A stretch of DNA of 64,000 nucleotides from Psammoneis japonica (lineage: Eukaryota). Shown here piece after piece: positions 1 to 64,000 of the stretch (the first letter of the stretch is position 1; the number at the start of each line of letters is the position of its first letter). The stretch covers positions 372,001 to 436,000 of the forward strand of contig QPGO01000014.1 of assembly GCA_008632985.1 (NCBI GenBank), in the 5' to 3' direction. The notes under the pieces were generated by a model. The model was not told where the DNA came from and made no database searches. It worked only from the letters and a program-made list of their open reading frames with translations. The translations under genes and the position numbers were made by a program.

Positions 1-570
1 ATCATGAGCTGTGATTAGGTCCTGCATTTTTCGAAGCTTCAAGTCTGCAGCTGATCGTCGAGGACGACCAACGACAGGGTCGGATGGCCAATGCACAAAA
101 AGCCGTAACTGAAATTGCTCACCATGCCTCATCGGTAGCTGTTTTCTTGCCGTGTTTGTTGGTTTCCAGGAATCTCAGCTCTGTGTCTTGGCCAATCGAA
201 AACCCGTACTGTACACCTCGTCCGTAAGTGTCTCGCACACTCTAGCGCCCCGGCATCTCAAACGCTGTTCGGCTGCCTTAAGGGCGAAAAGTACACAGAA
301 GATTCCGACTTCTACAGTAACAAACTGAAAGAGTGACGACGTGCACGACGGTTTGCGTTTTGCTCTAGAAGTAGCTTCTGTCGTTTTTTGAATTTTGAAT
401 TTGCGGAAAACTTAAAATCTTTGTATATAGGTATGATACTCTATTTTGTGTGGCCTCTCATACAAAACCGCCGTAGCTGGCCTTCGTCGTTATTTTGCAC
501 TTGTCCGCCCAAAATTTGCCCAAACGCACAAGCCACAACAGCTCACCAACGCCATCCACCAACACCCACC

Positions 571-1614
571 ATGCCGCCGTACAACAACGACGACGGACCC
601 GCTGCACTTACTGCTAATCTAAGGGCGCACTTGGCGAGGAGTCGTAAAAAATTCGATGAATACATTGATCGGGAAAAGGCTCGCGTTGACGAGATTGCTC
701 AAGCACAGGCCAAGCTCGTGACGGACCGTCAAGGCGAAATCAATCGACTCGAGGATACCCTTGCCGCCGTTCAGTTGGAACGGGGTCTTGCTCAGACTCA
801 CTCGGAAGAAGAGGGTGGAATTGCCAAAGCAAAGATTGAGTTGCTTGAGCAGCAGAAAGTGGCAGATGCGGAAGTTGCGCAACTCCAAGAAGAATTGAAT
901 GAGAAAGAGACGAATTTTAAAGGTATGTTCTGTGTACGTACTGTACTGCATAACGAAAATCGGGGGCCGTCTTTTGTATCACTTAACCCATATTATTCGT
1001 CATGCAACCACTTGAATTGTATTTTTTTAGAAATCCGCCATGAAGAGGAAAAAGAGCAGGCTCGTGCCGAGAAGGTTCGACGCGACAAAGAGCTTGTTGA
1101 AGAATCCAAGAAAACAACGGTTGATGATTTGACGAACGGTCTCGTGTACTATAAGCAATGCTCAGGTCTTGACTTTGCCCATGGTAAAAACGGTCTCATT
1201 TGGTAAGCTTAAAATCGTTGCTCTAAATACTGTATGTTGTGTCGTGCACGTAAGGACTAACATACTTCTACCTTTTGTCACGGTTTTCTTGTTTGCTCAT
1301 AAAGGGTTTTTACGCAGCTCGACAGGGCTGATCCTGATCGTAAGTTCACCTTTCACCTCAGACTCAACGATCAAGAGAAATACGAAATGGTGAGCTGTAA
1401 GCCTTCTCTCGATGATTCTGTGATTTCGGACTTGTTGGCCGAGCTCAATTTGAGCAACGACATGGACCCATTCACGGCGGAGATGCGTAAGTTTTATGTT
1501 CGAGAGTGCCGCCATGTGTAGAAACGAATTGGGTCTGAAACTTGATGAGTATTGTCGCTTTGTTGTACAGGTAAAGCCTTTCTCGCAACGACTCAGGGGC
1601 CTTGCAAAAATTGA
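571..1614 (+). CDS. SPC25: Kinetochore NDC80-complex subunit Spc25, copy A (exons 571-922, 1031-1202, 1305-1486, 1571-1614)
   Basis: N-terminal coiled coil, then 'DDLTNGLVYYKQCSGLDF', 'FTQLDRADPDRKFTFHL' and 'LAELNLSNDMDPFTAEMRKAF', which fit the Spc25 RWD domain. GT-AG introns splice in frame. Confidence 0.8.
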
Positions 1615-2077
1615 TTGGAAATGACAACATAGTTATCATGATGCAATTGATGGGATTAGTTTTTACGCTTCAGTGATTGCTGTTTGTATGCTTGTACCGA
1701 TTGAGAGGATTTCATCTACAGCAGCCTTGCAGACGTAAAATTTATGGTAGGCTTATATTTTAGGCCCGATATCTATGCGCATTGGGGGTAGATACAGTCC
1801 GAAAGTTGTGTGATAGCAATTATGATGTTTTGTTTTCTAAGCTACGAATCGCATGCTGGAGATGCTGGCTGACAGCGGTAGCCTAGCCCTCAGGAGCCTT
1901 CGTCGAATCCTAGTGCTGGTATGTATTTTCTAAAACGGGTACGGTATGCCATGTTCCTCAAGGTTAACAGCACATAGTTGCATTTGCCTCGCAATGATAT
2001 TCGCTTTTTTTGTCGACAACTATGCATGGATTTCTTTGGTTGATCCCATCACATTTCTTTGCCCCTGTGTTTTAGAT

Positions 2078-2520
2078 CTACTTGAACTTTCCCTCTTGAT
2101 CACAGCAACAAGTATGAAAGACATCTTGGCGATCGGCACAAATCTCTATTACAAAAGCCGAGCATGCGTACACTTCTGAGAACAAGACTTGCAAGCCAAC
2201 GTTTTTCACACTCGCTGCACTTGAAGCTACACTCGACGCAAAGGCGATAGCAGCAGTATTCACAAAAAAAAATTCCGGCTCTTTCTCGACAAGAGCGACA
2301 ATAGTCCTCATTGCAAGACTCACAAGGACAAAGCTCCAATCTGTTGACCAAAGACGGACGGTGGCAGCGCATAAAGAGCACTGCCGACTCTTTGTTCATG
2401 ATGAACCGCGTTGCGCTTGGTTCCAGTAGCATCGGCGAAAGACAGAAAAAATACCCCTGACAGATTAATTTGTGCCTGTCACAGATTAAGCCAAAAAAAG
2501 GAATCCACGAAAGACATTAT
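2078..2520 (-). pseudogene. Internally deleted copy of the Cys-rich gene at 32722-33792
   Basis: Matches both ends of that gene ('ALPPSVFG' and 'CRSCRERAG...CADRQDVFH') with roughly 0.7 kb missing between them, plus frameshifts and a 63-bp insertion. Confidence 0.8.
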
Positions 2521-2699
2521 GCTCATGCTACAAGCATGGATTCCGTACAAGAAGCAGAAAATATGCTCGAGAGCTAGAGTCGACCTACGTAGCTTCTGGA
2601 GAGACCCATTCGTTCTGATTTCTGGTTGTATACATTAATCTACAATGTGCAGTGTAAAGAATCGTACGCGGATACAGCACCCATCGAACTGCTGCTCTC

Positions 2700-3676
2700 T
2701 CATGTATGAAGCATTCTCCTAAGCTTCGAACCAAGGGATCCACTGCAGTTGTATCTTGAGCCGTGCTTATCCCCTGTAACAATGGCATCTTTGTCATTGT
2801 TACCGTCTACTCGGCGGTGTTCACTTTGAGCGGGAGGAGGCGACTGCTGACTAAGCAGAAGCATTTCCTCCCAGCTCGTTCTTGAGCCATCCTTATCCCC
2901 AGTAATGATGGCACCCTTGTTCTTGCTACCGACTGCTCGGCGGTGTGTCTCATGGCGTCTCCGACCTTGAACTGATTCACTTTGAGTGGGAGGAGGCGAC
3001 TGACTCAGAAGCATTGCCTCCCAGTTCATGGCCTCGACAGGAACCAACTGATTCGCAAGCAATTCCTCCCAGCTCATAGACTCTTTGCATCCATTCTTTT
3101 CAACCTTCTTGTTGTTGGATGCATTGTCAAGCTCATTCAGTTTACAACGAAGGCATTCGTTCTCTTTTCCGAGGCGAGAGTCATCTGCGGTCACTTCTTT
3201 AGTGGAATGTGAAAGCTCGGCTTCCACAAGCACAAGAACCGTTGCGTCATCGCAAGCGGGCGCAGATGATGGACCCAAAGAAGACAAGTCCATCTCGACC
3301 GGCATTGGCGAAATGTCGTTGATCTGTCTCCGAGGACGCCGTCGTTCTCCGTTCCTGGGGTGACAGCACTGGCGCCATCTTTGACAGGCCTTTCGCTCGG
3401 ACTTTTTCCAACTGCGTCCTCACTCTGTCTTGAAATTAAATCACATTTTTGCTTCTGATTGCAGGCATCCCTTTGAGTTGTAGGATGCTGGATCGTCACT
3501 TGTTCTAGCTGGTTTTCCGGAGACTTTGCTTCTCCTGGTTTTGTTTTTTTCTCACCCTGGATGACACCACGTCTGTTGCGCATGCCATCATCATTGGATG
3601 AGTTGGTCGGTGGTCTTCTGAAATGGTTCATTCGTTGTTGACGTGATGAACTGCTTGCAGGCACAACAGCTGTCAT
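2700..3676 (-). pseudogene. Hypothetical low-complexity protein, frameshifted, with repeated 'WE(E/A)(M/L)LL..SPPP.QSE' units
   Basis: Overlapping ORFs 3191-3676 and 2700-3305. Internal repeats near 2820-2880 and 2975-3080. Partly TpA-depleted. Confidence 0.4.
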
Positions 3677-3699
3677 ATGTTTGTGTTCATTTCATGTGC

Positions 3700-6600
3700 C
3701 TTCCTCGATGCATGATTCTTTGCTTCGCACGCAACATGGACGTTCCATGACTGCATCATCCGCGTTCTATTCGATGAGGGTTCATTCGCGCTTTGATTTG
3801 TGTAACAACGATGCTTCAAGGTTCAAAGTGGTGCCCGCCAGAGGGACGGACAGGCAGGAACACACTCAAAAATTGAATGAACACTTGGCGCCCTGAACGG
3901 CTGTGTCTCGTTGTCTTCACAATTGGAACAAAAAGAAAATGGTAGAAACTGACAACCATGATTTTGAGATTGCATCATCATATTTGTCAATCTCAGTCAG
4001 AAGGATTTCTGTGTTGTTCTTGGGCTTCCTTTGGATGTCTCATTCATGATCGGCGCCATCTTCTCACGTCATTGTGGTGTGCACCTCTCTGAGCAACTTG
4101 ACAGTGGCGTGTGCAGCCTGCAAATGATCTGTTGCAATGAGTTGAGAATTCAGAATGTCACACATTTCATCATCAACAGCAGTGCAATCTTTTCTTGTGT
4201 TTGCTGTCCTTGTGATCTGTTGCCCAACTCTTGACAATCTCATGAAGTCGATGTCATGATTTGGTGGCATTTTTGTTCATTGTGACTGGATGCCAGACGA
4301 GTCCTGACACCAGTCCAGCCACTTTCCTTTCAATTTTCATCACTGTCACAACTGACTCTCGTGGCAATGTCTTAAAAGCAAAAACCTTGATCAACGAGCA
4401 ACAATCCATTCCTCACATCCTTGTTCAGGCACCTGGAAAAAATTGGGTTTTGTTGTCCTGACTTGTTCACAGCCACAAGCTGGACAACATCCTCCTCCTC
4501 CACTGAAGTGCCAGTTGTTTGAATGCAAAGAGAAGGCTTCTTTTTCTCTGACATGGAAGCCACCTTTCCTCCTGCACTCTTCTTGTGGGGTTCACTTTCT
4601 TGTTGGGAGAGTCATCTTGGAAACCTCGCTTGTTCTTGACTCCTTTGTCGAGAGCCGACCCAACAACAGCCACCTCCAACCCCCACCACTGTCCTCCAAG
4701 CAAGCAACCTCAAGTGGAAAAAGCAGAGCACCAGGTGTGCATGTGTTTTGATTTTTAAGATGAGCTGTCCAAGGAAATTTTGTTTGCAGCCTGCCCAGAT
4801 TCTCTCGCATCAAGCAAGCTGGGAGCAAATCAAGGCATGTGGACCAACTCATCAAGCTTTGCCATGGCCACCCTCTGATGATGATCCTCAATGAGGATGT
4901 GGAGAAAAAGGAGGCCAATCATGCTGTTGGCTTTCATGAGGGAGTTGATCCAAAGAAAGGTGTTTTTTGGATGACCCAGAGTTGGTGAGGATTGAGGGTT
5001 GGTGGTTTCACAAGTCGAGCCCATTGTCTTGATGCATGAGGAAAAGATGCAGATGACCCAGTTCCCAGTTTTGTGCAACAATGCAATGCCCATGCAAAAG
5101 CTCCTCCAGGGGAGGAGACAGCTGAGAGCCTGGTTGTCAACAACTTTGGCCACAAAGACAACTGGGTTCATGTGATTTTGTCCAGAGTTGCAGCAAGAAA
5201 GGGGCTTTGTCTCAAGAAGAAGATTGATGGCAGGAAAACAAAGGGCATGTCATTGGCATTGAGTGAGTTCCTTGGTTGCTGCTGGAGCACAAGTGGGTTC
5301 CAAGAAAGCTCTCAGGCTCCTGCCACAAATGACTGTGAAAGGTGTTGCAACTTAAGATTGCAATCATTGGTCAACAATTTTTGACAATGGGGCACCAATC
5401 CAGACTTGCATCATGAGATTGTCCTTGTCAGGTGCACCAGAAACAAAGGGGTTGAGTTGGTTGTGCACAATCCCTGGTTTGAAATCAAGTGTGTGCACAA
5501 AAAGCACAAAATCAAAAAATCTGTCATCTCAATGGAAGAAAAGGTGAACAAACAAAAGACAAAAGTGACAATTGCAGAGTGCCATTGTGCACTTCATTCA
5601 TTTGGTGTTGCACCCTTGCATGGTTGGGCATCAATCTTGCATCTCATCCTTGTTGTTGCATCATGCATGACAGTGCTGGGCTCAATGGCATCAACTTGGA
5701 ACAACTTGTGAGCAACAATTGCAGAGAGAGTGTCATTGTGCATTTTTTGTTCATTTGGTGATGTGTCCTTGTGCAGTTGGGCATCAATCTTGTGTCTCAT
5801 CCTCATTGTTGGTTGTTGCACATGCCAGAGCCACCACTTTGCATTGTGCACATTGCAGCTCAACTTGATGTTGTGCTCAACAACATCAAAATGGAGCAAC
5901 TTGTGTGCAACAATTGTGGGGCATTGTTGTGTGTTTGATTTGTTTGGGCCTCAACCTTGGGAAATCTTGTCTGGAGATTTGAGACAGAAGCAAGTGGCTG
6001 GCTCGCCACACCACCAGTCAGCGGTCCTTGCATGCAACAAGCCAAAGGGTGCAAAGCCCTTCTAAACCAACACTGTGAGCATTTTAAAATTGTGGCTGCA
6101 ATGTTCACTGTTTGATTTTGTTGAAAAAATCTTGCGTGGAGGTGCTCATCGCACATGCCTTGCACGTGGAGTGCACACAGCAGTGCACGCCACAACCGCG
6201 ATGCTGCGTGGCCAAGTGACCTGGGAAAGCAACCAAGATTTTTGAAATGTGCATCATGGTCTGCCAACCATGCATGATCAATGACCTCAAAACAGAAAAA
6301 CAGTTGTCAATCAATTGACCAGAAGTCAATGGCATCCCAACCCAAAAAATGACCGAGGCAATGCAAAATTTGGCATGTTGTGCATTTGTTTGCAGAGCAG
6401 CTTTTGTCAATGTGAAGTCCCGATTCTGTTTTGTGTGCAAAGACCACTTGCAAATTTGGTCATTTTGAAAGTGGTCAACTCTTTCCTGACTTTGTTTCAC
6501 CCATCTGTCTTTGGTCTGGTCAGGGTCAAGAAGGCAGGAGGGAGACAAGGATGGATGGTGCATCCAAGCAACACCTTTAAAAAAATTAGCTCCACTCTGT

Positions 6601-7100
6601 GGTGACAGCCACAAACAGGATTGGCTGGCCTTGTGCTTTGGCACAACATGGGGCTTTTTGCACTTTCTTGCTGACAGCCACACTTCTCCCTCTGCTGCAT
6701 CCACAGCTGTCGCAGCTCACCTGTGTGTGCCACTCTTTTTGTCTGTTGCACATCATTGTGGCATCAGATGTCAGAGGCAAGGTGTCACCATGCCAAAAAT
6801 GTGGGTCAAAATGAGAGCTTTTTGCTCTTGTCACAAAAATGCACTGTTTTGCACATGATTTGCTCTGTTTGTTGATTGCTTCATTCATCATCACCGTTGC
6901 TGCTCACAAACTGGTTTGTGCATTGTTTTGGACTTTGCCTTGACAGATTTTTTGTGAACCACTGCAGGAAAGAACCACTCCATCATGGAGGCACACTGGC
7001 ATTGATGACAAGCTGCCCCACTGCCGTGGACAGCAACATCTCCTCTCAGTTGATGCTTTGACACCAAAGTTGAACTTGAGGTTTGCAAAAGACACGACCC
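3700..7100. repeat. Heavily decayed repeat or gene block, unidentified, depleted in TpA and CpG
   Basis: TA and CG are nearly absent and TG/CA is in large excess. A roughly 150-bp-period duplication is visible (5614-5670 vs 5767-5824). No recognisable domain. Confidence 0.55.
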
Positions 7101-7516
7101 TGTCTCCCAAGTCTGTTTGTCTTAATGTGCAATCCTGCGGCTGTCGTGAGACCTGCCGACACTGGTGCGTCGGACAAGAAGACGGACGCATTCTCTTTCT
7201 TGTTCCGTCAAATGTGTGCTCAACTCTACGGCGTGGTTGCATTGGTGCTCAGAGTTGCACCTTCGGGTGCGGCAGTGTGCAGCTAGCCCCAAAAATGAAG
7301 GGCAGTTTGTTGACGGGAGATGTTTGTAAAAAATACAATCCTGACCTGTTGACTGCACGACGATAATCCATTTTGTAGGCCTCTAGCGACTCTAGAGATC
7401 GTATCAAAGTACAACGACATACGTTGGATCCACCGTTAAAATAGTAAGGTACATGCATTGCTTTTATAAACGAAACATTCATTCTGCTCTCGCCGCGAGC
7501 GACAGAGACAAAACAA

Positions 7517-10500
7517 CTAGACGAGCTTCTTCCCGTTCTCGCTAAGGGGATCGATAGCACTTGGCCTATCGATTAAATCAAAGACCCGGTCTGCTGCCGC
7601 TTTCGCCTTTTCTCTGTCAGTAACTCCCTGAAACGCCACAGACAAGCCATAGAGGGAGAAGAGAAGCGCGAACATTGAGACCAAAAAGTCAATAAAGGAA
7701 AACGAACTCGGATATGTAAAGAGTAGCCAGCCACCCCAGAAATTCATTAGAGCAATTCCCCACATTTGGATAAATTGCCCCAAGCCCGTAAAACAACCTT
7801 TCCAACAATTGGACCTTATCGGTGTCGGGTCTTCTTTCTGCAGAGCTTCGGCAAATTCGGCGGATCGTTGCTCCTCAATCTTGAGAGCAGCTACAGTCCT
7901 CATGTTCAACAATGACTCAATCACGATCCCGCCTGGGCTGTTTTCTTCCTCTTTGACCTCTCCGCCATCATCATCACCTGCGTCAATGCGAAGTTAGAAT
8001 AATAGAAAGAGTCAGATTTCAAGAGAATCTAGAGTTTTCGGGATGCCGCTGAAACCGTACTTGCCTAGGTACATTTGCATTTCAGCTTCCGCACCGACCG
8101 CCATGAATGGCAGAATCGCCAACGTCAAGAGAGCAAAGGGCCACATGTAAACGAACGAAACAATGAGACCAACCAACACGCTTGACAGATTCACGATGAG
8201 CGTCCGTATCGGCTGGCCACTGAAAGCATGAATCATTGCTGTATCTTCCTGCAGCTGAGACGTTATCTCGCCGACGCTACGTAGGTCGAAATAGGCAACT
8301 TCCTGCCTCACAAGTGAGGTGAAGGCAGAGTCTCTGACTCTCTTATTCATCCTCTCCGACGCTTTTCCAAATCCAAAGTACAACAGCATGTAACCAGCCA
8401 ATGACGCAACGATTGTTCCAACGCATCCATAAGCAATTAAATAGGAACGCTCTTGCATGTCATCAGCAATGACGTCGTAGTATTCTTGACACGAAAGATC
8501 TTGGTATGGTGGCGGTGGGGGGATTATCCCGTCTTCACAATCTCCAACAGGGGTGTATAGTAGCTCAATCATGTAGGCAAAAATAACCTAACGAGCACAT
8601 AGACAGAATGTTAGCATACTCCCATTTTGAGTGGACTCTCACACTTCACCATACGCTTCGTACTTACACCACAAGCAGGAAAGATCAATCCTACGAGGCA
8701 AAGAAGGTAAAACAGCAACAACTTTTGAGTCGACGCGTTGGTAATTACAGCCGCGACTGCGGCAACTACATACCTGCCAACACAGCACCCACGCCCCCGA
8801 TAAAGAAGTATTGCACATCATCCCGCGCAAGCAGCCGGGCTCGACGAGCATTCTTTTTTGCCTTCTCCTTGTCAATATCATCATCGTCGTCGTCGCTGTC
8901 ACTTTCGTCAGAAGTTTGCTTCTGCAGTTCTTTAGATTCTTCTTTTGATTTTCTTCGTTTGTCGGTATCCTCTGCCGCGAATTTGCTACTTCTTTCGAGA
9001 TCTTGATAGGCTTGCAGCTTCCGGTAGTGACCATCAGGCTTCGCCATCAATTCTTCGTGAGTCCCTATCTCCCGAACCTTTCCCTTGAAGATCACGACGA
9101 TTCTGTCGGCATTGCGGATCGTCGAAAGGCGGTGGGCGACCACAATCGTTGTCTGAGACTGGACTGCCATAATGTGGTCAAGAGCCTCTTGCACAATGCG
9201 TTCCGATGCGCTGTCCAGCGCGGAAGTAGCCTCATCCCTATTGAGGCAGCAATCGAAGAGCAAAAGAGAGTAAGCAAATCGCGTTCGATTGGTTCCCTTA
9301 ACATATCATAAGGACACTTACAGGAGAAGAATCTTCGGCTTCTTCAGAATGGCGCGGGCTATGGCGATTCGCTGCTTCTGACCACCAGATACCTGCGTTC
9401 CACTCTCGCCCACAAGCGTATCGTAGCCTTTCGGAAAAGACAAAATAAAATCGTGAGCATTTGCTTGTCGAGCGGCTGTCTCGATTTCTTCTTGGGTCGC
9501 ATCAGTTTTTCCGTACTTGATATTATCAGCTATTGTAGTGTTAAACAGGGACGGCTCTTGCGAAACCAGGCCCAACTTCTCACGCAGAGACCTGACATTT
9601 ATATCTTTTAGATCCACGCCATCAAGCTCAATGCATCCAGACACCGGGTCATAAAAGCGTTCGACCAGGCTTACTACGGTGCTTTTACCCCCGCCACTAG
9701 GGCCAACAACAGCAATTGTTTCCCCTTCGTATACGGACAGATTAAGCCCGCGGAAGACTTGAATGTCAGGGCGCGAAGGATATGAAAAAGCAACATTATC
9801 GAACCGGAGCAAAGGCGGTTTTTCTGACTCTGTGTCCATCGAGGGAATGTCCATCACGCTTGATTTCCTTGATGGTGGGTCAGACTCTGAATCATCTAGT
9901 CGCTGTCCAGTTTGAGCTTTGACAAGTTCGGAGTAAGGTCCCTCGCGAAGCATTAGGTCATCATGGGTACCCGTTTCGACCACCTTGCCCTCATGCACGA
10001 CTGCAATCATATCAGCATTTCTTATCGTGGAGAGTCTAAGAACAAAAAAGCACCAATAGCGACAGATTCCTGATCAGGTTTTGACGGATGGGAGAGGGTG
10101 GACCGACCAGCAGCAATGACAAGCTTACCTGTGAGCTATTATTATTGTTGTCATCTTTCCTTGTTCGAGCAAATGGTCAATGGCATCTTGCACGACACTT
10201 TCACTCTCACTATCGAGTGCTAAAAGAAAGTGCAAAATCGGTTAGTTAAAATCTGCGAACGACAAACATCTCATGAATCAGACAAAAACCTCTGGAGTCC
10301 TACCTGAAGTCGCTTCGTCCAGAAGCAAGATACCTGGGTTGGAAATAAGAACACGAGCAATCGCCACTCGCTGTTTCTGCCCTCCAGAGAGCTGTGTCCC
10401 CTTGTCACCGACTACGCAACACAAGCACACACGACCATGTTTAGTTGAGCCCCGTCACAAGCATACTTCAATGCAGAGCACACAGCAACGCTACCTTCCG

Positions 10501-12730
10501 TGTCGTAACCGTTGGAAACGAGGTGATGAAATCATGAGCATTTGCGAGTTTGCAGCCTCCTCAATGGCCTCTTGCGAAGCACCGGGACAGCCGTATTCGA
10601 TATTCTCACGAATGCTTCTCGCAAACAATTTTGGCTCCTAAAAGCGCGCCGTATGAGGAGAGGGTCACGATCATGAGATTTCAAAGTTCTCGCCATTCAC
10701 ATCGGTAGTCAAACATTATCTCATCCTACCTGACTAACGAGCCCAATCTGAGACCGAAGAGATTTGACATTGAGCTCCCTGAGATCAATCCCATCGAGGG
10801 TGATTGAACCATCGAGAGGATCGTAGAAGCGCTCAATCAGTTGCACGTTGTAGATTTTCCGCTCCCACTAGATTCAACAACGTTGATGAGATACAGTTGC
10901 AGCGCAAAATTTCGACATAGCGTACAATCACTTACCTAGACCCTACCAATGCAACAGTTGTTCCTGCCTTTATGTTGAGATTGAATCCGTTGAATACTTT
11001 TATTTCCGGTCTCGTAGGATACGCAAATACTACGTTTTGAAATTGAATATCTCCCTTGACAGTTGAAAGTTTCTTTCCTTCATCTGATGAGGAATCAATC
11101 ACGTACTTTGGAAGGTCTGATGATCCTTTGTCAGTCGTCCCACTTTCTACCGTTTCGTCTGATTCAACTTTGCGATTAATGGCCTCAAGCGCAGGGTAAC
11201 ATGCAGCTCTTGTGCCGAAAATCGATTCAACTGCAACTGCCACTTGTGGTAGGACAGATGCAGCAAAAGTGATACCCATTAACGAGCCATTGACATCCGT
11301 GGCACTGCATAAAGAGGCAAAGATATCATTCAATGAGCGCAAGAAACTCACGGACCACTTCGGCCTGCCAAAGATTCCAGCATTCCGAAAAGTTACAACT
11401 CACCTAGGGTCGCAGGTTTCTACTCCCTCTACTGCGCCACTGGTATGAATAAAGCCAACAGAAAAGTGTGAAAAGACGGGTGCAAGCGAGGCAGAGACAG
11501 TACGTCACGCAACTCACCTAGGATCACAGCCTGAGTCACGTACAGCATCGTAAAGAAGGAATGAGCCGTACAACGTCACTGCAAGGTAGGATACCATGAA
11601 TGATCCCATCATCCCTCCGTTGGACAGGCCAACCCAATGAAGTTGCTGCACCGCCCCATCAAAAGCCTGTTTAGTTGCGCTGACAAACTTTTCGATCGTG
11701 ATCTCAACCGCATTCAACGACTATCTCAAGCGACAGAAAATGAAGAAATGATGTGGATGTGAGATAGAAGAACAGCACAAAGACTGGAACCCAAGCAACT
11801 CACCAATATGGTGCGTATAGCCGAGACAGTCGTGTACACCACAGACCCAGCTTCTGCGTAGCTTTCCTGTGCCCTCGTCGACTGAGATGTGTTCAGTTGT
11901 AAAACAAAATACACCGACACAATCATAAACGGAACAGAGGCCAATATCACCAAACTCGATTTCCAAGACGCATAAAAGGCGTACACAAGGGCTAAGGTGG
12001 TAACAAGGAAACAAAGTCCACTTCTGAGGTAAACGAATCAATCAACATTCATCCACACGTAGACAACTTGAGAACGCACCTCCGATAACTGTAACTGTGA
12101 ACTGGATTCCTTCTCCCAATTTACGCCCTAAACCTTTTCTGAACTTCTTTCCATTAGACGAAACCATTGTTGCTGTTCCTGTGACATTCCTGATATCATG
12201 GTAGGCCATATCTTGTCTGAGCAGGGCATCGAACCACTGAATTTTCAAATCATCGGTCATTAAACCTGCAGCTGTTTCTAGTAAGGTCGCCTGAGCAGTC
12301 ATAAAGATGCCTGCCACGACCCTGTGAGTGTCGAGTAGCAAACAAAAGAAATCGTTAGCATTGATCTGAAAATTCTGAGCCAACACGAGCACCACGAGCC
12401 CGCGAGCCGGTACGTACCCTAGAATCATAAAGACGTAGGATATCTCCCGAATTCCATCCAAGAAACTATCGGATTCCACAGAAGCACCAAGTTTCTCGAA
12501 CGATCTAGCAAACCAGAAAGCCATGAAGGGCAAGACGCATCCTGAAACAACTGCGCACAAGACCCCAGCAATGATGTAGTACTTTTTCTGCGGGGGTCCG
12601 AATTGGAAGACTTCACGCAAAGATGCAAGATTTTCTTTCAAAGGCTTTTCCGTCGCCTTTTTGACTCGTCATGCCGAGCTTCTTCCTCTGATTCAACAGA
12701 ACCATCAAAAGGTTGTTCAATATCCGTCAT
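7517..12730 (-). CDS. ABCB/MDR (P-glycoprotein-like) full transporter, multi-exon, domain order TMD-NBD-NBD-TMD
   Basis: TMD1 about 12600-11200 ('[10 protein letters not shown]'). NBD about 11050-9930 (Walker [17 protein letters not shown]). Second NBD about 9810-9020 ([25 protein letters not shown]). TMD2 about 8830-7560 ('[10 protein letters not shown]'), including a 23-nt microexon at 8668-8690. Stop at 7517. Several 1-bp frameshifts. Confidence 0.9.
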
Positions 12731-12899
12731 GTTCCGACAGCTCTACACGTTGTTTTCTTAGGTAAAAAGAATCCAAATGCTGTCATGATGTCAATGCCAA
12801 TACCGGTAGTCTACATGTGCGTTCGGATTGCGTTGCGACGACTCCTCGTGCTGTATGTTCGCAAGTGTTCGATGGAAGCGTGATACGATGGACAGACCA

Positions 12900-14542
12900 A
12901 AAAGGATGCGGACAAGGCGAGGCAGGCAGGCAAGGGATGGACAAGGCAAGCGAGCGGACTCTCAGCAGCAAAGCAGTTGATCTTCTGAGCTGTGGCACTC
13001 CCGGCTTGGGAGCTGTGGTGATGATGCAACAGTGTGCAGCAGGAAAAAGGGCAATGACAACTGGGTGCACTGTGGCATTCTGTCAGCACTGCTTCTTGTC
13101 TGCAGCACAGGACAACTTTGGCTCAAACCGGCGGCAACCTTTGGAGTGAGGGTGGGAATGACAGGTGTGTGTCCATGTGAAATCTCTTGTGAGCTAGAAA
13201 AATGTGTCATCATGATCAAGAGAACCTCACTGGTGTGGTGACCAAGCACATTGTTTGAGTGTGTGAATGACAGCTGCTGCTGGCCACAGATTCAAGCACC
13301 AGCCATCGGTTTGTGCCGAGCAACTCAGGCTCACATTTGGCTGAGCTCACTGGGTCAGATGCAACACTTTGGTTGCTGCAACATCCACTCCAATTGTCCC
13401 CACTGACAGCTCTGATTTGAGCCCCTTTGGACAACCTCAGTGCTGCTTGTGTGTGGCTGTCATGTGCCTTTTGCACCCCTCCTTTTGCTCAAGAAGCAGC
13501 AGGCACCCAGAGCAAGGTTCTTCCGCCCCCCCCCCCCCAGCTTTTGTCCAGGAGCACTCCATGGTGCAATCCCATGTGAGGGAGGGAGGAGAATCCTTTT
13601 GTCTGTGTGATGCCACCAAAACTCCAGATTTGCTGTCTTTGCTGCCTGCACCGTGGTGTTTTTCTGGTGTCGATGGCAGCCTTGCATCTGAGGAGGGAAC
13701 AAATTGCCTCAATCCTGGGGCAGCACTTTGGAAAACTGTTGCTGGCAAAGCCAGCTGTGTTCTCCAATTTGTCCAGGCTGTCATCATCCTGCCAATTCAG
13801 CCAGCTGTCAACTTGCTGGTTTCTTTTGGCAAGCCACAAGAATGTGCTCCATTGCTCTGACCCAAGTTTTCCACCATCATGCCACTGCTTCTGTTTCAGG
13901 CAGATTTGTTGACAAGTTGCATGAGAAACATTCTTCTGCAATCAGCTCTTCCATGGCAATCTGTCTGGTTGCCATGGCAATCTGTCTGGCTGAAGGTGAC
14001 CCAGCAAATGACGGCATTCTTGAGTGACAATTGCCTCTGCCAGAGAAACTTTCCTGTGGTGGGGCAACTGCCACATGTTGTCAGAAGCACCTTTGCTCTC
14101 AGAGCTCTGCTTCCTCTTCCTCTGCTGTGTTCTTCTTCTCCTCTCTTCCTTGTTTTGTTTGCTGTGTCTGCTCCTTTTCTCATCACACCAAGGTGCTGCC
14201 AGTTGGCCACTTTTGCAAAGCTCTTTTTTGTCCACTTGTGTCTTGGTTGTTGCTGTCTTTTGTTTGTGCATTGATTGCCCCGTTCTCCTGTGCCCCTCCT
14301 CCTCCTTGTTGGTCTTGCCCTTCACAAATGCCAGCACTTCTCCCAAAAGCTCTCAAGGACAATTTCTTGTTCTTGCTGCTTGTGGCTGCCAAGCTGGTGT
14401 TAAATCTTGTCCTTGCTTGGCAACTTTTTTCCACCAGATGATGTTCTTTCCAACAATGGCTGAGAAGGAAGAAGTGCACAAAGCACCTGCACACAGCAGG
14501 TCATGCTTCCTGGCTCTCCTTGTCTCTTTTAGCATGATTTCA
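12900..14542. repeat. Decayed TpA/CpG-depleted block, left part, interrupted by Copia-1
   Basis: Same composition as 3700-7100. It continues at 21756 after the duplicated target site TTTCA. Confidence 0.6.
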
Positions 14543-14738
14543 TGTCAGCCTGCTCATCCACATGTCGTGTGATGGACAGACTGGATGCGGATGATGGCTG
14601 GACCATCCAGACAGACGAGCAGATCTCTCTGAGATCTGCTTCTCACTTTCTCATCTACTGGCACTCATGTTGTCACAGTCCTGGCACTTTGGGGAGTCTT
14701 TCACACCTCCATCACTGTCGACCTTTGGCATTCTGTCA
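14543..14738 (+). repeat. 5' LTR of Copia-1
   Basis: Direct repeat of 21560-21755, starts TGTCAG and ends TGTCA. Confidence 0.97.
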
Positions 14739-14916
14739 GGTTGTGGCCATGCGCTGTGCCACAGACCTCTGCGCCAAGCTTTCTGTTTCGATTCGATTGT
14801 TTTGTGAGCCGATCGAGCGAGCCTCATCATCTGATCAGACAACTTTTTATCTCGCTTTCCCGGCATTTTTCACGACCGTAGAAACATGCCAGATTTCCAC
14901 GCGTGCATGACCAAAA

Positions 14917-17900
14917 ATGGCTCCACCCACTAAAACCATGGCGTCTTCCGACACCACAAAGCCCGCTCTGTCGTCCATTGCAGAGATCTGCTGCGAATTC
15001 GAGGCACATGCAACGATGCCACATCTACATGATTGCCTGAATGCGATTTATGCAGACTCCACAACTGATCTGGACCCGTTTTTTGATGATCCAGAGCATG
15101 TGCAACCCAAGAAAGATTTCGCGGACATGCTTCGTGATTGCTTCATCCACGAAGCGTTTCCACCCCACACCGCTGATCCCACAGATGTACAATCGATCAA
15201 GACGATTATGGATCAAGCCCCGTTCCGACTTGTTGACTCTCAAAGGATTCGTCCAGTCCGTTTAACGACTCCGGTCTTGTCAAAGCTGATCAAGACGAAT
15301 CTCCTGAACAATGAGCAATCTTTGATTGTTCTCATCTCCACCCAACATGTGTGTGTTGATCCGGACATGATGTGGAACTATCGCAATTGGAACAGTTCTC
15401 TCTTGTGCCCTGCCAGAAGAAACAGCAGCCTCCGTCTTCTTCTCAGAAAACCACAGGACCTGCTACATTGACTGTGACTGACTTGGTCACTGCACTCAAT
15501 GCATGCACGTCGAGCCATGCTCCGCCTTCTACAGCTTCTGCCAAGACATCTGGAAGTGCCACATCCTCCGTAACATCGAAGTACCTCTTCAATCCGAACA
15601 CACTTCCTCCAGATGTTCGTGCACGCTACGACCGCAAAGAAGACGGAAAAGTCACTCTTCAGAGCTCTCTCGTCCCTTACGACCATGGATTCTGTCACTG
15701 TGTTGATGCATCCGATCGCATCATCCTTGGTGATGGCACCCTTTTCATCATGAGCTCAACTCCTGATCAGAAAATGCTGTTCAGGGAACCTCCTGTATGT
15801 CATGACGACTCTCCCCCTGGGATGCGAGCATGGTGCCAAAATTTCCAACGTCATGCCTTTGATTCAGGTTGCTGCGTGCATCCCCTGTGGTGTTTCACTG
15901 AGGACCACGGTGGTGAGAAGGGTTTTGAGATCGGAAACGGCAAGAATGATGACTCACCTCAACGCATGTATGTCCACTGCAAGGAAGCTCAGAGCTCCCT
16001 CCACAAAATCCCATCCAAGTCGGACATGTTCCCCAAGAATGGCAAGCATCATCGGATTGTTGCATCATGCTGCGGCAACAGATGCAAGGCTCTCAAGCAG
16101 ATCATCTACGAGAATCATCCTGCCTTTGATCATGATGCTGCTGGACTCATTGATTCTCATCCCATCCAAGGCAATCGATCATTGATGGACTGCCACATGA
16201 TCTTCAATGATTTCCTGCAGCTACGTGCCTGCATTTTTGATGCGGACTCTACGTTGAACGATCCACGGGAGATGACTGTCTTTGTCAAGAATGCCAAGCA
16301 CTCCAAGTTCTTGTCACGTGCTGCCAGAGATGAACGGAAGTCTCCAGCTGTGCAGAAGAAGCACACGGATGCACAGATTGTCAAGACTCTCTCTGATTTC
16401 CTCCACCAACCGGATGGTCCATCCCTTGCCACTCGTACGACGCAATCCAACCCACGCCGCACATGGAATCGAGCAGATGCTGCCACGCGACGCACACCTG
16501 TCAATGTCAATTCTCTCCAGATCCCTGAGATGCCCCTTCAAGAACCAGTTGATGCCTCTGCCACTGAAGATCCTGGTGCAGAATCTCCACCTCCGGATGC
16601 CTTTGATGCTCTTTGCGACGAATTGCATGAACTCGAGATCCCATCTACGGACGAAGATCGCATTCTTCACCATGCACACTCGGCTTCAGTCTGTAAACTG
16701 AAAGTTGCTCCGAATGAAGCCTCCAACAAACCATGTCTTGTCTGCTCCGGAGAGCATTTGTTTGATGACTGTCCGGTCCTGAAGAACAACCCGCACATCA
16801 AGGGATTCCACATCCGTTTTTGTCAATTCTTAAAGTGGGAAGCAGCCATGCGTGCTTCTGAGTTCCAAGGACCCCAAGGGTCATTGCCACCCCATCATGA
16901 CAATCCTGAAAATCTGCCTCCGTCTAGCACTCCACCCTCGGATTTTCAATCGGGCCGTCGCAGCTGGTTTCAGATCTCCGACGCTGCCCGTTGTCTCCTC
17001 ACCGAGACAAGACTAATGTCAGCAGGATGACCTTGAAAGAGGGACTAACCGTCTCGTCATCTGCCGCTGAAATGCCTCTTTCCTCACAGATTGACATGGA
17101 TGCCACCCCTTTCACCTCCACGAAGATGTCATTTGATGCCAACACGTCACCCGATGATGACCCTGCTCCTCAAGAAGCCACTGTCGATGCTGCTCATGCT
17201 CCGGATCCTTTGGAACAGGGGAGGGAAGACCCAGAAACACCGGTTTTTGAGGAACACATTGATCTCACCTACGATGACATGGCTGTTGAAGATGGTTTTG
17301 CTGCCGTCAATTCTGTTCGTGTTGCTCCGATCGATCCACACCAGGTGAGTCACTCACCTGAGCCGGAACTGCTGCGATCCACTTGTTCTGTCAATGGGGT
17401 AAATTTTGCTCCGAATGAACGTTGTGCTCAGTTGGATGCTGGTGCTGATGTTGCGCGCACAGGCAACCGTGACCTCCTCCATTGATGCCAAGACTTCACT
17501 CCGTCCCATCCCTGTCCCCTTGCTGTCAACCCGGCCCTTGGCCATCAAGCTGTCCCAGTTGGATTCGGCCATCTTCGCATCCCTGCAGAGAACTCTGACG
17601 GCTGTGTTGAGGTCCGTGCACACTGCCACCCACAGATCCAATCTACGTTGGTCGATGAGCGACTCCTCCTTTGTCAAAATGGTTCTCGTCGTGCAGATTG
17701 CAATGTTGACTGCATCCTCAAGTTCCATGATCTCGGCACCTGCAAGTTTGTTGCACGACATCGATTGCGCAAGCATCAGGACATCATTGTCCATGGGAAA
17801 TTGATCAATGGCAATGTTTTACTCACCCTCTCATCCTCCTGGAACCTGCCGATGAATTGGACGCATCCATTGAGCGCCTCAAGACTGGTGACCCCACCTT

Positions 17901-20900
17901 TGCCAATGAGTGTGAAGCGGTTTCTGCGCACATGATTGAAACGCATCGCACTCACCAACATGATGCTCTTCATGCTGAACGCAAGTTGATCCCCCGTGTC
18001 CATCAGGATGTCCCTTTTGAAAAGCATGCAGAGAAGAACATTCCTGTGCATTCTCTCAAGGCCGACACGGAACGCCTTTTGTGGCATCAGCGACTTGGTC
18101 ATCCGACTGATCACCACCTTTGTCATGCCCATGAACATGTTGATGGCATCCCCAAGTTTGCCCACGGAACTTCTCCTCTCGACACTTGTCCTGCATGTGT
18201 GTGAGCAAAGCAGACGAAGGAACCTGCCAGTCTGAACACTGCTCTTGCTGCCACCCAACCATGCCAAGGCCTCACGGTTGATTTTTCTTTCTCTGGCCTG
18301 TGGTCCAAGAACTCGAAGCGTGCCAAAGACCATGTTGGTTTGAATGGCGAGACTTGTTGGATCACTGTCTATGATCATAAAACAAAGCATCTCCATGGTG
18401 CGACCCGGGTCTCCAAGGCAACCCCTCTGAATTGGCTTCGCCACTTTCTGGAAGAGCATTCACCAAAATGTCCAGACAAGCATGCACCCATGGATCAAGG
18501 AGGTGAATTGCATCAAAACCCAGAAGTTCGGCGACTCTTCGAGGATGACTTTCATCATGCAATTCGTCCTGTGGGAAAAGATGCTTCAAATCAGAGTGGC
18601 CCAGTGGAATGCAGTCATTTGACTGTTGCCAACGCCATCCGGGCGATGCCAATTGGCGCCGATTTGCCCACAAAATTCTGGCCCTGTGCTTTTCATCATT
18701 TCACTCGCATCAACAATGCCACACCATCCCGCGGACAACCTGCTGCTCCAATTGCCCTCGCCACTGGTCAGAAGGATGATTTCAAGAACTTCCGTGCATT
18801 TGGTTGTCGAGTGTGGGTGCGTGCGTCGAATCACCGCCCAGCAAAATTTCAGTCTGTCTCTCGCAAGGGAATGTTCTTGGGCTGTCTTCCGGACACTGCC
18901 AAGAACATCCTTTGGTGCGATGCTGAGACATCGCGTGTCAAGCTTGCCAAGCACATCCGTCATGATGAGGGCATGAATGATCTACCCCATGACTCTCTTC
19001 CACCGAATGTGGTGCACTTGGAACGCACTCAAGATGGCAAGGCGTTGCCTGCTGAGACTGAAGAATCCACAATGGATGAGTTTCACTTTCATGGGAATCC
19101 TTTTGCCAAGACCATCAAGCGTGCGATGAAGGGACCATTTGCTGATCCGACATTTGGACTTTCCTTGGCTACGGACGATCTCCATCGGCGAGCATTTGTC
19201 TCTGACATTAAGTGTGGTTCTCCTGCTGCGCGTCTTTTCTCTTCTTTGAAGGCTGCCCGCAACAAGATCAAGGGTGCGTGTGTCGCATCGATCGATGATC
19301 ATCCCATCTTCATGGCAGAGGAGGCCATCACACGTTTTCAACAAGTCTGTGATTCAGGAAAGACTCACTTTGAAATCGAATTCACGCCGGAACGTTGACT
19401 GGACTCCCAGGCTCTCCAACGTGCCCTGATGGAACACAATGTCTGTGCACCGACTCCTGACCCTGATGATGAGCATGTCCCGGAAATTGCTGCTGCTGAC
19501 ATGCGTGCCATTGCTGCCATCCGTCACCCTGACATTGATTTTTCTGATGTGGACAATGATGACGTCCATCCGCCGATTTATGTCGACTACGACAATGGTG
19601 TCGTCAACATTTGTGCCATTTCTTCTCATGCGATTGCTCCAGAGGAACAAGCGTCAGGTGCTTTCACTCGCCATCATCTCCAGAAATTGGACACCTGGCC
19701 CGAATGGCATGCGGGTGAATTCAAACAACTCGACCAATTTCATGAGTTGGGAATGTTTGGTGCACCAATTAAACGTCCGAAGGATGCCACAGTCCTTCGT
19801 CCGCATTGGCAACATGACCTCAAGCATGATGGCACGCGACGCTCTCGACAATGTTGCGATGGATCCCCACGTGCTGCCTCGATTCTCCACCGTCTTCACT
19901 TGACCCACTCCTCTTGTGTGGAACAACCTGTCCAACGCATGTTTTTTGCTCTTGCTGCGACCATGAGCTACCATGCCTTTGGGTGGTGATGCTCGTGATG
20001 CATGTGCACACTCCCCGCGACCATCACACCCCGTCTATGTTGCCATCGACGAAGCACATGCCACTTGGCACAAGGATCGGTTTGGTGTTGATTTGGACAG
20101 GACCACGGCACTTCCAATGCAACGTGCACTTCAAGGACACCCAGAAGCCGGCGTGCTCTGGGAGACCCACATCAATGGCATTTTGTCTGATGTGAATCTA
20201 CTTTTTCGCAATGCTGCTCATGACAAATGCATCTGTTCTGCTGCTTTTGAGGGACACAAGATCTTGCTCCTCCGCCAGGTTGATGACTTCTCCCTTGCGT
20301 GTCCTGAAGAGTCTCTTGCGATCAAGACATGTGACAAGATTGGCAAAGCTCTTCAATTGGAATCGGAAGCTTCTCCGCCTTTCAAGTGTCTTGGTGTGAT
20401 TGAAGAATTCAATGGTGTGGATGTCCATCAATGTGATGATTCTATTGGTGTTGCTGTTCACAGCTACATTGATCGGGTTTGTACTTTGCATGGATGGTCG
20501 ACACCGACAGATGAAGAACTCGTCGATGACTGCAAGGCTGCGCCCATTCCAGTTGACTCTGTTCGTGAACTGTGCACTGCCATTGGTCCAGCTGAAGGAA
20601 CCCCGGAACATGCGGAGTTGCAACAAGCTGCTGGCTTTGGGTGCCACACTCTCCTTGGTGAATTGTTGCGGCGCATGTTGTCTGCCGATTGGACATTGGC
20701 TGTGCCATCACCACTCTTTCCAAGTTCTCCACCTGTCCTGCTTTGGTTCACCATGATGCACTCAAGGGTGCATGCAAGTGCCTTCGACGCACCAAGCATT
20801 GGGAATTGAATTACAAGAAGCCCGCCCGAGACTCAAGACCACCCGCCTGCCCCTTCGAACGTCTTGCTCCGGACCTGACACTACCTTCGTTCCCTTTCCC

Positions 20901-21384
20901 AGAACATGACCATCAACTTGTTGCTTTTTTGGATGCTGCATGTGGCAATGACCTCCGTAACTGTCGCTCTACGACCGGCCATGCTTGCATGTTAGCCGGT
21001 GCTGCTGTGTCCTTTCAATGCAAGACCCAATCGGTGACTGCTGCGAGTTCTACGGAAGCTGAGTTCTGTGCTGCTGGCACTGCTGCCAAGCATGTCCTTC
21101 ACCTTCGTCACATCCTGCATGATTTGGGCTTCCCTCAGACGAAGGCAACCCCGTTGTACATTGACAACGAATCGGCGATCAAGATCATCAATCACTCAAT
21201 CCCGACCGAGTGATCCCGTCACATTGAGATCCAGTTTTTTGCGATCCAAGAATGGAAGGAAGCGGGCAAGATTGTCGCAAGACATGTTCCTGGCATTGTC
21301 AACCCCAGCGATGACCTTGCCAAGGCCCTTGGCTGGGCACTGCACGCTCGCCACACTCGACGCATGATGGGACACTGCTGTTGA
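14917..21384 (+). pseudogene. Copia-1 gag-pol, disrupted by stops and frameshifts
   Basis: Zn knuckle 'CLVCSGEHLFDDC', protease 'QLDAGAD', 'LWHQRLGH', integrase 'DQGGEL', RT 'RQVDDF', RNase H 'FLDAA...SSTEAEF...IDNESA'. Confidence 0.93.
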
Positions 21385-21559
21385 CATTTTTTTTCCGCGG
21401 TGGCCTCCCTGCTGCGCATTGCCCCCTTGTTTGATGGCGCATTGGGCATGGACACTTGTCGTGTCCTGTGTCTGGTCTCTCTGTTTCCCCACATCATCCC
21501 TGTTCTTTGGTTTGATCTGTCCCATTTTCTATGTTGAGACATCACAGATCAGGGGAGGG

Positions 21560-21755
21560 TGTCAGCCTGCTCATCCACATGTCGTGTGATGGACAGACTG
21601 GATGCGGATGATGGCCAGACCATCTAGATAGACGAGCAGATCTCTCTGAGATCTGCTTCTCACTTTCTCATCTGCTGGCACTCGTGTCATCACAGTCCTG
21701 GTGCTTTGGGGAGTCTTTCACACCTCTGTCACTGTCGACCTTCGGCATTCTGTCA
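21560..21755 (+). repeat. 3' LTR of Copia-1
   Basis: Direct repeat of 14543-14738, preceded by the PPT and followed by the TSD. Confidence 0.97.
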
Positions 21756-22350
21756 TTTCATGGAGAGGCTCAGCATTGAGAACTTGGAGCTCTCCCCACT
21801 CTTGTCACTGACCTTTTTTCAAGTGCCTTGTCCTTGCTGCTTGTGGCTGCCAACCTGTCAAATCTTGTCCTTGCTTGGCAACTTTTTTCCACCAGACGAT
21901 TTTCTTTCCAAAAACAGCTGGAAAGGAACAAGCACACAAAACACCTGCACACAGCAGGTCATGCTTCCTGGCTCTCCTTTTCTCATTGAGAGCTTGGAAC
22001 TCTTGTCACTGTCCTTTTTTCTCTGCCTCCCCCCGTTGTTCATGTGAAAATGAAAGCAGTGTGGTCACCCAGCTGGAGCGCACGCACAAAAAGTGGAAAC
22101 TTGTTGTGCCGAGGAGGAAGAAGAGTGGTTTTTTTGTTTCTCCCACAACTTTGCTTCTCTTTGCAGCAATGACAAGCTTGATCTTTTCTCCTCTGATTGA
22201 CTCCCATGTTGATGGCCAGCAAATTTCCTTGCATCGCAGCCCACTTTTCACACAGCCACTCTTGCACCCAGCCTGGCGGCTGCCCCTGCGATGGGCTGGA
22301 GTCTGGCTGCACCTCCTCGGTGGGAGGTTGGACAGTGGCAACAAAGCTGA
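21756..22350. repeat. Decayed block, right part, continuation of 12900-14542
   Basis: 21826-21985 is a diverged direct copy of 14366-14526. TA and CG are depleted. Confidence 0.6.
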
Positions 22351-22702
22351 CAGTTTATACGAACATTGTCAATGACTGAGGTCTGAAAATTATGTTCGTT
22401 GTCGAGATCGAGGGGTTCAAATTAAGGCTAACCCTAACCCTAATCGGTCATGACGCAGTGAGTCTTGCGATGATGGCGTGAAGGACGACGCATTCAGTCT
22501 TGAAACACGAACAGATGAATCGTGACTTTGCCGCCATCATTCAAAATCAAAAACGCAATCGTGTGTCGTGTTGGAACGCGAAGCGATCCGCTCATGGTTG
22601 ACTTCGAATCGAAACGGCATACGATTGGTTCATAATATAATGTGAAAAATAGAGAAGAGAAGAATATTACCACTTCCTTTGACACCAACCACAAACTACG
22701 AC

Positions 22703-23224
22703 ATGCATTTCTCGTTGCTTTGTTGCGCAACAACTGCATTCTTCTGTATTGCCCGTTATGCAGAAGCGGCAACGATCCTGGAGTTCTGCACCAATCAAGG
22801 AGCCTTGGTCGAAGATCACTTTGCAGACTTTAGGACAAAATGTTCTTGTGAGAATCAACACGATAATGGCACTGTGGCCCTGCTCTCGTGCATGGATGGT
22901 TGCCAGAATTGCGTCAACGAACGTTGCTACTATGCAGACATTCAGGCCACAATCGAACCCTCTGCTGACGACGACGGTTCTTTTGTCATTTCAGAGACTT
23001 GTCATGTCATCCGAGATACTCCACAGAAAATGTGTAGTCAACCAAAGCCTGAAAATGCTGGTAACATTATTGATGTGTTGGAGAATGAAACAGGTCACAT
23101 GCCTGAAGATTTGAGTGTCAAATGCCCTGACGACGACGACAGCACGTCTGGAGGCAGATTTTCGTTGCCTAGCGTCGTCGTCCTCGGTACCATTATTTCA
23201 GGCATTGGAGTAAACATTGTTTGA
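22703..23224 (+). CDS. Small secreted or membrane-anchored Cys-rich protein
   Basis: Signal-peptide-like N-terminus 'MHFSLLCCATTAFFCIARYAEA', multiple Cys, and a hydrophobic C-terminus (GPI or TM signal). Confidence 0.7.
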   Translation: MHFSLLCCATTAFFCIARYAEAATILEFCTNQGALVEDHFADFRTKCSCENQHDNGTVALLSCMDGCQNCVNERCYYADIQATIEPSADDDGSFVISETCHVIRDTPQKMCSQPKPENAGNIIDVLENETGHMPEDLSVKCPDDDDSTSGGRFSLPSVVVLGTIISGIGVNIV

Positions 23225-24017
23225 GCCTCTGAATCGAAATGAGACTTATGTGCAGTGAATCATCTAAATCATGCACATGCGTACAACCTGCAACTGCGTC
23301 GTCGGAACAAAAAAATATACGAGTGAACAGTCCTACTACATTTTATAAGATGGATATATAGATTGCACTATTCGCATCTGAAATCAATGGAATGCACTTC
23401 AAACAAGAAAGAGCTGTAATGTAGGTCTAGAGGTGCTTCATGGTGGGCTCGTTTTGATTCGGCAACACCATGTCCGAATCGATGCAAATTATGCTACCAA
23501 GCCCCGAAGCTTTCGCATGATGTGTGCAGATAGAAACGACGGGCCAAAGAATGCGATCGTATGTTCGTGTGTGCAACCGTCAACATATCGGCACATCCAT
23601 TCGGTGCCAGTTCTTTCTCAATTGTTGTGCTGCTTCTGTGTCTTACTCGTAAGGTCCAACGAGGCATGATGAAAACGTGCATGCCTGTCTTGTACTTTCG
23701 AAAGAGGCTCTTAGCCCTAGACAACCGTTGATTATCGTCGCCAAGAATCCACAAAAAGAACTCCCAGTCAAGATGAGGAAGCAGCCTGGGTCTCTAGCGT
23801 TTGATTCAATGCGAATTAGAGCACGAGGTACCAGAAGTTCGCGAGCTCCTGGACGCGACGTTATTCAGATGCAAGATGGCTTGCTTGTGACTCAGGATGT
23901 TGCTTCGACAATGCCTGGATGGGACTAAGTTCTAGCGGGACATGACGCGGTTCTCCAAGCAAGCTGTCATGATGTAGAAAAATGAAAACAATAAACTACA
24001 TATACGTTGAGGTATCG

Positions 24018-27000
24018 TTACAATTGCGCTTTCCGCGTGCTGCTGCCAAGAGGTCGCTTGGAAAGCAAGTTGGTAGAGGAAGCGCGGTTCGGGGAACCGG
24101 GTTGCGCACTCGACGGCCTTCTCGAGGGGTCTCCACCTCCAGCCGTCTTGGCGATGCGCACCACGTCCACAGCACTCGGCTCCAAGATGTGGTTGTAACA
24201 CTTGGAACTCAACTTCTCCCAACGTCCAAACCACTCATACAAGACCTTTACAAGCGCTTTCCACGCCACAGGCAGAATACCTCCGTCTTCAGATAAGTGC
24301 TTTTCCATCCTAGAATATATAGTCCTGATCTTATCTTTCATCACATCTCGATTGGACTCCTTGGAAAGCGTCTTCACAAACGTAGATCGAGGGTAATGGT
24401 TCGGAACATCCTTGTCTCCCACATCACGACGAATGCGCGACACGTTAGAGAACAAGGCATGGAGCTCTTTAAACTCCCTCTTGATCATCCATCCCAAGTA
24501 ATTGTCAGTGCTCTGTTTGCATTGCGCACTCGCACGAGCCATCTGCTTTTGAAAAAGCGTCGTAAACTCTGGTCCGAGTTTCTTGATACTTTGCGTGAAA
24601 AAGTACGAGTTCTCCATTCGCATGACGTTCGCAGCATAGGCTTGATCTGTCGTTTCACGCTCGGAACAATCACGCAAACTCTCAAGCAAGGCGTTCGCCA
24701 TTTTCTGCAGATAATAGTTGACAACTTTAATGTTTGCAAATTCAACCGTAAAATCAGGGTCACGACCCTCCCTCACACAGAGGAGAATGTGATCCAAAAA
24801 CGAGGGGAACCTGGCAAAGCTTGCAAACACTCCGGCACGCTTCCCACTGAGAGGAACACCCTCATTGGTGTTGATCCATTCAATTTCCTGCTCTACCCAC
24901 GCAACCCACTGCTTGTCAACCTTCTTTCGAAGATCCATAATGGTGGCACGCACATATGCCAATGACAAAGAGTGGTCACCTCCCTTCTTCTCGCGGTCAA
25001 TGTAATTTGCCATCATGTCATTGAGGATAATGGAAGACACAAGGGATAACATGGGATCCGGAGGTGGGACCCCCTTTTCCATGTCCGCGTCCGTGACAAT
25101 TCCAACCGTTCGCTGAATATAATAACGAAAGTGCTGCGACGAATGGTCGACACTATTCTTGGCAGATTCGAAATTCCGCTTCTTTTCGCGTCCATCCAAT
25201 TCTTTCGATCCAAGACCAAATAGAGCGGCCGTGAAATAGGCCTCGCGGGCAACCTGATTGCAAAGAAACAGAGTAAAGAAACATAATGATTAGATTGGGC
25301 CAAATCAGACCGTAATAGTGCACTTGACAAGACATTCGTGGTATTTCGACTCACTACTGGAAGCAAGTCACTCAGTGCAGCCTCAATATCCGGAGCATTG
25401 ACCGTGTGCTCTGGAGACCCAGGTTCTACAAAGGGTTGGTAATCAATCATATTCTTGGCCATGTTTTGCAAGTAGGCAGTGTTTTTGCCTGGTAAAGCCT
25501 GAAAGTAGCCCTTCATCCTCTTCTTCATGAGAATACCATCGGCAACCATTTCAGAATAGGCATCACGAATAGCCGGAAGCAGAAATGGCTTCAATTGCTG
25601 CAAGATTTCAATCAGTTTAATGTAGCCCAATAGTTCAGACTGGAACTGGCGTTGCGTCTGCGTATTTCAATAGAATGGCAAGAGCGCGTCAGAACACGAC
25701 ATTGCAAGCACATAAACAAGTTCCTTTCTATCTCAACTTACATCTCGAACCTTCTTGGCAATCGTCGTGTGCGTATCCATTTTGGACACTTTGCCATTGT
25801 CCGACCCCGCCACAACAGATCCCGCAATCTGCTCCATGACAGTCGCCACGATATTGGCACAACTGGTACAAAACTGATCCGCCGTGGTGACTAAACTCTC
25901 GGCACGCTCACTGACCGCCACCAGATGCACACCACCCTGCTTTCGGGCACGGTCCATGGCATCCTTGAGCCACATGCCAGCTTGATGAATCTTCTCCACG
26001 CCCTTTTCGCTCTTGTCCACATTAATGGCACCCTCTTCATTGTACACGAGCGCCGCTGCCGGAGTTTTGAGGACGCGTTCCAAATCCTTGGGCACGTCCA
26101 AACCGTGCAAGAGACTCATCAATTCCCGTCCAAGCATGTCACAACTCTTGTAATTCTGTTCCAATTGACGGTTTTCTTCTTCAATCTCACGACAATCATC
26201 CGTAAGCGGTTGAATCGCAATGGCACGCTCATCGAGCCACGCCTCCATTTCACCCAACTGCTGTTCCAACGTGTCGAGTGTCGTAAAGAGCGCCGCCAAG
26301 GACAACGCGTCGGACGTGTCTCGGGCGGCGCCATCCGAAAAGAGTCCCTTTTGTCCCGTGAGGGAATAATGCTTTTCATCCTCCCACGCAATCAATCGAC
26401 GACACGTTTCGGCTTCTAAATCACGCATGCGGCGTTGGAGTAAATCGGAAACCGAATCCGCCTCCATGGAAATACCACTACTACTACTACCCTCCTGCTG
26501 CGTATCCCAATTGGTAATATTCAAGACTTCTTCGGCATCGGCACGTTCTTCGGCCGACACAAACAAGGCCACACGTGTCGAGTAATTGCCCATCATGACA
26601 TCGTACGCCATGCCATCCATTTCGTCCGTATCTCCTTTTCTTCTTCGGCAGCAGGCGCACCAATATTACGCTGTCGATCCAACAATGCACAAAGCATACG
26701 ATCTTCACGCAAAAAGCCATTGACCGTGGCGACATATTGCAATTCGGCACGATCCAAATTGAGAATGGTCAAGGGTTGCAACAATTTGGCACGTCCGAGA
26801 TTCGTACTACTAGTACTAGTATTGTTGCGTGCTTCCAACGAATTGCGTTCCACCACCGACGTACAAAGCATGGCGTGTACTTGAAGCAAACTCCACAAAA
26901 AACGTTCCTTTCGTAACCCCGCCGCGGCGGTTTCTCCCGGTGTTTCGGGTATACCAAAATCAATCTTGACAGTCGAACCATCTCGAAAGGCCAATTGTAC

Positions 27001-28236
27001 CACGGTAGAACCACCACCCAACGAAACGACATCTTGGACCGTGGTGAGTTGATCCAATTCTTGCAATTTGCGAATATCCGGATTGGTCCCGTCGCTGTGC
27101 AAGGTCATGCACACCAAGACGGGAAAGGAAGAAACTTCCAATTCTTCCTTGATTTTCTTGGTCTTTTTCTTCTTGTCCTCGACGTCATTCTCCTCCTTTT
27201 CATCATCATCTTCTTCGGGAGTGTACAGTCCACCATAACCTTCTTGTTCGTCATCATCATCACTCTCGTCCTGTGTCAGACTGACATTGACATCAGTATG
27301 CTTTTTCTTTTTGGATGCACCATCTTCTTCTTGTTCCAATGGCCGATTGGTGCTTCTCACCAATAGTACATAACGCAATTTATTCTTGGCCTTGGTACCC
27401 AATCCCAATCCACGCTTGTGTTTGGCATAGAGTTGTGGTTCGGCCAATGCCGTGGGTGAAATCATGACAACACTTCCACCTTGTACCTCAAACGATTTGC
27501 ATCGTGTACTTGCCAAACATTCTTGTACCATGGGTAACTTGTTTTGATTTACGAGCAAACCACCAATACTTGTGGCATCAATTTTGAGTGGTGGCACCAC
27601 GACGCGTGCGACAAAACGACCCACCTCATCTTCTTGATAGGGGTCATGCACGGATTCATTCACAAGTTGTTTGCGAGGAGAATACAATTGCTCTTTGTTT
27701 TCGTCAAACTCGTCATCCTCAGGAACGTACGAAATTTGTTGATTGGTCGGTTGATGCAAGATGCGATTCAACCGAGAAGTGCCTTTGGATTTTTCAATGG
27801 CTTTTTGCAATTTCTTTTTGGATTGTTTCTTTTCCTTTTTATGGGAGATGGAGGAGGATCGCGAAGATGATTTTTTGGTGGAAGTAGCTGCTTCGGTCGG
27901 TACCTTGAGAATGGGTTCCACGTTATTGCTCTGTAAGAGTCGTTCTTGTGCCGACGGTTTCTTTTCTTTTTTGGATTGTTTCCGAAATCCCAAATCCTCC
28001 GGAGGAGAATCGGGAGAATCAATGGGAGGTGGCGGAATGGAAGAATCGTTGCTTTGATTAATCGCCGTCATGTCCCATTGACTATTTCCAGTAGTAGCCG
28101 TAGTATCGGGGGGTGACGAGGAGGAAATGTGTCCGGTATTAATTTCTTCGCTCGACGGTGTCGCTTGCACATCGGGTACAGCGCTCTTTTTCAAACGAAA
28201 CCGACGAAATTTAGGAGTACTGCCGCTGCTGCTCAT
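24018..28236 (-). CDS. SEC3: Exocyst subunit Sec3/EXOC1 (introns near 25740 and 25300, apparent frameshift near 26630)
   Basis: PH-like N-terminal region, coiled coil 'WLDERAIAIQPLTDDCREIEEENRQLE', helical C-terminus with 'MENSYFF' and 'YSRMEKHL...WKAL', all consistent with Sec3. Confidence 0.75.
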
Positions 28237-28711
28237 GGTTTATCCGTATAAAAGTAGTAAAGAGTCGCACAACTGCCGCCGCCATGTTGTGTGTGACGAG
28301 AGTGCAATGCGTTGGGGTGTGGAAGGATACGTGTAGAACGCTACGTCATTTTAGTACCATGGTATCTAGAGGCGTGCGTTGTACGACAAAATTTTGAAAA
28401 AGGCGGGTGGCGGACGGACGGTTTATATTTTATATACAATGATGAATACATCCAAATTATCTTCTCTTTACTGGCTAAATAATAGTGAATGATTACATGT
28501 GTCGCTAATTCAAATAAATTATTATGCATTAATACAGCTAAAGTTCATTAATATAAATTTATTTATAATATTTATCATCTTCATTGGCATACTCATTCAT
28601 AAATATAACGGCTATCACGATTGAATATTAAAACACTACATCAATATAAGTCAACATTCACTGGCGAGAAACAACGGCGACACAACACAACACACAACAA
28701 ACATCACCACC

Positions 28712-30018
28712 ATGATGAGAATACTAATGCCGTCGCTTCTCTTAGCAGCAAGCACTATCACTGCCGCCGTTACTACGGCTCACAAGCATGACAATATTCC
28801 CCAATCCCTCCCCAACACAGTCGGTCGTCTTTCTACACACTCGGCACTCGGCAAGTCTCTGCTCAAACAATCTCATCGCATTTTAGAGAACAACAACGAC
28901 AATGACGAAAACTTTGATTTTATTGCCGACTATGCCCTCAAATTTCAAGGCTGTCATCACGTGACTCAATGGAACGAAAATGTCAATGGTGACGACGATG
29001 TTCGCATCAAAACCAAACGACTCGTACGATTTCGACTCTGCGAGAGTTGTTCTTCTTCCTCCTCGAGTGGATGCACGAGCAAATACGGAGATTATGTGGT
29101 GGATATGAATACCTATGTCAGTGCGTATTTACAAGCACTTCAAGAGGATTTAGATAATATTTGTACCAATGCTCTATATGATTGTCAAGATGAATGTGGT
29201 AACAACAATGATGATTGTTTGGAAGCGTGTTTTCAAGGATATGATTTGGAAGCGTGTTTGAACAATAATGATGGATACAACGACAACAATAACAAGTTGG
29301 ATCCGTTGGATTATGCATGGTGTGCCCAATTTGATGGATTTCGTCGTCGTCGTCGACTCGATGGTAATGCCTATGGAGATGACGATGCGTATCAGGAAGG
29401 TTATTATATCGGTCCGTATTGTGCTGCACAGGGTGGTGAAATTCATTTGGGTCTCTTCACGGATGATACCTGCACCACCTTTGCCAGCAATGGTGAATCT
29501 CTCTTTAAAAGCAGCATGGGATACTCTCTTCCCTACAGTGAAGATTCACTCATTTCACAAGTTTGTCTGAAATGCGGAGAAGGAAACAATAACAATGAGG
29601 AACAACAACAAGACGAAGACCGCGAAGCAGAAATTTCCGAACTCTGCGGAACCGTCTATGAAGTTTCCGGCAAGTGCGAATCGAAAATGAATGTCGATTA
29701 TCCCAACGAGAGTGCTTGTACGTATATCGAGGGAATCAAAATTATTCGAGAAGACGGTGTCATTCGAACATCCCAAATCAAAAAATCCAAGGCGGCAGCC
29801 GTGTGTATTGGCTCTTTTTAACCATGGCGGTTTTGTTGGCTGGATATGTCATGTATCTACGAACGAGTAAGTATACATTAGGGTGTAATATAATGTGGAT
29901 GGAGTTGTGTGTGTTTGTTTTTTACTGACAGAGTCTCTTGCTTGTTTTCCCTCTAATTCTTGCAGAACTCGGACGCGCCAGGGTGAATCTTTCGGCAGCG
30001 GCAGGAACCATGGCGTAA
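28712..30018 (+). CDS. Silicanin-1-like type I membrane protein (intron 29867-29965, apparent 1-bp frameshift near 29820)
   Basis: Signal peptide, RIL and RRL motifs, Asn/Gln/Asp-rich and Cys-rich luminal region ('KFQGCHH', 'RLVRFRLC', 'YYIGPYC', 'LFTDDTC'), single TM, short tail 'YLRTKLGRARVNLS'. Family assignment is from recalled motifs. Confidence 0.65.
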
Positions 30019-30528
30019 AATCATTTACCGCGCATTCTTTCCCATGTGATACCTTCTTTGATTCACCTTTTTTAAATGTAGTAACAGTAGCTTTCTCGTT
30101 AGTAGTGACGACTCTCGATCCCGATTGTGTAAACTCTACAAGTATTGTTCTGAGAATAATGAATCATCATCATAGGTCCTCAGCCGGCCGGGTCACTTTT
30201 ATATTTGAAGGCATTCTTGTTGCCGCCATTTCAAACACTGAATCAAAACTGAATTGCAGCGAATTGCTGTGTACTCTATCGCACGGCACTGGGCATTGTC
30301 GCTTGTAGAAGTAGTTATAGACCTTGAGGCCACTTTATGGATTACGTTTGGATGGAAGCGCATTGCCAAAGTCATGCACGGGGTCGGGACAACACACCTT
30401 GTCTCGTCATTGAAGATTTCTCTACACGTTGAAATAGGACCACTTTACAGTCAAAACTGAGTTACAGTGAATTTTACTCTATAGGCGATTGCGCATTGTC
30501 GCATACCGTATCTTCATTGTTAATGATA

Positions 30529-32032
30529 TTAAACCTCGAGGAGGCTGTCGTCGCTTCGAATGCTTCTCGTACTCTCAGTAGCACCACTGCTGGAAGCAAG
30601 CATGGCCAATGCCAAATCATTGACGGAATCGGCACCAAACGATTGCTGGGACGACATTTTCCGTCGAATACCACTACTACTGCTTTCATTCTTTTTCTTC
30701 TTTTTGCCATTGAGACCTTTGAAAATCAAGGATGACAAAAACAAGACAATGCCACCCACGTGTTCCAGGGTGCATTCATTGTGAAAGAGCAAAAAGCTCA
30801 AAAAGAGTGTCGTTGCCTTGCGTGCGGTTGACGTCATGGACATGGTGAGTGCACCAAAATTCTTGGTAATGGCTGCCGAACAACTGGCTCCAAAGAATCC
30901 CAGACTGGCAAAGAGTACCAAAAGCATAATTTTCAAATGAGCAGTCCATGCCGTGGTTCGTTCCTCCAATGGAAGAGTCAATTCGGCAAACGTGCCCGGT
31001 TCCGACAAGAATTGTAAACCACTCCAAAGGTCTCCCTTGAATGCTGCGGCATAGCCAACCGCAACCAAGGCAATGGAATACATGTTGAAAATAAATCATC
31101 CTGGCCGACTCCATATCGGCTCATAATGGCTTCGCTTATATTAGAAATGGCTCCGTCGCAGAGCATTGATATTGTCTGTAGAGATAAGAAGGCATGATGT
31201 GAGAGATTGAATGGAATAGGGTACGAAACGAAACGGGACCAACTGTCAGACTTACCAACATTAGAATACCCCAATGATGAAAGACCGCAGAAGTGGTTGC
31301 ATCGGCATGCATAAAGACAGCCAATCCCGTCACCATGAGAAACACAACAATGTAATCAGACACTCGGTACTTCTTTCTTGCAATCAACAATCCAAAGGCC
31401 ATTGTGAAAATGACTCGTGTACTCTTCATGAGCGTCTTTGCTGGGTAATTAATGTACTGGATGGCCAAGTTCGTCATGCCAATTTCGACTGCTCTCAACA
31501 ACGACAAGCCAATATACACCGTAATGGGCGCAGCTGCTCCTTCGCCAGGGGGTTTGGCTCTCTTGCCGCCCACATAATTTCGAAGCGTAAACGACCAAAG
31601 GCTGTATCCGCTGAATTGTATGCATGCCAAAAACAAACCAAGTTGTCTGTTGCATAGCTGAACACTAATAAGCTCTTGAAGGTACCCGTAGAGCAGTGAA
31701 AAACAAAAGAGACCGGATGCGCAAACTATAAATTGGTTCTTTCGGGAGAGATTCGAAATGTCAACGCCCAACAGGTAGACAGGCTCGATTCGAGGAGAAC
31801 TACTACTCATGTCACTCTGAAACGACTTTGTCATGTCGCTTTCAACAGAGAGCGGAGGAGGGGGAGGTACGGTTGCCATACATCTGGAATAAATAATACC
31901 TGCGGCGGCGTCTGCATCTGACGCTGACCGACAAGAAGGGCCCATGGGGCTGGACCCAGCTCCTCTGTACTCTGTTGTTGAAAAGGTTGGACACGAAATC
32001 TCGTGTACGGGTACTCTCTCTCCTGACGACAT
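30529..32032 (-). CDS. PAPS/nucleotide-sugar transporter SLC35B3 (PAPST2)-like, copy A, one intron at about 31178-31256
   Basis: 'LLYGYLQELI', 'YINYPAKTLMKS' and 'FGALTMSMTSTARKATTLFLSF' are UAA-transporter family motifs. Confidence 0.85.
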
Positions 32033-32721
32033 GATGATGACGACCGGTACTGGTAAAATTGATGGTACTTGACAGCAAATGTGGCGTTCCAGATACCCCT
32101 GCAATACAAGGTGTTTAGACAGTTTGGAGTTTGGAATGCCCGTCTCTTGTGACTTGGTCAGGGCACTTTGAAAGTTCAGTCTCGCGCGGCGTCGTTTTGT
32201 GACCAAAAGCACGTCATGTGAACGAGATTAAGTAGAATCCACAAGGCCCAACCATACTTAGTTTTGAAACTCGGTACTGTAGAAACATTGGACTGTACGA
32301 GGATTTCTACGTGGATGGGATAAAAGAGTAAATGTCTTCGTCATCAGACATAAATGTTTGTCATCAAGTCGCTGAAGAAAATGACCGACATAGTTGTGGG
32401 CACAAAGAGAAAAATTCTCACGGACACGAGGACAGCGAGGTCCGTCAAGAACAAAAAATCCACTTTCAAACCGCCGGATCTCGAATCATCTCGATGATGA
32501 TGTTGAGTGTTGAGAGTGTTGAGAGTGTTGCGACGAGTTGCGAGAGTTGAGAGTTGTCACAGCAAGTGGTGCAAGCTGCAAGAAGAAGTGATGGCAGTGT
32601 ACCCTGGTGACTGAACTTTGAACCTCATCGAACGACTGGGTCACCTTCTCCAGGAGCTGCACTGATAGCTAGAGAGAGTATATCTTCTCCTGCTTATATA
32701 TACGGAATCCATGCTTGTATC

Positions 32722-33792
32722 ATGTCTCTCGCCGGCACTACTACAACCAATCGCAACGCCAATGCTGCTACAAACAATCGCAAGGCGTCCCATCATGAAC
32801 GAGTCAGCAGTGCTCTTTAAGCGTTGCCACCGTCCGTCTTTGGTCTACAGATTCTTTCCGTTTTGAACAAGACCGACATTTTGACCGTCCTTAAAATCAG
32901 GCAACTACGCCAGAAAATGCATGGTGCTCAGTTTTATTGTGCAACTCATGGAACCAAGCTTACAAAGTTGAATCCGGATTTGTATGGTGGTGACAGCGAG
33001 GAAGAAAAAGAATCAACCGCCAAAGAAGCAACAGAAGAGGCGGAGCTGGGGTTAGCAAAAGATGAAAATGAAGGGACCGAGGAGAGTGAAGAGGCCATGA
33101 AGAAAGACACCTTGCTCAATCTGGATTGCGAAGACTGTGTTGAGGCCGAGCATGGTCGGGAACGCTGTCCTGCTTGTGATGAGTTTTCGCCCACACAAAC
33201 TTTTGAATCCTGCATCAAGTGTGGAGGAAGGAAAGAGTGCGTGGTGTGTTGCTTTGATACAGGTGGTGGCGTTTGCGAGGACTGCAACAAGTATATTTGT
33301 GGAAAAGATGGTTGCCCTCATACCGATTACTGTGAGAGCTGTTATGGTGTCTTTTGTGCTGATTGCAGAACCTTTGCAGTTTGTGGTAACTGTCACATTA
33401 CATTCGGTTGCTTTGACTGTTTCGTGGATCAAGACGAAAATTACTTCTGCAATGCTTGCCATGACTGCTTCTGCTTTGACTGCAAGGACTCTTACAGATG
33501 CAACGAATGTGAACACTTCTTTTGCTGCGACTGCAAGCAGAGTTTTGTATGCGAGTCTTGTAATGAGGTCTATTGTCGCTCCTGTCGAGAAAGAGCCGGA
33601 ATTTGTGAAGACTGCAACGATTGCCTTTGTGTCGAGTGTAGCTCCAAGTGCAGTGAGTGCGAAACGTTGACTTGCAAGTCTTGTTCACAAGTGTCCGCAT
33701 GCACGGCATGTAATATGAAGCTTTGTGCCGACTGCAGAGATGTCTTTCACACTTGTTGCTGTGATCAAAAGGGAAACTCCAAGTTGATCTAA
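32722..33792 (+). CDS. Cys-rich protein (tandem CxxC) with an F-box-like N-terminal motif and an in-frame TAA at 32818-32820
   Basis: ATG 32722 is in frame with ORF 32824-33792. 'LPPSVFGLQILSVL..TDIL' resembles an F-box and is followed by many CxxC units. The paralogue has TAT at the TAA position. An alternative ATG lies at 32917. Confidence 0.65.
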
Positions 33793-34341
33793 AGCATACC
33801 GTAGGGACAAAGTAGTGTGGCGGGATGGACCGGGTTGAATTCAAACGAAGAAATTCATGCATATCAGTAGTTGTCGTCTACGAAGCAATAACGAGAATAT
33901 CATTGCGAGGCAAATTCCTTGAGGAACAGGGCATACCGGTACCGCATCCGTCACTTGGGATACAGTCTACCAGCATATTTTTTATTATAAGACGAATTAC
34001 AAAATAAATACCGGTAGTATCCGATGAAGGCTCCTCTAGAGGGCTCTGGAGGCTACCGCTATCAACAACCAGCATCGCATGCGTGCGATAATGTTTCCTA
34101 GCTAGAGGAGTAGTCTAGACTAGAAAAAAAAATACAAAACATCCTAATTGCTATCAAACAACTTTCGGACTCTATCATTCCTCATTGCTCATAGCAGTCC
34201 ACCAAATTAGAACGTCTGTAAAGCTAAGAAATCTTCAATTCATACAAGCCTTCGAATTCGTGCAGGGCTTTTCCACAAGAGCCCTCTAATCCCCGTTGCA
34301 GAATGATAACAATCTCGTTCCCATCATACTTCACAAGCTCC

Positions 34342-35358
34342 CTAAATCGTTGCGAGAAAGGCTTTACCTGCAAAACAAAGGGTTACACTCAGCCATTTTC
34401 AGGCACAAGTTGTTTCAACATGGCAGCACTCTCAAACATAAAAATACTTACGCATCTCCACCGTGAATGGATCCATGTCGTTGCTCAAATTGAGCTCGGC
34501 CAACAAATCCGAAACCACAGAAGCGTCCAGAGAAGGTTCGCAGCTGACCATTTCGTATTTCTCTTGATCGTTGAGTCTGAGGTGAAAGGTAAATTTACGA
34601 TCAGGATCAGCCCTGTCGAGCTGGGTAAACACCCTTTATGAGCAAAAACGAAAACCGCGACAAAAGGTATTGAGTTCTTGCAGTTCACGATACACGGCAT
34701 AGCGTACAGAACATAAAAGGAACGTCTTTATACTTACCAAACAAGACCGTTTTTCCCGTGTTCAAAGTCTAGACCTGAGCATTGCTTATAGTACACGAGG
34801 CCATTCGTCAAATCATCCACCGTTGTTTTCTTAGATTCTTCAACGAGCTCTTTGTTGCTTCGTACCTTCTCTGCACGAGCCTGCTCTTTTTCCTCTTCAT
34901 GGCGGATTTCTTAGGCATAGACAACAAGTGATATAGTTGAGTAACGAATATTGAGAGTAAGCGGTGTATAAAGTAAGAGCTCTGATTTTTGCTGCAATTT
35001 ACGTACCTTCAAAATTCGCCTCTTTCTTCTTTAGCTGCTCTTGGAGTTGCGCAACTTCCGCATCTGCCACTTTCTGCTGCGCAAGCAACTCAATTTTTGC
35101 TTTGACAATTCCACCCTCTTCTTCTGAGTGAGCCTGAGAAAGTCCCCGTTCCAACTGAACGGAGGCAAGGGTATCCTCGAGTCGATTGATTTCGCCTTGA
35201 CGGTCCGTCACGAGCTTGGCTTGTGCTTGAGCAATCTCGTCAACGCGAGCCTTTTCCCGATCAATGTATTCATCGAATTTTTTACGACTCCTTGCCAAGT
35301 GCGCCCTTAGATTAGCAGTAAGTGCAGCGGGTCCGTCGTCGTTGTTGTACGGCGGCAT
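34342..35358 (-). CDS. SPC25: Spc25, copy B (4 exons)
   Basis: Closely similar to 571-1614 with the same intron positions. Ends 'RKAFLATI*'. Confidence 0.8.
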
Positions 35359-35599
35359 GGTGGGTGTTGGTTGGTGGTGCGGTGGGCTTGTGCTCAGTGC
35401 GTCCGGTCCTTGATGCTTTGATGCTGTCGATGGTCGACTTCCAACTTTTGGGCAAATCTGGGCAAGTGCAAAATAACGACAAAGGCCAGCTACGGCGGTT
35501 TTGTATGAGTGGCTACATAAAATAGACTGTGCATGCTTAAGTACAAAGATAAATTTCTGCGCAAATTCAAAATTCAAAAACGACATGCGCATGTCGTGC

Positions 35600-38500
35600 T
35601 TCAGTTTGTTGGAGTTGTGTTAGACATCGATGAATGTCATGGAGATCTTGCAGTCTTCTGCTGGTGTGCTTGGGTCAATTGCAGACAAGGAGCACAGTGT
35701 GGGTTGTCGATTGGCTGAGACACAGAGCAGAGATGCGGCATGGCGAGCAAATTGCAGTCATGACTCTTTTTTGTGCTTTGGCTGTCCCACATCTTGTCGT
35801 TGGTCATTCTTCACTCATTTGACCATTGATCCAGCTGCAGACATGAAGCTTCAAAAAATGCTAGACAAAAGTCAACCACACCACAGCCAGCTCACAACTC
35901 ACGACACACCAGTGAGGGCGCTTCCTCAGTGCATCAGAGGACTTCATCGTGACGTTTGTTAGAAGGGCATCTGTTGCTTTGCTGCTGCCACTGCACGACA
36001 AAACATGAAGACAACCCACGTTGACAATGGGGCAGATGCATTGAAAATTTGGCGTGCTGGTGTGGCAAACCAGTGCAGCAGCAACCTGAGGCCAAGCTGA
36101 GTTGTCCCCCCCTCTGATGGGGGACAAGTGGTGGCATGCACAACAATGTTGCCAAGACTCCATGTGGTCCAAGGGGCACGAGCACAAAAACAGAGCAGCA
36201 GCATCACTCTTCCTGGTCAAGGCTGTCAACTGGGTTTTCTGAGCATTGATGGGGGCAAGGAATGGCCAAGCATTTCTTGTGATTGGCAGCGTCGTGACAC
36301 TTCTGTTTTCAATTTTGGCAGTCCAAGCACTTCCGTTGCGATTGCATCAGACACACAGCAAAGTTTCTCTGACACCACACAATTCATGGCCAAAATTTTG
36401 GGTTGTCTGGCTGCAATTTGTCTTCCCTTGATGGAGGAGTTAATTTCTCTCCTGTCTTGAGTCTTTTTGGCTTTTGAGTTCCTTCAGATGGAAGAGAATC
36501 AGTTTGCCTCAACGTCGGCATGGGGGGGGCGAAAGAGAGAGACCATCTTCTTGCTGCTGCTGCTGCTGCTGCTGCTGCCACCACCACTGCTGCTGCTGCT
36601 GCTGCGGACCAAGTGTGCATTTGCGGTTGTCCTCAAGTGACTCAAAGCCCATTGTTTCATGTCCGTCATTGTTGATCAAGCATTGCACCCCACACCCATG
36701 AATCCATGTGCGGGCTCTTCATTGTTGCTCAACATTGCTTTGCTCTCTTCACCACACTTGCATCTGCTGCTGTTGTCCTCTTTGGTGCCATTGCAAATGG
36801 AAAGCCATCTCAAAATTAGAAACGGCAGCAGCAAAAGCAACAGTCATGTGTGTTTGCTGTCTTCACAGTTTTTCAATGACTTGGTTTTGACACACTCCTC
36901 CGAGTGTGCTTCTTGCACGCAATGCGAGGAGGAGAGCCATGCATCATCTGTCCATCGGCGGAACCAAATTCTTGATGCATCTGCACTTCTGTCGGCTGGG
37001 ATTCTGATTGAAATTCTTTTCATGCCACGTTGAAAGCTGGTTGCTTTGAGGATCACAGGCATTGCATGGATGTTGGCCAACCACAGATTGGTTCAGCAGC
37101 ACTTGTTTGATTGTTGTGAATGTGGTTGACCCTGAAACTTCTTGCACTGTTGGTTTCCAGCACAAGTGCACAAGAAAACCTCTGCTGTTTGGTGCACTCA
37201 GCAGATTCAATCTGGGCAGCTTGCAATCTGGTCACTGGTGGTTTTGTGAAAGGCTTTTGACCAGACTGCTGTTGCCACTCATCAACAGATGCTCTCTGCT
37301 TGCATTCTGTTTGAGGTGTTGGTTTGGACTGGACATTCAACCAGCACATCAGTGAGACACTTGGAGCTCCTTGGACATGCGTGAGCTTTGGCTTGTCAGC
37401 TCACCCAGTTGGGGCAACTTAACACATTCTGCACCTCCTTTTGGGGATGCCCAAACTGGAGCAACCATCTGCGGCTCTGACACCTCCAGCACTTCCTTCT
37501 GGACACACAGTCCACACCCTTGATGTCAAGTGCTTTGCTGGACTCCATCAGCCAAACACAGCACTGGCCCCGCCAGATGGGTTCATTGTTGATTTGCACA
37601 TGCTGCCATTTCAGGCAGGCTCTGCTCCACCCAGTGGCTCTCCTGAGTTGGTGCTGGCTGCAAACCTGTCCTCCTGTTGTCTGTTGCTTCTGCATTCATT
37701 GACAATCGCTGCACTCAAGATGCTCAATGGTGGTGTGCAGCAGGTTGCCAAACTGTCTGATGGCACCTCTGCTGTTGTCAGGCCCACCACCCAGGAATGC
37801 CACGGCAGCTGTGGCATCATCCCAGCAACCCTCCTGAATCAGCCTGGTGTGCAATGGCAATCCAACCCACTGCCAACCCTTGTTGACATTCTTGACCCTC
37901 AGAACTGTCAGAAAATGTGGAGGTCAACAGATTCCATGGTCATGTTGAGACCACGTCCCTCCTCTGCTCTGAACAAACTGCCAGGCTCATTCAAGCTGCT
38001 GCCTTGTTCACAGCAGCTGTGACAGGAGACAGCCAGAGGTCGAATCTTGCTGCTGATTGAAGAGGTTCATTTAAGGTGAGCTCCACAAGTCTCATGGCTT
38101 TGCCCCGCTGTTGTTCATCTCAGCCAACCATCCAGCAACTGCCTGTTTCTGATGCAGTGACCAAGACTGAAATTGCAGCCAGGGATCAGACTGTTTTTGC
38201 TTGCAGCACTGCTGCTGAGAGCAGCCCCGACCATTGCAAATCAACAAATTGACAGGCAAGTCTGGTTGCTGGAGGTGCAGAGCTGCAGACCACCTCTGTT
38301 GCAACTCCCAAACCAAAAAAAATGTTTGTTCTGACATGAACAAGCCACAGATCCATGAGAATGGCACCAAGAGCCGTGAGGGTGATTCTGTTGCCACAAC
38401 TGGAGTTGCTCCAATGCTGGCAACCTCCTCTGATCATCTCTCCTGTCTCCCCAGTCCAAATCCAGAGGCAATGACCAGCTTGACAGTCTCATCATTGACT

Positions 38501-39000
38501 CAATCAAGCAATCCCTGGGAGGATCTGATGACAAACATGAGAGCAACTCCAAGACCATCATGACTCTTCACATGCATGTGCGCACAGCCCACATGTCAAG
38601 CAACCTTGTTTCTCAACTGCCCATCCCCGTGAGCAACACACTGCCTCACATCATGCTCCAACTTGGCCTCCCCAACATTGCATTCAACTCATGGCATCCA
38701 TGCCATCATTGACATCAGCATCATTGCTCTTGAATGTGGCAATGGTGGCTGTTGGATGCCTGTCACAAAGGTGCATCCCAAGCTGGTCAAGAGAGCATGA
38801 CCTTTCATGCCAAGAAGGAATGACACTCACCTGTCACACTGTTGGGTGGTGCAGTCCAGAAGGACAAAAAGACCAAACAAGTCAATGTGTCTGCAAATCT
38901 CTCCACAGTGTGTTGGAGTTCTGCCCACCCTGCAACACCAAGAACGGGCATGCAACGTCTTTGAAAATTGCCATTGGAAAAGAGTGTCTCCATCCATTGT
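35600..39000. repeat. Heavily decayed TpA/CpG-depleted block, unidentified
   Basis: Abrupt compositional change at about 35590, TA nearly absent, no recognisable domain. Confidence 0.55.
36552..36605. repeat. Interrupted (TGC)n trinucleotide tract
   Basis: tgctgctgc...caccaccac...tgctgc. The cac interruption is compatible with TG/CA-type decay. Confidence 0.85.
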
Positions 39001-39255
39001 ATCATCGGTACGAGCTTCACTTCGACATGCAAGCTTGTCACGGTGGATTTTGACGACAACGCAGTGGAATCCAATCTGCTCGATTGTGATCCATTTCCTG
39101 TGGAATTCCTCACAGCAGCACATTCAACAATGTTTGATTAGAGCGTCATCTGCAGAAGCAAGTTTGTATACAAAAAAAACGAAGGCAGAGGAGCACACCC
39201 AACACAAGCTATTTCGATTCTGTTTTTTTTTTTTTAGCCAATTACACACTAGAAG

Positions 39256-40712
39256 CTATACGACATGATAATTGACATGAGTTCTTCGTTGAATGCCTTC
39301 CACCATGAGTTCCATTTCAGACGACGGCAGAGCCGCGCTCGGTGGAGCCGATTGATGCGCCTTTTCGGTTGTTGTTGGCAGTCTCTTGCGGACCCGCAAC
39401 GTCTTGAAAATAAGAGACGCAATAAAAAGCACAATGCCAGCAATATGTTGCAGCGTACAGGCATTGTCAAACATGAAGAAACTCAAAAAGAGCGTCGTGG
39501 CTTTTCGTGCCGTCGAAGTAATGGACATGGTGAGTGCCCCAAAATTCTTGGTAATGGCCGCACTGCATGAGGAACCAAAGAATCCCATGGTGGAAAAGAG
39601 CAAAATGACAATCATTTTGGACATCACGGTCCATGTCGGATTGCGGTCCTCCAGGGGCATGTCCATTTCTCCATAGGTTCCCGGTTCCATGAGGAATCGC
39701 AGTCCCGCCCAGAGGTCGCCCTTGACGGCGGCGGCACCGGTAATGGCCACGAGTGCAATCGAGTACATTTTGAAAATAAACTCGTCTTGACCAACCCCGA
39801 AATTGTTCATGATGGATTCGCTCATGTTGGAAATGGCGCCATCGCACAAGAGTGAAACCGTCTGCGTGAATTGAACGAGTGTGTGTTGAACGAGTGTGAG
39901 TGAGTATTCTGAAATAGCCACAAAATACCTATTCACTCCTCTACCGCGCAACACAGTAGTACACTACTACTCACCAACATTATTATTCCCCAATGATGAA
40001 AGACAGCCGAACTATTGGCATCGGCATGCATAAAAATGGCCAACCCCGACACCATCAAAAGCACCACCACATAGTCCACTAGCTTGTACCGTTTCCGTGA
40101 CACCAACACCCCAAACAGCATGGTAAAGACGACCCGACTGCTCTTCATGAGCGTCTTGGCGGGATAATTAATATACTGCATGGCCATGTTGGTCATGCCC
40201 AAATCGACGGCACGTAGCAGTGACAATCCGAGATACAACAAAATGGGCACCTTGGCGTTGGACATTATTGACGATGATGATAATGATTTTGTTTTCTTTT
40301 GTTTTTCATAGACATAGGTTCTTAACAAAAAGGACCAAAAGGTGTATCCACTAAATTGCATGGTTGCCAAGAACAATCCCAACTCTCGGTTGCAAATGTG
40401 AACCGAAATCAATTCTTGTAAAAAACCATAAAGCAAGGAAAATAAAAAGACACCCGTCGCGCACACAATGAATTGTACTTTTCGACTTAGATGTGAAATA
40501 TCCATACCCAACACCAAGACAGGTTCCGATACCAAGTCTTCAAAGAATTCCAAATCGGATTTGGAATTGGGAGCCGACGGTGGAGGAGCTGTAGTGGTTG
40601 TTTTGGTCATGACTCCGGCGGCCGCGTCGGCATCGTCGGGTTTGATGCGATGTCTCATGAGTTTCTTCTTCTTTTTAGAAATTGTTGTTGTGGGAGTTTT
40701 TGGTGTTTGCAT
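39256..40712 (-). CDS. SLC35B3 (PAPST2)-like transporter, copy B, one intron at about 39863-39975
   Basis: Same motifs and intron position as copy A, with diverged termini. Confidence 0.87.
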
Positions 40713-41261
40713 AGATAAAAAGAAATCAAAGCAGTTGCTGTTTGTAGTTGTTGTTTGTAAATGTTGGATGAATCAACGAGCGATACGGTTGCTTCTAAAC
40801 TCAACGATACTGTTGTTGAAGTTGTTGCTATTGTTTGTCGTTGTTGGATGACTCAACGATGCTGCTGCTTCTAAACTCAACGATGCTGTTGTTGCTATTG
40901 TTGTTTCATCCAATTGTATGCCAATCAAACAATGATTTTGAATGGTTCGTAAACGAACGGAGCTGCCAATAATGCCAGGAGGTATTGCGACGAAAATTTT
41001 GTTGTTGGTTGCAACCCCTCGACGACGGTTTTTTGGCTATCGGGGTTTGAAAAATGAAATATGAATCTTAATTGGTTTATATAATTTATGTTTGAAAAAA
41101 GTGTCGTAACGCACAGTATTGAGTTGGCGTAGACAACATCCGTTGAGCGTGGGTGACCCGAACCCTGATGACGTCGACACACATAATAAATCATGCACGA
41201 GTCGTCGTCGTGCGCGTTTTGCACAGATTTTGTCGAGCGCCGTTGGATTTTGGGAACCACC

Positions 41262-43163
41262 ATGGCGGACGACGCTGTTACGGAGGAAGCTGCTCCTGAA
41301 GCGGCAAAACAAAATGAGAAACAGGCAGAGTCTCCTATAGAAGTAAAGGAAGAAGAGGAGTCACCTCCAGAAGAAACGGCGTTAGAAACTACAGAAACGA
41401 CCGAGTCTGCTGCAGAACAACAACAAGATACCAAAAGCGAAGAGACTTCACCTGAACCACCAGCACCACCTCCAGAAGAAGAAGAAGCCAAGCCTGAACC
41501 CGAACTATCCCCCGAACCACCTTCTGCTGCTCCTCCTTCATCATCCTTTCATACCGTCAATGACATTTCCCGCCAAACGACACATGGCAAACTCCGTGCG
41601 TACGAAGCCCGTCGTCGTTCGGCGTACACGTCCAAACTCGAATCGTCCGCCTTGTATTGGCGTTCCTTTCGTGATTTACTCCATGCCAGTGTCCATGAAA
41701 CGGCACGTGCGGAACGATTGGTATTGGGTAGTGCCAAGGCCAATCAATTGTACGCCAATGCCATGCAAGCGACGCATGATGATTCCTATCTCGATGATAA
41801 AGGCCATGTGGTGACGGATCCACGCAAACAAAAACGTCTTGCCGAAGTGCGATCTTCTGTTGCTTCAGCTGAAAAATCCAGCATGCTATCGTCCTTGGTG
41901 GAGTCACAAGCCGTCTTGGCGGAACGGTTTGGTGAAAATAGCAAACACGTGTCCACGGAAATTGCAGTGGAACTGACGGCTCTACGGTCGGATTTGCAAA
42001 TTCAAGTTCAAGGCATGGAGCGACTCGGCAATGCCATTGTTTCCGAATTGGAAACGACCGAAAAAGAAGTCAAGGGAGCGTGGGGTAAGTAGAGAGAAAG
42101 TAGCTTTTTGTATATGATTGCTGTGTATGATGTGTTTTTACGAGTACTTACAATTGATGTTATCTTGATTATTTTTTCAGAATCCTACTATTCCATGGCG
42201 GCCAAGTGCATGGGCAGCGTCGTCACTCCACAACCACAAACCAAACACCGCACCGACAGTGAATCGTCGGTCGACACGACGGCGCTTGCACACTACAGTG
42301 ACGTTTGGGTGGTGGAAATGCAATACCGCGTCGCGGTCGCATACCAGAGCATGGCATGGGAAAAGGGTTCCACCGAGTTATCCAAGTTGTTTCGTGAAAT
42401 GAAACAGGCCGAATGTGAACGCCGCGTCAAATTACGAGAAGTCCTCATTGCCTTTTTGAATCGACAAGAGAGACTCTTTTTGAGTTTGCCATCGATTCAA
42501 ACTCCCGTTTTAAAGGATTTGGTGGGCAAAAAGGTGGATAACGAGACGATTGAACAAAATGTTCAAGATTCGATTCGTCAACGAGCAATCGTGTTGCAAC
42601 AAGAAGAAGCCAAACACGCCAAGCCCAGTCCCCGCAACGGACCGGGCCTGTCGGCGGTCAATGACGCCGATGCCAATTTTAAATTGGAATCGCCTTTAAC
42701 GAGTGAACTCTTGTGCAAGGCCAAGGTGATTGAACGCAAAACCACCGGCATGATGGCATCGTGGAAAACAACCCTGGCCGTCGTGACGGCCGATTCCTTT
42801 TTGCACTTGTTTGATTTGCCCTCGTCCAAAGCCCATTCCGGCAGTGCTCCCGAAGTGGCATTTCAATCCCTCGTTCCCGCCGTGGTGGTGCCCACGGCGG
42901 AGAATGTTAAAACAAAATCCTTTCTCAAGGGATGGAGTGAACATTTGACGCCATCGGAATCGGTCGTGTTGAGCAATTGTACCATTACTTCGTCGGGTAA
43001 TGGAACGTCGTTTGATGTGGTGGAAACGGTGCACAATACGGGTGCGTCCAAAATGTTTGGCAAAGTGTCAACGCGCAAATTGCAACTCAAGACACTGACG
43101 GAACAAGAAACTAAGGATTGGATTGAAACCTTGAAAGCACAACAATTTTCACGAACGTGGTGA
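41262..43163 (+). CDS. Coiled-coil (BAR-like) plus C-terminal PH domain protein (intron 42086-42180)
   Basis: Acidic/Pro-rich N-terminus, long helical core, PH-like 'WKTTLAVVTADSFLHLF...ETKDWIETL'. Confidence 0.7.
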
Positions 43164-43757
43164 AGAATGAATCGTGTATGACTATGCATTATGTTTGAAT
43201 GCGTTAAGAGAAAAGCACAATATTAAGTTGCTTTATTATATTGTCGTTTGCTGTCCTTTGCAATGCTGGCACATGATATGAATCATCTTGTTGCTGTTGC
43301 TTTTCTAACTTTCCAGCATGGTGGAAGGCTTTTAACAACAAACCAATGTCAATCGTCTAGCTAGTCGTATCACATAGCTTGCATTTGGCTGTGGTTTTTC
43401 TAGAAGTATAGAGTTGGAGTCGAAACATCGAACCGTAGGGCTAGGCCAGAGAGGGCCCTCTCTACTAGAGAGCTACTCTCTAGAGAGAGTAGCTAGCTCT
43501 CTAGTAGTAGCTATGGCTCTCTAAGAGTAGAGAGTAGAGAGAGTAGAGATCGCGAGAGCCTTGATTGTGTGCTGGGGAATTTCGCGCGAAAATGAAACCC
43601 GAACCCGATCCCGAAGTCGCCATCACCTTGTCGCGATGCTGAAACAGAAACGCACATTAACATTATTGTGTCAAAAGTCACCATGAACTATCACCACGAT
43701 GCCTCAAGCAGAAACACTGATCATTGAATAACGACTAGAGAAGACTTGCATAACATC

Positions 43758-44895
43758 ATGAACACCCATACCATTATCATCAACTCCGAGAAGGAATCGC
43801 CTTCCTCGAGAAAACGAAGCGATAATACTCGCCGTCCGACTTTGATGGCACGATTCCACAGGGAGGACCTCGATCCGTTAGCTCTACCCACTGTGCCACG
43901 CAGAAACACAAAAACGAAACGACCAATGAGAAACCTCCAAGATGGTGATGACGATTTTGCTCAGGAGATTCCACCAACTGTGTGTTCCACAAGGACCAAA
44001 ACAACAAGGACGACCTTCTGTTGCAAAAGAAAAAGGAGGCTGCATGCCACAAGCATGGCGAGAGGTGTACTCTTCAAGAAGTTCCAGTCACGCATCCGTT
44101 GCCTCCCACTGCAAACAAGGAAAGCAAGAAGAAACAAAATCGTCTGCCCATTGTCGATGGACTTCACGAGGCGAGAGCAAGAAGGAAGAACGCCAAGAGC
44201 TCCACGACAAAGGGAGCTGCTGCTGGCCTGACTAGTGCTTCAGAAGCGCTGAGTGAGGCTGCGTTAATGTCGGAGGAGCAGCGATACGCGCGGCCAGGAG
44301 CTTTTCGGATGGGCGGCGGCGGCGAATCATCATCCTTGCAAGCACCCGAGTCTGAAGCATTTCTGTGGATTCAAACTCAGAAAGAGCGCCTGTGGTCGAA
44401 AACAGCCGCCTCGATGAAAATGTCATTGAAGCCACGATTGCACCCGATGTGGATGAAGCCGTGGAGAACGCACTCCAAGAAGAACGGCAGCGACAAGAAG
44501 CAATGGAGCGAGAAAGAAAAGGCAAACTTGTCCGTGCTACCAGAGTTGAAACAGAAGGCAAGGCAAGAAGGAAACTGATCGCTAGAGTGCAGCAGTCGCT
44601 CTGCTGTTGGTTGGAATCGTTTTAGCCACTACATTGACCCTTCTTCTACCCAAGGATGACACACCGACACCAACACCCGTTGTCGGCAATGCCACAAACA
44701 ACAGCACACCCGAAGAAGAAGAATTCCCGGACGTGAATCGGACGTGGGAGAAATTTGGACAAGACATTCACACCCCCGTTCCGGCACTTGAAGACGGATT
44801 CGGCGCCTTTGTTTCATTGGCCGAAAATGGTGGAGTGTCTCTTTCGTCCAGCACGCATCGTCTGGCGGTGAGTTCCACGGGATCATCGGGATTTC
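43758..44895 (+). pseudogene. 5' part of a single-pass membrane protein gene disrupted by Copia-2 (start approximate)
   Basis: Frameshifted ORFs with an 'RPGAF' motif, TM-like 'LVGIVLATTLTLLL', and the start of the repeat region 'WEKFGQDI...FGAFVSLAENG'. Confidence 0.65.
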
Positions 44896-45120
44896 TGTTA
44901 CAATGTCCAGAGAATGGACAACAGACAGAGTGTGTTGATGTCACAATGGATGTGGGGCGATTCTAGGTGCTAGTGTTACAGCTGCCAAAGAGAAAATTGT
45001 GAGGAGAGGAGACGCTCTTCGTCTGCTCTCCTAGTTTCCCGAGTGACGTTTGCACTGATGACGCAAGTCTTTGCAACGGCGGGTCACAATGACTGTCTTG
45101 ATGATTTGACAATCTTCACA
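44896..45120 (-). repeat. 3' LTR of Copia-2
   Basis: Direct repeat of 52088-52313 with TG...CA ends. Confidence 0.97.
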
Positions 45121-45157
45121 CTCCCTCTCATTGTGTCTTGCAAGTTAAAGTCTAAAC

Positions 45158-48100
45158 TCACCAACCCATCACCAGAGGACGTAAGGTCTCTAGGATCTCA
45201 GCCGCAACCGGCTTAGTGAGACAATCCGCCAGTTGGTCCTTGGTGTCGATGTCGTGTGTCGAAATTTCTTTTCGAGTGACACAGTCGCAAAAGTGGTGCA
45301 ACTTGACATTCAAGTGCTTGGTTCGTGGTCTGCACTTGTGCACGCGCGCCATCTCTGGTGCCCCGCCATTGTCTTCAAACACTTTGCAATGGATCTTGGG
45401 CGTGGACGTGTTGAAAGGGAAGCCGTGTCGCTTGAGTTCATTCAGCATTTCCATCAAGGGCACAGCTTCTCGCAGAGCACACGACAAGCCTGTGCATTCA
45501 GATTCTGTGCTGCTTGAGGCTGTCTTGGTTTGCAGTTGAGATTTCCAAAGAATGGGACAGCCCGCGTAAGAAATGACACAACCGTGTCGAGAACGTGCTG
45601 CACCTCGGTCTTGGCTTGCCTCTCGTGGGTCCCAATTCCCGCTAAAATCTGCATCCACGTAAACCTCCAAGTCCTTTCCCTTTGCAGGTTTCAGGACTGC
45701 ACCCTTGTCTCTGGTCTTGTGTGAACATCTGCCAAGCCACCGCATGGCTTTGGCGTGCTCAACCTTGGGAGCTGCAGTGAACCGTGCGCATTGGTGGGTG
45801 ATGCACGCCATGTCGCTTCAAGTGCATTTTTCCAAGCAGCTCAGCTTGCCAACAACCGATCGGCAGTTGAAGGAATCATCAAACGGCTCCGAATCGGAGT
45901 GCCTTAATGGCATCTTGGAGGATGCTGCCGGAGTGTCCTTGGGTGCGGCACTTGGTGCATCCAGTCGCAAGTCCTTGAGCATCTGATCGATTGGGTGTGG
46001 TTGCGTCAAGTGGACCGTGCCATCGTTCTTCCTCACGATGTTGATGCCGAGAAAATCCTGTGTGTCCCCTTCCACAGTAATGTCGAGTTTTGCCTCCTTG
46101 AGTTCCTTGATGATCTGATTAATTTCTCTCTCATCAGGACCGGCAATCAGCGAGTCGTCTGTGTGTAGAAGGCAAATGGTTTTCCCGCGATAGAACACGC
46201 ACTCATCAACCTTGGACTGCTCGAAACCAAGCTTGTTGACGAGCTTGTTGACCAGACATTTGTTCCAAACTGTTTTTGACCGTGTGCGTTTCGACGGAGC
46301 TTCAGGACGTAATCCTTGGTGTTGCCGTCGACTAACTCGAAGCCCGCTGGCATTTCCATGTAGAGCTCCTTGTCTGCCGGCGCTTGAGGGAAGGCTAAAA
46401 CGCAGTCCAATTGCTTGGAGTGCCACCCGTTCATTGCTGTCAGGGTGAGTGACATTTGAATTGAGTTTCGTGATGCCACCGGTGCGCACGTCTCTTCATG
46501 ATCCTTTCCTTTCCTCATTTTTGAACCGTCGACATTCAAGCGAGCCTTCCACTTCTTGACCTTGCGAGTCTTGATGTCGCGCTTGCGCTTCATCTGCCAC
46601 ACCGCTGGCAGCACCTTGCTGTCTCTTTTCACCTGTGATCGTGGAATGATGGAGAAATTGCCATTTTCCATTTGATCCGTTACCTCCTTTTGCATGGCTT
46701 TCAGGAACTGCACGCGATCCGGTTCCTTCACAGCCTGGTGCATGTACATGGTGTCTGGATCTGCTGATGCTTTGTGGGCAAGGAGGGGATTCTTGTCTTC
46801 TCTAAGTTCTTGTGAGTCTTGGGGATGCATTGCTGCCAAACACAATGTCTCACCCTCGACATCGTTTCTTGTTTCGGAACTGATTTCGGCCGTCATGGCT
46901 TCTGTCAGTCTGCTGACCGGTCGGCTCTTTCGCCCTGAGCGAGTCACTTTTGGTGCATCGGCACCGTTTCGTGTCTCGTCAGACTCGCGCTCTCCTGGAG
47001 CCACTTCTAGAGATTCAGTCGCTGGCGTAGGTCCACCCTCATCTTCCTGAGGTTGCATGTGTGGACTGTCTTGCCTCGACGCCACTTGGCCAGTGGCCAC
47101 TGCAGTGTTTCCGCTCTGTTGCGGTCCCGGATTTAGGTCAGCCCATTGAACTCGTTTTTGTCGTTTCTTGCCTCGCCTGGCTCCCTCTGAATTTGCTTTC
47201 CGCTTCTTCGTGGTTGGAGCTGGTGTGGACGCCGTTTTGGCTGCTCCACTGGTGTCAGCTTTCGTCGCCTCCCTCTGAGCTACGAAGCCGGCTTTGATTT
47301 GCCATTGCGAGTCCAGCTTGTCTTGCCGCACCGTGTGGAAGGAGGGATCAAACTTGACATGGAATTGTGGGCCAACTAGAGCAGTCGCTCGATCCAGCAC
47401 GAGCGCCACATTCTTTCCATGCACTGGGCTTTGGCCTAGATGGACTCCGACCCTTGATCGTTGCTTCCATTTGTGGTGTGGCAGGTTGGATTGCAAGGCG
47501 CTGTCAAGAACGTACACTGGGCATCCGAAGGGTTTCCAGTGTTTTGGGTTGGCAGAGACTCGGGTCTTGGAGAATGTTTGCATGGGGGACAACCTGTCCT
47601 TGTTTTGGAAACTCGGTGCGTTGTTAATCGCGTCGTTGGCCATCCTTGTTGCACAAGGCCACAGATTCGCTGTGATTGCTTTCTTCCACCGGCTTTGAGC
47701 GTGCATTGACATGCTCCTGGCGAGTTCTTGGAGCTCGCGCATGCGACGCTTGGCCAAGCCGTTCTGGTGGTGAGCGCCCACCGCTGCGAAGGTGAGCCGT
47801 TGTCCTTGTGATCGACATGCAAACACCCAGTCGTCAGCCTTGAAGATGCCATTGTCTGCATGGCAGGCTTCGACTGTAACGCCACACGTCTTGGCGCATT
47901 GCTTGAAAGCTTGTTTCCCTTCTAACGTCTCCGCTGCCGATGCCGTCTTTTGCAGGTGCACGTGTCCCATTTTGGAGTGTTGATCAACGTGCACCGTAGC
48001 ATGCTTGTGCCGTTTGGTGGTTGGCCATCCGGTCATTTGAGCAATCAACCCCGGTGCAGGAGATGCAAGTTGGTCTACAGAGACGACTTGGCCTGGGCGT

Positions 48101-51100
48101 GTGGGTTTTTCCGTCGGTTGCTGGTTGCGTCGTGTCTTGTCTCGCCACTTGCGCTCAGCAGCCTTGGCATGCAAGCATGCAGAGCAGACGGGTACATTGC
48201 ATTTTGCCAGCTTCTTTGGCAGCATGCCCAATCTTGCCATCCATTGCAGTTTTGTAAAACTCATGTGGCCGAATTGTTGATGGCATCATAGGAGCAGTGA
48301 TGCCTCGGCAGAGCCTTGGCGATCCTCTTCATCTTCCACCACTGCTGGTGGCTTGACGGCTGCTCCCTCTGAGGTGGAACTTGGCATGGTGCCCGTGTCT
48401 CCCTCTTGCTTGCCATCCAACGGTGGTCCGTCTAAGTTGAAATCTGCTGCCGTTGACCCGTCAATTTCCCCAGGTGCCAACCCTGAGTCTTGCGACTGGT
48501 CTTGGTTCATTGGTTGCCATTCATCACGCGGCGCGTCAGCATCGCATTCAACCTCAGCATCATCATCTTGATCCTCATCGTCGCTCACGACTGCTGCCTC
48601 ATTGGCTGGCACAGGATCCTCGACTTCTTCTGCTGGGTCGACATCCGCCTCCGCACAGAATGCTTCATGCTTTTGGCATCCGGGTGCTAGATGAAATGTA
48701 GCCACGTTGGTCATTTCACTCAGCGGTGTTGTCAGCCGGTGTTTCTTCTGGTTCCAATGGAGGGTCACCTGCCTTGAGTCAGTCTTGCTGCCCGTGCCTT
48801 CCTTGGGTTTGCTGTCCCTTTGGGTCTTAGCCCAGTGTTGAGGGCTCAGCAACCTGACCTTCCCACTTGGTGCGTAGAACAAATTGGGCATCTTGAACTC
48901 ATGCGTCCTGCCCTCGTCGTCGTTCCATCTCCATGGCAGGGCGCCGATCTTCACCCCGGTGGTTTTCGAACCGCCAAAACCTTTTGTGGTTCTGTTGCAG
49001 TCTCGTAATTCACCAATGAAGTCTTCCGCGCAATCGGACATGCAACCTGCAGCCCGATTGTCAACCCCGACTGGTCCTGAGTCAGTGTCGAAGGTCACCG
49101 CATGCTCCATGATGCTCTTGTTTTGAGCCTGCATTGCGACCACCACCATGGCCAGTGCTGCGGCATGGTGTCGTGTTCGCCTGGGTCTCTTGAGTTTGTC
49201 CATAGATTGGTGGAGTCTTCGAATTCTCCCTCTTCTGGACAAGTCGGTGTTGGTGTCGATCGCTTCAATGAATTGTGCCACTTGTTCTCCGACCTGGCGC
49301 ATCTTGCTGGTCAAGCAGCGGCAACCCTTCCGCAGCTTGCACCATCTTTTCTTCTTGGGTGCGCAGTGCGGGGAGTGTCCTGGGTTGTCGTTGCAGTGGA
49401 ACATGAGGCAGATGATTAGGACCGCGGCGGATGGAGAGCAGTGAGCGCAGGCCATGGTGCGATCTGTGATGATGAGTGCTAAAACAATGTTCATGTAATT
49501 GCAGGCTATCGCCTGCCATGCGAATGTAGCCGTTGCTTTAATGAAAGCGCAGCACAACATTGTGAGGTCGCCAATTGCATGTCCATCATCACAGCAGTTG
49601 CAACTGTGGCTGTGCTCTAGGAGTCATTCGGATTCGTCGTCTGATGGCTCCTTGTCGACTGCTGCCTTGTGTGCCTTCGTAAGCTTGAGACGTCGTTTGC
49701 CATCTTGTTTGCGGCAGAACTTCTTCTCCCGTTCGTTTCCGCTCTTGCCATTGGCCGCTCTCTTCTTGTTCTCATCCGGGTCACACAAACAATTCTCTGG
49801 AGTGTGCTTGCGCCACTTTCCAGGGCATTTCCCTCCGACGTCCTTGTGGCAGTAGCAGCATTTTACACCGTTCCAGTGCCTGGGCTTGGAGATCATGTCC
49901 TTGGTTGGGCGCAAGTTGTCCTTCATCCATTTGGGCATGTTTCGCTTGTCACCATCCTTTCCTTTCCCACGCTTGTCGTCCTTTCTGGTGTTCTCAGCAG
50001 ATTCGTGCTTCTCAGCTCTTTTCTCAATGCCTTCGACTTTGGCTTCCAGAGCAAGTGTCTTCTCTTCTTCCTCGCCAGGCGCGCACTCCACTTCTTCTTC
50101 TGAACCAAATTCTTGCACTCATTGTCCGCAAGCGTCATGAGGTGATTTGGCGCAATGTCCTTGCCGTCCTCGCGTTCCTCTTGCTTGTTGCCAATGCACT
50201 TGGTAAAGTTCTTGTCCAAAGCAGCGAGGCATCCTTTGAGTGAATTCGTCAGGAGATCCTCTGTGGTTTCGCCACGAGACCTCAGCGCAGCGAGAAGGAG
50301 AGCCACGTGCTGATTGAACTTCGTGACATCGTGACCCATCGTCGGCAAGTGTTGGTCAAGCTCAGCGAGTTTCGCACGGATCGTGCTCATGGTTGCATTC
50401 GTGCCCAGGTGCGACTCTTGAATGATGACCTTGAGGAGCAAACATCCAGAGATCTTGTCTCCGATCTTGCAGGACGCATCGTGGACATGTGCCTTGTCCT
50501 TCCCAGCCTTGGAGATTGAGTTGATCAGACAGTGTCCGAGCATGGTAGCATCTTGAGCTGCACGGCATGGATTCCTGATGTACGACTCCTCGTGTCTCTT
50601 GATGCGTTCCATGCTGATCTCACCATAGTTAGTGAGCAAGTTTGAGTACGTCGTGTCCGGATCTTCAGGGCGATCCAGGAAACTTCGAAGTTTCGAAAAA
50701 TATTTAAGAGATTCCTAATTCCTATCAATATATCTTTACGTGGACCTCGTGTAGGATGGACAAAAGCTTCGAACATTGTGAAATTTCTTTCTCTATTGCC
50801 CTTTATACTGCCCCAAAGAAAGTTCGAAGTGTTCGAAGTTGTTCGAAGTGTTCGAATACTTCGAACACTTCGAAGTACTTCGAACACTTTCGAAGTTTAT
50901 AATTCATAAATAAAAGTAAGGCAGGGAGACGAATGATGATGTCACGATGACATCCGTAGCCGAATGATGTACGTACTGCTGGTAGGGCCCTAGTACAACA
51001 CGCGCGATGCGGTACCGGTATGACATCTCACGTTGTTGTTTTGTGCTCTCTTCTACTCGAGTCTCGAGCATCTACCGGTATCAATGAGATGATGAGATAC

Positions 51101-52059
51101 GGTACGTACAATCGAAGCGACAAGTACAGGCAGCTACGAGATGATGTACTACAAGCTTATTACGCGCGCTTGTGGCTAAGAGTAGGCCTACGTAGGTTTT
51201 CTACGCCAAAGCACGACAAAACAACACGTGAATCCTTTGCCGTCGTTCATTTGTCAACCACGAAGAATTACCAATCCAATGAGACATATATGATCCGCAA
51301 GTACCTCATTGATATAGCTGTACCCAAATGGCTTGGTAACTATTCCGGGTGGGCCCGAACTCGTTCGACGGAACGTGTCATCGTGGTGGTGTCGCGTGCC
51401 AAAAATCGGTGGTTGTCAATTCGTAATGATATATAAATGACTAAATAAATAATTAAAATTCAACTTGTTCGAACACTTCGAACTTGTTCGAATAAGTTCG
51501 AACTTTGTTCGAATAAGTTCGAAGTGACCAAAGGGCAATATGAAAAGTTCGAAGAATAAGTGACTCAAATCAAAATCTTTGGAGGGCAATATGTTTGCGA
51601 CAAAACTTCGAACACTTCGAACAATATTCGAAAGCTTCGAACACACAACATATTTGTTCGAACTTTTATCTATTGCCCCTTGTTTATAAAGTACCAACAA
51701 CCTACGAGCTCTGCACGTAGAATAATTTGCAGAAATGTCATGGAATATGGAATCTTTCGAAGTCTTCGAAGTTTCCTGGATCGCCCAGGGTCTTCAGGTG
51801 TCATAAGGATGCCTGTCGTCGGGTCATTCCATCCGAGCAGGCTGGCCCTGGTTTCAACATTCTTGAGGAACTGAAAGAGTTCGCCTGGAGTGCAGTCGAA
51901 TGTATCTCCACTTAATGCTTCCGAGCCATTTTCGAACAGCTTTCGTCCAGCACTCTTGCGAAAGTCAACTGCTCCCGTAATGGCTTGAGCTGGAGCAAGG
52001 GCGAACGGAATGTCCTCATCGGACGTTGAGGACAATGATGCACTTGAAACGTCTGACAT
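45158..52059 (-). pseudogene. Copia-2 gag and pol, disrupted; gag is split by the MITE
   Basis: gag from ATG 52059, protease 'GVDNRA', integrase 'HADNGIF...HQNGLA', RT 'KARLNVDG...HTDDS', RNase H 'YVDADFSG...EDN...DQLAD.LTK'. Confidence 0.93.
50669..51785. mobile_element. Non-autonomous TIR element (PIF/Harbinger-like MITE, 1117 bp) nested in Copia-2 gag
   Basis: Perfect 22-bp TIR GGCGATCCAGGAAACTTCGAAG, 3-bp TSD CAG (50666-68 and 51786-88), subterminal TTCGAA arrays. Removing it restores the gag frame 'ILMTPEDPEDPDTTYSNLL'. Confidence 0.92.
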
Positions 52060-52087
52060 GATTTTCTTCTTCAGCGCAGAGGAAGCG

Positions 52088-52313
52088 TGTTGTGATGTCC
52101 AGAGAATGGACAACAGACAGAGCATGTTGACATCACAATGGATGTGGGGCGATTCTAGGTGCTGGTGTCACAGCCACCAAAAGAGAAAATTGTGAGGAGA
52201 GGAGACACTCTTCGTCTGCTCTCCTAGTTTCCCGAGTGACGTTTGCACTGATGACATAAGTCTTTGTGACGGCGGGTCACAATGACTGTCTTGATGATTT
52301 GACAATCTTCACA
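52088..52313 (-). repeat. 5' LTR of Copia-2
   Basis: Direct repeat of 44896-45120. Confidence 0.97.
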
Positions 52314-52319
52314 GATTTC

Positions 52320-53563
52320 GGGAAACTGACGGCACGGTGGCAGTCTACGAGGTCCTTCGATCCGGAGCAGTCTCTCAAATGGGACAGACTATTGTCGGTG
52401 TCCCCGGACACACGGCAATGGGTGCGCTATCGAAAGATGGGACCAAGCTTGCCGTGACCGAATCATTGACCGACATGAATGCCAATTGGACAGGCCAAAT
52501 CACCGTCTGTGAACTGGTCATGGATGGAAGGAGAAGGTTGGACACCGTGGTCATTTTTGGAACGGCTTGCCCCAAATGTGTCTGGAAGCCAATGGGAGAG
52601 CCGATCCACCCAGTCGATCAAGTGTTTGAAGACAAAGGGAGGAGTTGTCACGCTGTTGCTCCATCCGAGAACGGAGTGACTCTGGCTGTTGCATCTCAAA
52701 TGGCGAGCCATGGCTACATTGGAAAAGTGAACCGACGAAGCCCACACATCCGACGACGAGGTAGAAACCTCGACACGATCATTTCCGGTTCTTCCTCCGT
52801 CATCAACCAAATGCAAGTTTGTCGACATCAAGAGAACGGATCCTGGACACAGCTCGGAGAGACCATCCCATTAGAGCCGGTTGCGGACAAATCTGGCCAT
52901 TCTATTTCGATCAGTGACGATGGCTCCACCATCGCTCTTGCCGAAGACCATTCACTTGGAGGCCCCAGCAAGGGAACGGTCCAAGTCTTTTCCCGTTCCG
53001 AACAAGATGGTGATTGGGCCCAACTCGGTACGAACCTCGAAGGCATCTTTCCTTGGCAGGGTGATTACTTTGGAATGCGAGCATCCTTGTCGGGAAACGG
53101 ACGACGGGTCGCAGCGTCCGCGATTGGTCCTTTTTCCGAAGGTGGTGCCGCCGTCTTTGACTGCGACGACACTGACCAAGACTGGCACCAGGTTGGCGGG
53201 GATCTCATTGGTGACCCCAATGGCAGCAACGACGTCATTGACCGTATCGCCTTGTCCAGCAACGGACGAATGGTTGCCATTGCGTCGACGTGGAGGACCG
53301 ACAGCTACGTGCACACGCACGAATTCCGTGGCGGGATCTGGAAACAAGTCGGAAAGAAAGCATCTGGATTGACTGATGATGATGGGCGATTCGGGGACGG
53401 CATTGCCCTTTCTGCCACCGGTGTGCTTATGGCCGTTGGGAGTTCCGCGAATTTGTACAATGGTGGGACACCGAATGTCCGCTTGCATTCGCTGGAAATC
53501 GACGAGTGGCCTCGATCATTGTGTGTGGCACTCGCACTGCACATGATCCAAACATTTAACTAG
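52320..53563 (+). pseudogene. 3' part of the disrupted gene: beta-propeller/FG-GAP-like repeats
   Basis: Repeats of the form 'W.Q(L/V)G....G...G.S.S(L/I)S.DG..(L/V)A'. Joins 44895 in frame ('GSSGFRETDGTVAVYE') once Copia-2 and one TSD are removed. Confidence 0.8.
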
Positions 53564-54252
53564 AGTAAATCATGTTGCACCTTTGTAGCCCTACGCACCC
53601 CGTCTCGGAATCAGTGTGGCATGCAACTGACTGGAGTCGAAATGTCGAACCGTAGCTGCTAGCTAGCTAGCCTTACCTTCTTCGTTTGCTAGCTAGCCTG
53701 CTTTGGCGATCGCTGTTCTCCCCGCCCATCTTGTTCCTTCAATGCGCGTTGTTTCACTGCGTTCGGCTTTTGGCTAGGAGCATGTTGGTTTATGATTCTT
53801 CTTCCGGCTCTCGCAGTTGCCGTGGGTCCTGTCGCGGCTCATTCGTCATTTGGTAGCGTTTCCAGTTCCGATACTGAGAAAGACTGATGTGCATGACTGA
53901 AACTAGGCCCTAAAGGTTGTCGCGGGCGATGCTATTTTTTGTGCCTCAGAGAAGCTGATGTGATGTGCAAGCAAGTAGTGCAGATGCTGTCCTCATTCAC
54001 TTTTTGAAATGAGCTCGGCATGTCATTCTGCTTTCTACGTGATTCGAAAAAATCAAACGTATCCCGCCGCGAAAAAAAAGGGTTTGACCGATTTTTTCGA
54101 AAACGGTCGTTGATTTTTCTATCGCCAATGCTTGATTCGTGTCGGCAGAGTTCACGAAACGTAATCTGCACTACGATTCAGATTACGACAACATCTCACA
54201 ACCACTTGACTGTCGTATAACACAACTGCATCATCCTTATATTACTGATCCC

Positions 54253-55725
54253 ATGCCGTTCTTCACTAATACGAAAGTTGCGCCTAACCCTACGCCATCG
54301 TCGTTACTACGACCGGCCACAAAGTCCTTTACGGTGACCACGGCAAGCGGATTGCGTGTCAGTGTCGGTAACGACGTGATTGAGTGTTCCGGACCAGGCT
54401 GTGATAAGGCCCCAACGCTGCGATGCTCTGCATGCAAAATGGAATACTACTGCAGCAAAGCCTGTCAGAGGCGGGACTGGACGGACCACAAGGAGTTGTG
54501 TGAGCATTTCAAAGAGCTTCGAACCGTAACGATTCCGACGTTGAGGGCCAAGGGTCTCGAGGAACAGCCCAGTCAAGTCGTGAACAAGGAGTGCGGAATC
54601 TGTTTGACCGAGAACATGACCAGGCCCCTTACTTTGGAGACATGTAATCATGCCTTTTGCTACCCGTGCCTCAAGCAATGGGACGACGCCTGTGATGAGA
54701 CGGAACAAGAGGAAACGAAGTGTCCACTTTGTCGTTCGCCGTTCGATTTATATTGTACCTCCACAACAAAGTGGATCGAGTCCATTAAGGTAGCCCGCCT
54801 CCAGCAAGATCCAAACGTCAAGAGAGCTATTTACAACAAGGCACTTGAAGAATTTGACGAGACCATTGGCCGAAACGAGACAAATCCCGAGCTCTATGTT
54901 CTTGCTCATATGACAAAAGCAAAGATGTGCACAAAAATCGGTGACGCAGCTCTCGCAAAGAAAATTATGGAGAAAAATGTTTTATTTAAAGGCGCTGACC
55001 TTCCCGTCGAAACTTGGTCGGAAGTACAGTTGACCCACGTAGAAGCCCTCATTGGACTCGGCCAGTATTACTCTGCGCTAAAGTGGCTTGAAAACATTTC
55101 GCTTAAAGGCATTGGTGATGATGAGCTAGAAGACTTTCTCAAGGCCTACTGTCGTTGCTGGTATGAATTTGGCAACTGGAGTCTCTGCATAAAGGCGGGC
55201 CTGTCACTAGTGGACCTGGACAGTCGCTCGATTGGCGCACATAAATATCTGGCGCTCGGTTTAAAAGAAGAAGGTGACATGAAAACTGCAATGGTATGTA
55301 TTGGTCAATCCATATTGTACGAACTTGACGATGAAACGGGTGCGATGGATGAGAATATTCGCATCTTTAATAAATTCAAAGCCGAAGAGAAAAGCGTTCG
55401 GCCCCTGAAGGTGACTGTACGCACACCGCCCAAGTACGCTACGCCCAGATGCGAAATGTGTTTGAAGAGGGTGGTCGACAAGGAAAAGGACATTCAATTC
55501 AGGATTTGCGAGCACGCCTTTTGCTACGAGTGCATGAAAAAGTGGTGGATTGATCTTATTGAGAAGTCTCCATCCAACATGCCAGTCCGATACAAGGGGG
55601 AACAGTCAAGTTGCCCAATTTGTCGAAAGGACATTGAGAACCTTCCGATTGCCAAGAAGCAACTCATTCTCTGCAATCCTGCTGAAGTTTCCAGTGAGCC
55701 ATTCTCGTGCGCCCCGCCTTCGTAA
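54253..55725 (+). CDS. zf-MYND + RING + TPR-like + RING protein, putative E3 ubiquitin ligase
   Basis: MYND 'CSACKMEYYCSKACQRRDWTDHKELC', two C3HC4 RINGs ('CGIC...CNHAFCYPC...CPLC' and 'CEMC...CEHAFCYEC...CPIC'), helical repeats between them. Confidence 0.85.
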   Translation: MPFFTNTKVAPNPTPSSLLRPATKSFTVTTASGLRVSVGNDVIECSGPGCDKAPTLRCSACKMEYYCSKACQRRDWTDHKELCEHFKELRTVTIPTLRAKGLEEQPSQVVNKECGICLTENMTRPLTLETCNHAFCYPCLKQWDDACDETEQEETKCPLCRSPFDLYCTSTTKWIESIKVARLQQDPNVKRAIYNKALEEFDETIGRNETNPELYVLAHMTKAKMCTKIGDAALAKKIMEKNVLFKGADLPVETWSEVQLTHVEALIGLGQYYSALKWLENISLKGIGDDELEDFLKAYCRCWYEFGNWSLCIKAGLSLVDLDSRSIGAHKYLALGLKEEGDMKTAMVCIGQSILYELDDETGAMDENIRIFNKFKAEEKSVRPLKVTVRTPPKYATPRCEMCLKRVVDKEKDIQFRICEHAFCYECMKKWWIDLIEKSPSNMPVRYKGEQSSCPICRKDIENLPIAKKQLILCNPAEVSSEPFSCAPPS

Positions 55726-56181
55726 TCTTTGTTGAAAAGATGCATCGTTTCCCGAACAAAGCTTTGTGTTTTGCAGTAAATCTAGTAGTTTCTTTAGTTA
55801 TCAACCTTGTGTGGAGCTCTACGTCGACAGTTGTCGTTTCAATGCTCGATTGTTGCGTGAGAGAGAGAAAGTATCATTGTCATGCGGATCGGATAGTTCT
55901 AGTTGTCGTAAGGAAGAGTATAATCCCCACCCGATCCAAATATTCGTGCTTTCGTTTTGCGCCACAGATGAAATCAACGACTGTCAGAAATGTCGCTATC
56001 AACTAACCATGGGTGTCAGCACGGGCGACGCCAAAAAGTACAAGACCCTGTGGAGTCCCATCACGCCGACATGACCCATCCATTGCACCAATAGTTGTAG
56101 ACTCGCTCTACTAGAGTTTCTGGCGTTTGACAAGTATAATGTACATCGTTATTATCTACACCCAACCTGTTGTTTTAGGCA

Positions 56182-56931
56182 CTAATTTCCCTCATTTCGT
56201 TTCAGCCATTTACCCGTCAAGAGTCGTTTGGCTCGTGCATTCACGACAGCTTGTTTCTCGGCCGTCTTGGACATGGTGCTTGTCAGTTTCTCCACTTGTT
56301 GGTTTTGTGATTCGGTTTCTTGTTGGATTTGTGTACCAAGCTCAGAAAGCCGATCCAACGCGGCTGACGTTTGGTCCAGCATGGCATCAATCTCGTCGTC
56401 ATTCTTGACGAGACTGTGGAGACCAGCTTTGGTGTCATCGTCGAGCTTTGCCACATTGGGATTCTCCAAATCACTTCTTAGCAAATCGGTTCGTTTCTGT
56501 GGAGGGCGTTTCACCACCTTGGAACGAGCACGAGACGCGGATGTGGTGGCAGCAGATTTCTTTTCAGGCTCAACGGGACTGCTATTTTCCTTTCCAATAT
56601 TGGCACGTTCCCGTGCTCGTTCGGATCGGCGAATGGATTCCTTGGCTTCTGCCTTGGCTAGTCTCTTGTTGGTTCCACGCCAGTGACCAGACCATCTATC
56701 AAATCGGTTCTGTAATTTCTGCGTCTTGTTGAGTTGGTCGTCCATGTCTTGAGCATCCATATGAATCTGTTGCATTTTACTCCGCTGCTCGCGCATTTCT
56801 TCTAGCGTATCACCTCCCAATTGTTCCGTTTCGGCGGCTTGCTGTTGAATGCGATACAGCGCCGCCTTGGTTTTCGATTGCACATCTTGTGCTTCTTGAA
56901 TCACCTCGGCGTTTGAATTCAATTCTGGCAT
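56182..56931 (-). CDS. SNAP-25-like Qbc SNARE
   Basis: Two SNARE-like coiled coils ('AAETEQLGGDTLEEMREQ' and 'EIDAMLDQTSAALDRL...ETESQNQQV') joined by a linker, no TM. Confidence 0.8.
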   Translation of the reverse strand: MPELNSNAEVIQEAQDVQSKTKAALYRIQQQAAETEQLGGDTLEEMREQRSKMQQIHMDAQDMDDQLNKTQKLQNRFDRWSGHWRGTNKRLAKAEAKESIRRSERARERANIGKENSSPVEPEKKSAATTSASRARSKVVKRPPQKRTDLLRSDLENPNVAKLDDDTKAGLHSLVKNDDEIDAMLDQTSAALDRLSELGTQIQQETESQNQQVEKLTSTMSKTAEKQAVVNARAKRLLTGKWLKRNEGN

Positions 56932-57120
56932 GCTGGGGATTCCAAAAACTTCTCCGGTGTACAAACTTACAGTCTACTTGATCTGTCGTCTCCCCGTGTA
57001 CTCTTCGCCGCTCTTTGCTGATGAAAGCAGTCTGAACGACTGAAATAGTATGGATAATATATGGTATGGAATACACGAGCGTCTTTCACGGTTGACGACG
57101 ACTCGCACCGGGTCAGTTTA

Positions 57121-57438
57121 CTACGAATTGCTGAACAATTGCGCGATACACGTGCCCGAAGGGTGATTGTTGCTTCGGGCACGAAATTCGAGCTTCGCGC
57201 ACGTAGAGTCCGTAGAAAATATACCAGCATTCGAGAATGTCCGATTTGTGTAGATCACGTAGCACAGTACCACAGAGGTCATTGATGAAATTACTGCAAC
57301 GACTCATGCGACTACAACGAGATTTTCAATACCATATACCATGTAGAATGGACATCTGCGCGAAGGAAGAATGTTGCTTCGGGCAACGATATTCGACCTT
57401 CGGGCACGTGTATCGCGCAATTGTTTTGCAATTTGTAG
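57121..57438. mobile_element. Small foldback or MITE-like element
   Basis: About 42-bp inverted ends (57121-57162 vs 57397-57438) with a long perfect core acaattgcgcgatacacgtgcccgaagg. TA lies on both sides. Confidence 0.65.
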
Positions 57439-57824
57439 TATTCTTGCGGGAATGCAACGCGAATTCCTTGATCCGCACTTCGGAAAGTGGCGGGAAATTT
57501 TCGAAAACAAAATATATATTTTCATGGTCAAATATGATGGATGAATTTAAGCTTTAGTTTCTGTAGACTTTCCAAAACACATTGGTTACAGTCATTCTGC
57601 AAAACAAAATGAATCGTTGAAATATGCCCCTGTAGAAATAATACAAATGACGACGTACAATCCAAAAATTATCATTATTCCTGACATACCACGGTAGCAC
57701 GTATGATTCTACGGCGACAGCTGAGAATGACCGGGGGGTTCTTCTTCGACCCCTTCTCACCTCGTGGCCGTTCACAAATCACCTCAACACCCCATTCATC
57801 AGTTGGTCTTGTGTAAATGAAATC

Positions 57825-60818
57825 ATGGAATTACCGGTACGAGAAGAAGAGGGCGATGATATCTTGCTACGAATCCGTAGAAAAGTGAAACATCCAGCTC
57901 ATGGTTTGAACAGCGATGTGGATTTTGGAAAGTTCTCGCAATTGCACGCGGTATCACCTGATGAGGAAGAGGAGCTTCAACCTAAAAATCTCACTCGAGA
58001 CGACTTGAGAACGTCACGATACAAAACGGCGCCACGCATAGAGAGAAGAACACGATTGTCGAATGAAGAAACACAAAGAAAGGTGATTGAGCGCATGAAA
58101 GAATATTCAAGGCACCGGTCAAGAAAGCATCGAGAAGCGGAAGACAAAAAATCGTCGCTGCCGGCACAGATTAACGCACGTATCAAGGCTTTGGATGAAG
58201 TTGTAAAGAACGAAAAAAGGCGTCGATCGTCGAAACAAATGCCATCCTATCCCAAGGAAACAAACGATGGTCCCTCAGCATCTTACGAGAGGCGTAGCCA
58301 ACAGAAGCGTGCACAGGAGAGTCGAGGAAACCCCGCGAATGGACCGAGCCGCCGAAGATCGTCAAGTCTGCAGGTAGAGGATTTAGAGAAACAGGCAAGC
58401 CCTGAACGAGACCTTCATGCCTCATGTCCTACCTTCAATACACCCTCGATGGGTATGCTCGCCATGTCTGGGGCTCGACAACAGCGTCGAAGCATGCCTG
58501 CAGGTTCTCCTCCTGCCATCTCGCCACCCGAATTTGATCGAAAGAGACTGAATGGAAGCTCTTCCAAGCTAAGATACAAGACCACGCCTACTTCATCTCC
58601 TACACTCGACAAGAAGCAAATGCGGAACGAAGTGTCTAGGCGCCAACGTTCTCCTCCTACCTCATCTCCGGCGCAAAATCAAACCAGAAATGCGCAGAGA
58701 AGGAGAAATAGCGAAAGGGACAGACATGCTGTTCCATCTCCCGTAGCATCTCCTCCACAAGCTAAAAAGTCACCAAGGAGAAGATATGAGAAACCTAGAC
58801 GACGGTCTTCTCCACCAAAGCAGGTTGCTGTTGAAGAAGATGACGAAGAAGATGACTACGAGGACGACCTTAGCACAAACTATTCTATGGATGTGCCTTC
58901 CGTGATATTTTCGGGAGGAATGTCTGTTATTTCAGAGCTGGAATGTTACTCTGCGCCAACCATCAAGGATGCGGTAAACGCCGCTACAGCAATACAAGCA
59001 TGTTGGCGCATGGCATGGGCAAGAAAGAGGTACCTACAAAAGCATAACCGATATGTGTTATCTCTGAAAAATTATGCAGCAGCCGTGATTCAAAGTGCCG
59101 TTCGCGGGATGCAAACGAGGCAGCATTTGCTTGAGAATTCATGGCGGGAAAGCCATGTTCAGCCAAATGTGGATTCCGATGAGATTTCGCTTGACTTTGT
59201 ATCTCTGTATTCGCCGATGCCAGATGAGGATACGGATCGAGAATATCCATCTCGGAGGAAAGAAAAACTTTCTATGAAAGAAGAAACAGGAAGCTCAAGT
59301 TTCACCTTTGAAACAGAAAAGACCACTCTCTCGAGCAGTACCCGGGAAGTAATGCCTCGGAACCAGACTACAAACAAGGATGTGATATCCTTGTCGAAAA
59401 AGCCAGAAAGCGTCAGCGGCAATGATAGTGAATTGCGTGTTTGTCTAGCTGACTTTGAGTCCGTACGGCAGAAAAACTTCGAACCGAGCCTCACGTCTTC
59501 TTGCTCACAGTGGCATTCGTCAGTTGAGGGACTCCAAGTCTGCGTCAAGGAAGCAACTCTGGCAGAACGTTTCGTGTTTCAGTTGCTAGCGGAATATCAA
59601 GAGGTAAACGTTGACGACGAAGGAAAGCTCGATAACAGTTTTACATTCTTTGCAGGAACTAAACAAAGTAGCCTTCCAGAGGAAGTCGAAATTCCAATGA
59701 ATGCTTGTATGGACATCGCCAACGAAGTTTCGTACGAGCTTGAAGAGCTCCAATCAGAAGTCAACACATTGAATGAACTGGGAGATGCAATCATCGCGGA
59801 GCTTGGCTCTTCCGAAATGGCGATTGTACAAGCATGGGGTGAGTTGTAAAGATGTCCTTTAATCATAAAGTGTTTCACGCGTGACTAACGTGTCCCGGGA
59901 CCGTCTCGTTTAGCCTCCTATTCTGGAGCAGCAGAAGAAGCAGATAAGCGATGGGAGACATCATGTACCACTCCGCCCAGGGGCGCTTCGAGCCAGCGAG
60001 CGCCTGTTACCGAGAATATCGAAGACCTTTGGTTACTAGAAATGAAATATCGTGTAGCTGTATCCTTCCAGCTGCTGGCTTGGCAAAAAGCTGCCGCCGA
60101 ACTTTCTACGATTATTGAAGCGGCTACAAAAATTGAACACAAGCACCGCCTAAGACTGGGAAAGTTACTAACAGCTTTTCATTCGCAACAGTTGCAGATT
60201 AAAGTGGGTGGCGCTTCGTTTGAGAACTTTGCTTCGGAGATTGAAACCCTTGCTTCGGAGATTGAAGAACTTGCGCAGAAACTGTTGGCGCAGACAAGGC
60301 GTAGGCCATCCGTTGCCAGGTCGCTCAGTTGCCTTAATCTTGGAAGAACCAAAAACCAAATGTTAGAGTCTCCGATGGCCAGCGAACGGTTGGTGGCGTC
60401 AAAGGTGATTGAAAAGAGGACAAAGGGTAGCGTCGGGCTAAGGACGTACTGGAATGAAAAGTTGGCCGTCCTCACCGAAGATGGCTTCTTGCATTTATTC
60501 GAGCGATTGTCCTCCTCCAGTAAAAAGATCAAGAATCCCGAAAAAGTCTTTATTCAGCTGGTCGAAGCAGAGTATAACGATGATCCGTCGAATGGAAACG
60601 GCGGGGTTGGTTATTTGACTCCCAAAGAGTCCCTCTTCTTGCCCAAATGCATTGTCACTGTGAACGCAAAAGATGCCGCAAGTTTCGATGTCATACAAGA
60701 AAAGATTGGGAAAAATGGCAACGCAACCACTGTCAGGACGGTTTTCCGAACAAAATCCGTCGCAGATACATGTGCTTGGGTAGAAGCTCTTCAAGGGAAG
60801 ACTGGTGCCGTAAGGTGA
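57825..60818 (+). CDS. Disordered N-terminus + 2 IQ motifs + coiled-coil/PH protein, paralogue of 41262-43163 (intron about 59839-59913)
   Basis: IQ motifs 'IQACWRM' and 'IQSAVRG'. C-terminal blocks shared with the paralogue: 'EMKYRVAV', 'LESP...KVIEK', 'AVLTEDGFLHLF'. Confidence 0.75.
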
Positions 60819-61428
60819 AACCTTTTGAACTACTGTTATAGATTACAACTATCTATGCAAAGGGTAGTGTAGAATGTGTAGATCCTCTATCAGCCTGCTT
60901 TGCGTGCGTCGTAAAGCATCCCTTGTTTGGTAAATTCGTGATAACATCCAGTCACTCCCTCATTTTGTGAGGCGCGTCTTTGGAAGAAACCGGGATTTCG
61001 AATCGACATGCATTCGTGACCCGAGAGTGTCCAACGTACTAACGTCCTCGTGAAAACAGATACCTTTAAATATTTTCGAAAATATAACATTTAACATCGA
61101 TACAAAATATACACAAACTAAAAAATATATTAGTGATCAAAAACAGCTTTTTATTGCCCTGGTTACCATTTACGCGAACCTCTTGGGACCTTTTACTATC
61201 ATAAAAAGCACACTCATCTAACCTTCCATAAATGACCTTTAGTATTTATGACCAGAAGCCTCCCTTGCCTGCTGACGATAAACAGTTTCGGTACAAAAAC
61301 GTGTAGATTCAACGGACGTCCCTAAGACTTTGCGAACGTCGTGCTCCCTCCACGCGCACCTTACAAAACACGAACCAAATTAGCAATGGCGATAATAGAC
61401 GGCAACTTTTGAACAATCGAAAAGAATC

Positions 61429-64000
61429 ATGCCTCGTCATATCAAAGGAAGGAACAAAAACTTTCATTCAGTAGCGCAATCTGAATCGAGCTCGTCGGAT
61501 CCTTGTGGTCATGCTGACGAAGCTCCGGAACCGCGACCTGTGGCTCTTCATGTGGTGGGAAAGTCTCATTCTCGGTTTGTCGAGAGTCTTAGACGGTCAA
61601 GAGAAACTGCAGTTGGGAATTTTGGTAATACTCCACTAAAAACAGGAGAGTGGGAGCCGCTACCGAGCAGAAAGAAAGCACCAACGACGACGACAAGTGC
61701 CGTGGTTTCACCAGAGGCAGATGTGAGGAAGAAATCCGTGAAATTTAACCAACGGAATTCTGAATATAATCTCTCGCAGACACCAAGTACACGCGATGAG
61801 TTAAACAGACCGGCATCTGAGAAACGCCCAATCAATCGAGTTAAGGAGGAGTTTCAGGGTCCCAAGCTTTCTCGTGATGATTTGGAACGAATGAGAAGTT
61901 ATTCAGGCACATCACGGATGAAGCCGGGGTTGACCCTGATTGACCTGCTAGAACCGTCGGCTTTCAATGGATCACCCTCTATGGTGGGGATGGTTGTCAA
62001 GATGAAGAAGCGAAGAAAAGCACCGGAAGGGGTCTCATTTTCCAGGAAATCCAGAGATTTCAAATCCACTCCCGAGCTTCGACAGAGGAAAGAGAAGCCA
62101 TCTCATTTGAAGAGGAGGGCCAAGTCTTCTCCGATACTAGAACACATCACCCCTCGCAGGAGAGAAGCTCGACCTGCCAAAGTTTTCGAGGAAGAGACCA
62201 GTGCTCCTCCGTTGACCAAAGAGTTGTTGAAAGCGAATGCCAGAGCTGTGTCGAAACAGCTGGATCTGCAAGATGCTGTCGCAACGGTCATTCTCTCGAG
62301 GTATCAGAACCATGTAATTGAATCGCAAATAACAGATCGGAAAAGGGCGCAATGGCACTCTTGCTACAGAGGTTACTTTGTGCGCCGAACAAACAAGAAA
62401 GAAATTGACGTTTTGAGAATCTCAGACGGTGTCATGCACCAGGTGTGGACCGGATACTTCAAGGACATTGACTTTCACTTGGACTTGATTGATATCATTA
62501 CCGTTCAGAGCGTAGTCCGACGACAAAGACCGAGAGCAGACTTTCTGGAAAAGAGAAACGCTGCGATTAGCATACAGAGCTCAGCACGCCGTTGGATTGC
62601 TGAAGAGAACTACGATGCGTTGCTTGAGGAACGTAGTAGGCAGCATGAAGAGGATCGTGCGGCAACTCGTATCCAGGCAGTGGCGAGAGCATGGGTTGCA
62701 ATTCGGCAGGTTGAAATCTTGAAACAGATTCAGGAGTTTGTTGAAGCCGAACGAGTAGCTAGGGCCAAGGATGACAAGGCCGCAGTAGTAATCCAATCGA
62801 GTTGGCGCGGATATTGTGGTCGCGTTGATTTCTTGAGTGCTATTTTGTCCGCAGTGCTTATTCAGACCACAGCGAGGCAGTGGCTTGCGCGTCGTGAAGT
62901 CAGACTGCTGAGGATTAAAGAAAGGAGGCAAGTGGAGAAAGAAAAACAACGTGCAGCTCATGAAAGGAACAAGATGATAAAGAAAAGAGAGAGGGCGGCA
63001 ACGTTGATACAGAGCACCTGGAGATCTCACTCTTGCCAGGCCAATTACCTTGCCGCAGTACTGGCAGCCATAATAGTCCAGTCTTGCATCAGGCGTTACT
63101 TGGCTAGCCGTGACTATTCGACAAAGGTCGAGGGCGCTGCGAAGATCCAAGCGCTCTCGCGTGGTATCTCAGGGAAGAAAGAGGCTGAAGAGTTACAGGA
63201 GAGAAATGTTGCATCTCTTCCTTCATCAAGAGCGGCAGAAGACATGCAATCTGAAGGCACGGAATCTCTTTATACTACAACAACAGCTGCAGAAGGCGCT
63301 CAACCTGGAGGAACAGAGCCTTTGTTAGCGGCAGAAGACATGCAATCTGAATGCACAGAGTCTCTATACACTACAACAACAGCTGCAGGCACTCAACCTG
63401 AAGCATCAACAGCGGCAGAAGACATACAATCTGAAGGCACAGAATCTCTATATACTACAACGACAGCAGGAGAAGGCACTCAACCTTACGGAACAGAATA
63501 TCTATATCCTACAGAAGAAGCAGAAGATACGCAATCTGAAGGCATGGAATCTCTATATCCTACAGCAGCGGCACTAGACACGCAATCTGAAGGCACAGAA
63601 TTGCTCTGTACGGCTACAACAGCAGCGGAAGACATGCGATTTGAAGGAGCAGAAGTGGCGCATATTGGCGCTCAACCGCAGCCGTCGACTGCAGCCGTGT
63701 TCGCTGTCGCAAACCTGGCTAATCCCAGAAGTAGCGATTCGCACTTGGTTCAAGGGGCTGCCAGGAGAGTTAACGGAAGGGAGGAGCAAGAGAAAAAATC
63801 CAATTGCGCCACTTCCATCCAGTCTGTTGCAAGGGCCTTCTTGGCTACGCGAAAGTACAGGAAAGTCATTCGTAGTGTCTGTCGGTTGCAAGCTGTGTAT
63901 CGCGCTCAGAAGATCCGCGATGCCGTCAGCCAGCTCCAGCAACGCCAGCGTGCCGCTACCTTGATTCAGTGTAACACGAGGGGATTCTTGACCAGATTCA
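61429..64000 (+). CDS. Multi-IQ-motif calmodulin-binding protein (ASPM-like IQ array), runs off the window
   Basis: Open frame from ATG 61429 with about 10 IQ-like motifs (IQSSARR, IQAVARA, IQSSWRG, IQTTARQ, IQSTWRS, VQSCIRR, IQALSRG, IQSVARA, IQCNTRG). Confidence 0.8.
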   Translation, partial: MPRHIKGRNKNFHSVAQSESSSSDPCGHADEAPEPRPVALHVVGKSHSRFVESLRRSRETAVGNFGNTPLKTGEWEPLPSRKKAPTTTTSAVVSPEADVRKKSVKFNQRNSEYNLSQTPSTRDELNRPASEKRPINRVKEEFQGPKLSRDDLERMRSYSGTSRMKPGLTLIDLLEPSAFNGSPSMVGMVVKMKKRRKAPEGVSFSRKSRDFKSTPELRQRKEKPSHLKRRAKSSPILEHITPRRREARPAKVFEEETSAPPLTKELLKANARAVSKQLDLQDAVATVILSRYQNHVIESQITDRKRAQWHSCYRGYFVRRTNKKEIDVLRISDGVMHQVWTGYFKDIDFHLDLIDIITVQSVVRRQRPRADFLEKRNAAISIQSSARRWIAEENYDALLEERSRQHEEDRAATRIQAVARAWVAIRQVEILKQIQEFVEAERVARAKDDKAAVVIQSSWRGYCGRVDFLSAILSAVLIQTTARQWLARREVRLLRIKERRQVEKEKQRAAHERNKMIKKRERAATLIQSTWRSHSCQANYLAAVLAAIIVQSCIRRYLASRDYSTKVEGAAKIQALSRGISGKKEAEELQERNVASLPSSRAAEDMQSEGTESLYTTTTAAEGAQPGGTEPLLAAEDMQSECTESLYTTTTAAGTQPEASTAAEDIQSEGTESLYTTTTAGEGTQPYGTEYLYPTEEAEDTQSEGMESLYPTAAALDTQSEGTELLCTATTAAEDMRFEGAEVAHIGAQPQPSTAAVFAVANLANPRSSDSHLVQGAARRVNGREEQEKKSNCATSIQSVARAFLATRKYRKVIRSVCRLQAVYRAQKIRDAVSQLQQRQRAATLIQCNTRGFLTRF
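63232..63650 (+). repeat. Coding tandem repeat, about 6 units of 'AAEDMQSEGTESLY(T/P)T'
   Basis: Variants of gcggcagaagacatgcaatctgaaggcac recur near 63232, 63328, 63412, 63520, 63570 and 63625. Confidence 0.85.

Follow-up and report, generated by a model that had tools for sequence, protein, structure and literature searches.

Strand-symmetric loss of TpA from two Copia retrotransposons and adjoining DNA in the diatom Psammoneis japonica

Two LTR retrotransposons in a 64,000-nucleotide stretch of Psammoneis japonica DNA (contig QPGO01000014.1, positions 372,001 to 436,000; hereafter the window) have lost nearly all of their TpA dinucleotides, raising the question of what removed them, at which stage in the life of the elements, and with what choice of target. 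A preliminary description made from the letters of the window had proposed a repeat-targeted TpA to TpG/CpA hypermutation of both strands. The features used in the analysis are collected in Table 1.

Table 1. Features of the window, with observed/expected (O/E) dinucleotide ratios
Feature	Positions	Strand	Properties
Segmental duplication arm 1, inverted	39-2437		Partner 32757-35834; repeated DNA, not hypermutated
Block 1	2901-7300		TpA O/E 0.06, CpG 0.30 (core 3300-7000); TG 1.69, CA 1.85
Block 2a	12901-14542		Adjoins Copia-1; TpA O/E 0.01, CpG 0.13
Copia-1 LTR retrotransposon	14543-21755	+	TpA O/E 0.13, CpG 0.69
Copia-1 LTRs	14543-14738 and 21560-21755		TG..CA ends; 5-bp target-site duplication TTTCA
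Block 2c	21756-22400		Opposite side of Copia-1; TpA O/E 0.07, CpG 0.29
Block 3	35601-39200		TpA O/E 0.04, CpG 0.24
Copia-2 left flank	43801-44895		TpA O/E 0.22, CpG normal (0.95)
Copia-2 LTR retrotransposon	44896-52313	-	TpA O/E 0.21, CpG 0.72-0.77
Copia-2 LTRs	44896-45120 and 52088-52313		TG..CA ends; target-site duplication (G)ATTTC
Nested TIR element, inside Copia-2	50668-51786		~1.1 kb; 35-bp terminal inverted repeats
Copia-2 right flank	52314-53560		TpA O/E 0.215, CpG normal (1.0)
MITE-like element	57119-57440		44-bp inverted ends; depth ~1600-1900; surrounding TpA normal; second control

Loss of TpA and of tyrosine codons

Both elements carry the hallmarks of Ty1/Copia (diatom CoDi-like) retrotransposons, namely LTRs with TG..CA ends, a 5-bp target-site duplication, and pol domains in the Ty1/Copia-type order of gag-pre-integrase, integrase SH3, and RVT_2; their closest named relatives are from Fragilaria crotonensis. 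TpA O/E was 0.132 in Copia-1 (14543-21755; 56 TA, where the gene level would predict 244; binomial p = 1e-48) and 0.211 in Copia-2 (44896-50667; 63 TA against 171 expected, p = 1e-21), compared with 0.52-0.60 in four gene stretches of the window, which bears out the initial observation that TpA is nearly erased in both Copias and not in adjacent genes. TG and CA reached O/E values of 1.35-1.67 in the Copias, a rise that matches the loss of TpA. Because this loss far exceeds that of CpG (O/E 0.69-0.77 for CpG as opposed to 0.13-0.21 for TpA), each can be regarded as a process separable from the other. The interval originally given for the phenomenon (14543..52313) is too narrow; blocks 1, 2a, 2c, and 3 are also TpA-poor. 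The O/E of the TpA-poor blocks is 0.01-0.22, as against the gene values above, with edges that could be resolved to ~100 bp, and in these four blocks CpG has been lost as well (O/E 0.13-0.30).

The loss is also visible in the encoded proteins. At columns in which relatives conserve Tyr, Cys or His was found at 16 of 22 positions in Copia-1 (codons CAT 5, CAC 3, TGT 4, TGC 4, TAC 3, other 3) and at 21 of 30 in Copia-2 (TGC 8, TGT 6, CAT 4, CAC 3, TAC 6, TAT 1, other 2). Conserved Phe, Asp, Trp, Lys, Gly, and Pro residues were kept at 154 of 172 codons of Copia-1 (Fisher p = 2e-13), and other conserved residues at 236 of 271 in Copia-2. All eight peptides quoted as examples in the preliminary description were located in the elements to which it had assigned them. 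Read on the sense strand, Cys records A to G and His records T to C; with Cys:His ratios of 8:8 in Copia-1 and 14:7 in Copia-2, the two are about equally common, in agreement with the strand symmetry that had been claimed. Since TAA and TAG stops have been erased, the ruined elements keep long ORFs, and all stops bounding the four pol ORFs of Copia-2 are TGA. A practical consequence is that such elements come to be deposited in protein databases as "hypothetical proteins" lacking Tyr. In one independent public record (P0073), Tyr makes up 0.11% of residues, and the Tyr of relatives aligns to Cys in 41% and to His in 23% of cases; another record (L066) has a TpA O/E of 0.28. Among the relatives of Copia-1, 5 of 102 are Tyr-poor and rich in Cys and His.

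It is extremely improbable that the elements are intrinsically TpA-poor, whether because of the composition of their lineage or because UpA is selected against in RNA, and were never hypermutated. TpA is mildly under-represented throughout the window (O/E ~0.57 in genes), as that reading would expect, but it is contradicted by related Copia DNA from metagenomes, in which TpA O/E was 0.43-0.97 at 71 of 72 loci, by the replacement of catalytically conserved Tyr, and by the LTR pairs described below, which have diverged at these sites only. The preliminary description would have been refuted by intact relatives with the same Cys and His residues and little TpA; intact-looking relatives keep both Tyr and TpA, so this check did not refute it.

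We also consider it very unlikely that the sequence is an artefact in which a long-read base-caller misread modified bases, 5mC at CpG and another at TpA, and the consensus picked CA or TG, although such an error would yield a random choice of TG or CA, sharp block edges, and joint loss of CpG. Sequencing run X1, which is deep and clean (contigs with k-mer depth ~58 and up to 315 kb), has exact matches to 65% of the 31-mers sampled from positions 44001-54000, a region of which 63% is Copia-2 and 37% lies outside Copia-2 proper; X1, whose platform is not on record, is possibly the source data of the assembly and is not taken as independent support. The presence of the TpA-poor sequence in these deep, accurate reads makes a base-calling artefact unlikely. 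Moreover, X1 contigs of other copies, at single-copy depth, have TG/CA patterns of their own and differ from the window by TG/CA doubles and by TA versus TG or CA, the same protein-level mark occurs in the independent public records, and the mark is also present in a metagenome contig. The corresponding signature in the alga Bigelowiella natans was called from Illumina NovaSeq data (Mettrop et al. 2026, bioRxiv, 10.64898/2026.01.13.699255).

Timing, strand, and sequence context of the changes

The changes were polarised with two LTR pairs, together 421 aligned columns, and with one short stretch of a paralogue. The two LTRs of one element are identical at insertion. Across the pairs of both elements, 20 of 20 substitution events fell at TA/TG/CA or CG/TG/CA sites, with zero other transitions and zero transversions in the 421 aligned columns; such steps make up 49% of LTR positions, and the chance of obtaining 20 of 20 is 7e-7. 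Nine events were TG|CA, seven were TA|TG or TA|CA, and four were CG|TG or CG|CA, amounting to 16 TpA-type and 4 CpG-type events. Reduced to purines and pyrimidines, the two Copia-2 LTRs agree at 99.6% of 226 columns. The divergence of the LTRs at these sites places the change after insertion and at the DNA level. The paralogue lies at the left edge of block 3 (between 35580 and 35659), which falls inside one arm of the segmental duplication, so that changes there can be polarised. Within the block, this arm contains 0 TA and 4 CG and its partner 5 TA and 12 CG, with a direction of 5:0 for TA to TG/CA and 6:1 for CG to TG/CA; beyond the block, the two arms are balanced in their TA content. These observations support a strand-symmetric TpA to TpG/CpA transition process on DNA, and from the end states we hold with high confidence that TpA hypermutation after insertion, at the DNA level, is real.

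Editing before integration would require that the RNA or cDNA of the retroelement be hyper-edited (by ADAR-like A-to-I conversion on dsRNA, or by a cDNA deaminase) and the edited copies inserted. ADAR-type enzymes favour a 5' U (Mettrop et al. 2026) and the long ORFs survive, yet this course of events is highly improbable. The LTRs of one element derive from a single template and nevertheless account for the 16 TpA-type differences, the sense strand shows A to G as often as T to C (see the Cys:His ratios), and DNA outside the elements, in the flanks and in a paralogous host-like segment, is marked too. As the sole cause, pre-integration editing is contradicted by the LTR differences, the changes on both strands, and the marked flanks.

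The density of surviving TpA, as a fraction of that in genes, depended on the 5' neighbour (A 0.07, G 0.24, T 0.28, C 0.39; chi-square p = 2e-12), with ATAT at 0 and ATAC/GTAT at 0.02-0.03. Tyr codons were changed in 19 of 20 TAT-derived cases as opposed to 18 of 27 TAC-derived cases (p = 0.03). The process is fastest at ATA/TAT. Runs tests (z -1.5 to +0.6) gave no sign that TG and CA outcomes cluster by strand.

Choice of target and candidate mechanism

The proposal that the process is repeat-targeted, a "reverse RIP", was not supported, as a 1.7-kb duplication and two high-copy TIR elements have been spared. The arms of the duplication, which is inverted and of about 90% identity, differ with an ordinary substitution spectrum (159 transversions, 100 other transitions, 37 TpA-type and 37 CpG-type changes). 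The TIR element nested in Copia-2 is not hypermutated (TpA O/E 0.79, CpG 1.52) at a read depth of ~1500, compared with ~58 for single-copy DNA (~25 times), and both it and the MITE-like element, at depths 25-30 times that of single-copy DNA, have normal TpA. Because the duplication and the high-copy elements are untouched, repetition is not the trigger. The nested element may be immune instead of younger. No recognisable family was found for the three CpG-and-TpA-poor blocks, so that their origin as transposons or foreign DNA is assumed. The flanks of Copia-2 are depleted over ~1.1-1.2 kb on each side to a degree equal to that of the element, and either the process spread outward or the flanks are older targets; the right flank contains a 421-aa ORF without a Pfam match.

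A passive bias without a dedicated enzyme, in which a TpA lesion or polymerase error is poorly repaired in compact, methylated chromatin and accumulates, would suit the coincidence of the mark with blocks showing CpG decay and its seeming reach of ~1 kb past Copia-2, like a chromatin domain. We nonetheless regard it as improbable, as the LTRs combine 16 TpA-type events with zero changes outside YpR steps in 421 columns, and the TIR element that the domain surrounds is untouched. Damage of the UV type would add C to T changes at dipyrimidines, of which there are none in the LTRs. In B. natans, events came in bursts and in only 11 of 15 lines (Mettrop et al. 2026). The specificity in the LTRs, the untouched TIR element, and these bursts argue for a switched-on activity.

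The explanation that we favour is targeted TpA hypermutation through adenine deamination. The data show that, after integration of the two Copia elements, a process on chromosomal DNA turned most TpA into TpG or CpA, attacking either strand at random, quickest at ATA/TAT, and leaving positions outside TpA and CpG essentially unaltered. Its action is limited to sharp-edged blocks, transposon-derived or without a recognised family, spares adjacent genes, and is independent of repetition. Ordinary CpG to TpG/CpA decay runs in parallel and more slowly, and the oldest blocks have lost both dinucleotides. The unmutated TIR element inside the mutated Copia-2, together with flanks at the depletion level of the element, suggests that the action may be episodic and directed at silenced or foreign chromatin. 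Within the targeted chromatin, a putative nuclear enzyme would act at TpA and deaminate the adenine, leaving hypoxanthine. This base would be copied as G, such that a hit on the top-strand A would produce TpG and a hit on the bottom-strand A would produce CpA. Taken as a whole, this is the best explanation and, in our judgement, a somewhat probable one; adenine deamination as the chemistry is a more tentative assignment, which we put at less than even.

As TpA is its own complement, attack on A and attack on T give identical products. Thymine could be the attacked base if an oxidase or modifier of the TET/JBP kind acted at TpA in silenced chromatin to form a base such as 5-hydroxymethyl- or 5-formyluracil, which mispairs with G and leads to T to C changes, seen as CpA on one strand and as TpG on the other. 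The sequence evidence fits this chemistry equally, and CpG and TpA, both of them palindromic pyrimidine-purine steps, have gone to TG/CA in the oldest blocks, which is readable as one pyrimidine-directed theme. In dinoflagellate DNA, hydroxymethyluracil occurs preferentially at TpA. Thymine attack nevertheless appears unlikely to us, since the losses of TpA and CpG in the Copias are separable, and the sole study of the signature, by arguments that are no more direct, prefers an adenosine deaminase (Mettrop et al. 2026).

Comparison with known systems

Fungal RIP resembles the process described here in being a dinucleotide-specific transition hypermutation of chromosomal mobile DNA on both strands that ruins coding capacity and possibly leaks into flanks. 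RIP, however, attacks C, with C to T at CpA (or another CpN) making TpA, and is triggered by duplication, whereas here TpA is destroyed, TG and CA are raised, and duplicated and high-copy sequences are spared, the duplicates diverging with an ordinary spectrum; RIP was rejected on these grounds. Deamination of 5mC shares the TG/CA products, and CpG decay of this type appears to be present as a secondary, slower component (4 of the 20 LTR events), but it cannot touch TpA, and in the Copias CpG is largely intact and TpA largely gone. ADAR and APOBEC3 likewise exemplify enzymatic deamination against retroelements; they act before integration and on one strand, whereas the changes in the window followed insertion and affect both strands. 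Editing of retroelement intermediates by ADAR or APOBEC was rejected, given that the LTRs differ, both strands are hit, and the flanks are affected. The earlier judgement that RIP, 5mC deamination, and APOBEC- or ADAR-type editing all fail as explanations is thus upheld by the LTR pairs and the Tyr codons.

The preliminary description knew of no account of such a process, but the same signature is reported in a 2026 bioRxiv preprint as localised, de novo TpA hypermutation of integrated viral DNA in B. natans (Mettrop et al. 2026, 10.64898/2026.01.13.699255). According to the main text of that preprint, mutation-accumulation lines revealed the signature: 231 of 302 de novo mutations lay in two integrated viral regions, and 230 of these 231 were A to G or T to C, all of these transitions at TpA. 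The rate in the targets was ~1000 times background, with new mutations arising at roughly 1e-7 to 1e-6 per site in each generation and in some lines only; the NCLDV-derived region is single-copy, and reverse transcriptase and DDE domains are over-represented among coding sequences low in TpA (Mettrop et al. 2026). Common to both systems, as far as the preprint's main text describes its own, are nearly exclusive A to G and T to C changes at TpA only, giving TpG or CpA on either strand, a restriction to foreign or mobile DNA that is copy-number-independent and apparently episodic, and a rate orders of magnitude above background. They differ in host (a chlorarachniophyte, which is a rhizarian, versus a diatom, which is a stramenopile), in target (here LTR retrotransposons and TpA/CpG-poor blocks with O/E of 0.01-0.21, versus 0.45 in the NCLDV region), and in that de novo events were observed in B. 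natans and end states only are seen here. We think it likely that the same kind of process is at work, near saturation in the diatom. A term search of the main text of the preprint did not find an LTR-pair proof, an ATA/TAT hot context, CpG co-decay, an apparent flank spread of ~1 kb, or a spared nested TIR element, and literature searches did not find a diatom report of the TpA to TpG/CpA signature.

In tRNA, the loop around A34 reads Y-U-A-(G/A/C). The preference for ATA/TAT has no obvious match to this anticodon loop, and its fit to an ADAT2/ADAT3-type enzyme is not obvious. The tRNA adenosine deaminases ADAT2/ADAT3 were proposed as candidates in B. natans, DNA activity having been reported for amphioxus BjADAT2 and Trypanosoma TbADAT2, and their substrate, an adenine 3' of U/T, is a point of likeness (Mettrop et al. 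2026).

Prior reports of localised TpA to TpG/CpA hypermutation amount to one, in a single rhizarian alga. With the same mark in a diatom and an unrelated alga, the process may be a widespread genome defence, and it is either old or recurrent across distant eukaryotes; diatoms are among the most abundant marine primary producers. The window also constrains the mechanism, which acts post-integration, on the strands at random, most strongly at ATA/TAT, separably from CpG decay, and without a repeat trigger. The enzyme could be sought among genes that are common to both lineages and absent where the mark is absent. Tentatively, and as a possibility that falls somewhat short of even, we suggest that a targeted DNA base-editing defence is common to diatoms and chlorarachniophytes and perhaps extends to far more eukaryotes, and that in it a putative nuclear enzyme rewrites TpA, fastest at ATA/TAT, in foreign or silenced chromatin, episodically, blind to copy number, and with a spread of ~1 kb into flanks. 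If so, A:T pairs of chromosomal DNA would have a natural editor, and RIP would be joined by a second genome defence of its kind, opposite in direction and different in trigger.

TpA depletion in the Copia elements and in CpG-poor blocks

The dinucleotide profile of the window, computed in 1-kb steps, showed that TpA is nearly gone in several blocks and slightly low in the rest of the sequence. The near-erasure of TpA in both Copia elements relative to the genes, as claimed in the preliminary description, was confirmed: Copia-1 contains 56 TA dinucleotides versus 244 expected at the gene level (binomial p = 1e-48), and the left part of Copia-2 contains 63 versus 171 (p = 1e-21). The observation was also widened to blocks that are poor in both TpA and CpG. 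The TpA-poor blocks consist of complex sequence without satellite character, and a transition-blind purine/pyrimidine self-comparison of the window detected no kinship among the CpG- and TpA-poor blocks or between them and the Copia elements.

Features of the window, with observed/expected (O/E) dinucleotide ratios
Feature	Position	Strand	TpA O/E	CpG O/E	TG/CA O/E	Remarks
Copia-1	14543–21755	+	0.132	0.69	1.67/1.42	
Copia-2, left part	44896–50667	−	0.211	0.77	1.35/1.56	
Block 1, core	3300–7000		0.057	0.30	1.69/1.85	
Block 2a	12950–14390		0.012	0.13	1.76/1.80	
Block 2c	21756–22400		0.073	0.29	1.55/1.50	
Block 3	35660–39100		0.038	0.24	1.83/1.84	
Four gene stretches			0.52–0.60	about 1.0	1.08–1.33/1.07–1.21	
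TIR element nested in Copia-2	50668–51786		0.79	1.52		1.1 kb
Second, MITE-like TIR element	57119–57440					normal-TpA stretch
Direct repeat flanking Copia-1	14398–14532/21856–21990					135 bp, 89% identical
Inverted segmental duplication	39–2437 vs 32757–35834					~1.7–2.4 kb, about 90% identity
ORFs in duplication arms	337–1203; 35002–35619	+; −				without Pfam match
UAA-family transporter genes	30532–32227; 39259–40772	−; −				~8.7 kb apart
Host ORF	57825–59849					no homologues found
ORF with IQ motifs	57651–59846	+				neighbour of next ORF
Long ORF rich in IQ motifs	61399–63999	+				
Tandem repeats in long ORF	63140–63695					54–105 bp
Stretch with two haplotypes	44321–44397					

Copia-1 and Copia-2 are bona fide Copia retrotransposons, with LTRs ending in TG..CA, 5-bp target-site duplications, and gag-pre-integrase, integrase SH3 and RVT_2 domains. 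Pfam searches at E ≤ 0.001 and at E ≤ 0.5 gave no match for ORFs on the gag side, in the Copia-2 flanks, or within the three CpG- and TpA-poor blocks. Among named sequences, the closest relatives of Copia-2 come from Fragilaria crotonensis, a diatom. Because all of the named full-coverage hits to the host ABC-B transporter are from diatoms (50–63% identity), the window is diatom DNA. The direct repeat around Copia-1 lies just beyond the target-site duplication and includes transversions between its copies, so this element landed in sequence that was already repeated and already poor in TpA and CpG. Block 3 sits between two paralogous genes for UAA-family nucleotide-sugar transporters (70–80% DNA identity), and the IQ motifs of the long ORF near the end of the window are of the calmodulin-binding type.

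Conserved tyrosine codons, LTR pairs and sequencing reads

All eight peptide examples in which Cys or His had been noted at Tyr positions of the Copia pol consensus are present. Copia-2 was first aligned with 30 relatives, and columns in which at least 80% of the relatives have Tyr were scored. At the 16 columns so defined, Copia-2 has Tyr in 5, His in 6, and Cys in 3, versus retention of other conserved residues in 236 of 271 columns (Fisher p = 1e-6). A tblastn comparison of 120 relatives with the DNA gave 30 conserved-Tyr codons, which read TGC (8), TGT (6), CAT (4), CAC (3), TAC (6), TAT (1), TTC (1), and TGG (1). Copia-1 belongs to a separate lineage and was scored against its own set of relatives; here the 22 codons at conserved Tyr positions are CAT (5), CAC (3), TGT (4), TGC (4), TAC (3), or other (3), and conserved F, D, W, K, G, and P were retained at 154 of 172 codons (p = 2e-13). 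Cys results from sense-strand A→G and His from sense-strand T→C, and the two occur at about equal frequency, bearing out the earlier statement that both strands are hit.

As both LTRs of an element come from one template, the differences between them arose after insertion. The Copia-1 pair (196 columns) differs by nine events: four doubles with TG in one LTR and CA in the other, three cases of TA opposite TG or CA, and two of CG opposite TG or CA. The corresponding numbers for the Copia-2 pair (226 columns) are five, four, and two among 11 substitution events, plus one indel. Neither pair contains transversions or transitions outside the TA/TG/CA and CG/TG/CA steps. Pyrimidine-purine steps cover only 49% of LTR positions, and the probability that 20 of 20 events fall there by chance is 7e-7; the Copia-2 LTRs are 99.6% identical in a purine/pyrimidine alphabet versus 92.5% in four letters. 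A TG/CA double is the expected product of one ancestral TA resolved independently in two copies. The change is thus mutational, occurred after insertion, and acted on DNA. GC-biased gene conversion was rejected, as it would favor every A/T→G/C change and would not yield CpG→TpG. So were UV photoproducts, whose dipyrimidine C→T changes are absent from the LTRs, and selection against UpA, which is unable to drive two LTRs apart at TpA only.

Three sequencing runs from one sample matched the window. Run X1 gave clean contigs of up to 315 kb at a k-mer depth of about 58 (falling to about 30 at sites of haplotype difference) and contains, as exact matches, 65% of the 31-mers sampled from 44001–54000. 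Only 37% of this interval lies outside Copia-2 proper, so at least about 44% of the words of the element should be letter-perfect in X1. A base-calling artefact, by which the altered sites would be errors of the assembly, is unlikely since deep X1 contigs carry Copia-2 words exactly, although X1 may be the same data as those behind the assembly. X1 contigs that derive from other copies carry transitions relative to the window at 371 places and transversions at 65; among the 24 Copia-2 places listed, 14 are TA↔TG/CA or TG↔CA, five are CpG-type, two are other transitions, and three are transversions. Run X2 shows GT..AG skips, looks RNA-derived, and leaves Copia-2 almost uncovered; one of its contigs has 45 differences from the right flank of the element. 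In the stretch left of Copia-2 with two X1 haplotypes (depth about 31 and 33), X2 shows the non-window allele only.

Trigger, spread and sequence context

The proposal that the process is repeat-targeted, a "reverse RIP", was not supported. Between the arms of the segmental duplication (about 1.7 kb), TpA-type and CpG-type changes number only 37 each, compared with 159 transversions and 100 transitions of other types. Over the parts that are normal DNA in both arms, TA is evenly represented (10/9, 7/7, 16/19, and 24/22) and the changes are without direction. One end of the duplication extends into block 3, and in these last 180 bp the normal arm has five TA and 12 CG versus zero and four in the block-3 arm, with polarized directions of 5:0 for TA>TG/CA and 6:1 for CG>TG/CA in this small sample.

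Repetition as the trigger is also contradicted by the TIR element nested in Copia-2, which has 35-bp terminal inverted repeats and a read depth of about 1500 in X1, yet retains TpA (with CpG above expectation). TA density is 4–12 per 100 bp inside this element versus 0–3 in the adjoining Copia sequence on both sides. The second TIR element has a depth of about 1600–1900; both are at 25–30x the single-copy depth in X1, and both contain abundant short internal repeats of the TTCGAA type. The spared elements are either younger than the mutation episode or escape recognition.

The target-site duplication of Copia-2 is intact, so its two flanks were adjacent before insertion. They have TpA O/E values of 0.218 and 0.215 over 1.1 and 1.25 kb, the same level as in the element, with normal CpG. 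We read this equal depletion as spread from the element; alternatively, the flanks were an older target in their own right.

Survival of TpA relative to gene density depends on the 5′ neighbor (strands folded; A 0.07, G 0.24, T 0.28, and C 0.39; chi-square p = 2e-12). In the Copia elements, ATAT is extinct, ATAC/GTAT survives at 0.02–0.03, ATAA/TTAT at 0.06, and CTAG, CTAC, and CTAA at 0.3–0.5; in the near-saturated old blocks, TTAA is the best survivor (about nine sites). In agreement with this trend, 19 of 20 T-ending versus 18 of 27 C-ending Tyr codons were changed (p = 0.03). TG and CA outcomes are randomly ordered along the elements (runs z −1.5 to +0.6, as in relatives), and the runs test detected no strand-coordinated clusters of the kind left by single-strand deaminases. 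TAA and TAG trinucleotides fell from 8–9 per kb to 2.4–3.2 in the Copia elements and 0.8–1.3 in the old blocks, which leaves long ORFs in every frame; every stop bounding the Copia-2 ORFs is TGA.

Probable TpA hypermutation in other records, and its precedent in Bigelowiella natans

Low TpA is not inherent to the element lineage. Among 72 Copia-2-related metagenome loci, from search patterns that favor intact copies and hence do not estimate prevalence, 71 have TpA O/E values of 0.43–0.97; the exception, L066, is a 1.7-kb contig with values of 0.28 for TpA, 0.06 for CpG, and 1.82 for TG. Similarly, Tyr content is 2.1–4.7% in 119 of 120 protein relatives, and the outlier, P0073, combines 0.11% Tyr with 3.4% Cys and 4.8% His. 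Where its relatives have Tyr, P0073 has Cys (41%) or His (23%), versus 70% Tyr retention in a control relative. Five of the 102 Copia-1 relatives of at least 250 amino acids are Tyr-poor (0–1.1%) and Cys/His-rich. The mark of TpA loss therefore exists in other public records. The Copia pol records P0256, P0262, P0274, P0286, and P0298, together with P0073 and L066, are nearly Tyr-free and Cys/His-rich or TpA-poor in their DNA, and look like hypermutated Copia elements called as genes.

The process in the window produces transitions specifically at TpA in integrated DNA; it is random with respect to strand, limited to domains, and not induced by repeats, and it changes TpA at least about 100x faster than other sites. 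It may reflect an enzyme that is switched on in episodes and directed to its targets by a guide or by the state of the chromatin. Following the preprint on Bigelowiella natans (bioRxiv 10.64898/2026.01.13.699255), we tentatively favor a route in which adenine at TpA would be deaminated to hypoxanthine. Oxidation or other modification of the thymine ranks second and seems rather improbable; sequence cannot separate the two, because the complement of TpA is again TpA, and neither a comparison of the product words ATGN and ACAN nor one of the Tyr codon products (TGT in 10 cases, CAT in nine) told attack on A from attack on T. A passive bias in compact chromatin ranks third and is more doubtful still.

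Hypermutation of TpA of this kind has been described once previously, in 2026. According to the main text of that preprint, two integrated viral regions account for 231 of the 302 de novo mutations in B. natans; all but one of these (230) were A→G or T→C, with all such transitions at TpA, at rates about 1000x background and in only 11 of 15 lines. It also lists 324 low-TpA coding sequences, enriched in reverse transcriptase and DDE domains, and names ADAT2/ADAT3 homologues as candidates (bioRxiv 10.64898/2026.01.13.699255). In a term search, the words diatom, CpG, LTR, and retrotransposon were absent from this main text, and a literature search that took in only a minority of subscription journals returned no report of a TpA-loss signature in diatoms. 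The window thus probably presents the same kind of TpA hypermutation as in B. natans, extending it to another eukaryotic lineage and to targets of a new type.

Follow-up and report, generated by a model that had tools for sequence, protein, structure and literature searches.

The element and its surroundings

The window, i.e., the whole stretch of 64,000 nucleotides of Psammoneis japonica contig QPGO01000014.1 that was analysed, contains a dead Ty1/copia retrotransposon enclosed in a block from which TA dinucleotides have been erased (Table 1). The element has direct LTRs with TG...CA ends, a target-site duplication and an integrase region upstream of an RVT_2-type reverse transcriptase (RT), and in its LTRs, 5-bp duplication and integrase before RT it resembles the CoDi-type Ty1/copia elements of diatoms. 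Two of the three domain matches were just under the curated cut-offs, as expected of mutated copies. Diatom proteins were the best named homologues of the frame carrying the SH3-like domain, and integrase-region homologues were found in Cylindrotheca fusiformis and Nitzschia inconspicua (44-60% identity). For a Sec3 gene, the only named homologue came from a diatom (53%).

Over the whole element, TA occurred 56 times vs 425 expected and CG 325 times vs 469 expected. The left flank (~13000-14540) is probably older repeat DNA, because most CG is also gone there. Genes beside the TA-erased blocks showed normal TA content, and no tRNA gene was found in the window. Between the LTRs of the second copia element, 16 of 16 substitutions fell inside YpR sites. 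Among non-transposon duplicates (I1-I3), 44 of 62 substitutions were transversions or non-YpR transitions.

Table 1. Features of the copia element, its variant LTR sites and other transposons in the window
Feature	Position	Strand	Basis or remark
TA-erased block enclosing the element	12900..22300	.	200-bp bins, edges approximate
Target-site duplication TTTCA, left, 5 bp	14538..14542	+	sequence flanking LTR
5' LTR, 196 bp	14543..14738	+	LTR alignment
Variant dinucleotides 1-3 (5'/3')	TG/CA 14599; CA/TA 14608; CA/TA 14612		LTR alignment
Variant dinucleotides 4-6 (5'/3')	TA/TG 14656; CA/CG 14666; TG/CA 14671		LTR alignment
Variant dinucleotides 7-9 (5'/3')	CA/TG 14685; CA/TG 14710; TG/CG 14726		LTR alignment
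Internal region, dead Ty1/copia retrotransposon, split into stop-to-stop frames	14739..21559	+	
GAG-pre-integrase domain, PF13976	18058..18201	+	E 5e-6, slightly below curated cut-off
Retroviral polymerase SH3-like domain, PF25597, after integrase core	18763..18969	+	E 2e-10
Reverse transcriptase piece, PF07727 (RVT_2)	20099..20482	+	E 7e-7; downstream of integrase, the copia order
Purine-rich tract adjoining 3' LTR, putative polypurine tract	21550..21559	+	inferred from position
3' LTR, 196 bp	21560..21755	+	LTR alignment
Target-site duplication TTTCA, right, 5 bp	21756..21760	+	sequence flanking LTR
Second copia element, LTRs 44896-45120 and 52088-52313	44896..52313	-	
MITE-like element, 1.1 kb, terminal inverted repeats, nested in second copia	50668..51787	.	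keeps 76 TA

Differences between the two LTRs

The LTRs align without gaps, bear TGTCA at both ends and show 13 differences over their 196 bases. Each of these is a transition, and together they are confined to nine YpR dinucleotides. A sequence-only reading had listed these nine sites in the same order, with no other substitution, and pairwise alignment of the two repeats reproduced the list exactly. YpR columns make up 96 of the 196 LTR bases, and the chance that 13 of 13 changes would fall in them is 9e-5. If 13 changes are placed randomly in YpR columns, the chance of four or more double-change sites is 0.002.

A natural LTR copy, L017, carries TA at seven of the nine variant sites and CG at the remaining two; compared with its own partner LTR it showed 14 TA-loss changes and none in reverse. 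Seven sites are derived from TA (all four double and three single ones) and two from CG. The earlier proposal that the ancestral state of the double differences was TA or CG is narrowed by this result to TA. That reading had also named a family consensus of TG/CA at the TA sites as contrary evidence, a wording that was ambiguous; the decisive point, borne out here, is that the source state is TA and that TG/CA are end states.

Spectrum in the family

Twenty stretches were fetched, and six of them (L045-L050), which yielded no single LTR pair, were left out before counting. Target-site duplications were present in all 15 LTR pairs, that of the element included (visible directly for 13, and for 2 once the edge was shifted by 2 bases), in agreement with the original view that the changes arose after insertion, in chromosomal DNA. 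Over the 15 pairs, 230 differences were counted in 1333 YpR bases vs 11 in 1470 other bases; counted per site, there were 153 YpR-site differences vs 19 others, about 8 of the 19 being edge or gap artefacts. The YpR-site pair types were CA/TG (80), TA/TG (28), CA/TA (19), CG/TG (17), CA/CG (9) and TA/CG (0), and 244 of 252 substitutions were transitions. The concentration in YpR sites holds for the family as a whole, and metagenome loci with a related copia family carry the same scar.

When site states were scored over the 15 full elements, 111 sites showed TA, TG and CA, 265 showed TG, CA and CG, and only 3 showed all four; 379 sites were purely TG and 370 purely CA. TG and CA are the stable end states, and their nearly equal abundance in every copy bears out hits on both strands. 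The hits occurred site by site: strand runs, the signature of a processive enzyme, were sought in the element copies, and none were seen at distances above 10 bp (z between -1.0 and 1.6); for distances up to 10 bp, one subfamily gave z 2.6.

In six close copies, TA was kept in at most 16% of TA-class cells and CG in 79% of CG-class cells. Against a background of 0.004 per base in these copies, TpA loss was ~240 times and CpG decay ~31 times as fast, TpA being lost 7-8 times faster than CpG. TA survival ranged from 0% to 25% depending on the flanking bases. Outside TpA, A>G was mildly raised relative to non-CpG G>A in the six-copy subfamily (55/14760 vs 9/7662, p 0.0005), with no AA preference, and this was not clearly seen in a second subfamily. 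By context, A>G outside TpA was 0.34% for ApA, 0.41% for CpA and 0.36% for GpA, with transversions near 0.1%.

Direction of change in codons

Conserved Tyr positions (203 codons) had TA in 3, TG in 99 and CA in 69 cases, whereas no TA was gained at conserved His (0/264), Cys (0/132) or Gln (0/210) positions and Trp was TGG in 137 of 137. Conserved Arg positions (348 codons) had CG in 241, TG in 41 and CA in 40, and stops were TGA (28), TAG (1) and TAA (1). These codon cells are not independent, as they represent about 14 Tyr positions in 15 copies of the integrase region only. Four named diatom Ty1/copia homologues, a set biased towards intact copies, kept the conserved Tyr unlike the element here, with 23 Tyr and 1 Cys/His over 34 positions.

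In these elements TpA changes to TpG or CpA, as the A of the dinucleotide undergoes A:T>G:C on one strand or the other. The change is near saturation, and a slower decay of CpG to TpG/CpA is overlaid on it. The direction of mutation and its origin at the DNA level are regarded as very likely.

Dependence on chromosomal position

Dispersed copies of the 1.1-kb MITE-like element were used as a test of position; five partial loci (L087-L091) were left out, and L079 and L081, which share an insertion site, were counted once. Four copies in erased flanks had lost 144 of 261 TA (55%), 20 of 262 CG (8%) and 2 of 450 TG/CA cells. Three insertions in TA-rich flanks, at equal non-YpR distance, kept 71-80 TA; copies in TA-rich sites thus retain TA although they are 97-98% identical. 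Exposure is set mainly by the chromosomal neighbourhood, and a non-coding DNA element is also reached. Local sequence matters too, because part of the MITE-like element resists TA loss with both flanks erased (L085, L086). The LTRs of L010 and L030 were erased although they adjoin TA-rich DNA. As an exception, the window's own copy keeps all its TA despite its erased neighbourhood; that it was inserted later is an assumption only.

Search for an enzyme

Profile searches of the P. japonica genome gave 9 matches to PF00383, 5 to PF14437, 4 at two loci to PF02137 and 27 to PF00145, so that C5-methyltransferase genes are present; there was one endonuclease V gene. ADAT2-like and TadA-like genes, expected housekeeping genes, were present, the deaminases found resemble ordinary tRNA or nucleotide deaminases, and Pfam recovered no chromatin-reading domain in them. 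No match to AAG/MPG glycosylase was found (controls were detected in 4 of 14), and the frames scanned yielded no helicase fusion of the DNMT5 type. The searches for TET/JBP and MT-A70 (0 matches each) had no working positive control and are no evidence of absence. The search singled out no candidate. In sequence data, an A>G change looks the same as T>C on the opposite strand.

Discussion

The locus is an ordinary diatom-type Ty1/copia element, and its LTRs record two overlaid processes that acted on chromosomal DNA after insertion. The CpG part would be ordinary 5-methylcytosine deamination on silenced transposons. The TpA part may be a host activity restricted to silenced chromatin domains, most likely one in which adenine is deaminated to hypoxanthine and read as G at replication, and a TadA/ADAT-family enzyme, such as that proposed for Bigelowiella natans, would be the candidate catalyst. 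Tyr codons would thereby be stripped from transposon genes and the copies killed. TpA hypermutation by a host activity, together with CpG decay, is considered the probable explanation overall; adenine deamination by an enzyme of this class, judged from the sequences, seems somewhat probable.

The alternative that survives best, though it is unlikely, is a modified thymine at TpA (5-hydroxymethyl- or 5-formyluracil) that would tag transposons and, through mispairing with G, produce T>C in the same domains and direction. Its spectrum is identical by symmetry, repeats in dinoflagellates are described as carrying the 5hmU mark (PMC11572971), and PMC11071213 states that 5-formyluracil in its ionised form can pair with G and mentions an older report of 5hmU favouring TA and TC contexts. 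However, the data of the latter paper itself, as far as consulted, show no sequence preference of 5hmU, no TC-context excess was seen here (GpA>GpG equals other non-TA contexts), and the genome gave no TET/JBP match in the uncontrolled search mentioned above.

Pol eta-/iota-like polymerases misinsert G opposite T. An error-prone polymerase of this kind, acting in repair patches or in heterochromatin replication, would account for A:T>G:C changes that affect both strands and stay within defined domains, and the slight A>G excess outside TpA is in its favour. It is nevertheless improbable, since patches predict same-strand runs, which were lacking beyond 10 bp, and since ApA was not favoured over CpA or GpA and transversions were rare.

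Decay of methyl-CpG as the sole source of all variant sites has very little chance of being correct. Diatom transposons are reported to be CG-methylated, by DNMT5 (PMC9998398), which makes it a candidate process; CG is depleted in the element, and the CpG>TpG/CpA excess is what it predicts. However, it covers the two CG-derived sites of nine and not the faster TA-derived majority. Neither TA/TG nor CA/TA pairs can arise by one step of CG decay, which cannot empty the Tyr codons either; TA and CG states share 3 sites vs 111 and 265 separate ones, and the MITE-like copies lose TA far more than CG. Site states, codons and the ancestral states in L017 refute it as sole cause.

Equally doubtful is A-to-I editing of the element RNA ahead of reverse transcription. 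ADAR editing is recognised by A>G changes that prefer a U on the 5' side (Mettrop et al., bioRxiv 10.64898/2026.01.13.699255), and two ADAT1/ADAR-type deaminase loci exist in the genome. But editing predicts identical LTRs and TG only, whereas the LTRs differ and every copy is rich in TG as well as CA; the process also hits a DNA element that has no coding capacity. It is rejected as the main cause on these grounds.

Ascomycete RIP (RID/DNMT4) is a massive, dinucleotide-specific, transition-only mutation of transposons, on both strands and after insertion. The process here is like it in all these respects and in being repeat-confined, and one C5-methyltransferase frame has a frame with a chromodomain immediately upstream, as has been described for certain diatom relatives of DNMT4/RID, the former being linked to RIP (PMC9998398). 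Nonetheless, fungal-type RIP (CpA>TpA, TpG>TpA) is refuted by the direction of change and retains practically no credence: TA is lost and not gained, none of the His, Cys, Gln and Trp codons acquired TA, stops are mostly TGA, strand runs are absent and near-identical dispersed MITE-like copies escape wholly in TA-rich sites. Short unlinked repeats can also escape RIP, and the repeat-homology test is therefore weaker than the polarity test. An assembly or sequencing artefact is just as implausible, as short-read contigs (DNA run) differ from 12500-23000 by one letter in 10.5 kb, a check on sequencing error and not on independence because the run may be the assembly's own sample, neighbouring genes have normal TA and the pattern recurs in metagenome assemblies.

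The closest report to the preferred explanation, TpA hypermutation by a host activity, and the sole one found for TpA hypermutation, concerns the unrelated alga B. natans, in which TpA-specific hypermutation hits integrated NCLDV and virophage DNA at a rate hundreds to 1000 times that of the background (about 1e-7 to 1e-6 per site per generation) and in some lines only; its targets need not be paired repeats, RT and DDE domains were noted among TpA-poor genes, and ADAT2 was proposed (Mettrop et al., in the portions consulted). Both systems show TpA>TpG/CpA on both strands of chromosomal DNA, with foreign or mobile regions hit and genes spared. Unlike in that chlorarachniophyte, the host here is a diatom (stramenopile), the targets are LTR retrotransposons and a MITE-like element, and the process is near saturation and overlaid with CpG decay; it was observed there in mutation-accumulation lines, whereas here it is deduced from copies, as a relative rate only (~240x). 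The main text of the preprint makes no mention of diatom, LTR, CpG, stramenopile or retrotransposon. No description of TpA hypermutation in diatoms was found in the literature searched, most subscription journals lying outside its coverage, and the literature examined identifies no natural enzyme that targets double-stranded genomic DNA for A:T>G:C mutation.

Because total LTR divergence is 8.6% vs 0.75% at non-YpR bases (15 pairs), identity-based dating overestimates age here about 11-fold and saturates, as the sequence-only reading had warned. Older LTR peaks specific to two araphid diatoms, obtained from identity and a constant rate in the parts of that study consulted (10.1101/2025.10.24.684338), are worth recomputing with YpR sites masked. 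LTR pairs and identical elements dispersed through the genome provide many records with internal controls, and therefore the targeting and the chemistry are directly testable. With this finding, the phenomenon observed in B. natans is extended to a lineage of a second supergroup and, via the metagenome loci, to at least one further organism. Tentatively, there might exist in diatoms a dedicated DNA adenine deaminase that is guided by heterochromatin and is nature's equivalent of the engineered adenine base editors. It would defend the genome by erasing TpA within silenced domains, be shared with chlorarachniophytes and be switched on in scattered SAR lineages; some published 'ancient' transposon bursts in diatoms might then be its by-product.

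LTR divergence is concentrated at YpR sites

The Ty1/copia element in the window is flanked on both sides by the duplication TTTCA, and the domain matches between its LTRs follow the copia order: GAG-pre-integrase, SH3, RVT_2. Named homologues of its integrase frame are diatom proteins, as is the one named homologue of the nearby Sec3 gene, which makes a diatom the probable host. The element itself is ordinary, but the mutational process is not. Its LTRs differ at 13 of 196 bases, only by transitions and only within nine pyrimidine-purine (YpR) dinucleotides, exactly the nine listed in the sequence-only reading; all 13 differences lie within them, as its statement that no other substitution was present had implied. 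Since 96 of the 196 bases fall in YpR columns, the chance of this placement is 9e-5; that of the four double changes (TG versus CA) is 0.002. The feature is judged to be real, and to have been correctly observed and read. Short-read contigs of one DNA run differed from the assembly (12500-23000) by a single letter, CG read as CA at 17468-17469, which could be an allele, a paralogue or a recent CpG change.

Features of the two copia elements
Feature	Position	Strand	Description
5' LTR, window element	14543-14738		196 bp, TGTCA ends
3' LTR, window element	21560-21755		196 bp, TGTCA ends
Second copia element	44896-52313	-	LTR pair unrelated to that of the window element
MITE-like element	50668-51787		1.1 kb, terminal inverted repeats, TTCGAA-rich subterminal repeats; nested in second copia

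An LTR search of the same genome gave 40 scored matches among 158 candidates, and 14 of the 20 fetched stretches held one clean LTR pair, making 15 pairs with the window. The spectrum, for which other LTR pairs had been proposed as the check, was YpR-dominated in these 15 pairs of the family: 153 differences were at YpR sites versus 19 elsewhere, the pairing TA/CG was absent among the former, and 244/252 substitutions were transitions. After edges and gaps were trimmed, 230 differences fell on 1333 YpR bases versus 11 on 1470 others, and divergence was 8.6% in total versus 0.75% outside YpR. YpR sites also held 16/16 substitutions in the LTR pair of the second copia. The non-transposon duplicates I1-I3 showed an ordinary spectrum, with transversions or non-YpR transitions making up 44 of 62 substitutions. 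A gene-like region duplicated in inverted orientation about 33 kb apart (172-2400 and 32791-35734), with an ordinary spectrum, served as control.

The second copia has a duplication of 6 bp, not 5, at both ends (GATTTC), and its flanks (43800-44900, 52300-53400) are TA-poor with CG retained. A Pfam search with the 421-aa frame at 52298-53563 gave no match.

Direction and rate of change

Three independent lines agree that TA (and CG) is the source and TG/CA the outcome. The 15-element alignment had TA+TG+CA at 111 sites, CG+TG+CA at 265, TG+CA at 239, purely TG or purely CA at 749, and all four states at only 3, mixtures that indicate two source states and two stable end states. When the 15 elements were compared with 80 homologous proteins (about 14 positions x 15 copies, cells not independent), the 203 cells at conserved Tyr positions held TG 99, CA 69, TA 3, CG 2 and other 30, while TA occurred in 0/264 His, 0/132 Cys and 0/210 Gln cells. 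Conserved Trp was TGG in 137/137, conserved Arg (348 cells) had CG 241, TG 41 and CA 40, and the stop codons were TGA 28, TAG 1 and TAA 1. Of the nine variant sites, seven read TA and two read CG in L017, a natural LTR copy retaining 17 TA (G000:C59:205188-205381); across 30 LTR copies, those seven show TA, TG and CA, never CG. The doubles are thus independent opposite-strand hits on a TA: opposite-strand hits had been proposed on an ancestral TA or CG, a choice now settled by TA in L017 at all four. Fungal RIP is ruled out, as the polarity found is its reverse (TA lost); the RIP-like case of ancestral TG/CA at the TA sites, raised earlier as the counter-argument, gives way to TA as source.

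TA was kept in at most 16% of TA-class cells (289/1800) of the six closest copies and CG in 79% of CG-class cells (1989/2532), against a background change of 0.004 per base, i.e., per-base losses of about 240x for TpA and 31x for CpG. A run test found no same-strand runs of TG versus CA outcomes beyond 10 bp; events therefore accrue one at a time or across many rounds. Surviving TA is clustered within particular copies and regions (z 3 to 17), surviving CG is not, and TA survival differs with the flanking bases, from 0% (ATAT) to 25% (CTAA/TTAG). A>G outside TpA was about 3x non-CpG G>A in one subfamily, equally after A, C and G, and was unclear in the other.

Targeting by position

Several blocks, one of them containing the window element, have a TA observed/expected ratio of only 0.01-0.2, as against about 0.4-0.7 in gene regions; 47 of 128 500-bp bins hold at most 7 TA. 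The element's insertion target (14398-14532, 21856-21990) is a repeat of about 240-bp period, with TA and CG both lost and some transversions, and is probably older repeat DNA. Further blocks nearly without TA and very low in CG (3400-7200, 35600-39000) are probably older repeat relics.

TA-erased DNA lies directly outside 27 of 30 LTRs; of the three adjoining TA-rich DNA, two are erased nonetheless and one, L017, is spared. L017 and L037 show a domain edge inside an element: the 5' LTR, with its 17 TA, adjoins TA-rich DNA, and erasure has reached both the partner LTR and the element body. The MITE-like element has at least 8 other full-length copies. Of its other insertions, three with TA-rich flanks retain 71-80 TA and four with erased flanks retain 20-38, at equal mutual non-YpR distance; cells changed in the latter were TA 144/261, CG 20/262 and TG/CA 2/450. 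The process therefore reaches an element without evident RNA stage, and near-identical repeat status is not sufficient for targeting. Two observations speak against position as the only rule: the window's copy holds 76 TA within erased copia, for which we assume later insertion, and the right half of the element is partly resistant even with both flanks erased. The 150 bp left of the window's copy have slightly more TA than the remainder of the second copia. Bacterial-looking C5-methyltransferase gene pieces at four loci (L065, L066, L067, L071; G000:C301, C297) lie in TA-erased DNA (TA observed/expected 0.07-0.11, CG about 0.7); this may be foreign DNA, viral or other, that became integrated and was struck by the same process.

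A related family in metagenomes

Among 67 homologous proteins that could be scored, one had 9/10 conserved Tyr changed to Cys/His, and several others were partially changed. Its DNA family was represented by 80 of 164 metagenome loci (63 distinct) and matches the window element only patchily, at about 65% identity. The scar is graded: TA observed/expected is <0.3 in 12/80 loci, whose Tyr codons are TA 54, TG 55 and CA 26 (n=137) versus TA 622, TG 49 and CA 51 (n=744) in the remainder. In five loci that are more distant, CG is retained and such a change occurs once in 62. L107 and L133 differ from each other by 113 changes in the direction of TA loss and by 1 in the opposite direction.

Mechanism and relation to known systems

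These comparisons demonstrate polarity, context, action on both strands and at the DNA level, and domain dependence. CpG loss would result from 5mC deamination; the genome has 27 C5-methyltransferase matches, and transposon methylation in Phaeodactylum is reported to depend on DNMT5a (PMC9998398). A chromodomain frame lies immediately upstream of a C5-methyltransferase frame at L096 (G000:C34:43382-45776, -), an order also reported for certain DNMT4 proteins of diatoms.

The preferred account of TpA loss, somewhat more likely than not, is that a TadA/ADAT-type enzyme deaminates adenine within silenced chromatin. ADAT2-like, TadA-like and ADAT1/ADAR-type genes are present in the genome, with no single candidate standing out. 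Modified thymine (PMC11572971, PMC11071213) ranks second and is unlikely. Genome searches for TET/JBP, MT-A70 and AAG gave no match, a result of low evidential weight. An error-prone polymerase ranks last and is improbable. A single 491-aa frame at L055 (G000:C79:87318-88790, -) fuses a zinc deaminase motif with a 2OG-Fe(II) dioxygenase and probably serves nucleobase metabolism.

The literature searched gave no description of a TpA-type process in diatoms. The kind of process is already known at preprint level: a 2026 report describes the same TpA signature in integrated viral DNA of the chlorarachniophyte Bigelowiella natans (bioRxiv 10.64898/2026.01.13.699255), and the process here operates similarly. 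New here are the assignment of each site to its source state, the loss rates relative to background, the finding that outcomes do not run by strand, the comparison of MITE-like copies by position and, from the metagenome loci, a second organism.

Follow-up and report, generated by a model that had tools for sequence, protein, structure and literature searches.

The two LTRs of Copia-2, a dead Ty1/copia element in the nuclear genome of the diatom Psammoneis japonica, differ from one another in transitions and a single indel. This raises the question of what process altered the two repeats in so restricted a manner, and whether that process belongs to the element or to its host. The surrounding DNA was analyzed as one stretch of 64 kb, referred to here as the window. 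Copia-2 is probably explained by TpA hypermutation through a host process acting on integrated mobile DNA, accompanied by a slower decay of CpG.

Structure of Copia-2 and divergence of its LTRs

The element and its parts are positioned in the window as follows.

44890-44895, no strand: left copy of the TSD GATTTC, with an identical 6 bases at the right end
44896-52313, minus strand (sense): Copia-2, a dead Ty1/copia element
44896-45120, minus strand: 3' LTR of Copia-2, 225 nt, TG...CA, aligned to 52088-52313
45121-45132, minus strand: polypurine tract, AATGAGAGGGAG when read in the sense orientation, adjoining the 3' LTR
45158-49560, minus strand: broken gag-pol frame, integrase SH3-like domain followed by RVT_2
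50668-51786, no strand: nested non-autonomous TIR element, perfect 23-nt TIRs (100% complementary), TTCGAA subterminal repeats
52088-52313, minus strand: 5' LTR of Copia-2, 226 nt, TG...CA, aligned to 44896-45120
52314-52319, no strand: right copy of the TSD GATTTC

Copia-2 is a Ty1/copia LTR retrotransposon, having LTRs, a TSD, a polypurine tract and an integrase that precedes the reverse transcriptase. Within one frame, the SH3_retrovirus domain of the integrase C-terminus (aa. 239–306) lies upstream of RVT_2 (aa. 547–679), which was recognized in Pfam with E-values of 2.6e-17 and 1.5e-11; PF13976 and PF07727 were found in homologues. The reading frames were set from a tblastn comparison with 120 homologues, and gag-pol is broken by in-frame TGA codons at 45818-45820 and 48286-48288 and by a frameshift near 46226-46271, with another copy carrying 10 additional bases after 46269. 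A primer-binding site was looked for in Copia-2 and none was recognized.

A first-pass annotation of this DNA had listed the differences between the LTRs. The alignment of the pair reproduced its coordinates exactly, with TG...CA ends and GATTTC on both flanks, and every difference listed is present (TACA/TGTG, TG/CA three times, TA/TG, TA/CA, CG/CA, CGCA/CATA, CA/TG and an A-run indel). In total there are 16 substitutions, all of them transitions (16/16, 0 transversions), and one indel column, for a divergence of 7.1%. The extra A at position 52179 of the 5' LTR is missing in three contigs of the public run X1. All 16 differences fall in YpR steps, which occupy 112 of the 225 LTR positions, and the probability of this by chance is ~1.4e-5. 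Five CA/TG doublets are among the differences, and at least seven adjacent difference pairs would occur among 16 random LTR sites with P = 5e-6. The 3' LTR contains 5 TA, 8 CG, 26 TG and 17 CA dinucleotides.

Two ancestral steps could give rise to a CA/TG doublet. If methyl-CpG decay acted alone, doublets would come from CG through C>T on opposite strands in the two LTRs, and CG/CA and CG/TG differences do occur between the LTRs, as do CGA>TGA stop codons. This decay directly accounts for just 2 of the 16 Copia-2 LTR differences (CG/CA, twice); the other 14 are TpA events. The ancestral state of individual LTR sites was taken from a class model and the coding region. With TA as the ancestor, the observed classes (TA/TA 2, TA/x 7, CA/TG 9) are compatible with conversion of each site independently at p = 0.79 (G = 0.94, P = 0.33), and for Copia-2 alone p = 0.73, in agreement with 15/21 = 0.71 from tyrosine codons. 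With CG as the ancestor, the classes (CG/CG 10, CG/x 4, CA/TG 9) are rejected (G = 16.5, P = 5e-5), leaving methyl-CpG decay alone as an extremely improbable account.

The first-pass annotation had proposed TA, and in some cases CpG, as the ancestral state of the variant sites, and this is upheld by the class model and by the polarity of change in the coding interior that is described below. Its reconstruction of TACG as the ancestor of TACA/TGTG stands as one possibility, but TATA is equally parsimonious and is favored by a ~7–10-fold higher rate at TpA. The sole directly informative LTR site among the differences listed (40 of 906) is 44986, which is TA in four other contigs.

Other schemes for the LTRs were tried and rejected. 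One-cycle cDNA editing would place sense A>G in the 5' LTR and sense T>C in the 3' LTR, and by hand check the Copia-2 LTR differences are mixed. Nucleosome-linker-restricted CpG methylation was considered to explain why sites differ in their fate, but CpG sites that vary and CpG sites that are intact alternate along the LTR.

Direction of change in the coding interiors

The changes were polarized in the coding interior. The test was confined to codons that are conserved in distant homologues (≤59% identical). It was applied to Copia-2, to the host gene Sec3 as a control, and to a second element with the same mutation spectrum.

14543-21755, plus strand: Copia-1, a Ty1/copia element unrelated to Copia-2
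14543-14738 and 21560-21755, plus strand: LTRs of Copia-1, 196 nt, TSD TTTCA, polypurine tract CAGGGGAGGG

As the first-pass annotation had claimed, an unrelated family in the opposite orientation follows the same rule. The differences of the Copia-1 LTR pair are 13/13 transitions with four CA/TG doublets, and each of its five in-frame stops is TGA.

For Copia-2, 53 of 410 conserved codons deviate, of which 6 are ambiguous and 6 are multi-step. The deviations comprise 18 A>G (16 after T) and 12 T>C (11 before A), as opposed to 5 G>A (5 after C) and 2 C>T (2 before G), so that 30 A>G/T>C changes stand against 7 G>A/C>T and 4 transversions. Of the 37 conserved-codon deviations that are single-step and unambiguous, 27 are TpA>TpG or TpA>CpA. 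Copia-1 deviates at 70 of 466 conserved codons, with 19 A>G (18 after T), 14 T>C (14 before A), 8 G>A (6 after C) and 4 C>T (2 before G), or 33 A>G/T>C versus 12 G>A/C>T and 10 transversions. In the Sec3 control, 46 of 547 conserved codons deviate and include a single A>G after T and no T>C before A. Both Copia elements therefore display the direction and the 5'-T / 3'-A context of TpA-directed A:T>G:C hypermutation of the type known from Bigelowiella natans.

Tyrosine codons record this direction. Conserved TAY codons have become Cys or His (TGY/CAY) at 15 of 21 positions in Copia-2 and 17 of 21 in Copia-1, versus 1 of 24 in Sec3, where Tyr is kept at 22 of 24. Conserved Cys codons are kept throughout (10/10 in Copia-2, 9/9 in Copia-1), as are conserved His codons (18/18 and 23/23), and a search for conserved Cys or His changing to Tyr in the two elements found 0 of 60. 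At the Tyr codons 47655, 46165 and 46284, Cys is found in the window copy and His in another X1 copy, or the reverse. The one-step conserved ancestor shared by such a Cys/His pair is TAY and not CGY, which argues against methyl-CpG decay once more. CpG is nevertheless a real, minor contributor: its context holds 7 of 7 G>A/C>T changes in Copia-2 and 8 of 12 in Copia-1. Conserved Arg codons of the form CGN are altered in approximately 15% of cases versus 71–81% for Tyr codons, and by arithmetic on the conserved-codon counts, CpG>TpG/CpA decay is ~7–10-fold slower than the TpA process.

Both strands are affected in similar numbers, with sense TA>TG at 24 and 26 and TA>CA at 17 and 18 in the two Copia elements. 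Strand-coherent tracts were sought along both elements and none were found, the runs tests (P = 0.88 and 0.19) being those of random strand choice. This balance bears on A-to-I editing of the element RNA by an ADAR/ADAT-like enzyme, or of its cDNA while reverse transcription proceeds, with the changes fixed on integration. A 5'-U/T preference is typical of RNA adenosine deaminases according to the Discussion of a recent preprint on B. natans (bioRxiv 10.64898/2026.01.13.699255). However, editing of the RNA cannot make the LTRs differ because both are copied from one template, the TSDs of both elements are intact, and relic blocks and a flanking reading frame that is not a TE are depleted of TpA too. 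Editing before integration is accordingly as improbable as CpG decay alone.

TpA-depleted blocks, spared repeats and public reads

Two-state segmentation of the window set the limits of the following blocks.

2951-7300, no strand: old relic block, TpA and CpG nearly gone
12901-14542, no strand: old relic adjoining Copia-1; at 13001-14000, TA o/e 0.02 and CpG o/e 0.12
35551-39150, no strand: old relic block, TA o/e 0.04 and CpG o/e 0.26
43901-53550, no strand: TpA-depleted block, Copia-2 and ~1 kb of each flank, interrupted solely by the nested TIR element

Five TpA-depleted blocks match TE or relic DNA and have a TA o/e of 0.04–0.20 versus 0.53–0.81 in the remaining window; a sixth TpA-poor segment of 750 bp (42201-42950) has a TA o/e of 0.23. 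Around Copia-2, the TA o/e is 0.19 (43901-50600) and 0.20 (51751-53550) with a CpG o/e of 0.79–0.94, and at 5001-6000 the relic holds 1 TA and 1 CG with a TG+CA o/e of 1.97. In composition, TAA drops to 2.0 per kb (versus 9.2) and TAG to 2.3 per kb (versus 8.5), every in-frame stop is TGA, and GC is raised to 0.51–0.55 where TA has been destroyed. A Pfam search of 16 frames from the relic blocks and flanks, among them the 6 longest of 2951-7300 and 5 of 35551-39150, returned no match.

The signature is confined to mobile or relic DNA and the host gene Sec3 is spared, with the exception of a depleted FG-GAP-like frame on either side of Copia-2. By ORF coordinate arithmetic, the two flanks are a single reading frame for an FG-GAP-like repeat protein that Copia-2 has split. 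The family assignment is a weak lead (Atlas score 0.94, recognition below threshold). Of its five Tyr columns conserved at ≥60%, one is kept, three are Cys or His and one is Phe, the homologues being repeat proteins.

Repeats without the pattern occur in the same window. The nested TIR element is not hypermutated: its TpA is normal, with a TA o/e of 0.81 (50601-51750) versus 0.19–0.20 around it. It is flanked by the direct repeat GG[A/G]TCTTCAGG and is present in high copy, with a depth of 500–2941 in run X1 versus ~56–90 in the flanks. The 2-kb inverted duplication 379-2437 / 32757-35585 has transitions in about the number of transversions and normal TA, and is likewise untouched. Because these two are unmutated, the process is not simply regional or repeat-induced. 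Two older repeats gave 66 transitions, 55 transversions and one CA/TG doublet (558-1604 versus the reverse complement of 34334-35371), and 47 transitions and 75 transversions (30719-31160 versus 39404-39846).

A host process acting after integration is favored by three points: the LTR pairs of both elements lie within intact TSDs, the pattern is shared by two Copia lineages that are unrelated and oppositely oriented, and it recurs in unidentifiable relic blocks. The same evidence sustains the view of the first-pass annotation that an element-specific reverse transcriptase error is not the source.

Public reads provided other copies. When 31-mers were sampled from 44700-52500, 59% were found exactly in contigs of run X1, in which 121 contigs were ≥99% alike, and comparison of X1 copies with the window gave 33 listed events, 7 of them CA<>TG doublets; these events come from the 40 of 906 differences listed. 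Almost none of the stretch is present in runs X2 and X3. One contig of run X2 joins 44889 to 52314 with a single GATTTC and 0 mismatches at a depth of 11.6. This is the empty site of Copia-2 and therefore the insertion appears to be polymorphic despite the 7% LTR divergence.

These reads also speak to an artefact of assembly or base calling, whereby modified bases in TEs are misread by strand, so that TG or CA appears in the consensus in place of TA and CG. The pattern is limited to DNA in which methylation would be expected, and a palindromic step miscalled according to strand would yield TG or CA at random. Yet with ~1 converted site per 25 bases, 59% exact 31-mers would be impossible if the truth were TA, although X1 could be the data set from which the assembly was made. 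The other X1 copies show the reciprocal doublet and not TA at 7 of the 33 events listed, and near-100% miscalling would be needed to explain blocks that hold 1 TA per kb. Illumina mutation-accumulation data give the same signature in B. natans (bioRxiv 10.64898/2026.01.13.699255). An artefact is consequently very unlikely.

A proposed process and its relation to known systems

Under the favored reading of TpA hypermutation by the host, A:T pairs of the palindromic step 5'-TA-3' would be converted to G:C after integration, with an event on one strand giving TG and an event on the other giving CA. In either LTR, as in the coding interior, about three quarters of the TA steps would have been converted independently, and because of this independence TG and CA would often meet at one ancestral TA in the LTR pair as a doublet. 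The data themselves establish the polarity away from TA, the specificity for TpA, the involvement of both strands, the timing after integration and the confinement to mobile or relic DNA; the chemistry, the mode of targeting and the tempo are proposed. A parallel, slower decay of CpG to TpG/CpA, presumably by deamination of 5-methylcytosine, would in combination leave old mobile DNA with neither TA nor CG. The most likely chemistry would be the action of an enzyme that deaminates adenine within DNA, yielding hypoxanthine, which is read as G. Targeting would depend on something other than copy number, and the action is probably fast and perhaps episodic.

The same spectrum could arise after integration by other chemistry, such as repair at TpA that is error-prone or biased, or a TpA lesion or modification (e.g. 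one linked to N6-methyladenine) in silenced chromatin. Nothing in the window points to an enzyme, and the random choice of strand suggests independent single-site events rather than processive editing of a single strand. On the other hand, exclusive A>G/T>C change with a strict 5'-T is the output expected of a context-specific deaminase, and the authors of the B. natans study also infer a deaminase, naming an ADAT2-like candidate without a test (bioRxiv 10.64898/2026.01.13.699255). Other chemistry is considered unlikely, if less so than the alternatives above.

RIP of ascomycete fungi offers a useful comparison. It changes C to T, mostly as CpA>TpA, creating TA and stop codons and lowering GC, and it is triggered by duplication. 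Copia-2 resembles a RIP target in the host-driven, transition-only, dinucleotide-specific inactivation of integrated mobile DNA on both strands. Unlike RIP, the process here removes TA, eliminates TAA and TAG and raises GC. The enrichment of TpA expected of RIP is absent, with the low TpA o/e of the blocks and no Cys or His codon turned to Tyr, and so is the duplication trigger, with the inverted duplication and the high-copy TIR element untouched. Deamination of 5-methylcytosine in methylated transposons is similar with respect to its CpG>TpG/CpA changes, a minor component here, and to old relics that are free of CpG; Tyr>Cys/His changes and the loss of TpA are beyond its reach, and CpG decays more slowly here. 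The action of APOBEC on vertebrate LTR cDNA (Knisbacher and Levanon 2015, PMC4866542) is likewise a deaminase-type hypermutation of LTR elements. APOBEC targets C and produces G>A on one strand during reverse transcription, whereas the target here is A in TpA, on both strands and after integration.

The closest known case is the TpA-specific hypermutation of integrated viruses in B. natans, a chlorarachniophyte in which it was recorded chiefly on a giant-virus and a virophage insert (Mettrop et al. 2026, bioRxiv 10.64898/2026.01.13.699255). Across two viral regions integrated in its genome, 230 of the 231 mutations in mutation-accumulation lines were A>G/T>C and all were at TpA, and reverse-transcriptase and DDE domains are enriched in depleted CDS. 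What the preprint describes shares with the present case the change of TpA to TpG or CpA by strand, in foreign DNA only, the clustering of 1-kb windows depleted of TpA and enriched for CpA and TpG, and an action that is apparently not constitutive. The cases differ in that de novo mutations were measured in B. natans, a rhizarian, while the changes in the diatom, a stramenopile, were deduced from fixed differences in LTR retrotransposons. The diatom DNA is also nearer to saturation (TA o/e 0.04–0.20 versus 0.45 in the B. natans NCLDV region) and has a coupled CpG decay. A literature search for a report of the TpA signature in diatoms or elsewhere found the B. natans preprint alone, and TpA-signature terms had no match inside Maumus et al. 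2009 (PMC2806351).

Our reading would carry a newly described mutational defence of unexplained mechanism beyond a single chlorarachniophyte and into the diatoms, a major group of phytoplankton, and the responsible gene would become searchable through comparison of lineages. Gene knock-outs have been done in at least one model diatom, P. tricornutum (PMC9998398). It is possible, and proposed tentatively, that diatoms possess a natural DNA adenine-editing defence that recognizes integrated mobile DNA by a feature different from copy number and erases TA so quickly that an insertion is still polymorphic, and that this TpA-specific editor of double-stranded chromosomal DNA is an old, SAR-wide counterpart of RIP with the reverse chemistry. 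If true, TpA editing would be a SAR-wide system, since the signature is common to a diatom and a rhizarian alga.

There are practical consequences for annotation. Dating of diatom retrotransposons by LTR divergence would be grossly inflated, given that 14 of the 16 differences are TpA events in a seemingly polymorphic insertion. Relics without TA or CG would evade homology-based repeat annotation, and since they lose TAA and TAG stops, long false reading frames result. The process also raises GC, contrary to the usual mutational bias. Indirect hints of a high rate that is not constant over time may be seen in the empty-site contig, given the divergence of the LTRs, and in the unmutated nested element.

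Copia-2, Copia-1 and their LTR differences

Copia-2 is a Ty1/copia retrotransposon that was found exactly where the first-pass annotation had placed it, with the LTRs, the TG...CA ends and the GATTTC duplication all located. In its interior, RVT_2 is preceded by an integrase SH3-like domain. The element is dead: a TGA codon interrupts the frame at 45818-45820 and again at 48286-48288, and the frame shifts near 46226-46271. Among the relatives of the element, those with a name all come from Fragilaria crotonensis. The host is a diatom; the neighbouring Sec3 gene shares 70-78% identity with proteins of the diatoms Grammatophora and Nitzschia inconspicua and of a Bacillariaceae MAG.

44896-52313, minus strand: Copia-2, Ty1/copia retrotransposon, GATTTC duplicated at both sides
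44896-45120, minus strand: Copia-2 3' LTR, 225 nt, TG...CA ends, abutted by a purine tract
52088-52313, minus strand: Copia-2 LTR, 226 nt, TG...CA ends
14543-21755, plus strand: Copia-1, second, unrelated Copia element, target-site duplication TTTCA

Alignment of the Copia-2 LTR pair bears out the reported spectrum. Apart from one A-run indel, there are 16 substitutions, all of them transitions and all within pyrimidine-purine steps, which hold 112 of the 225 LTR positions (chance ~1.4e-5). The differences are bunched into adjacent pairs (P = 5e-6), and the dinucleotide classes are CA/TG 5, TA/TG 2, TA/CA 2, CG/CA 2, TA/TA 2 and CG/CG 6. Copia-2 had been said to follow the same rule as an unrelated family in the opposite orientation, and Copia-1 bears this out: all 13 differences between its LTRs are transitions, with four CA/TG doublets. 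Older duplications in the window are without this pattern (66 transitions to 55 transversions with one CA/TG doublet in one pair; 47 versus 75 in the other).

Direction of change

Since a pairwise LTR comparison cannot separate CG>TG/CA from TA>TG/CA, the changes were polarised in the coding interior. Protein-database homologues, none more than 59% identical, were mapped onto the DNA by tblastn (120 for Copia-2, 89 for Copia-1), and a codon was considered conserved when 30 or more homologues covered it and 80% or more of them agreed. The host gene Sec3 served as the control.

Table. Conserved codons and deviations from them
Copia-2: 410 conserved, 53 deviating; A>G 18 (16 after T); T>C 12 (11 before A); G>A 5 (5 after C); C>T 2 (2 before G); transversions 4; ambiguous 6; multi-step 6
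Copia-1: 466 conserved, 70 deviating; A>G 19 (18 after T); T>C 14 (14 before A); G>A 8 (6 after C); C>T 4 (2 before G); transversions 10; ambiguous 4; multi-step 11
Host Sec3: 547 conserved, 46 deviating; A>G 1 (1 after T); T>C 1 (0 before A); G>A 5 (1 after C); C>T 0; transversions 12; ambiguous 10; multi-step 17

Tyrosine gives the cleanest read-out because no Tyr codon is without TA. Of the conserved Tyr codons, 15 of 21 in Copia-2, 17 of 21 in Copia-1 and 1 of 24 in Sec3 have become Cys (TGY) or His (CAY). Every conserved Cys codon (10/10 in Copia-2, 9/9 in Copia-1) and His codon (18/18 and 23/23) was kept; thus there is no change toward TA. At the Tyr codons at 47655, 46165 and 46284, the window copy reads Cys or His and another public-run copy has the opposite one; this is the CA/TG doublet, observed where the ancestor is known.

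In the model then applied to the LTR classes, every TA has a probability p of conversion in either LTR, regardless of the other, and a double hit stays invisible half of the time. A TA ancestor fits both elements together (TA/TA 2, TA/x 7, CA/TG 9; p = 0.79, G = 0.94, P = 0.33). For Copia-2 alone, p = 0.73 is in line with the independent Tyr-codon estimate of 0.71. The CG-ancestor version (classes 10, 4, 9) was rejected (G = 16.5, P = 5e-5). One site of the kind that the model calls invisible became visible at 44986, which is CA in both LTRs of the window and TA in four contigs. The ancestral TA proposed in the first-pass annotation therefore survives through coding polarity and model fit, which are indirect routes rather than an LTR reconstruction.

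A base-calling artefact, in which modified bases are miscalled in a strand-dependent manner so that TG or CA is written for TA and CG, retains a small probability because the assembly may have been built from the public run. Against it, 59% of the sampled 31-mers of the Copia-2 stretch occur exactly in public-run contigs and 121 contigs match it at 99% or more; the converted sites are too dense for such agreement if the true step were TA. Other copies also carry the reciprocal doublet and not TA. The 33 events (from 40 difference rows listed) comprise 7 CA<>TG doublets, 11 CG>TG/CA, 4 TG/CA>TA, 2 TA>TG/CA, 3 TG/CA>CG, 4 other transitions and 2 transversions.

Timing, strand and targets of the TpA process

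The TpA process, i.e. conversion of the step TA to TG or CA, acted after integration since both LTR pairs stand within intact target-site duplications. Sense TA>TG and TA>CA changes in the two elements (24:17 and 26:18) are about equal between strands, and no strand-coherent tracts were detected along either element (runs tests, P = 0.88 and 0.19). Conversion of both strands without coherent tracts speaks against editing of RNA or of a single cDNA strand, and against long processive events. The favoured chemistry would be deamination of the adenine in 5'-TA-3' to hypoxanthine, which would then be read as G. The reading of an ancestral TA altered by a host process is supported.

50668-51786: nested, non-autonomous element within Copia-2, 1.1 kb, perfect 23-nt terminal inverted repeats (TIRs)

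Amid depleted DNA, this TIR element has a TA observed/expected ratio (o/e) of 0.81 and has kept its perfect inverted repeats. An inverted duplication of ~2 kb (379-2437 / 32757-35585; 12% diverged, transitions about equal to transversions, normal TpA) is also untouched. As the inverted duplication and the high-depth TIR element are both spared, copy number alone is not the trigger. The TIR element may have escaped because it is very young and the process episodic; otherwise the process would have to tell some kinds of DNA from others. The depth of the TIR element in the public sequencing run X1 reaches 2941, compared to about 57-90 for single-copy sequence. TTCGAA is repeated many times in its subterminal parts, and an 11-nt direct repeat, with one mismatch, flanks it. 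It may belong to a Mutator-like MITE family that either is active at present or escapes hypermutation.

A contig from a second run, X2 (1,330 nt, depth 11.6), matches 44761-44889 without mismatch and continues directly at 52314 with a single GATTTC. From this one contig, the Copia-2 insertion seems to be still polymorphic in the sampled material despite LTRs that are 7% apart. On the evidence of this contig, the TpA process would be fast.

About 1 kb on either side of Copia-2 is depleted of TpA (TA o/e ~0.2) with normal CpG. On the plus strand, the flanks (44607-44895 and 52320-53563) form one frame that is continuous when Copia-2 and one copy of the target-site duplication are removed; its product would be an FG-GAP-like repeat protein, for which 9524 relatives were counted at E <= 0.001. 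Three of its five Tyr positions, which are weakly conserved, read Cys or His, and at flank site 44771 a run X1 contig has TA where the window has CA. Over 316 bases of flank, the empty-site contig does not differ from the window; therefore, the flank depletion did not spread from Copia-2 after insertion.

CpG decay, relic blocks and related systems

A slower CpG component accompanies the TpA process. Conserved CGN arginine codons changed at ~15% (3/19 and 5/34 in the two elements) and two of the Copia-2 LTR differences are CG/CA. By simple arithmetic, the codon fractions put the TpA process at roughly 7-10 times the per-site rate of CpG decay.

The end point of the two components can be seen in the window. 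Two-state segmentation assigns 41.6% of the window to the TpA-depleted state. Five blocks match transposable element or relic DNA at TA o/e 0.04-0.20, a further 750-bp segment is at 0.23, and the remaining window lies at 0.53-0.81. TAA and TAG are four-fold rarer in depleted blocks, and every in-frame stop of Copia-1 and Copia-2 is TGA. CpG is also lost in 2951-7300, 13001-14000 and 35551-39150; within 5001-6000, there is one TA and one CG, with a TG+CA o/e of 1.97. The sequences at 2951-7300, 12901-14542 and 35551-39150 are complex, non-repetitive, saturated with TG/CA and nearly without TA or CG. They presented no recognisable protein domain and no mutual similarity, and are presumably very old targets of both processes. 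Homology-based repeat finders would miss such blocks.

42201-42950: short TpA-depleted segment, 750 bp, TA o/e 0.23, CpG normal

The reading frame around this segment, 42114-43163, is host-like and has a weak PH-domain match; the depletion of the segment may be due to chance or to a small target.

The signature of both elements matches that described in a 2026 preprint for Bigelowiella natans, where the mutation rate of two integrated viral regions in mutation-accumulation lines is ~1000-fold above that of the remaining genome; 230 of 231 mutations in these regions were A>G or T>C, all at TpA and in some lines only, and an ADAT2-like deaminase was proposed as a candidate (bioRxiv 10.64898/2026.01.13.699255). 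The present lineage is a diatom and not a rhizarian. Here the process has mainly struck LTR retrotransposons and relics that cannot be identified, it has come closer to saturation and is coupled with CpG decay, and the differences are fixed whereas those in B. natans were observed as mutations. With respect to fungal RIP, the process is a chemical mirror image and the defining features of RIP are absent. No diatom account of the TpA signature was found in the open-access full texts searched, nor in Maumus et al. 2009 by term search. With Copia-2, a phenomenon that was first described very recently is extended to a second, distant lineage. As this lineage is experimentally accessible, the enzyme of a so far unexplained process becomes findable.

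Other repeats were noted in the window. A 160-nt direct repeat (89% identical; 10 transitions, 5 transversions) lies just beyond the ends of Copia-1 at 14366-14526 and 21827-21984, so that copies of an older repeated sequence bracket Copia-1. Near the inverted duplication, the minus strand carries a direct duplication with 73-74% identity, made up of two genes for UAA-family sugar-nucleotide transporters (31136-32032 and 39933-40712). A tandem array of roughly 90-110-nt units at 63224-63674, within the 3' open gene of an IQ-motif protein (61429-63999), presumably consists of coding repeats.
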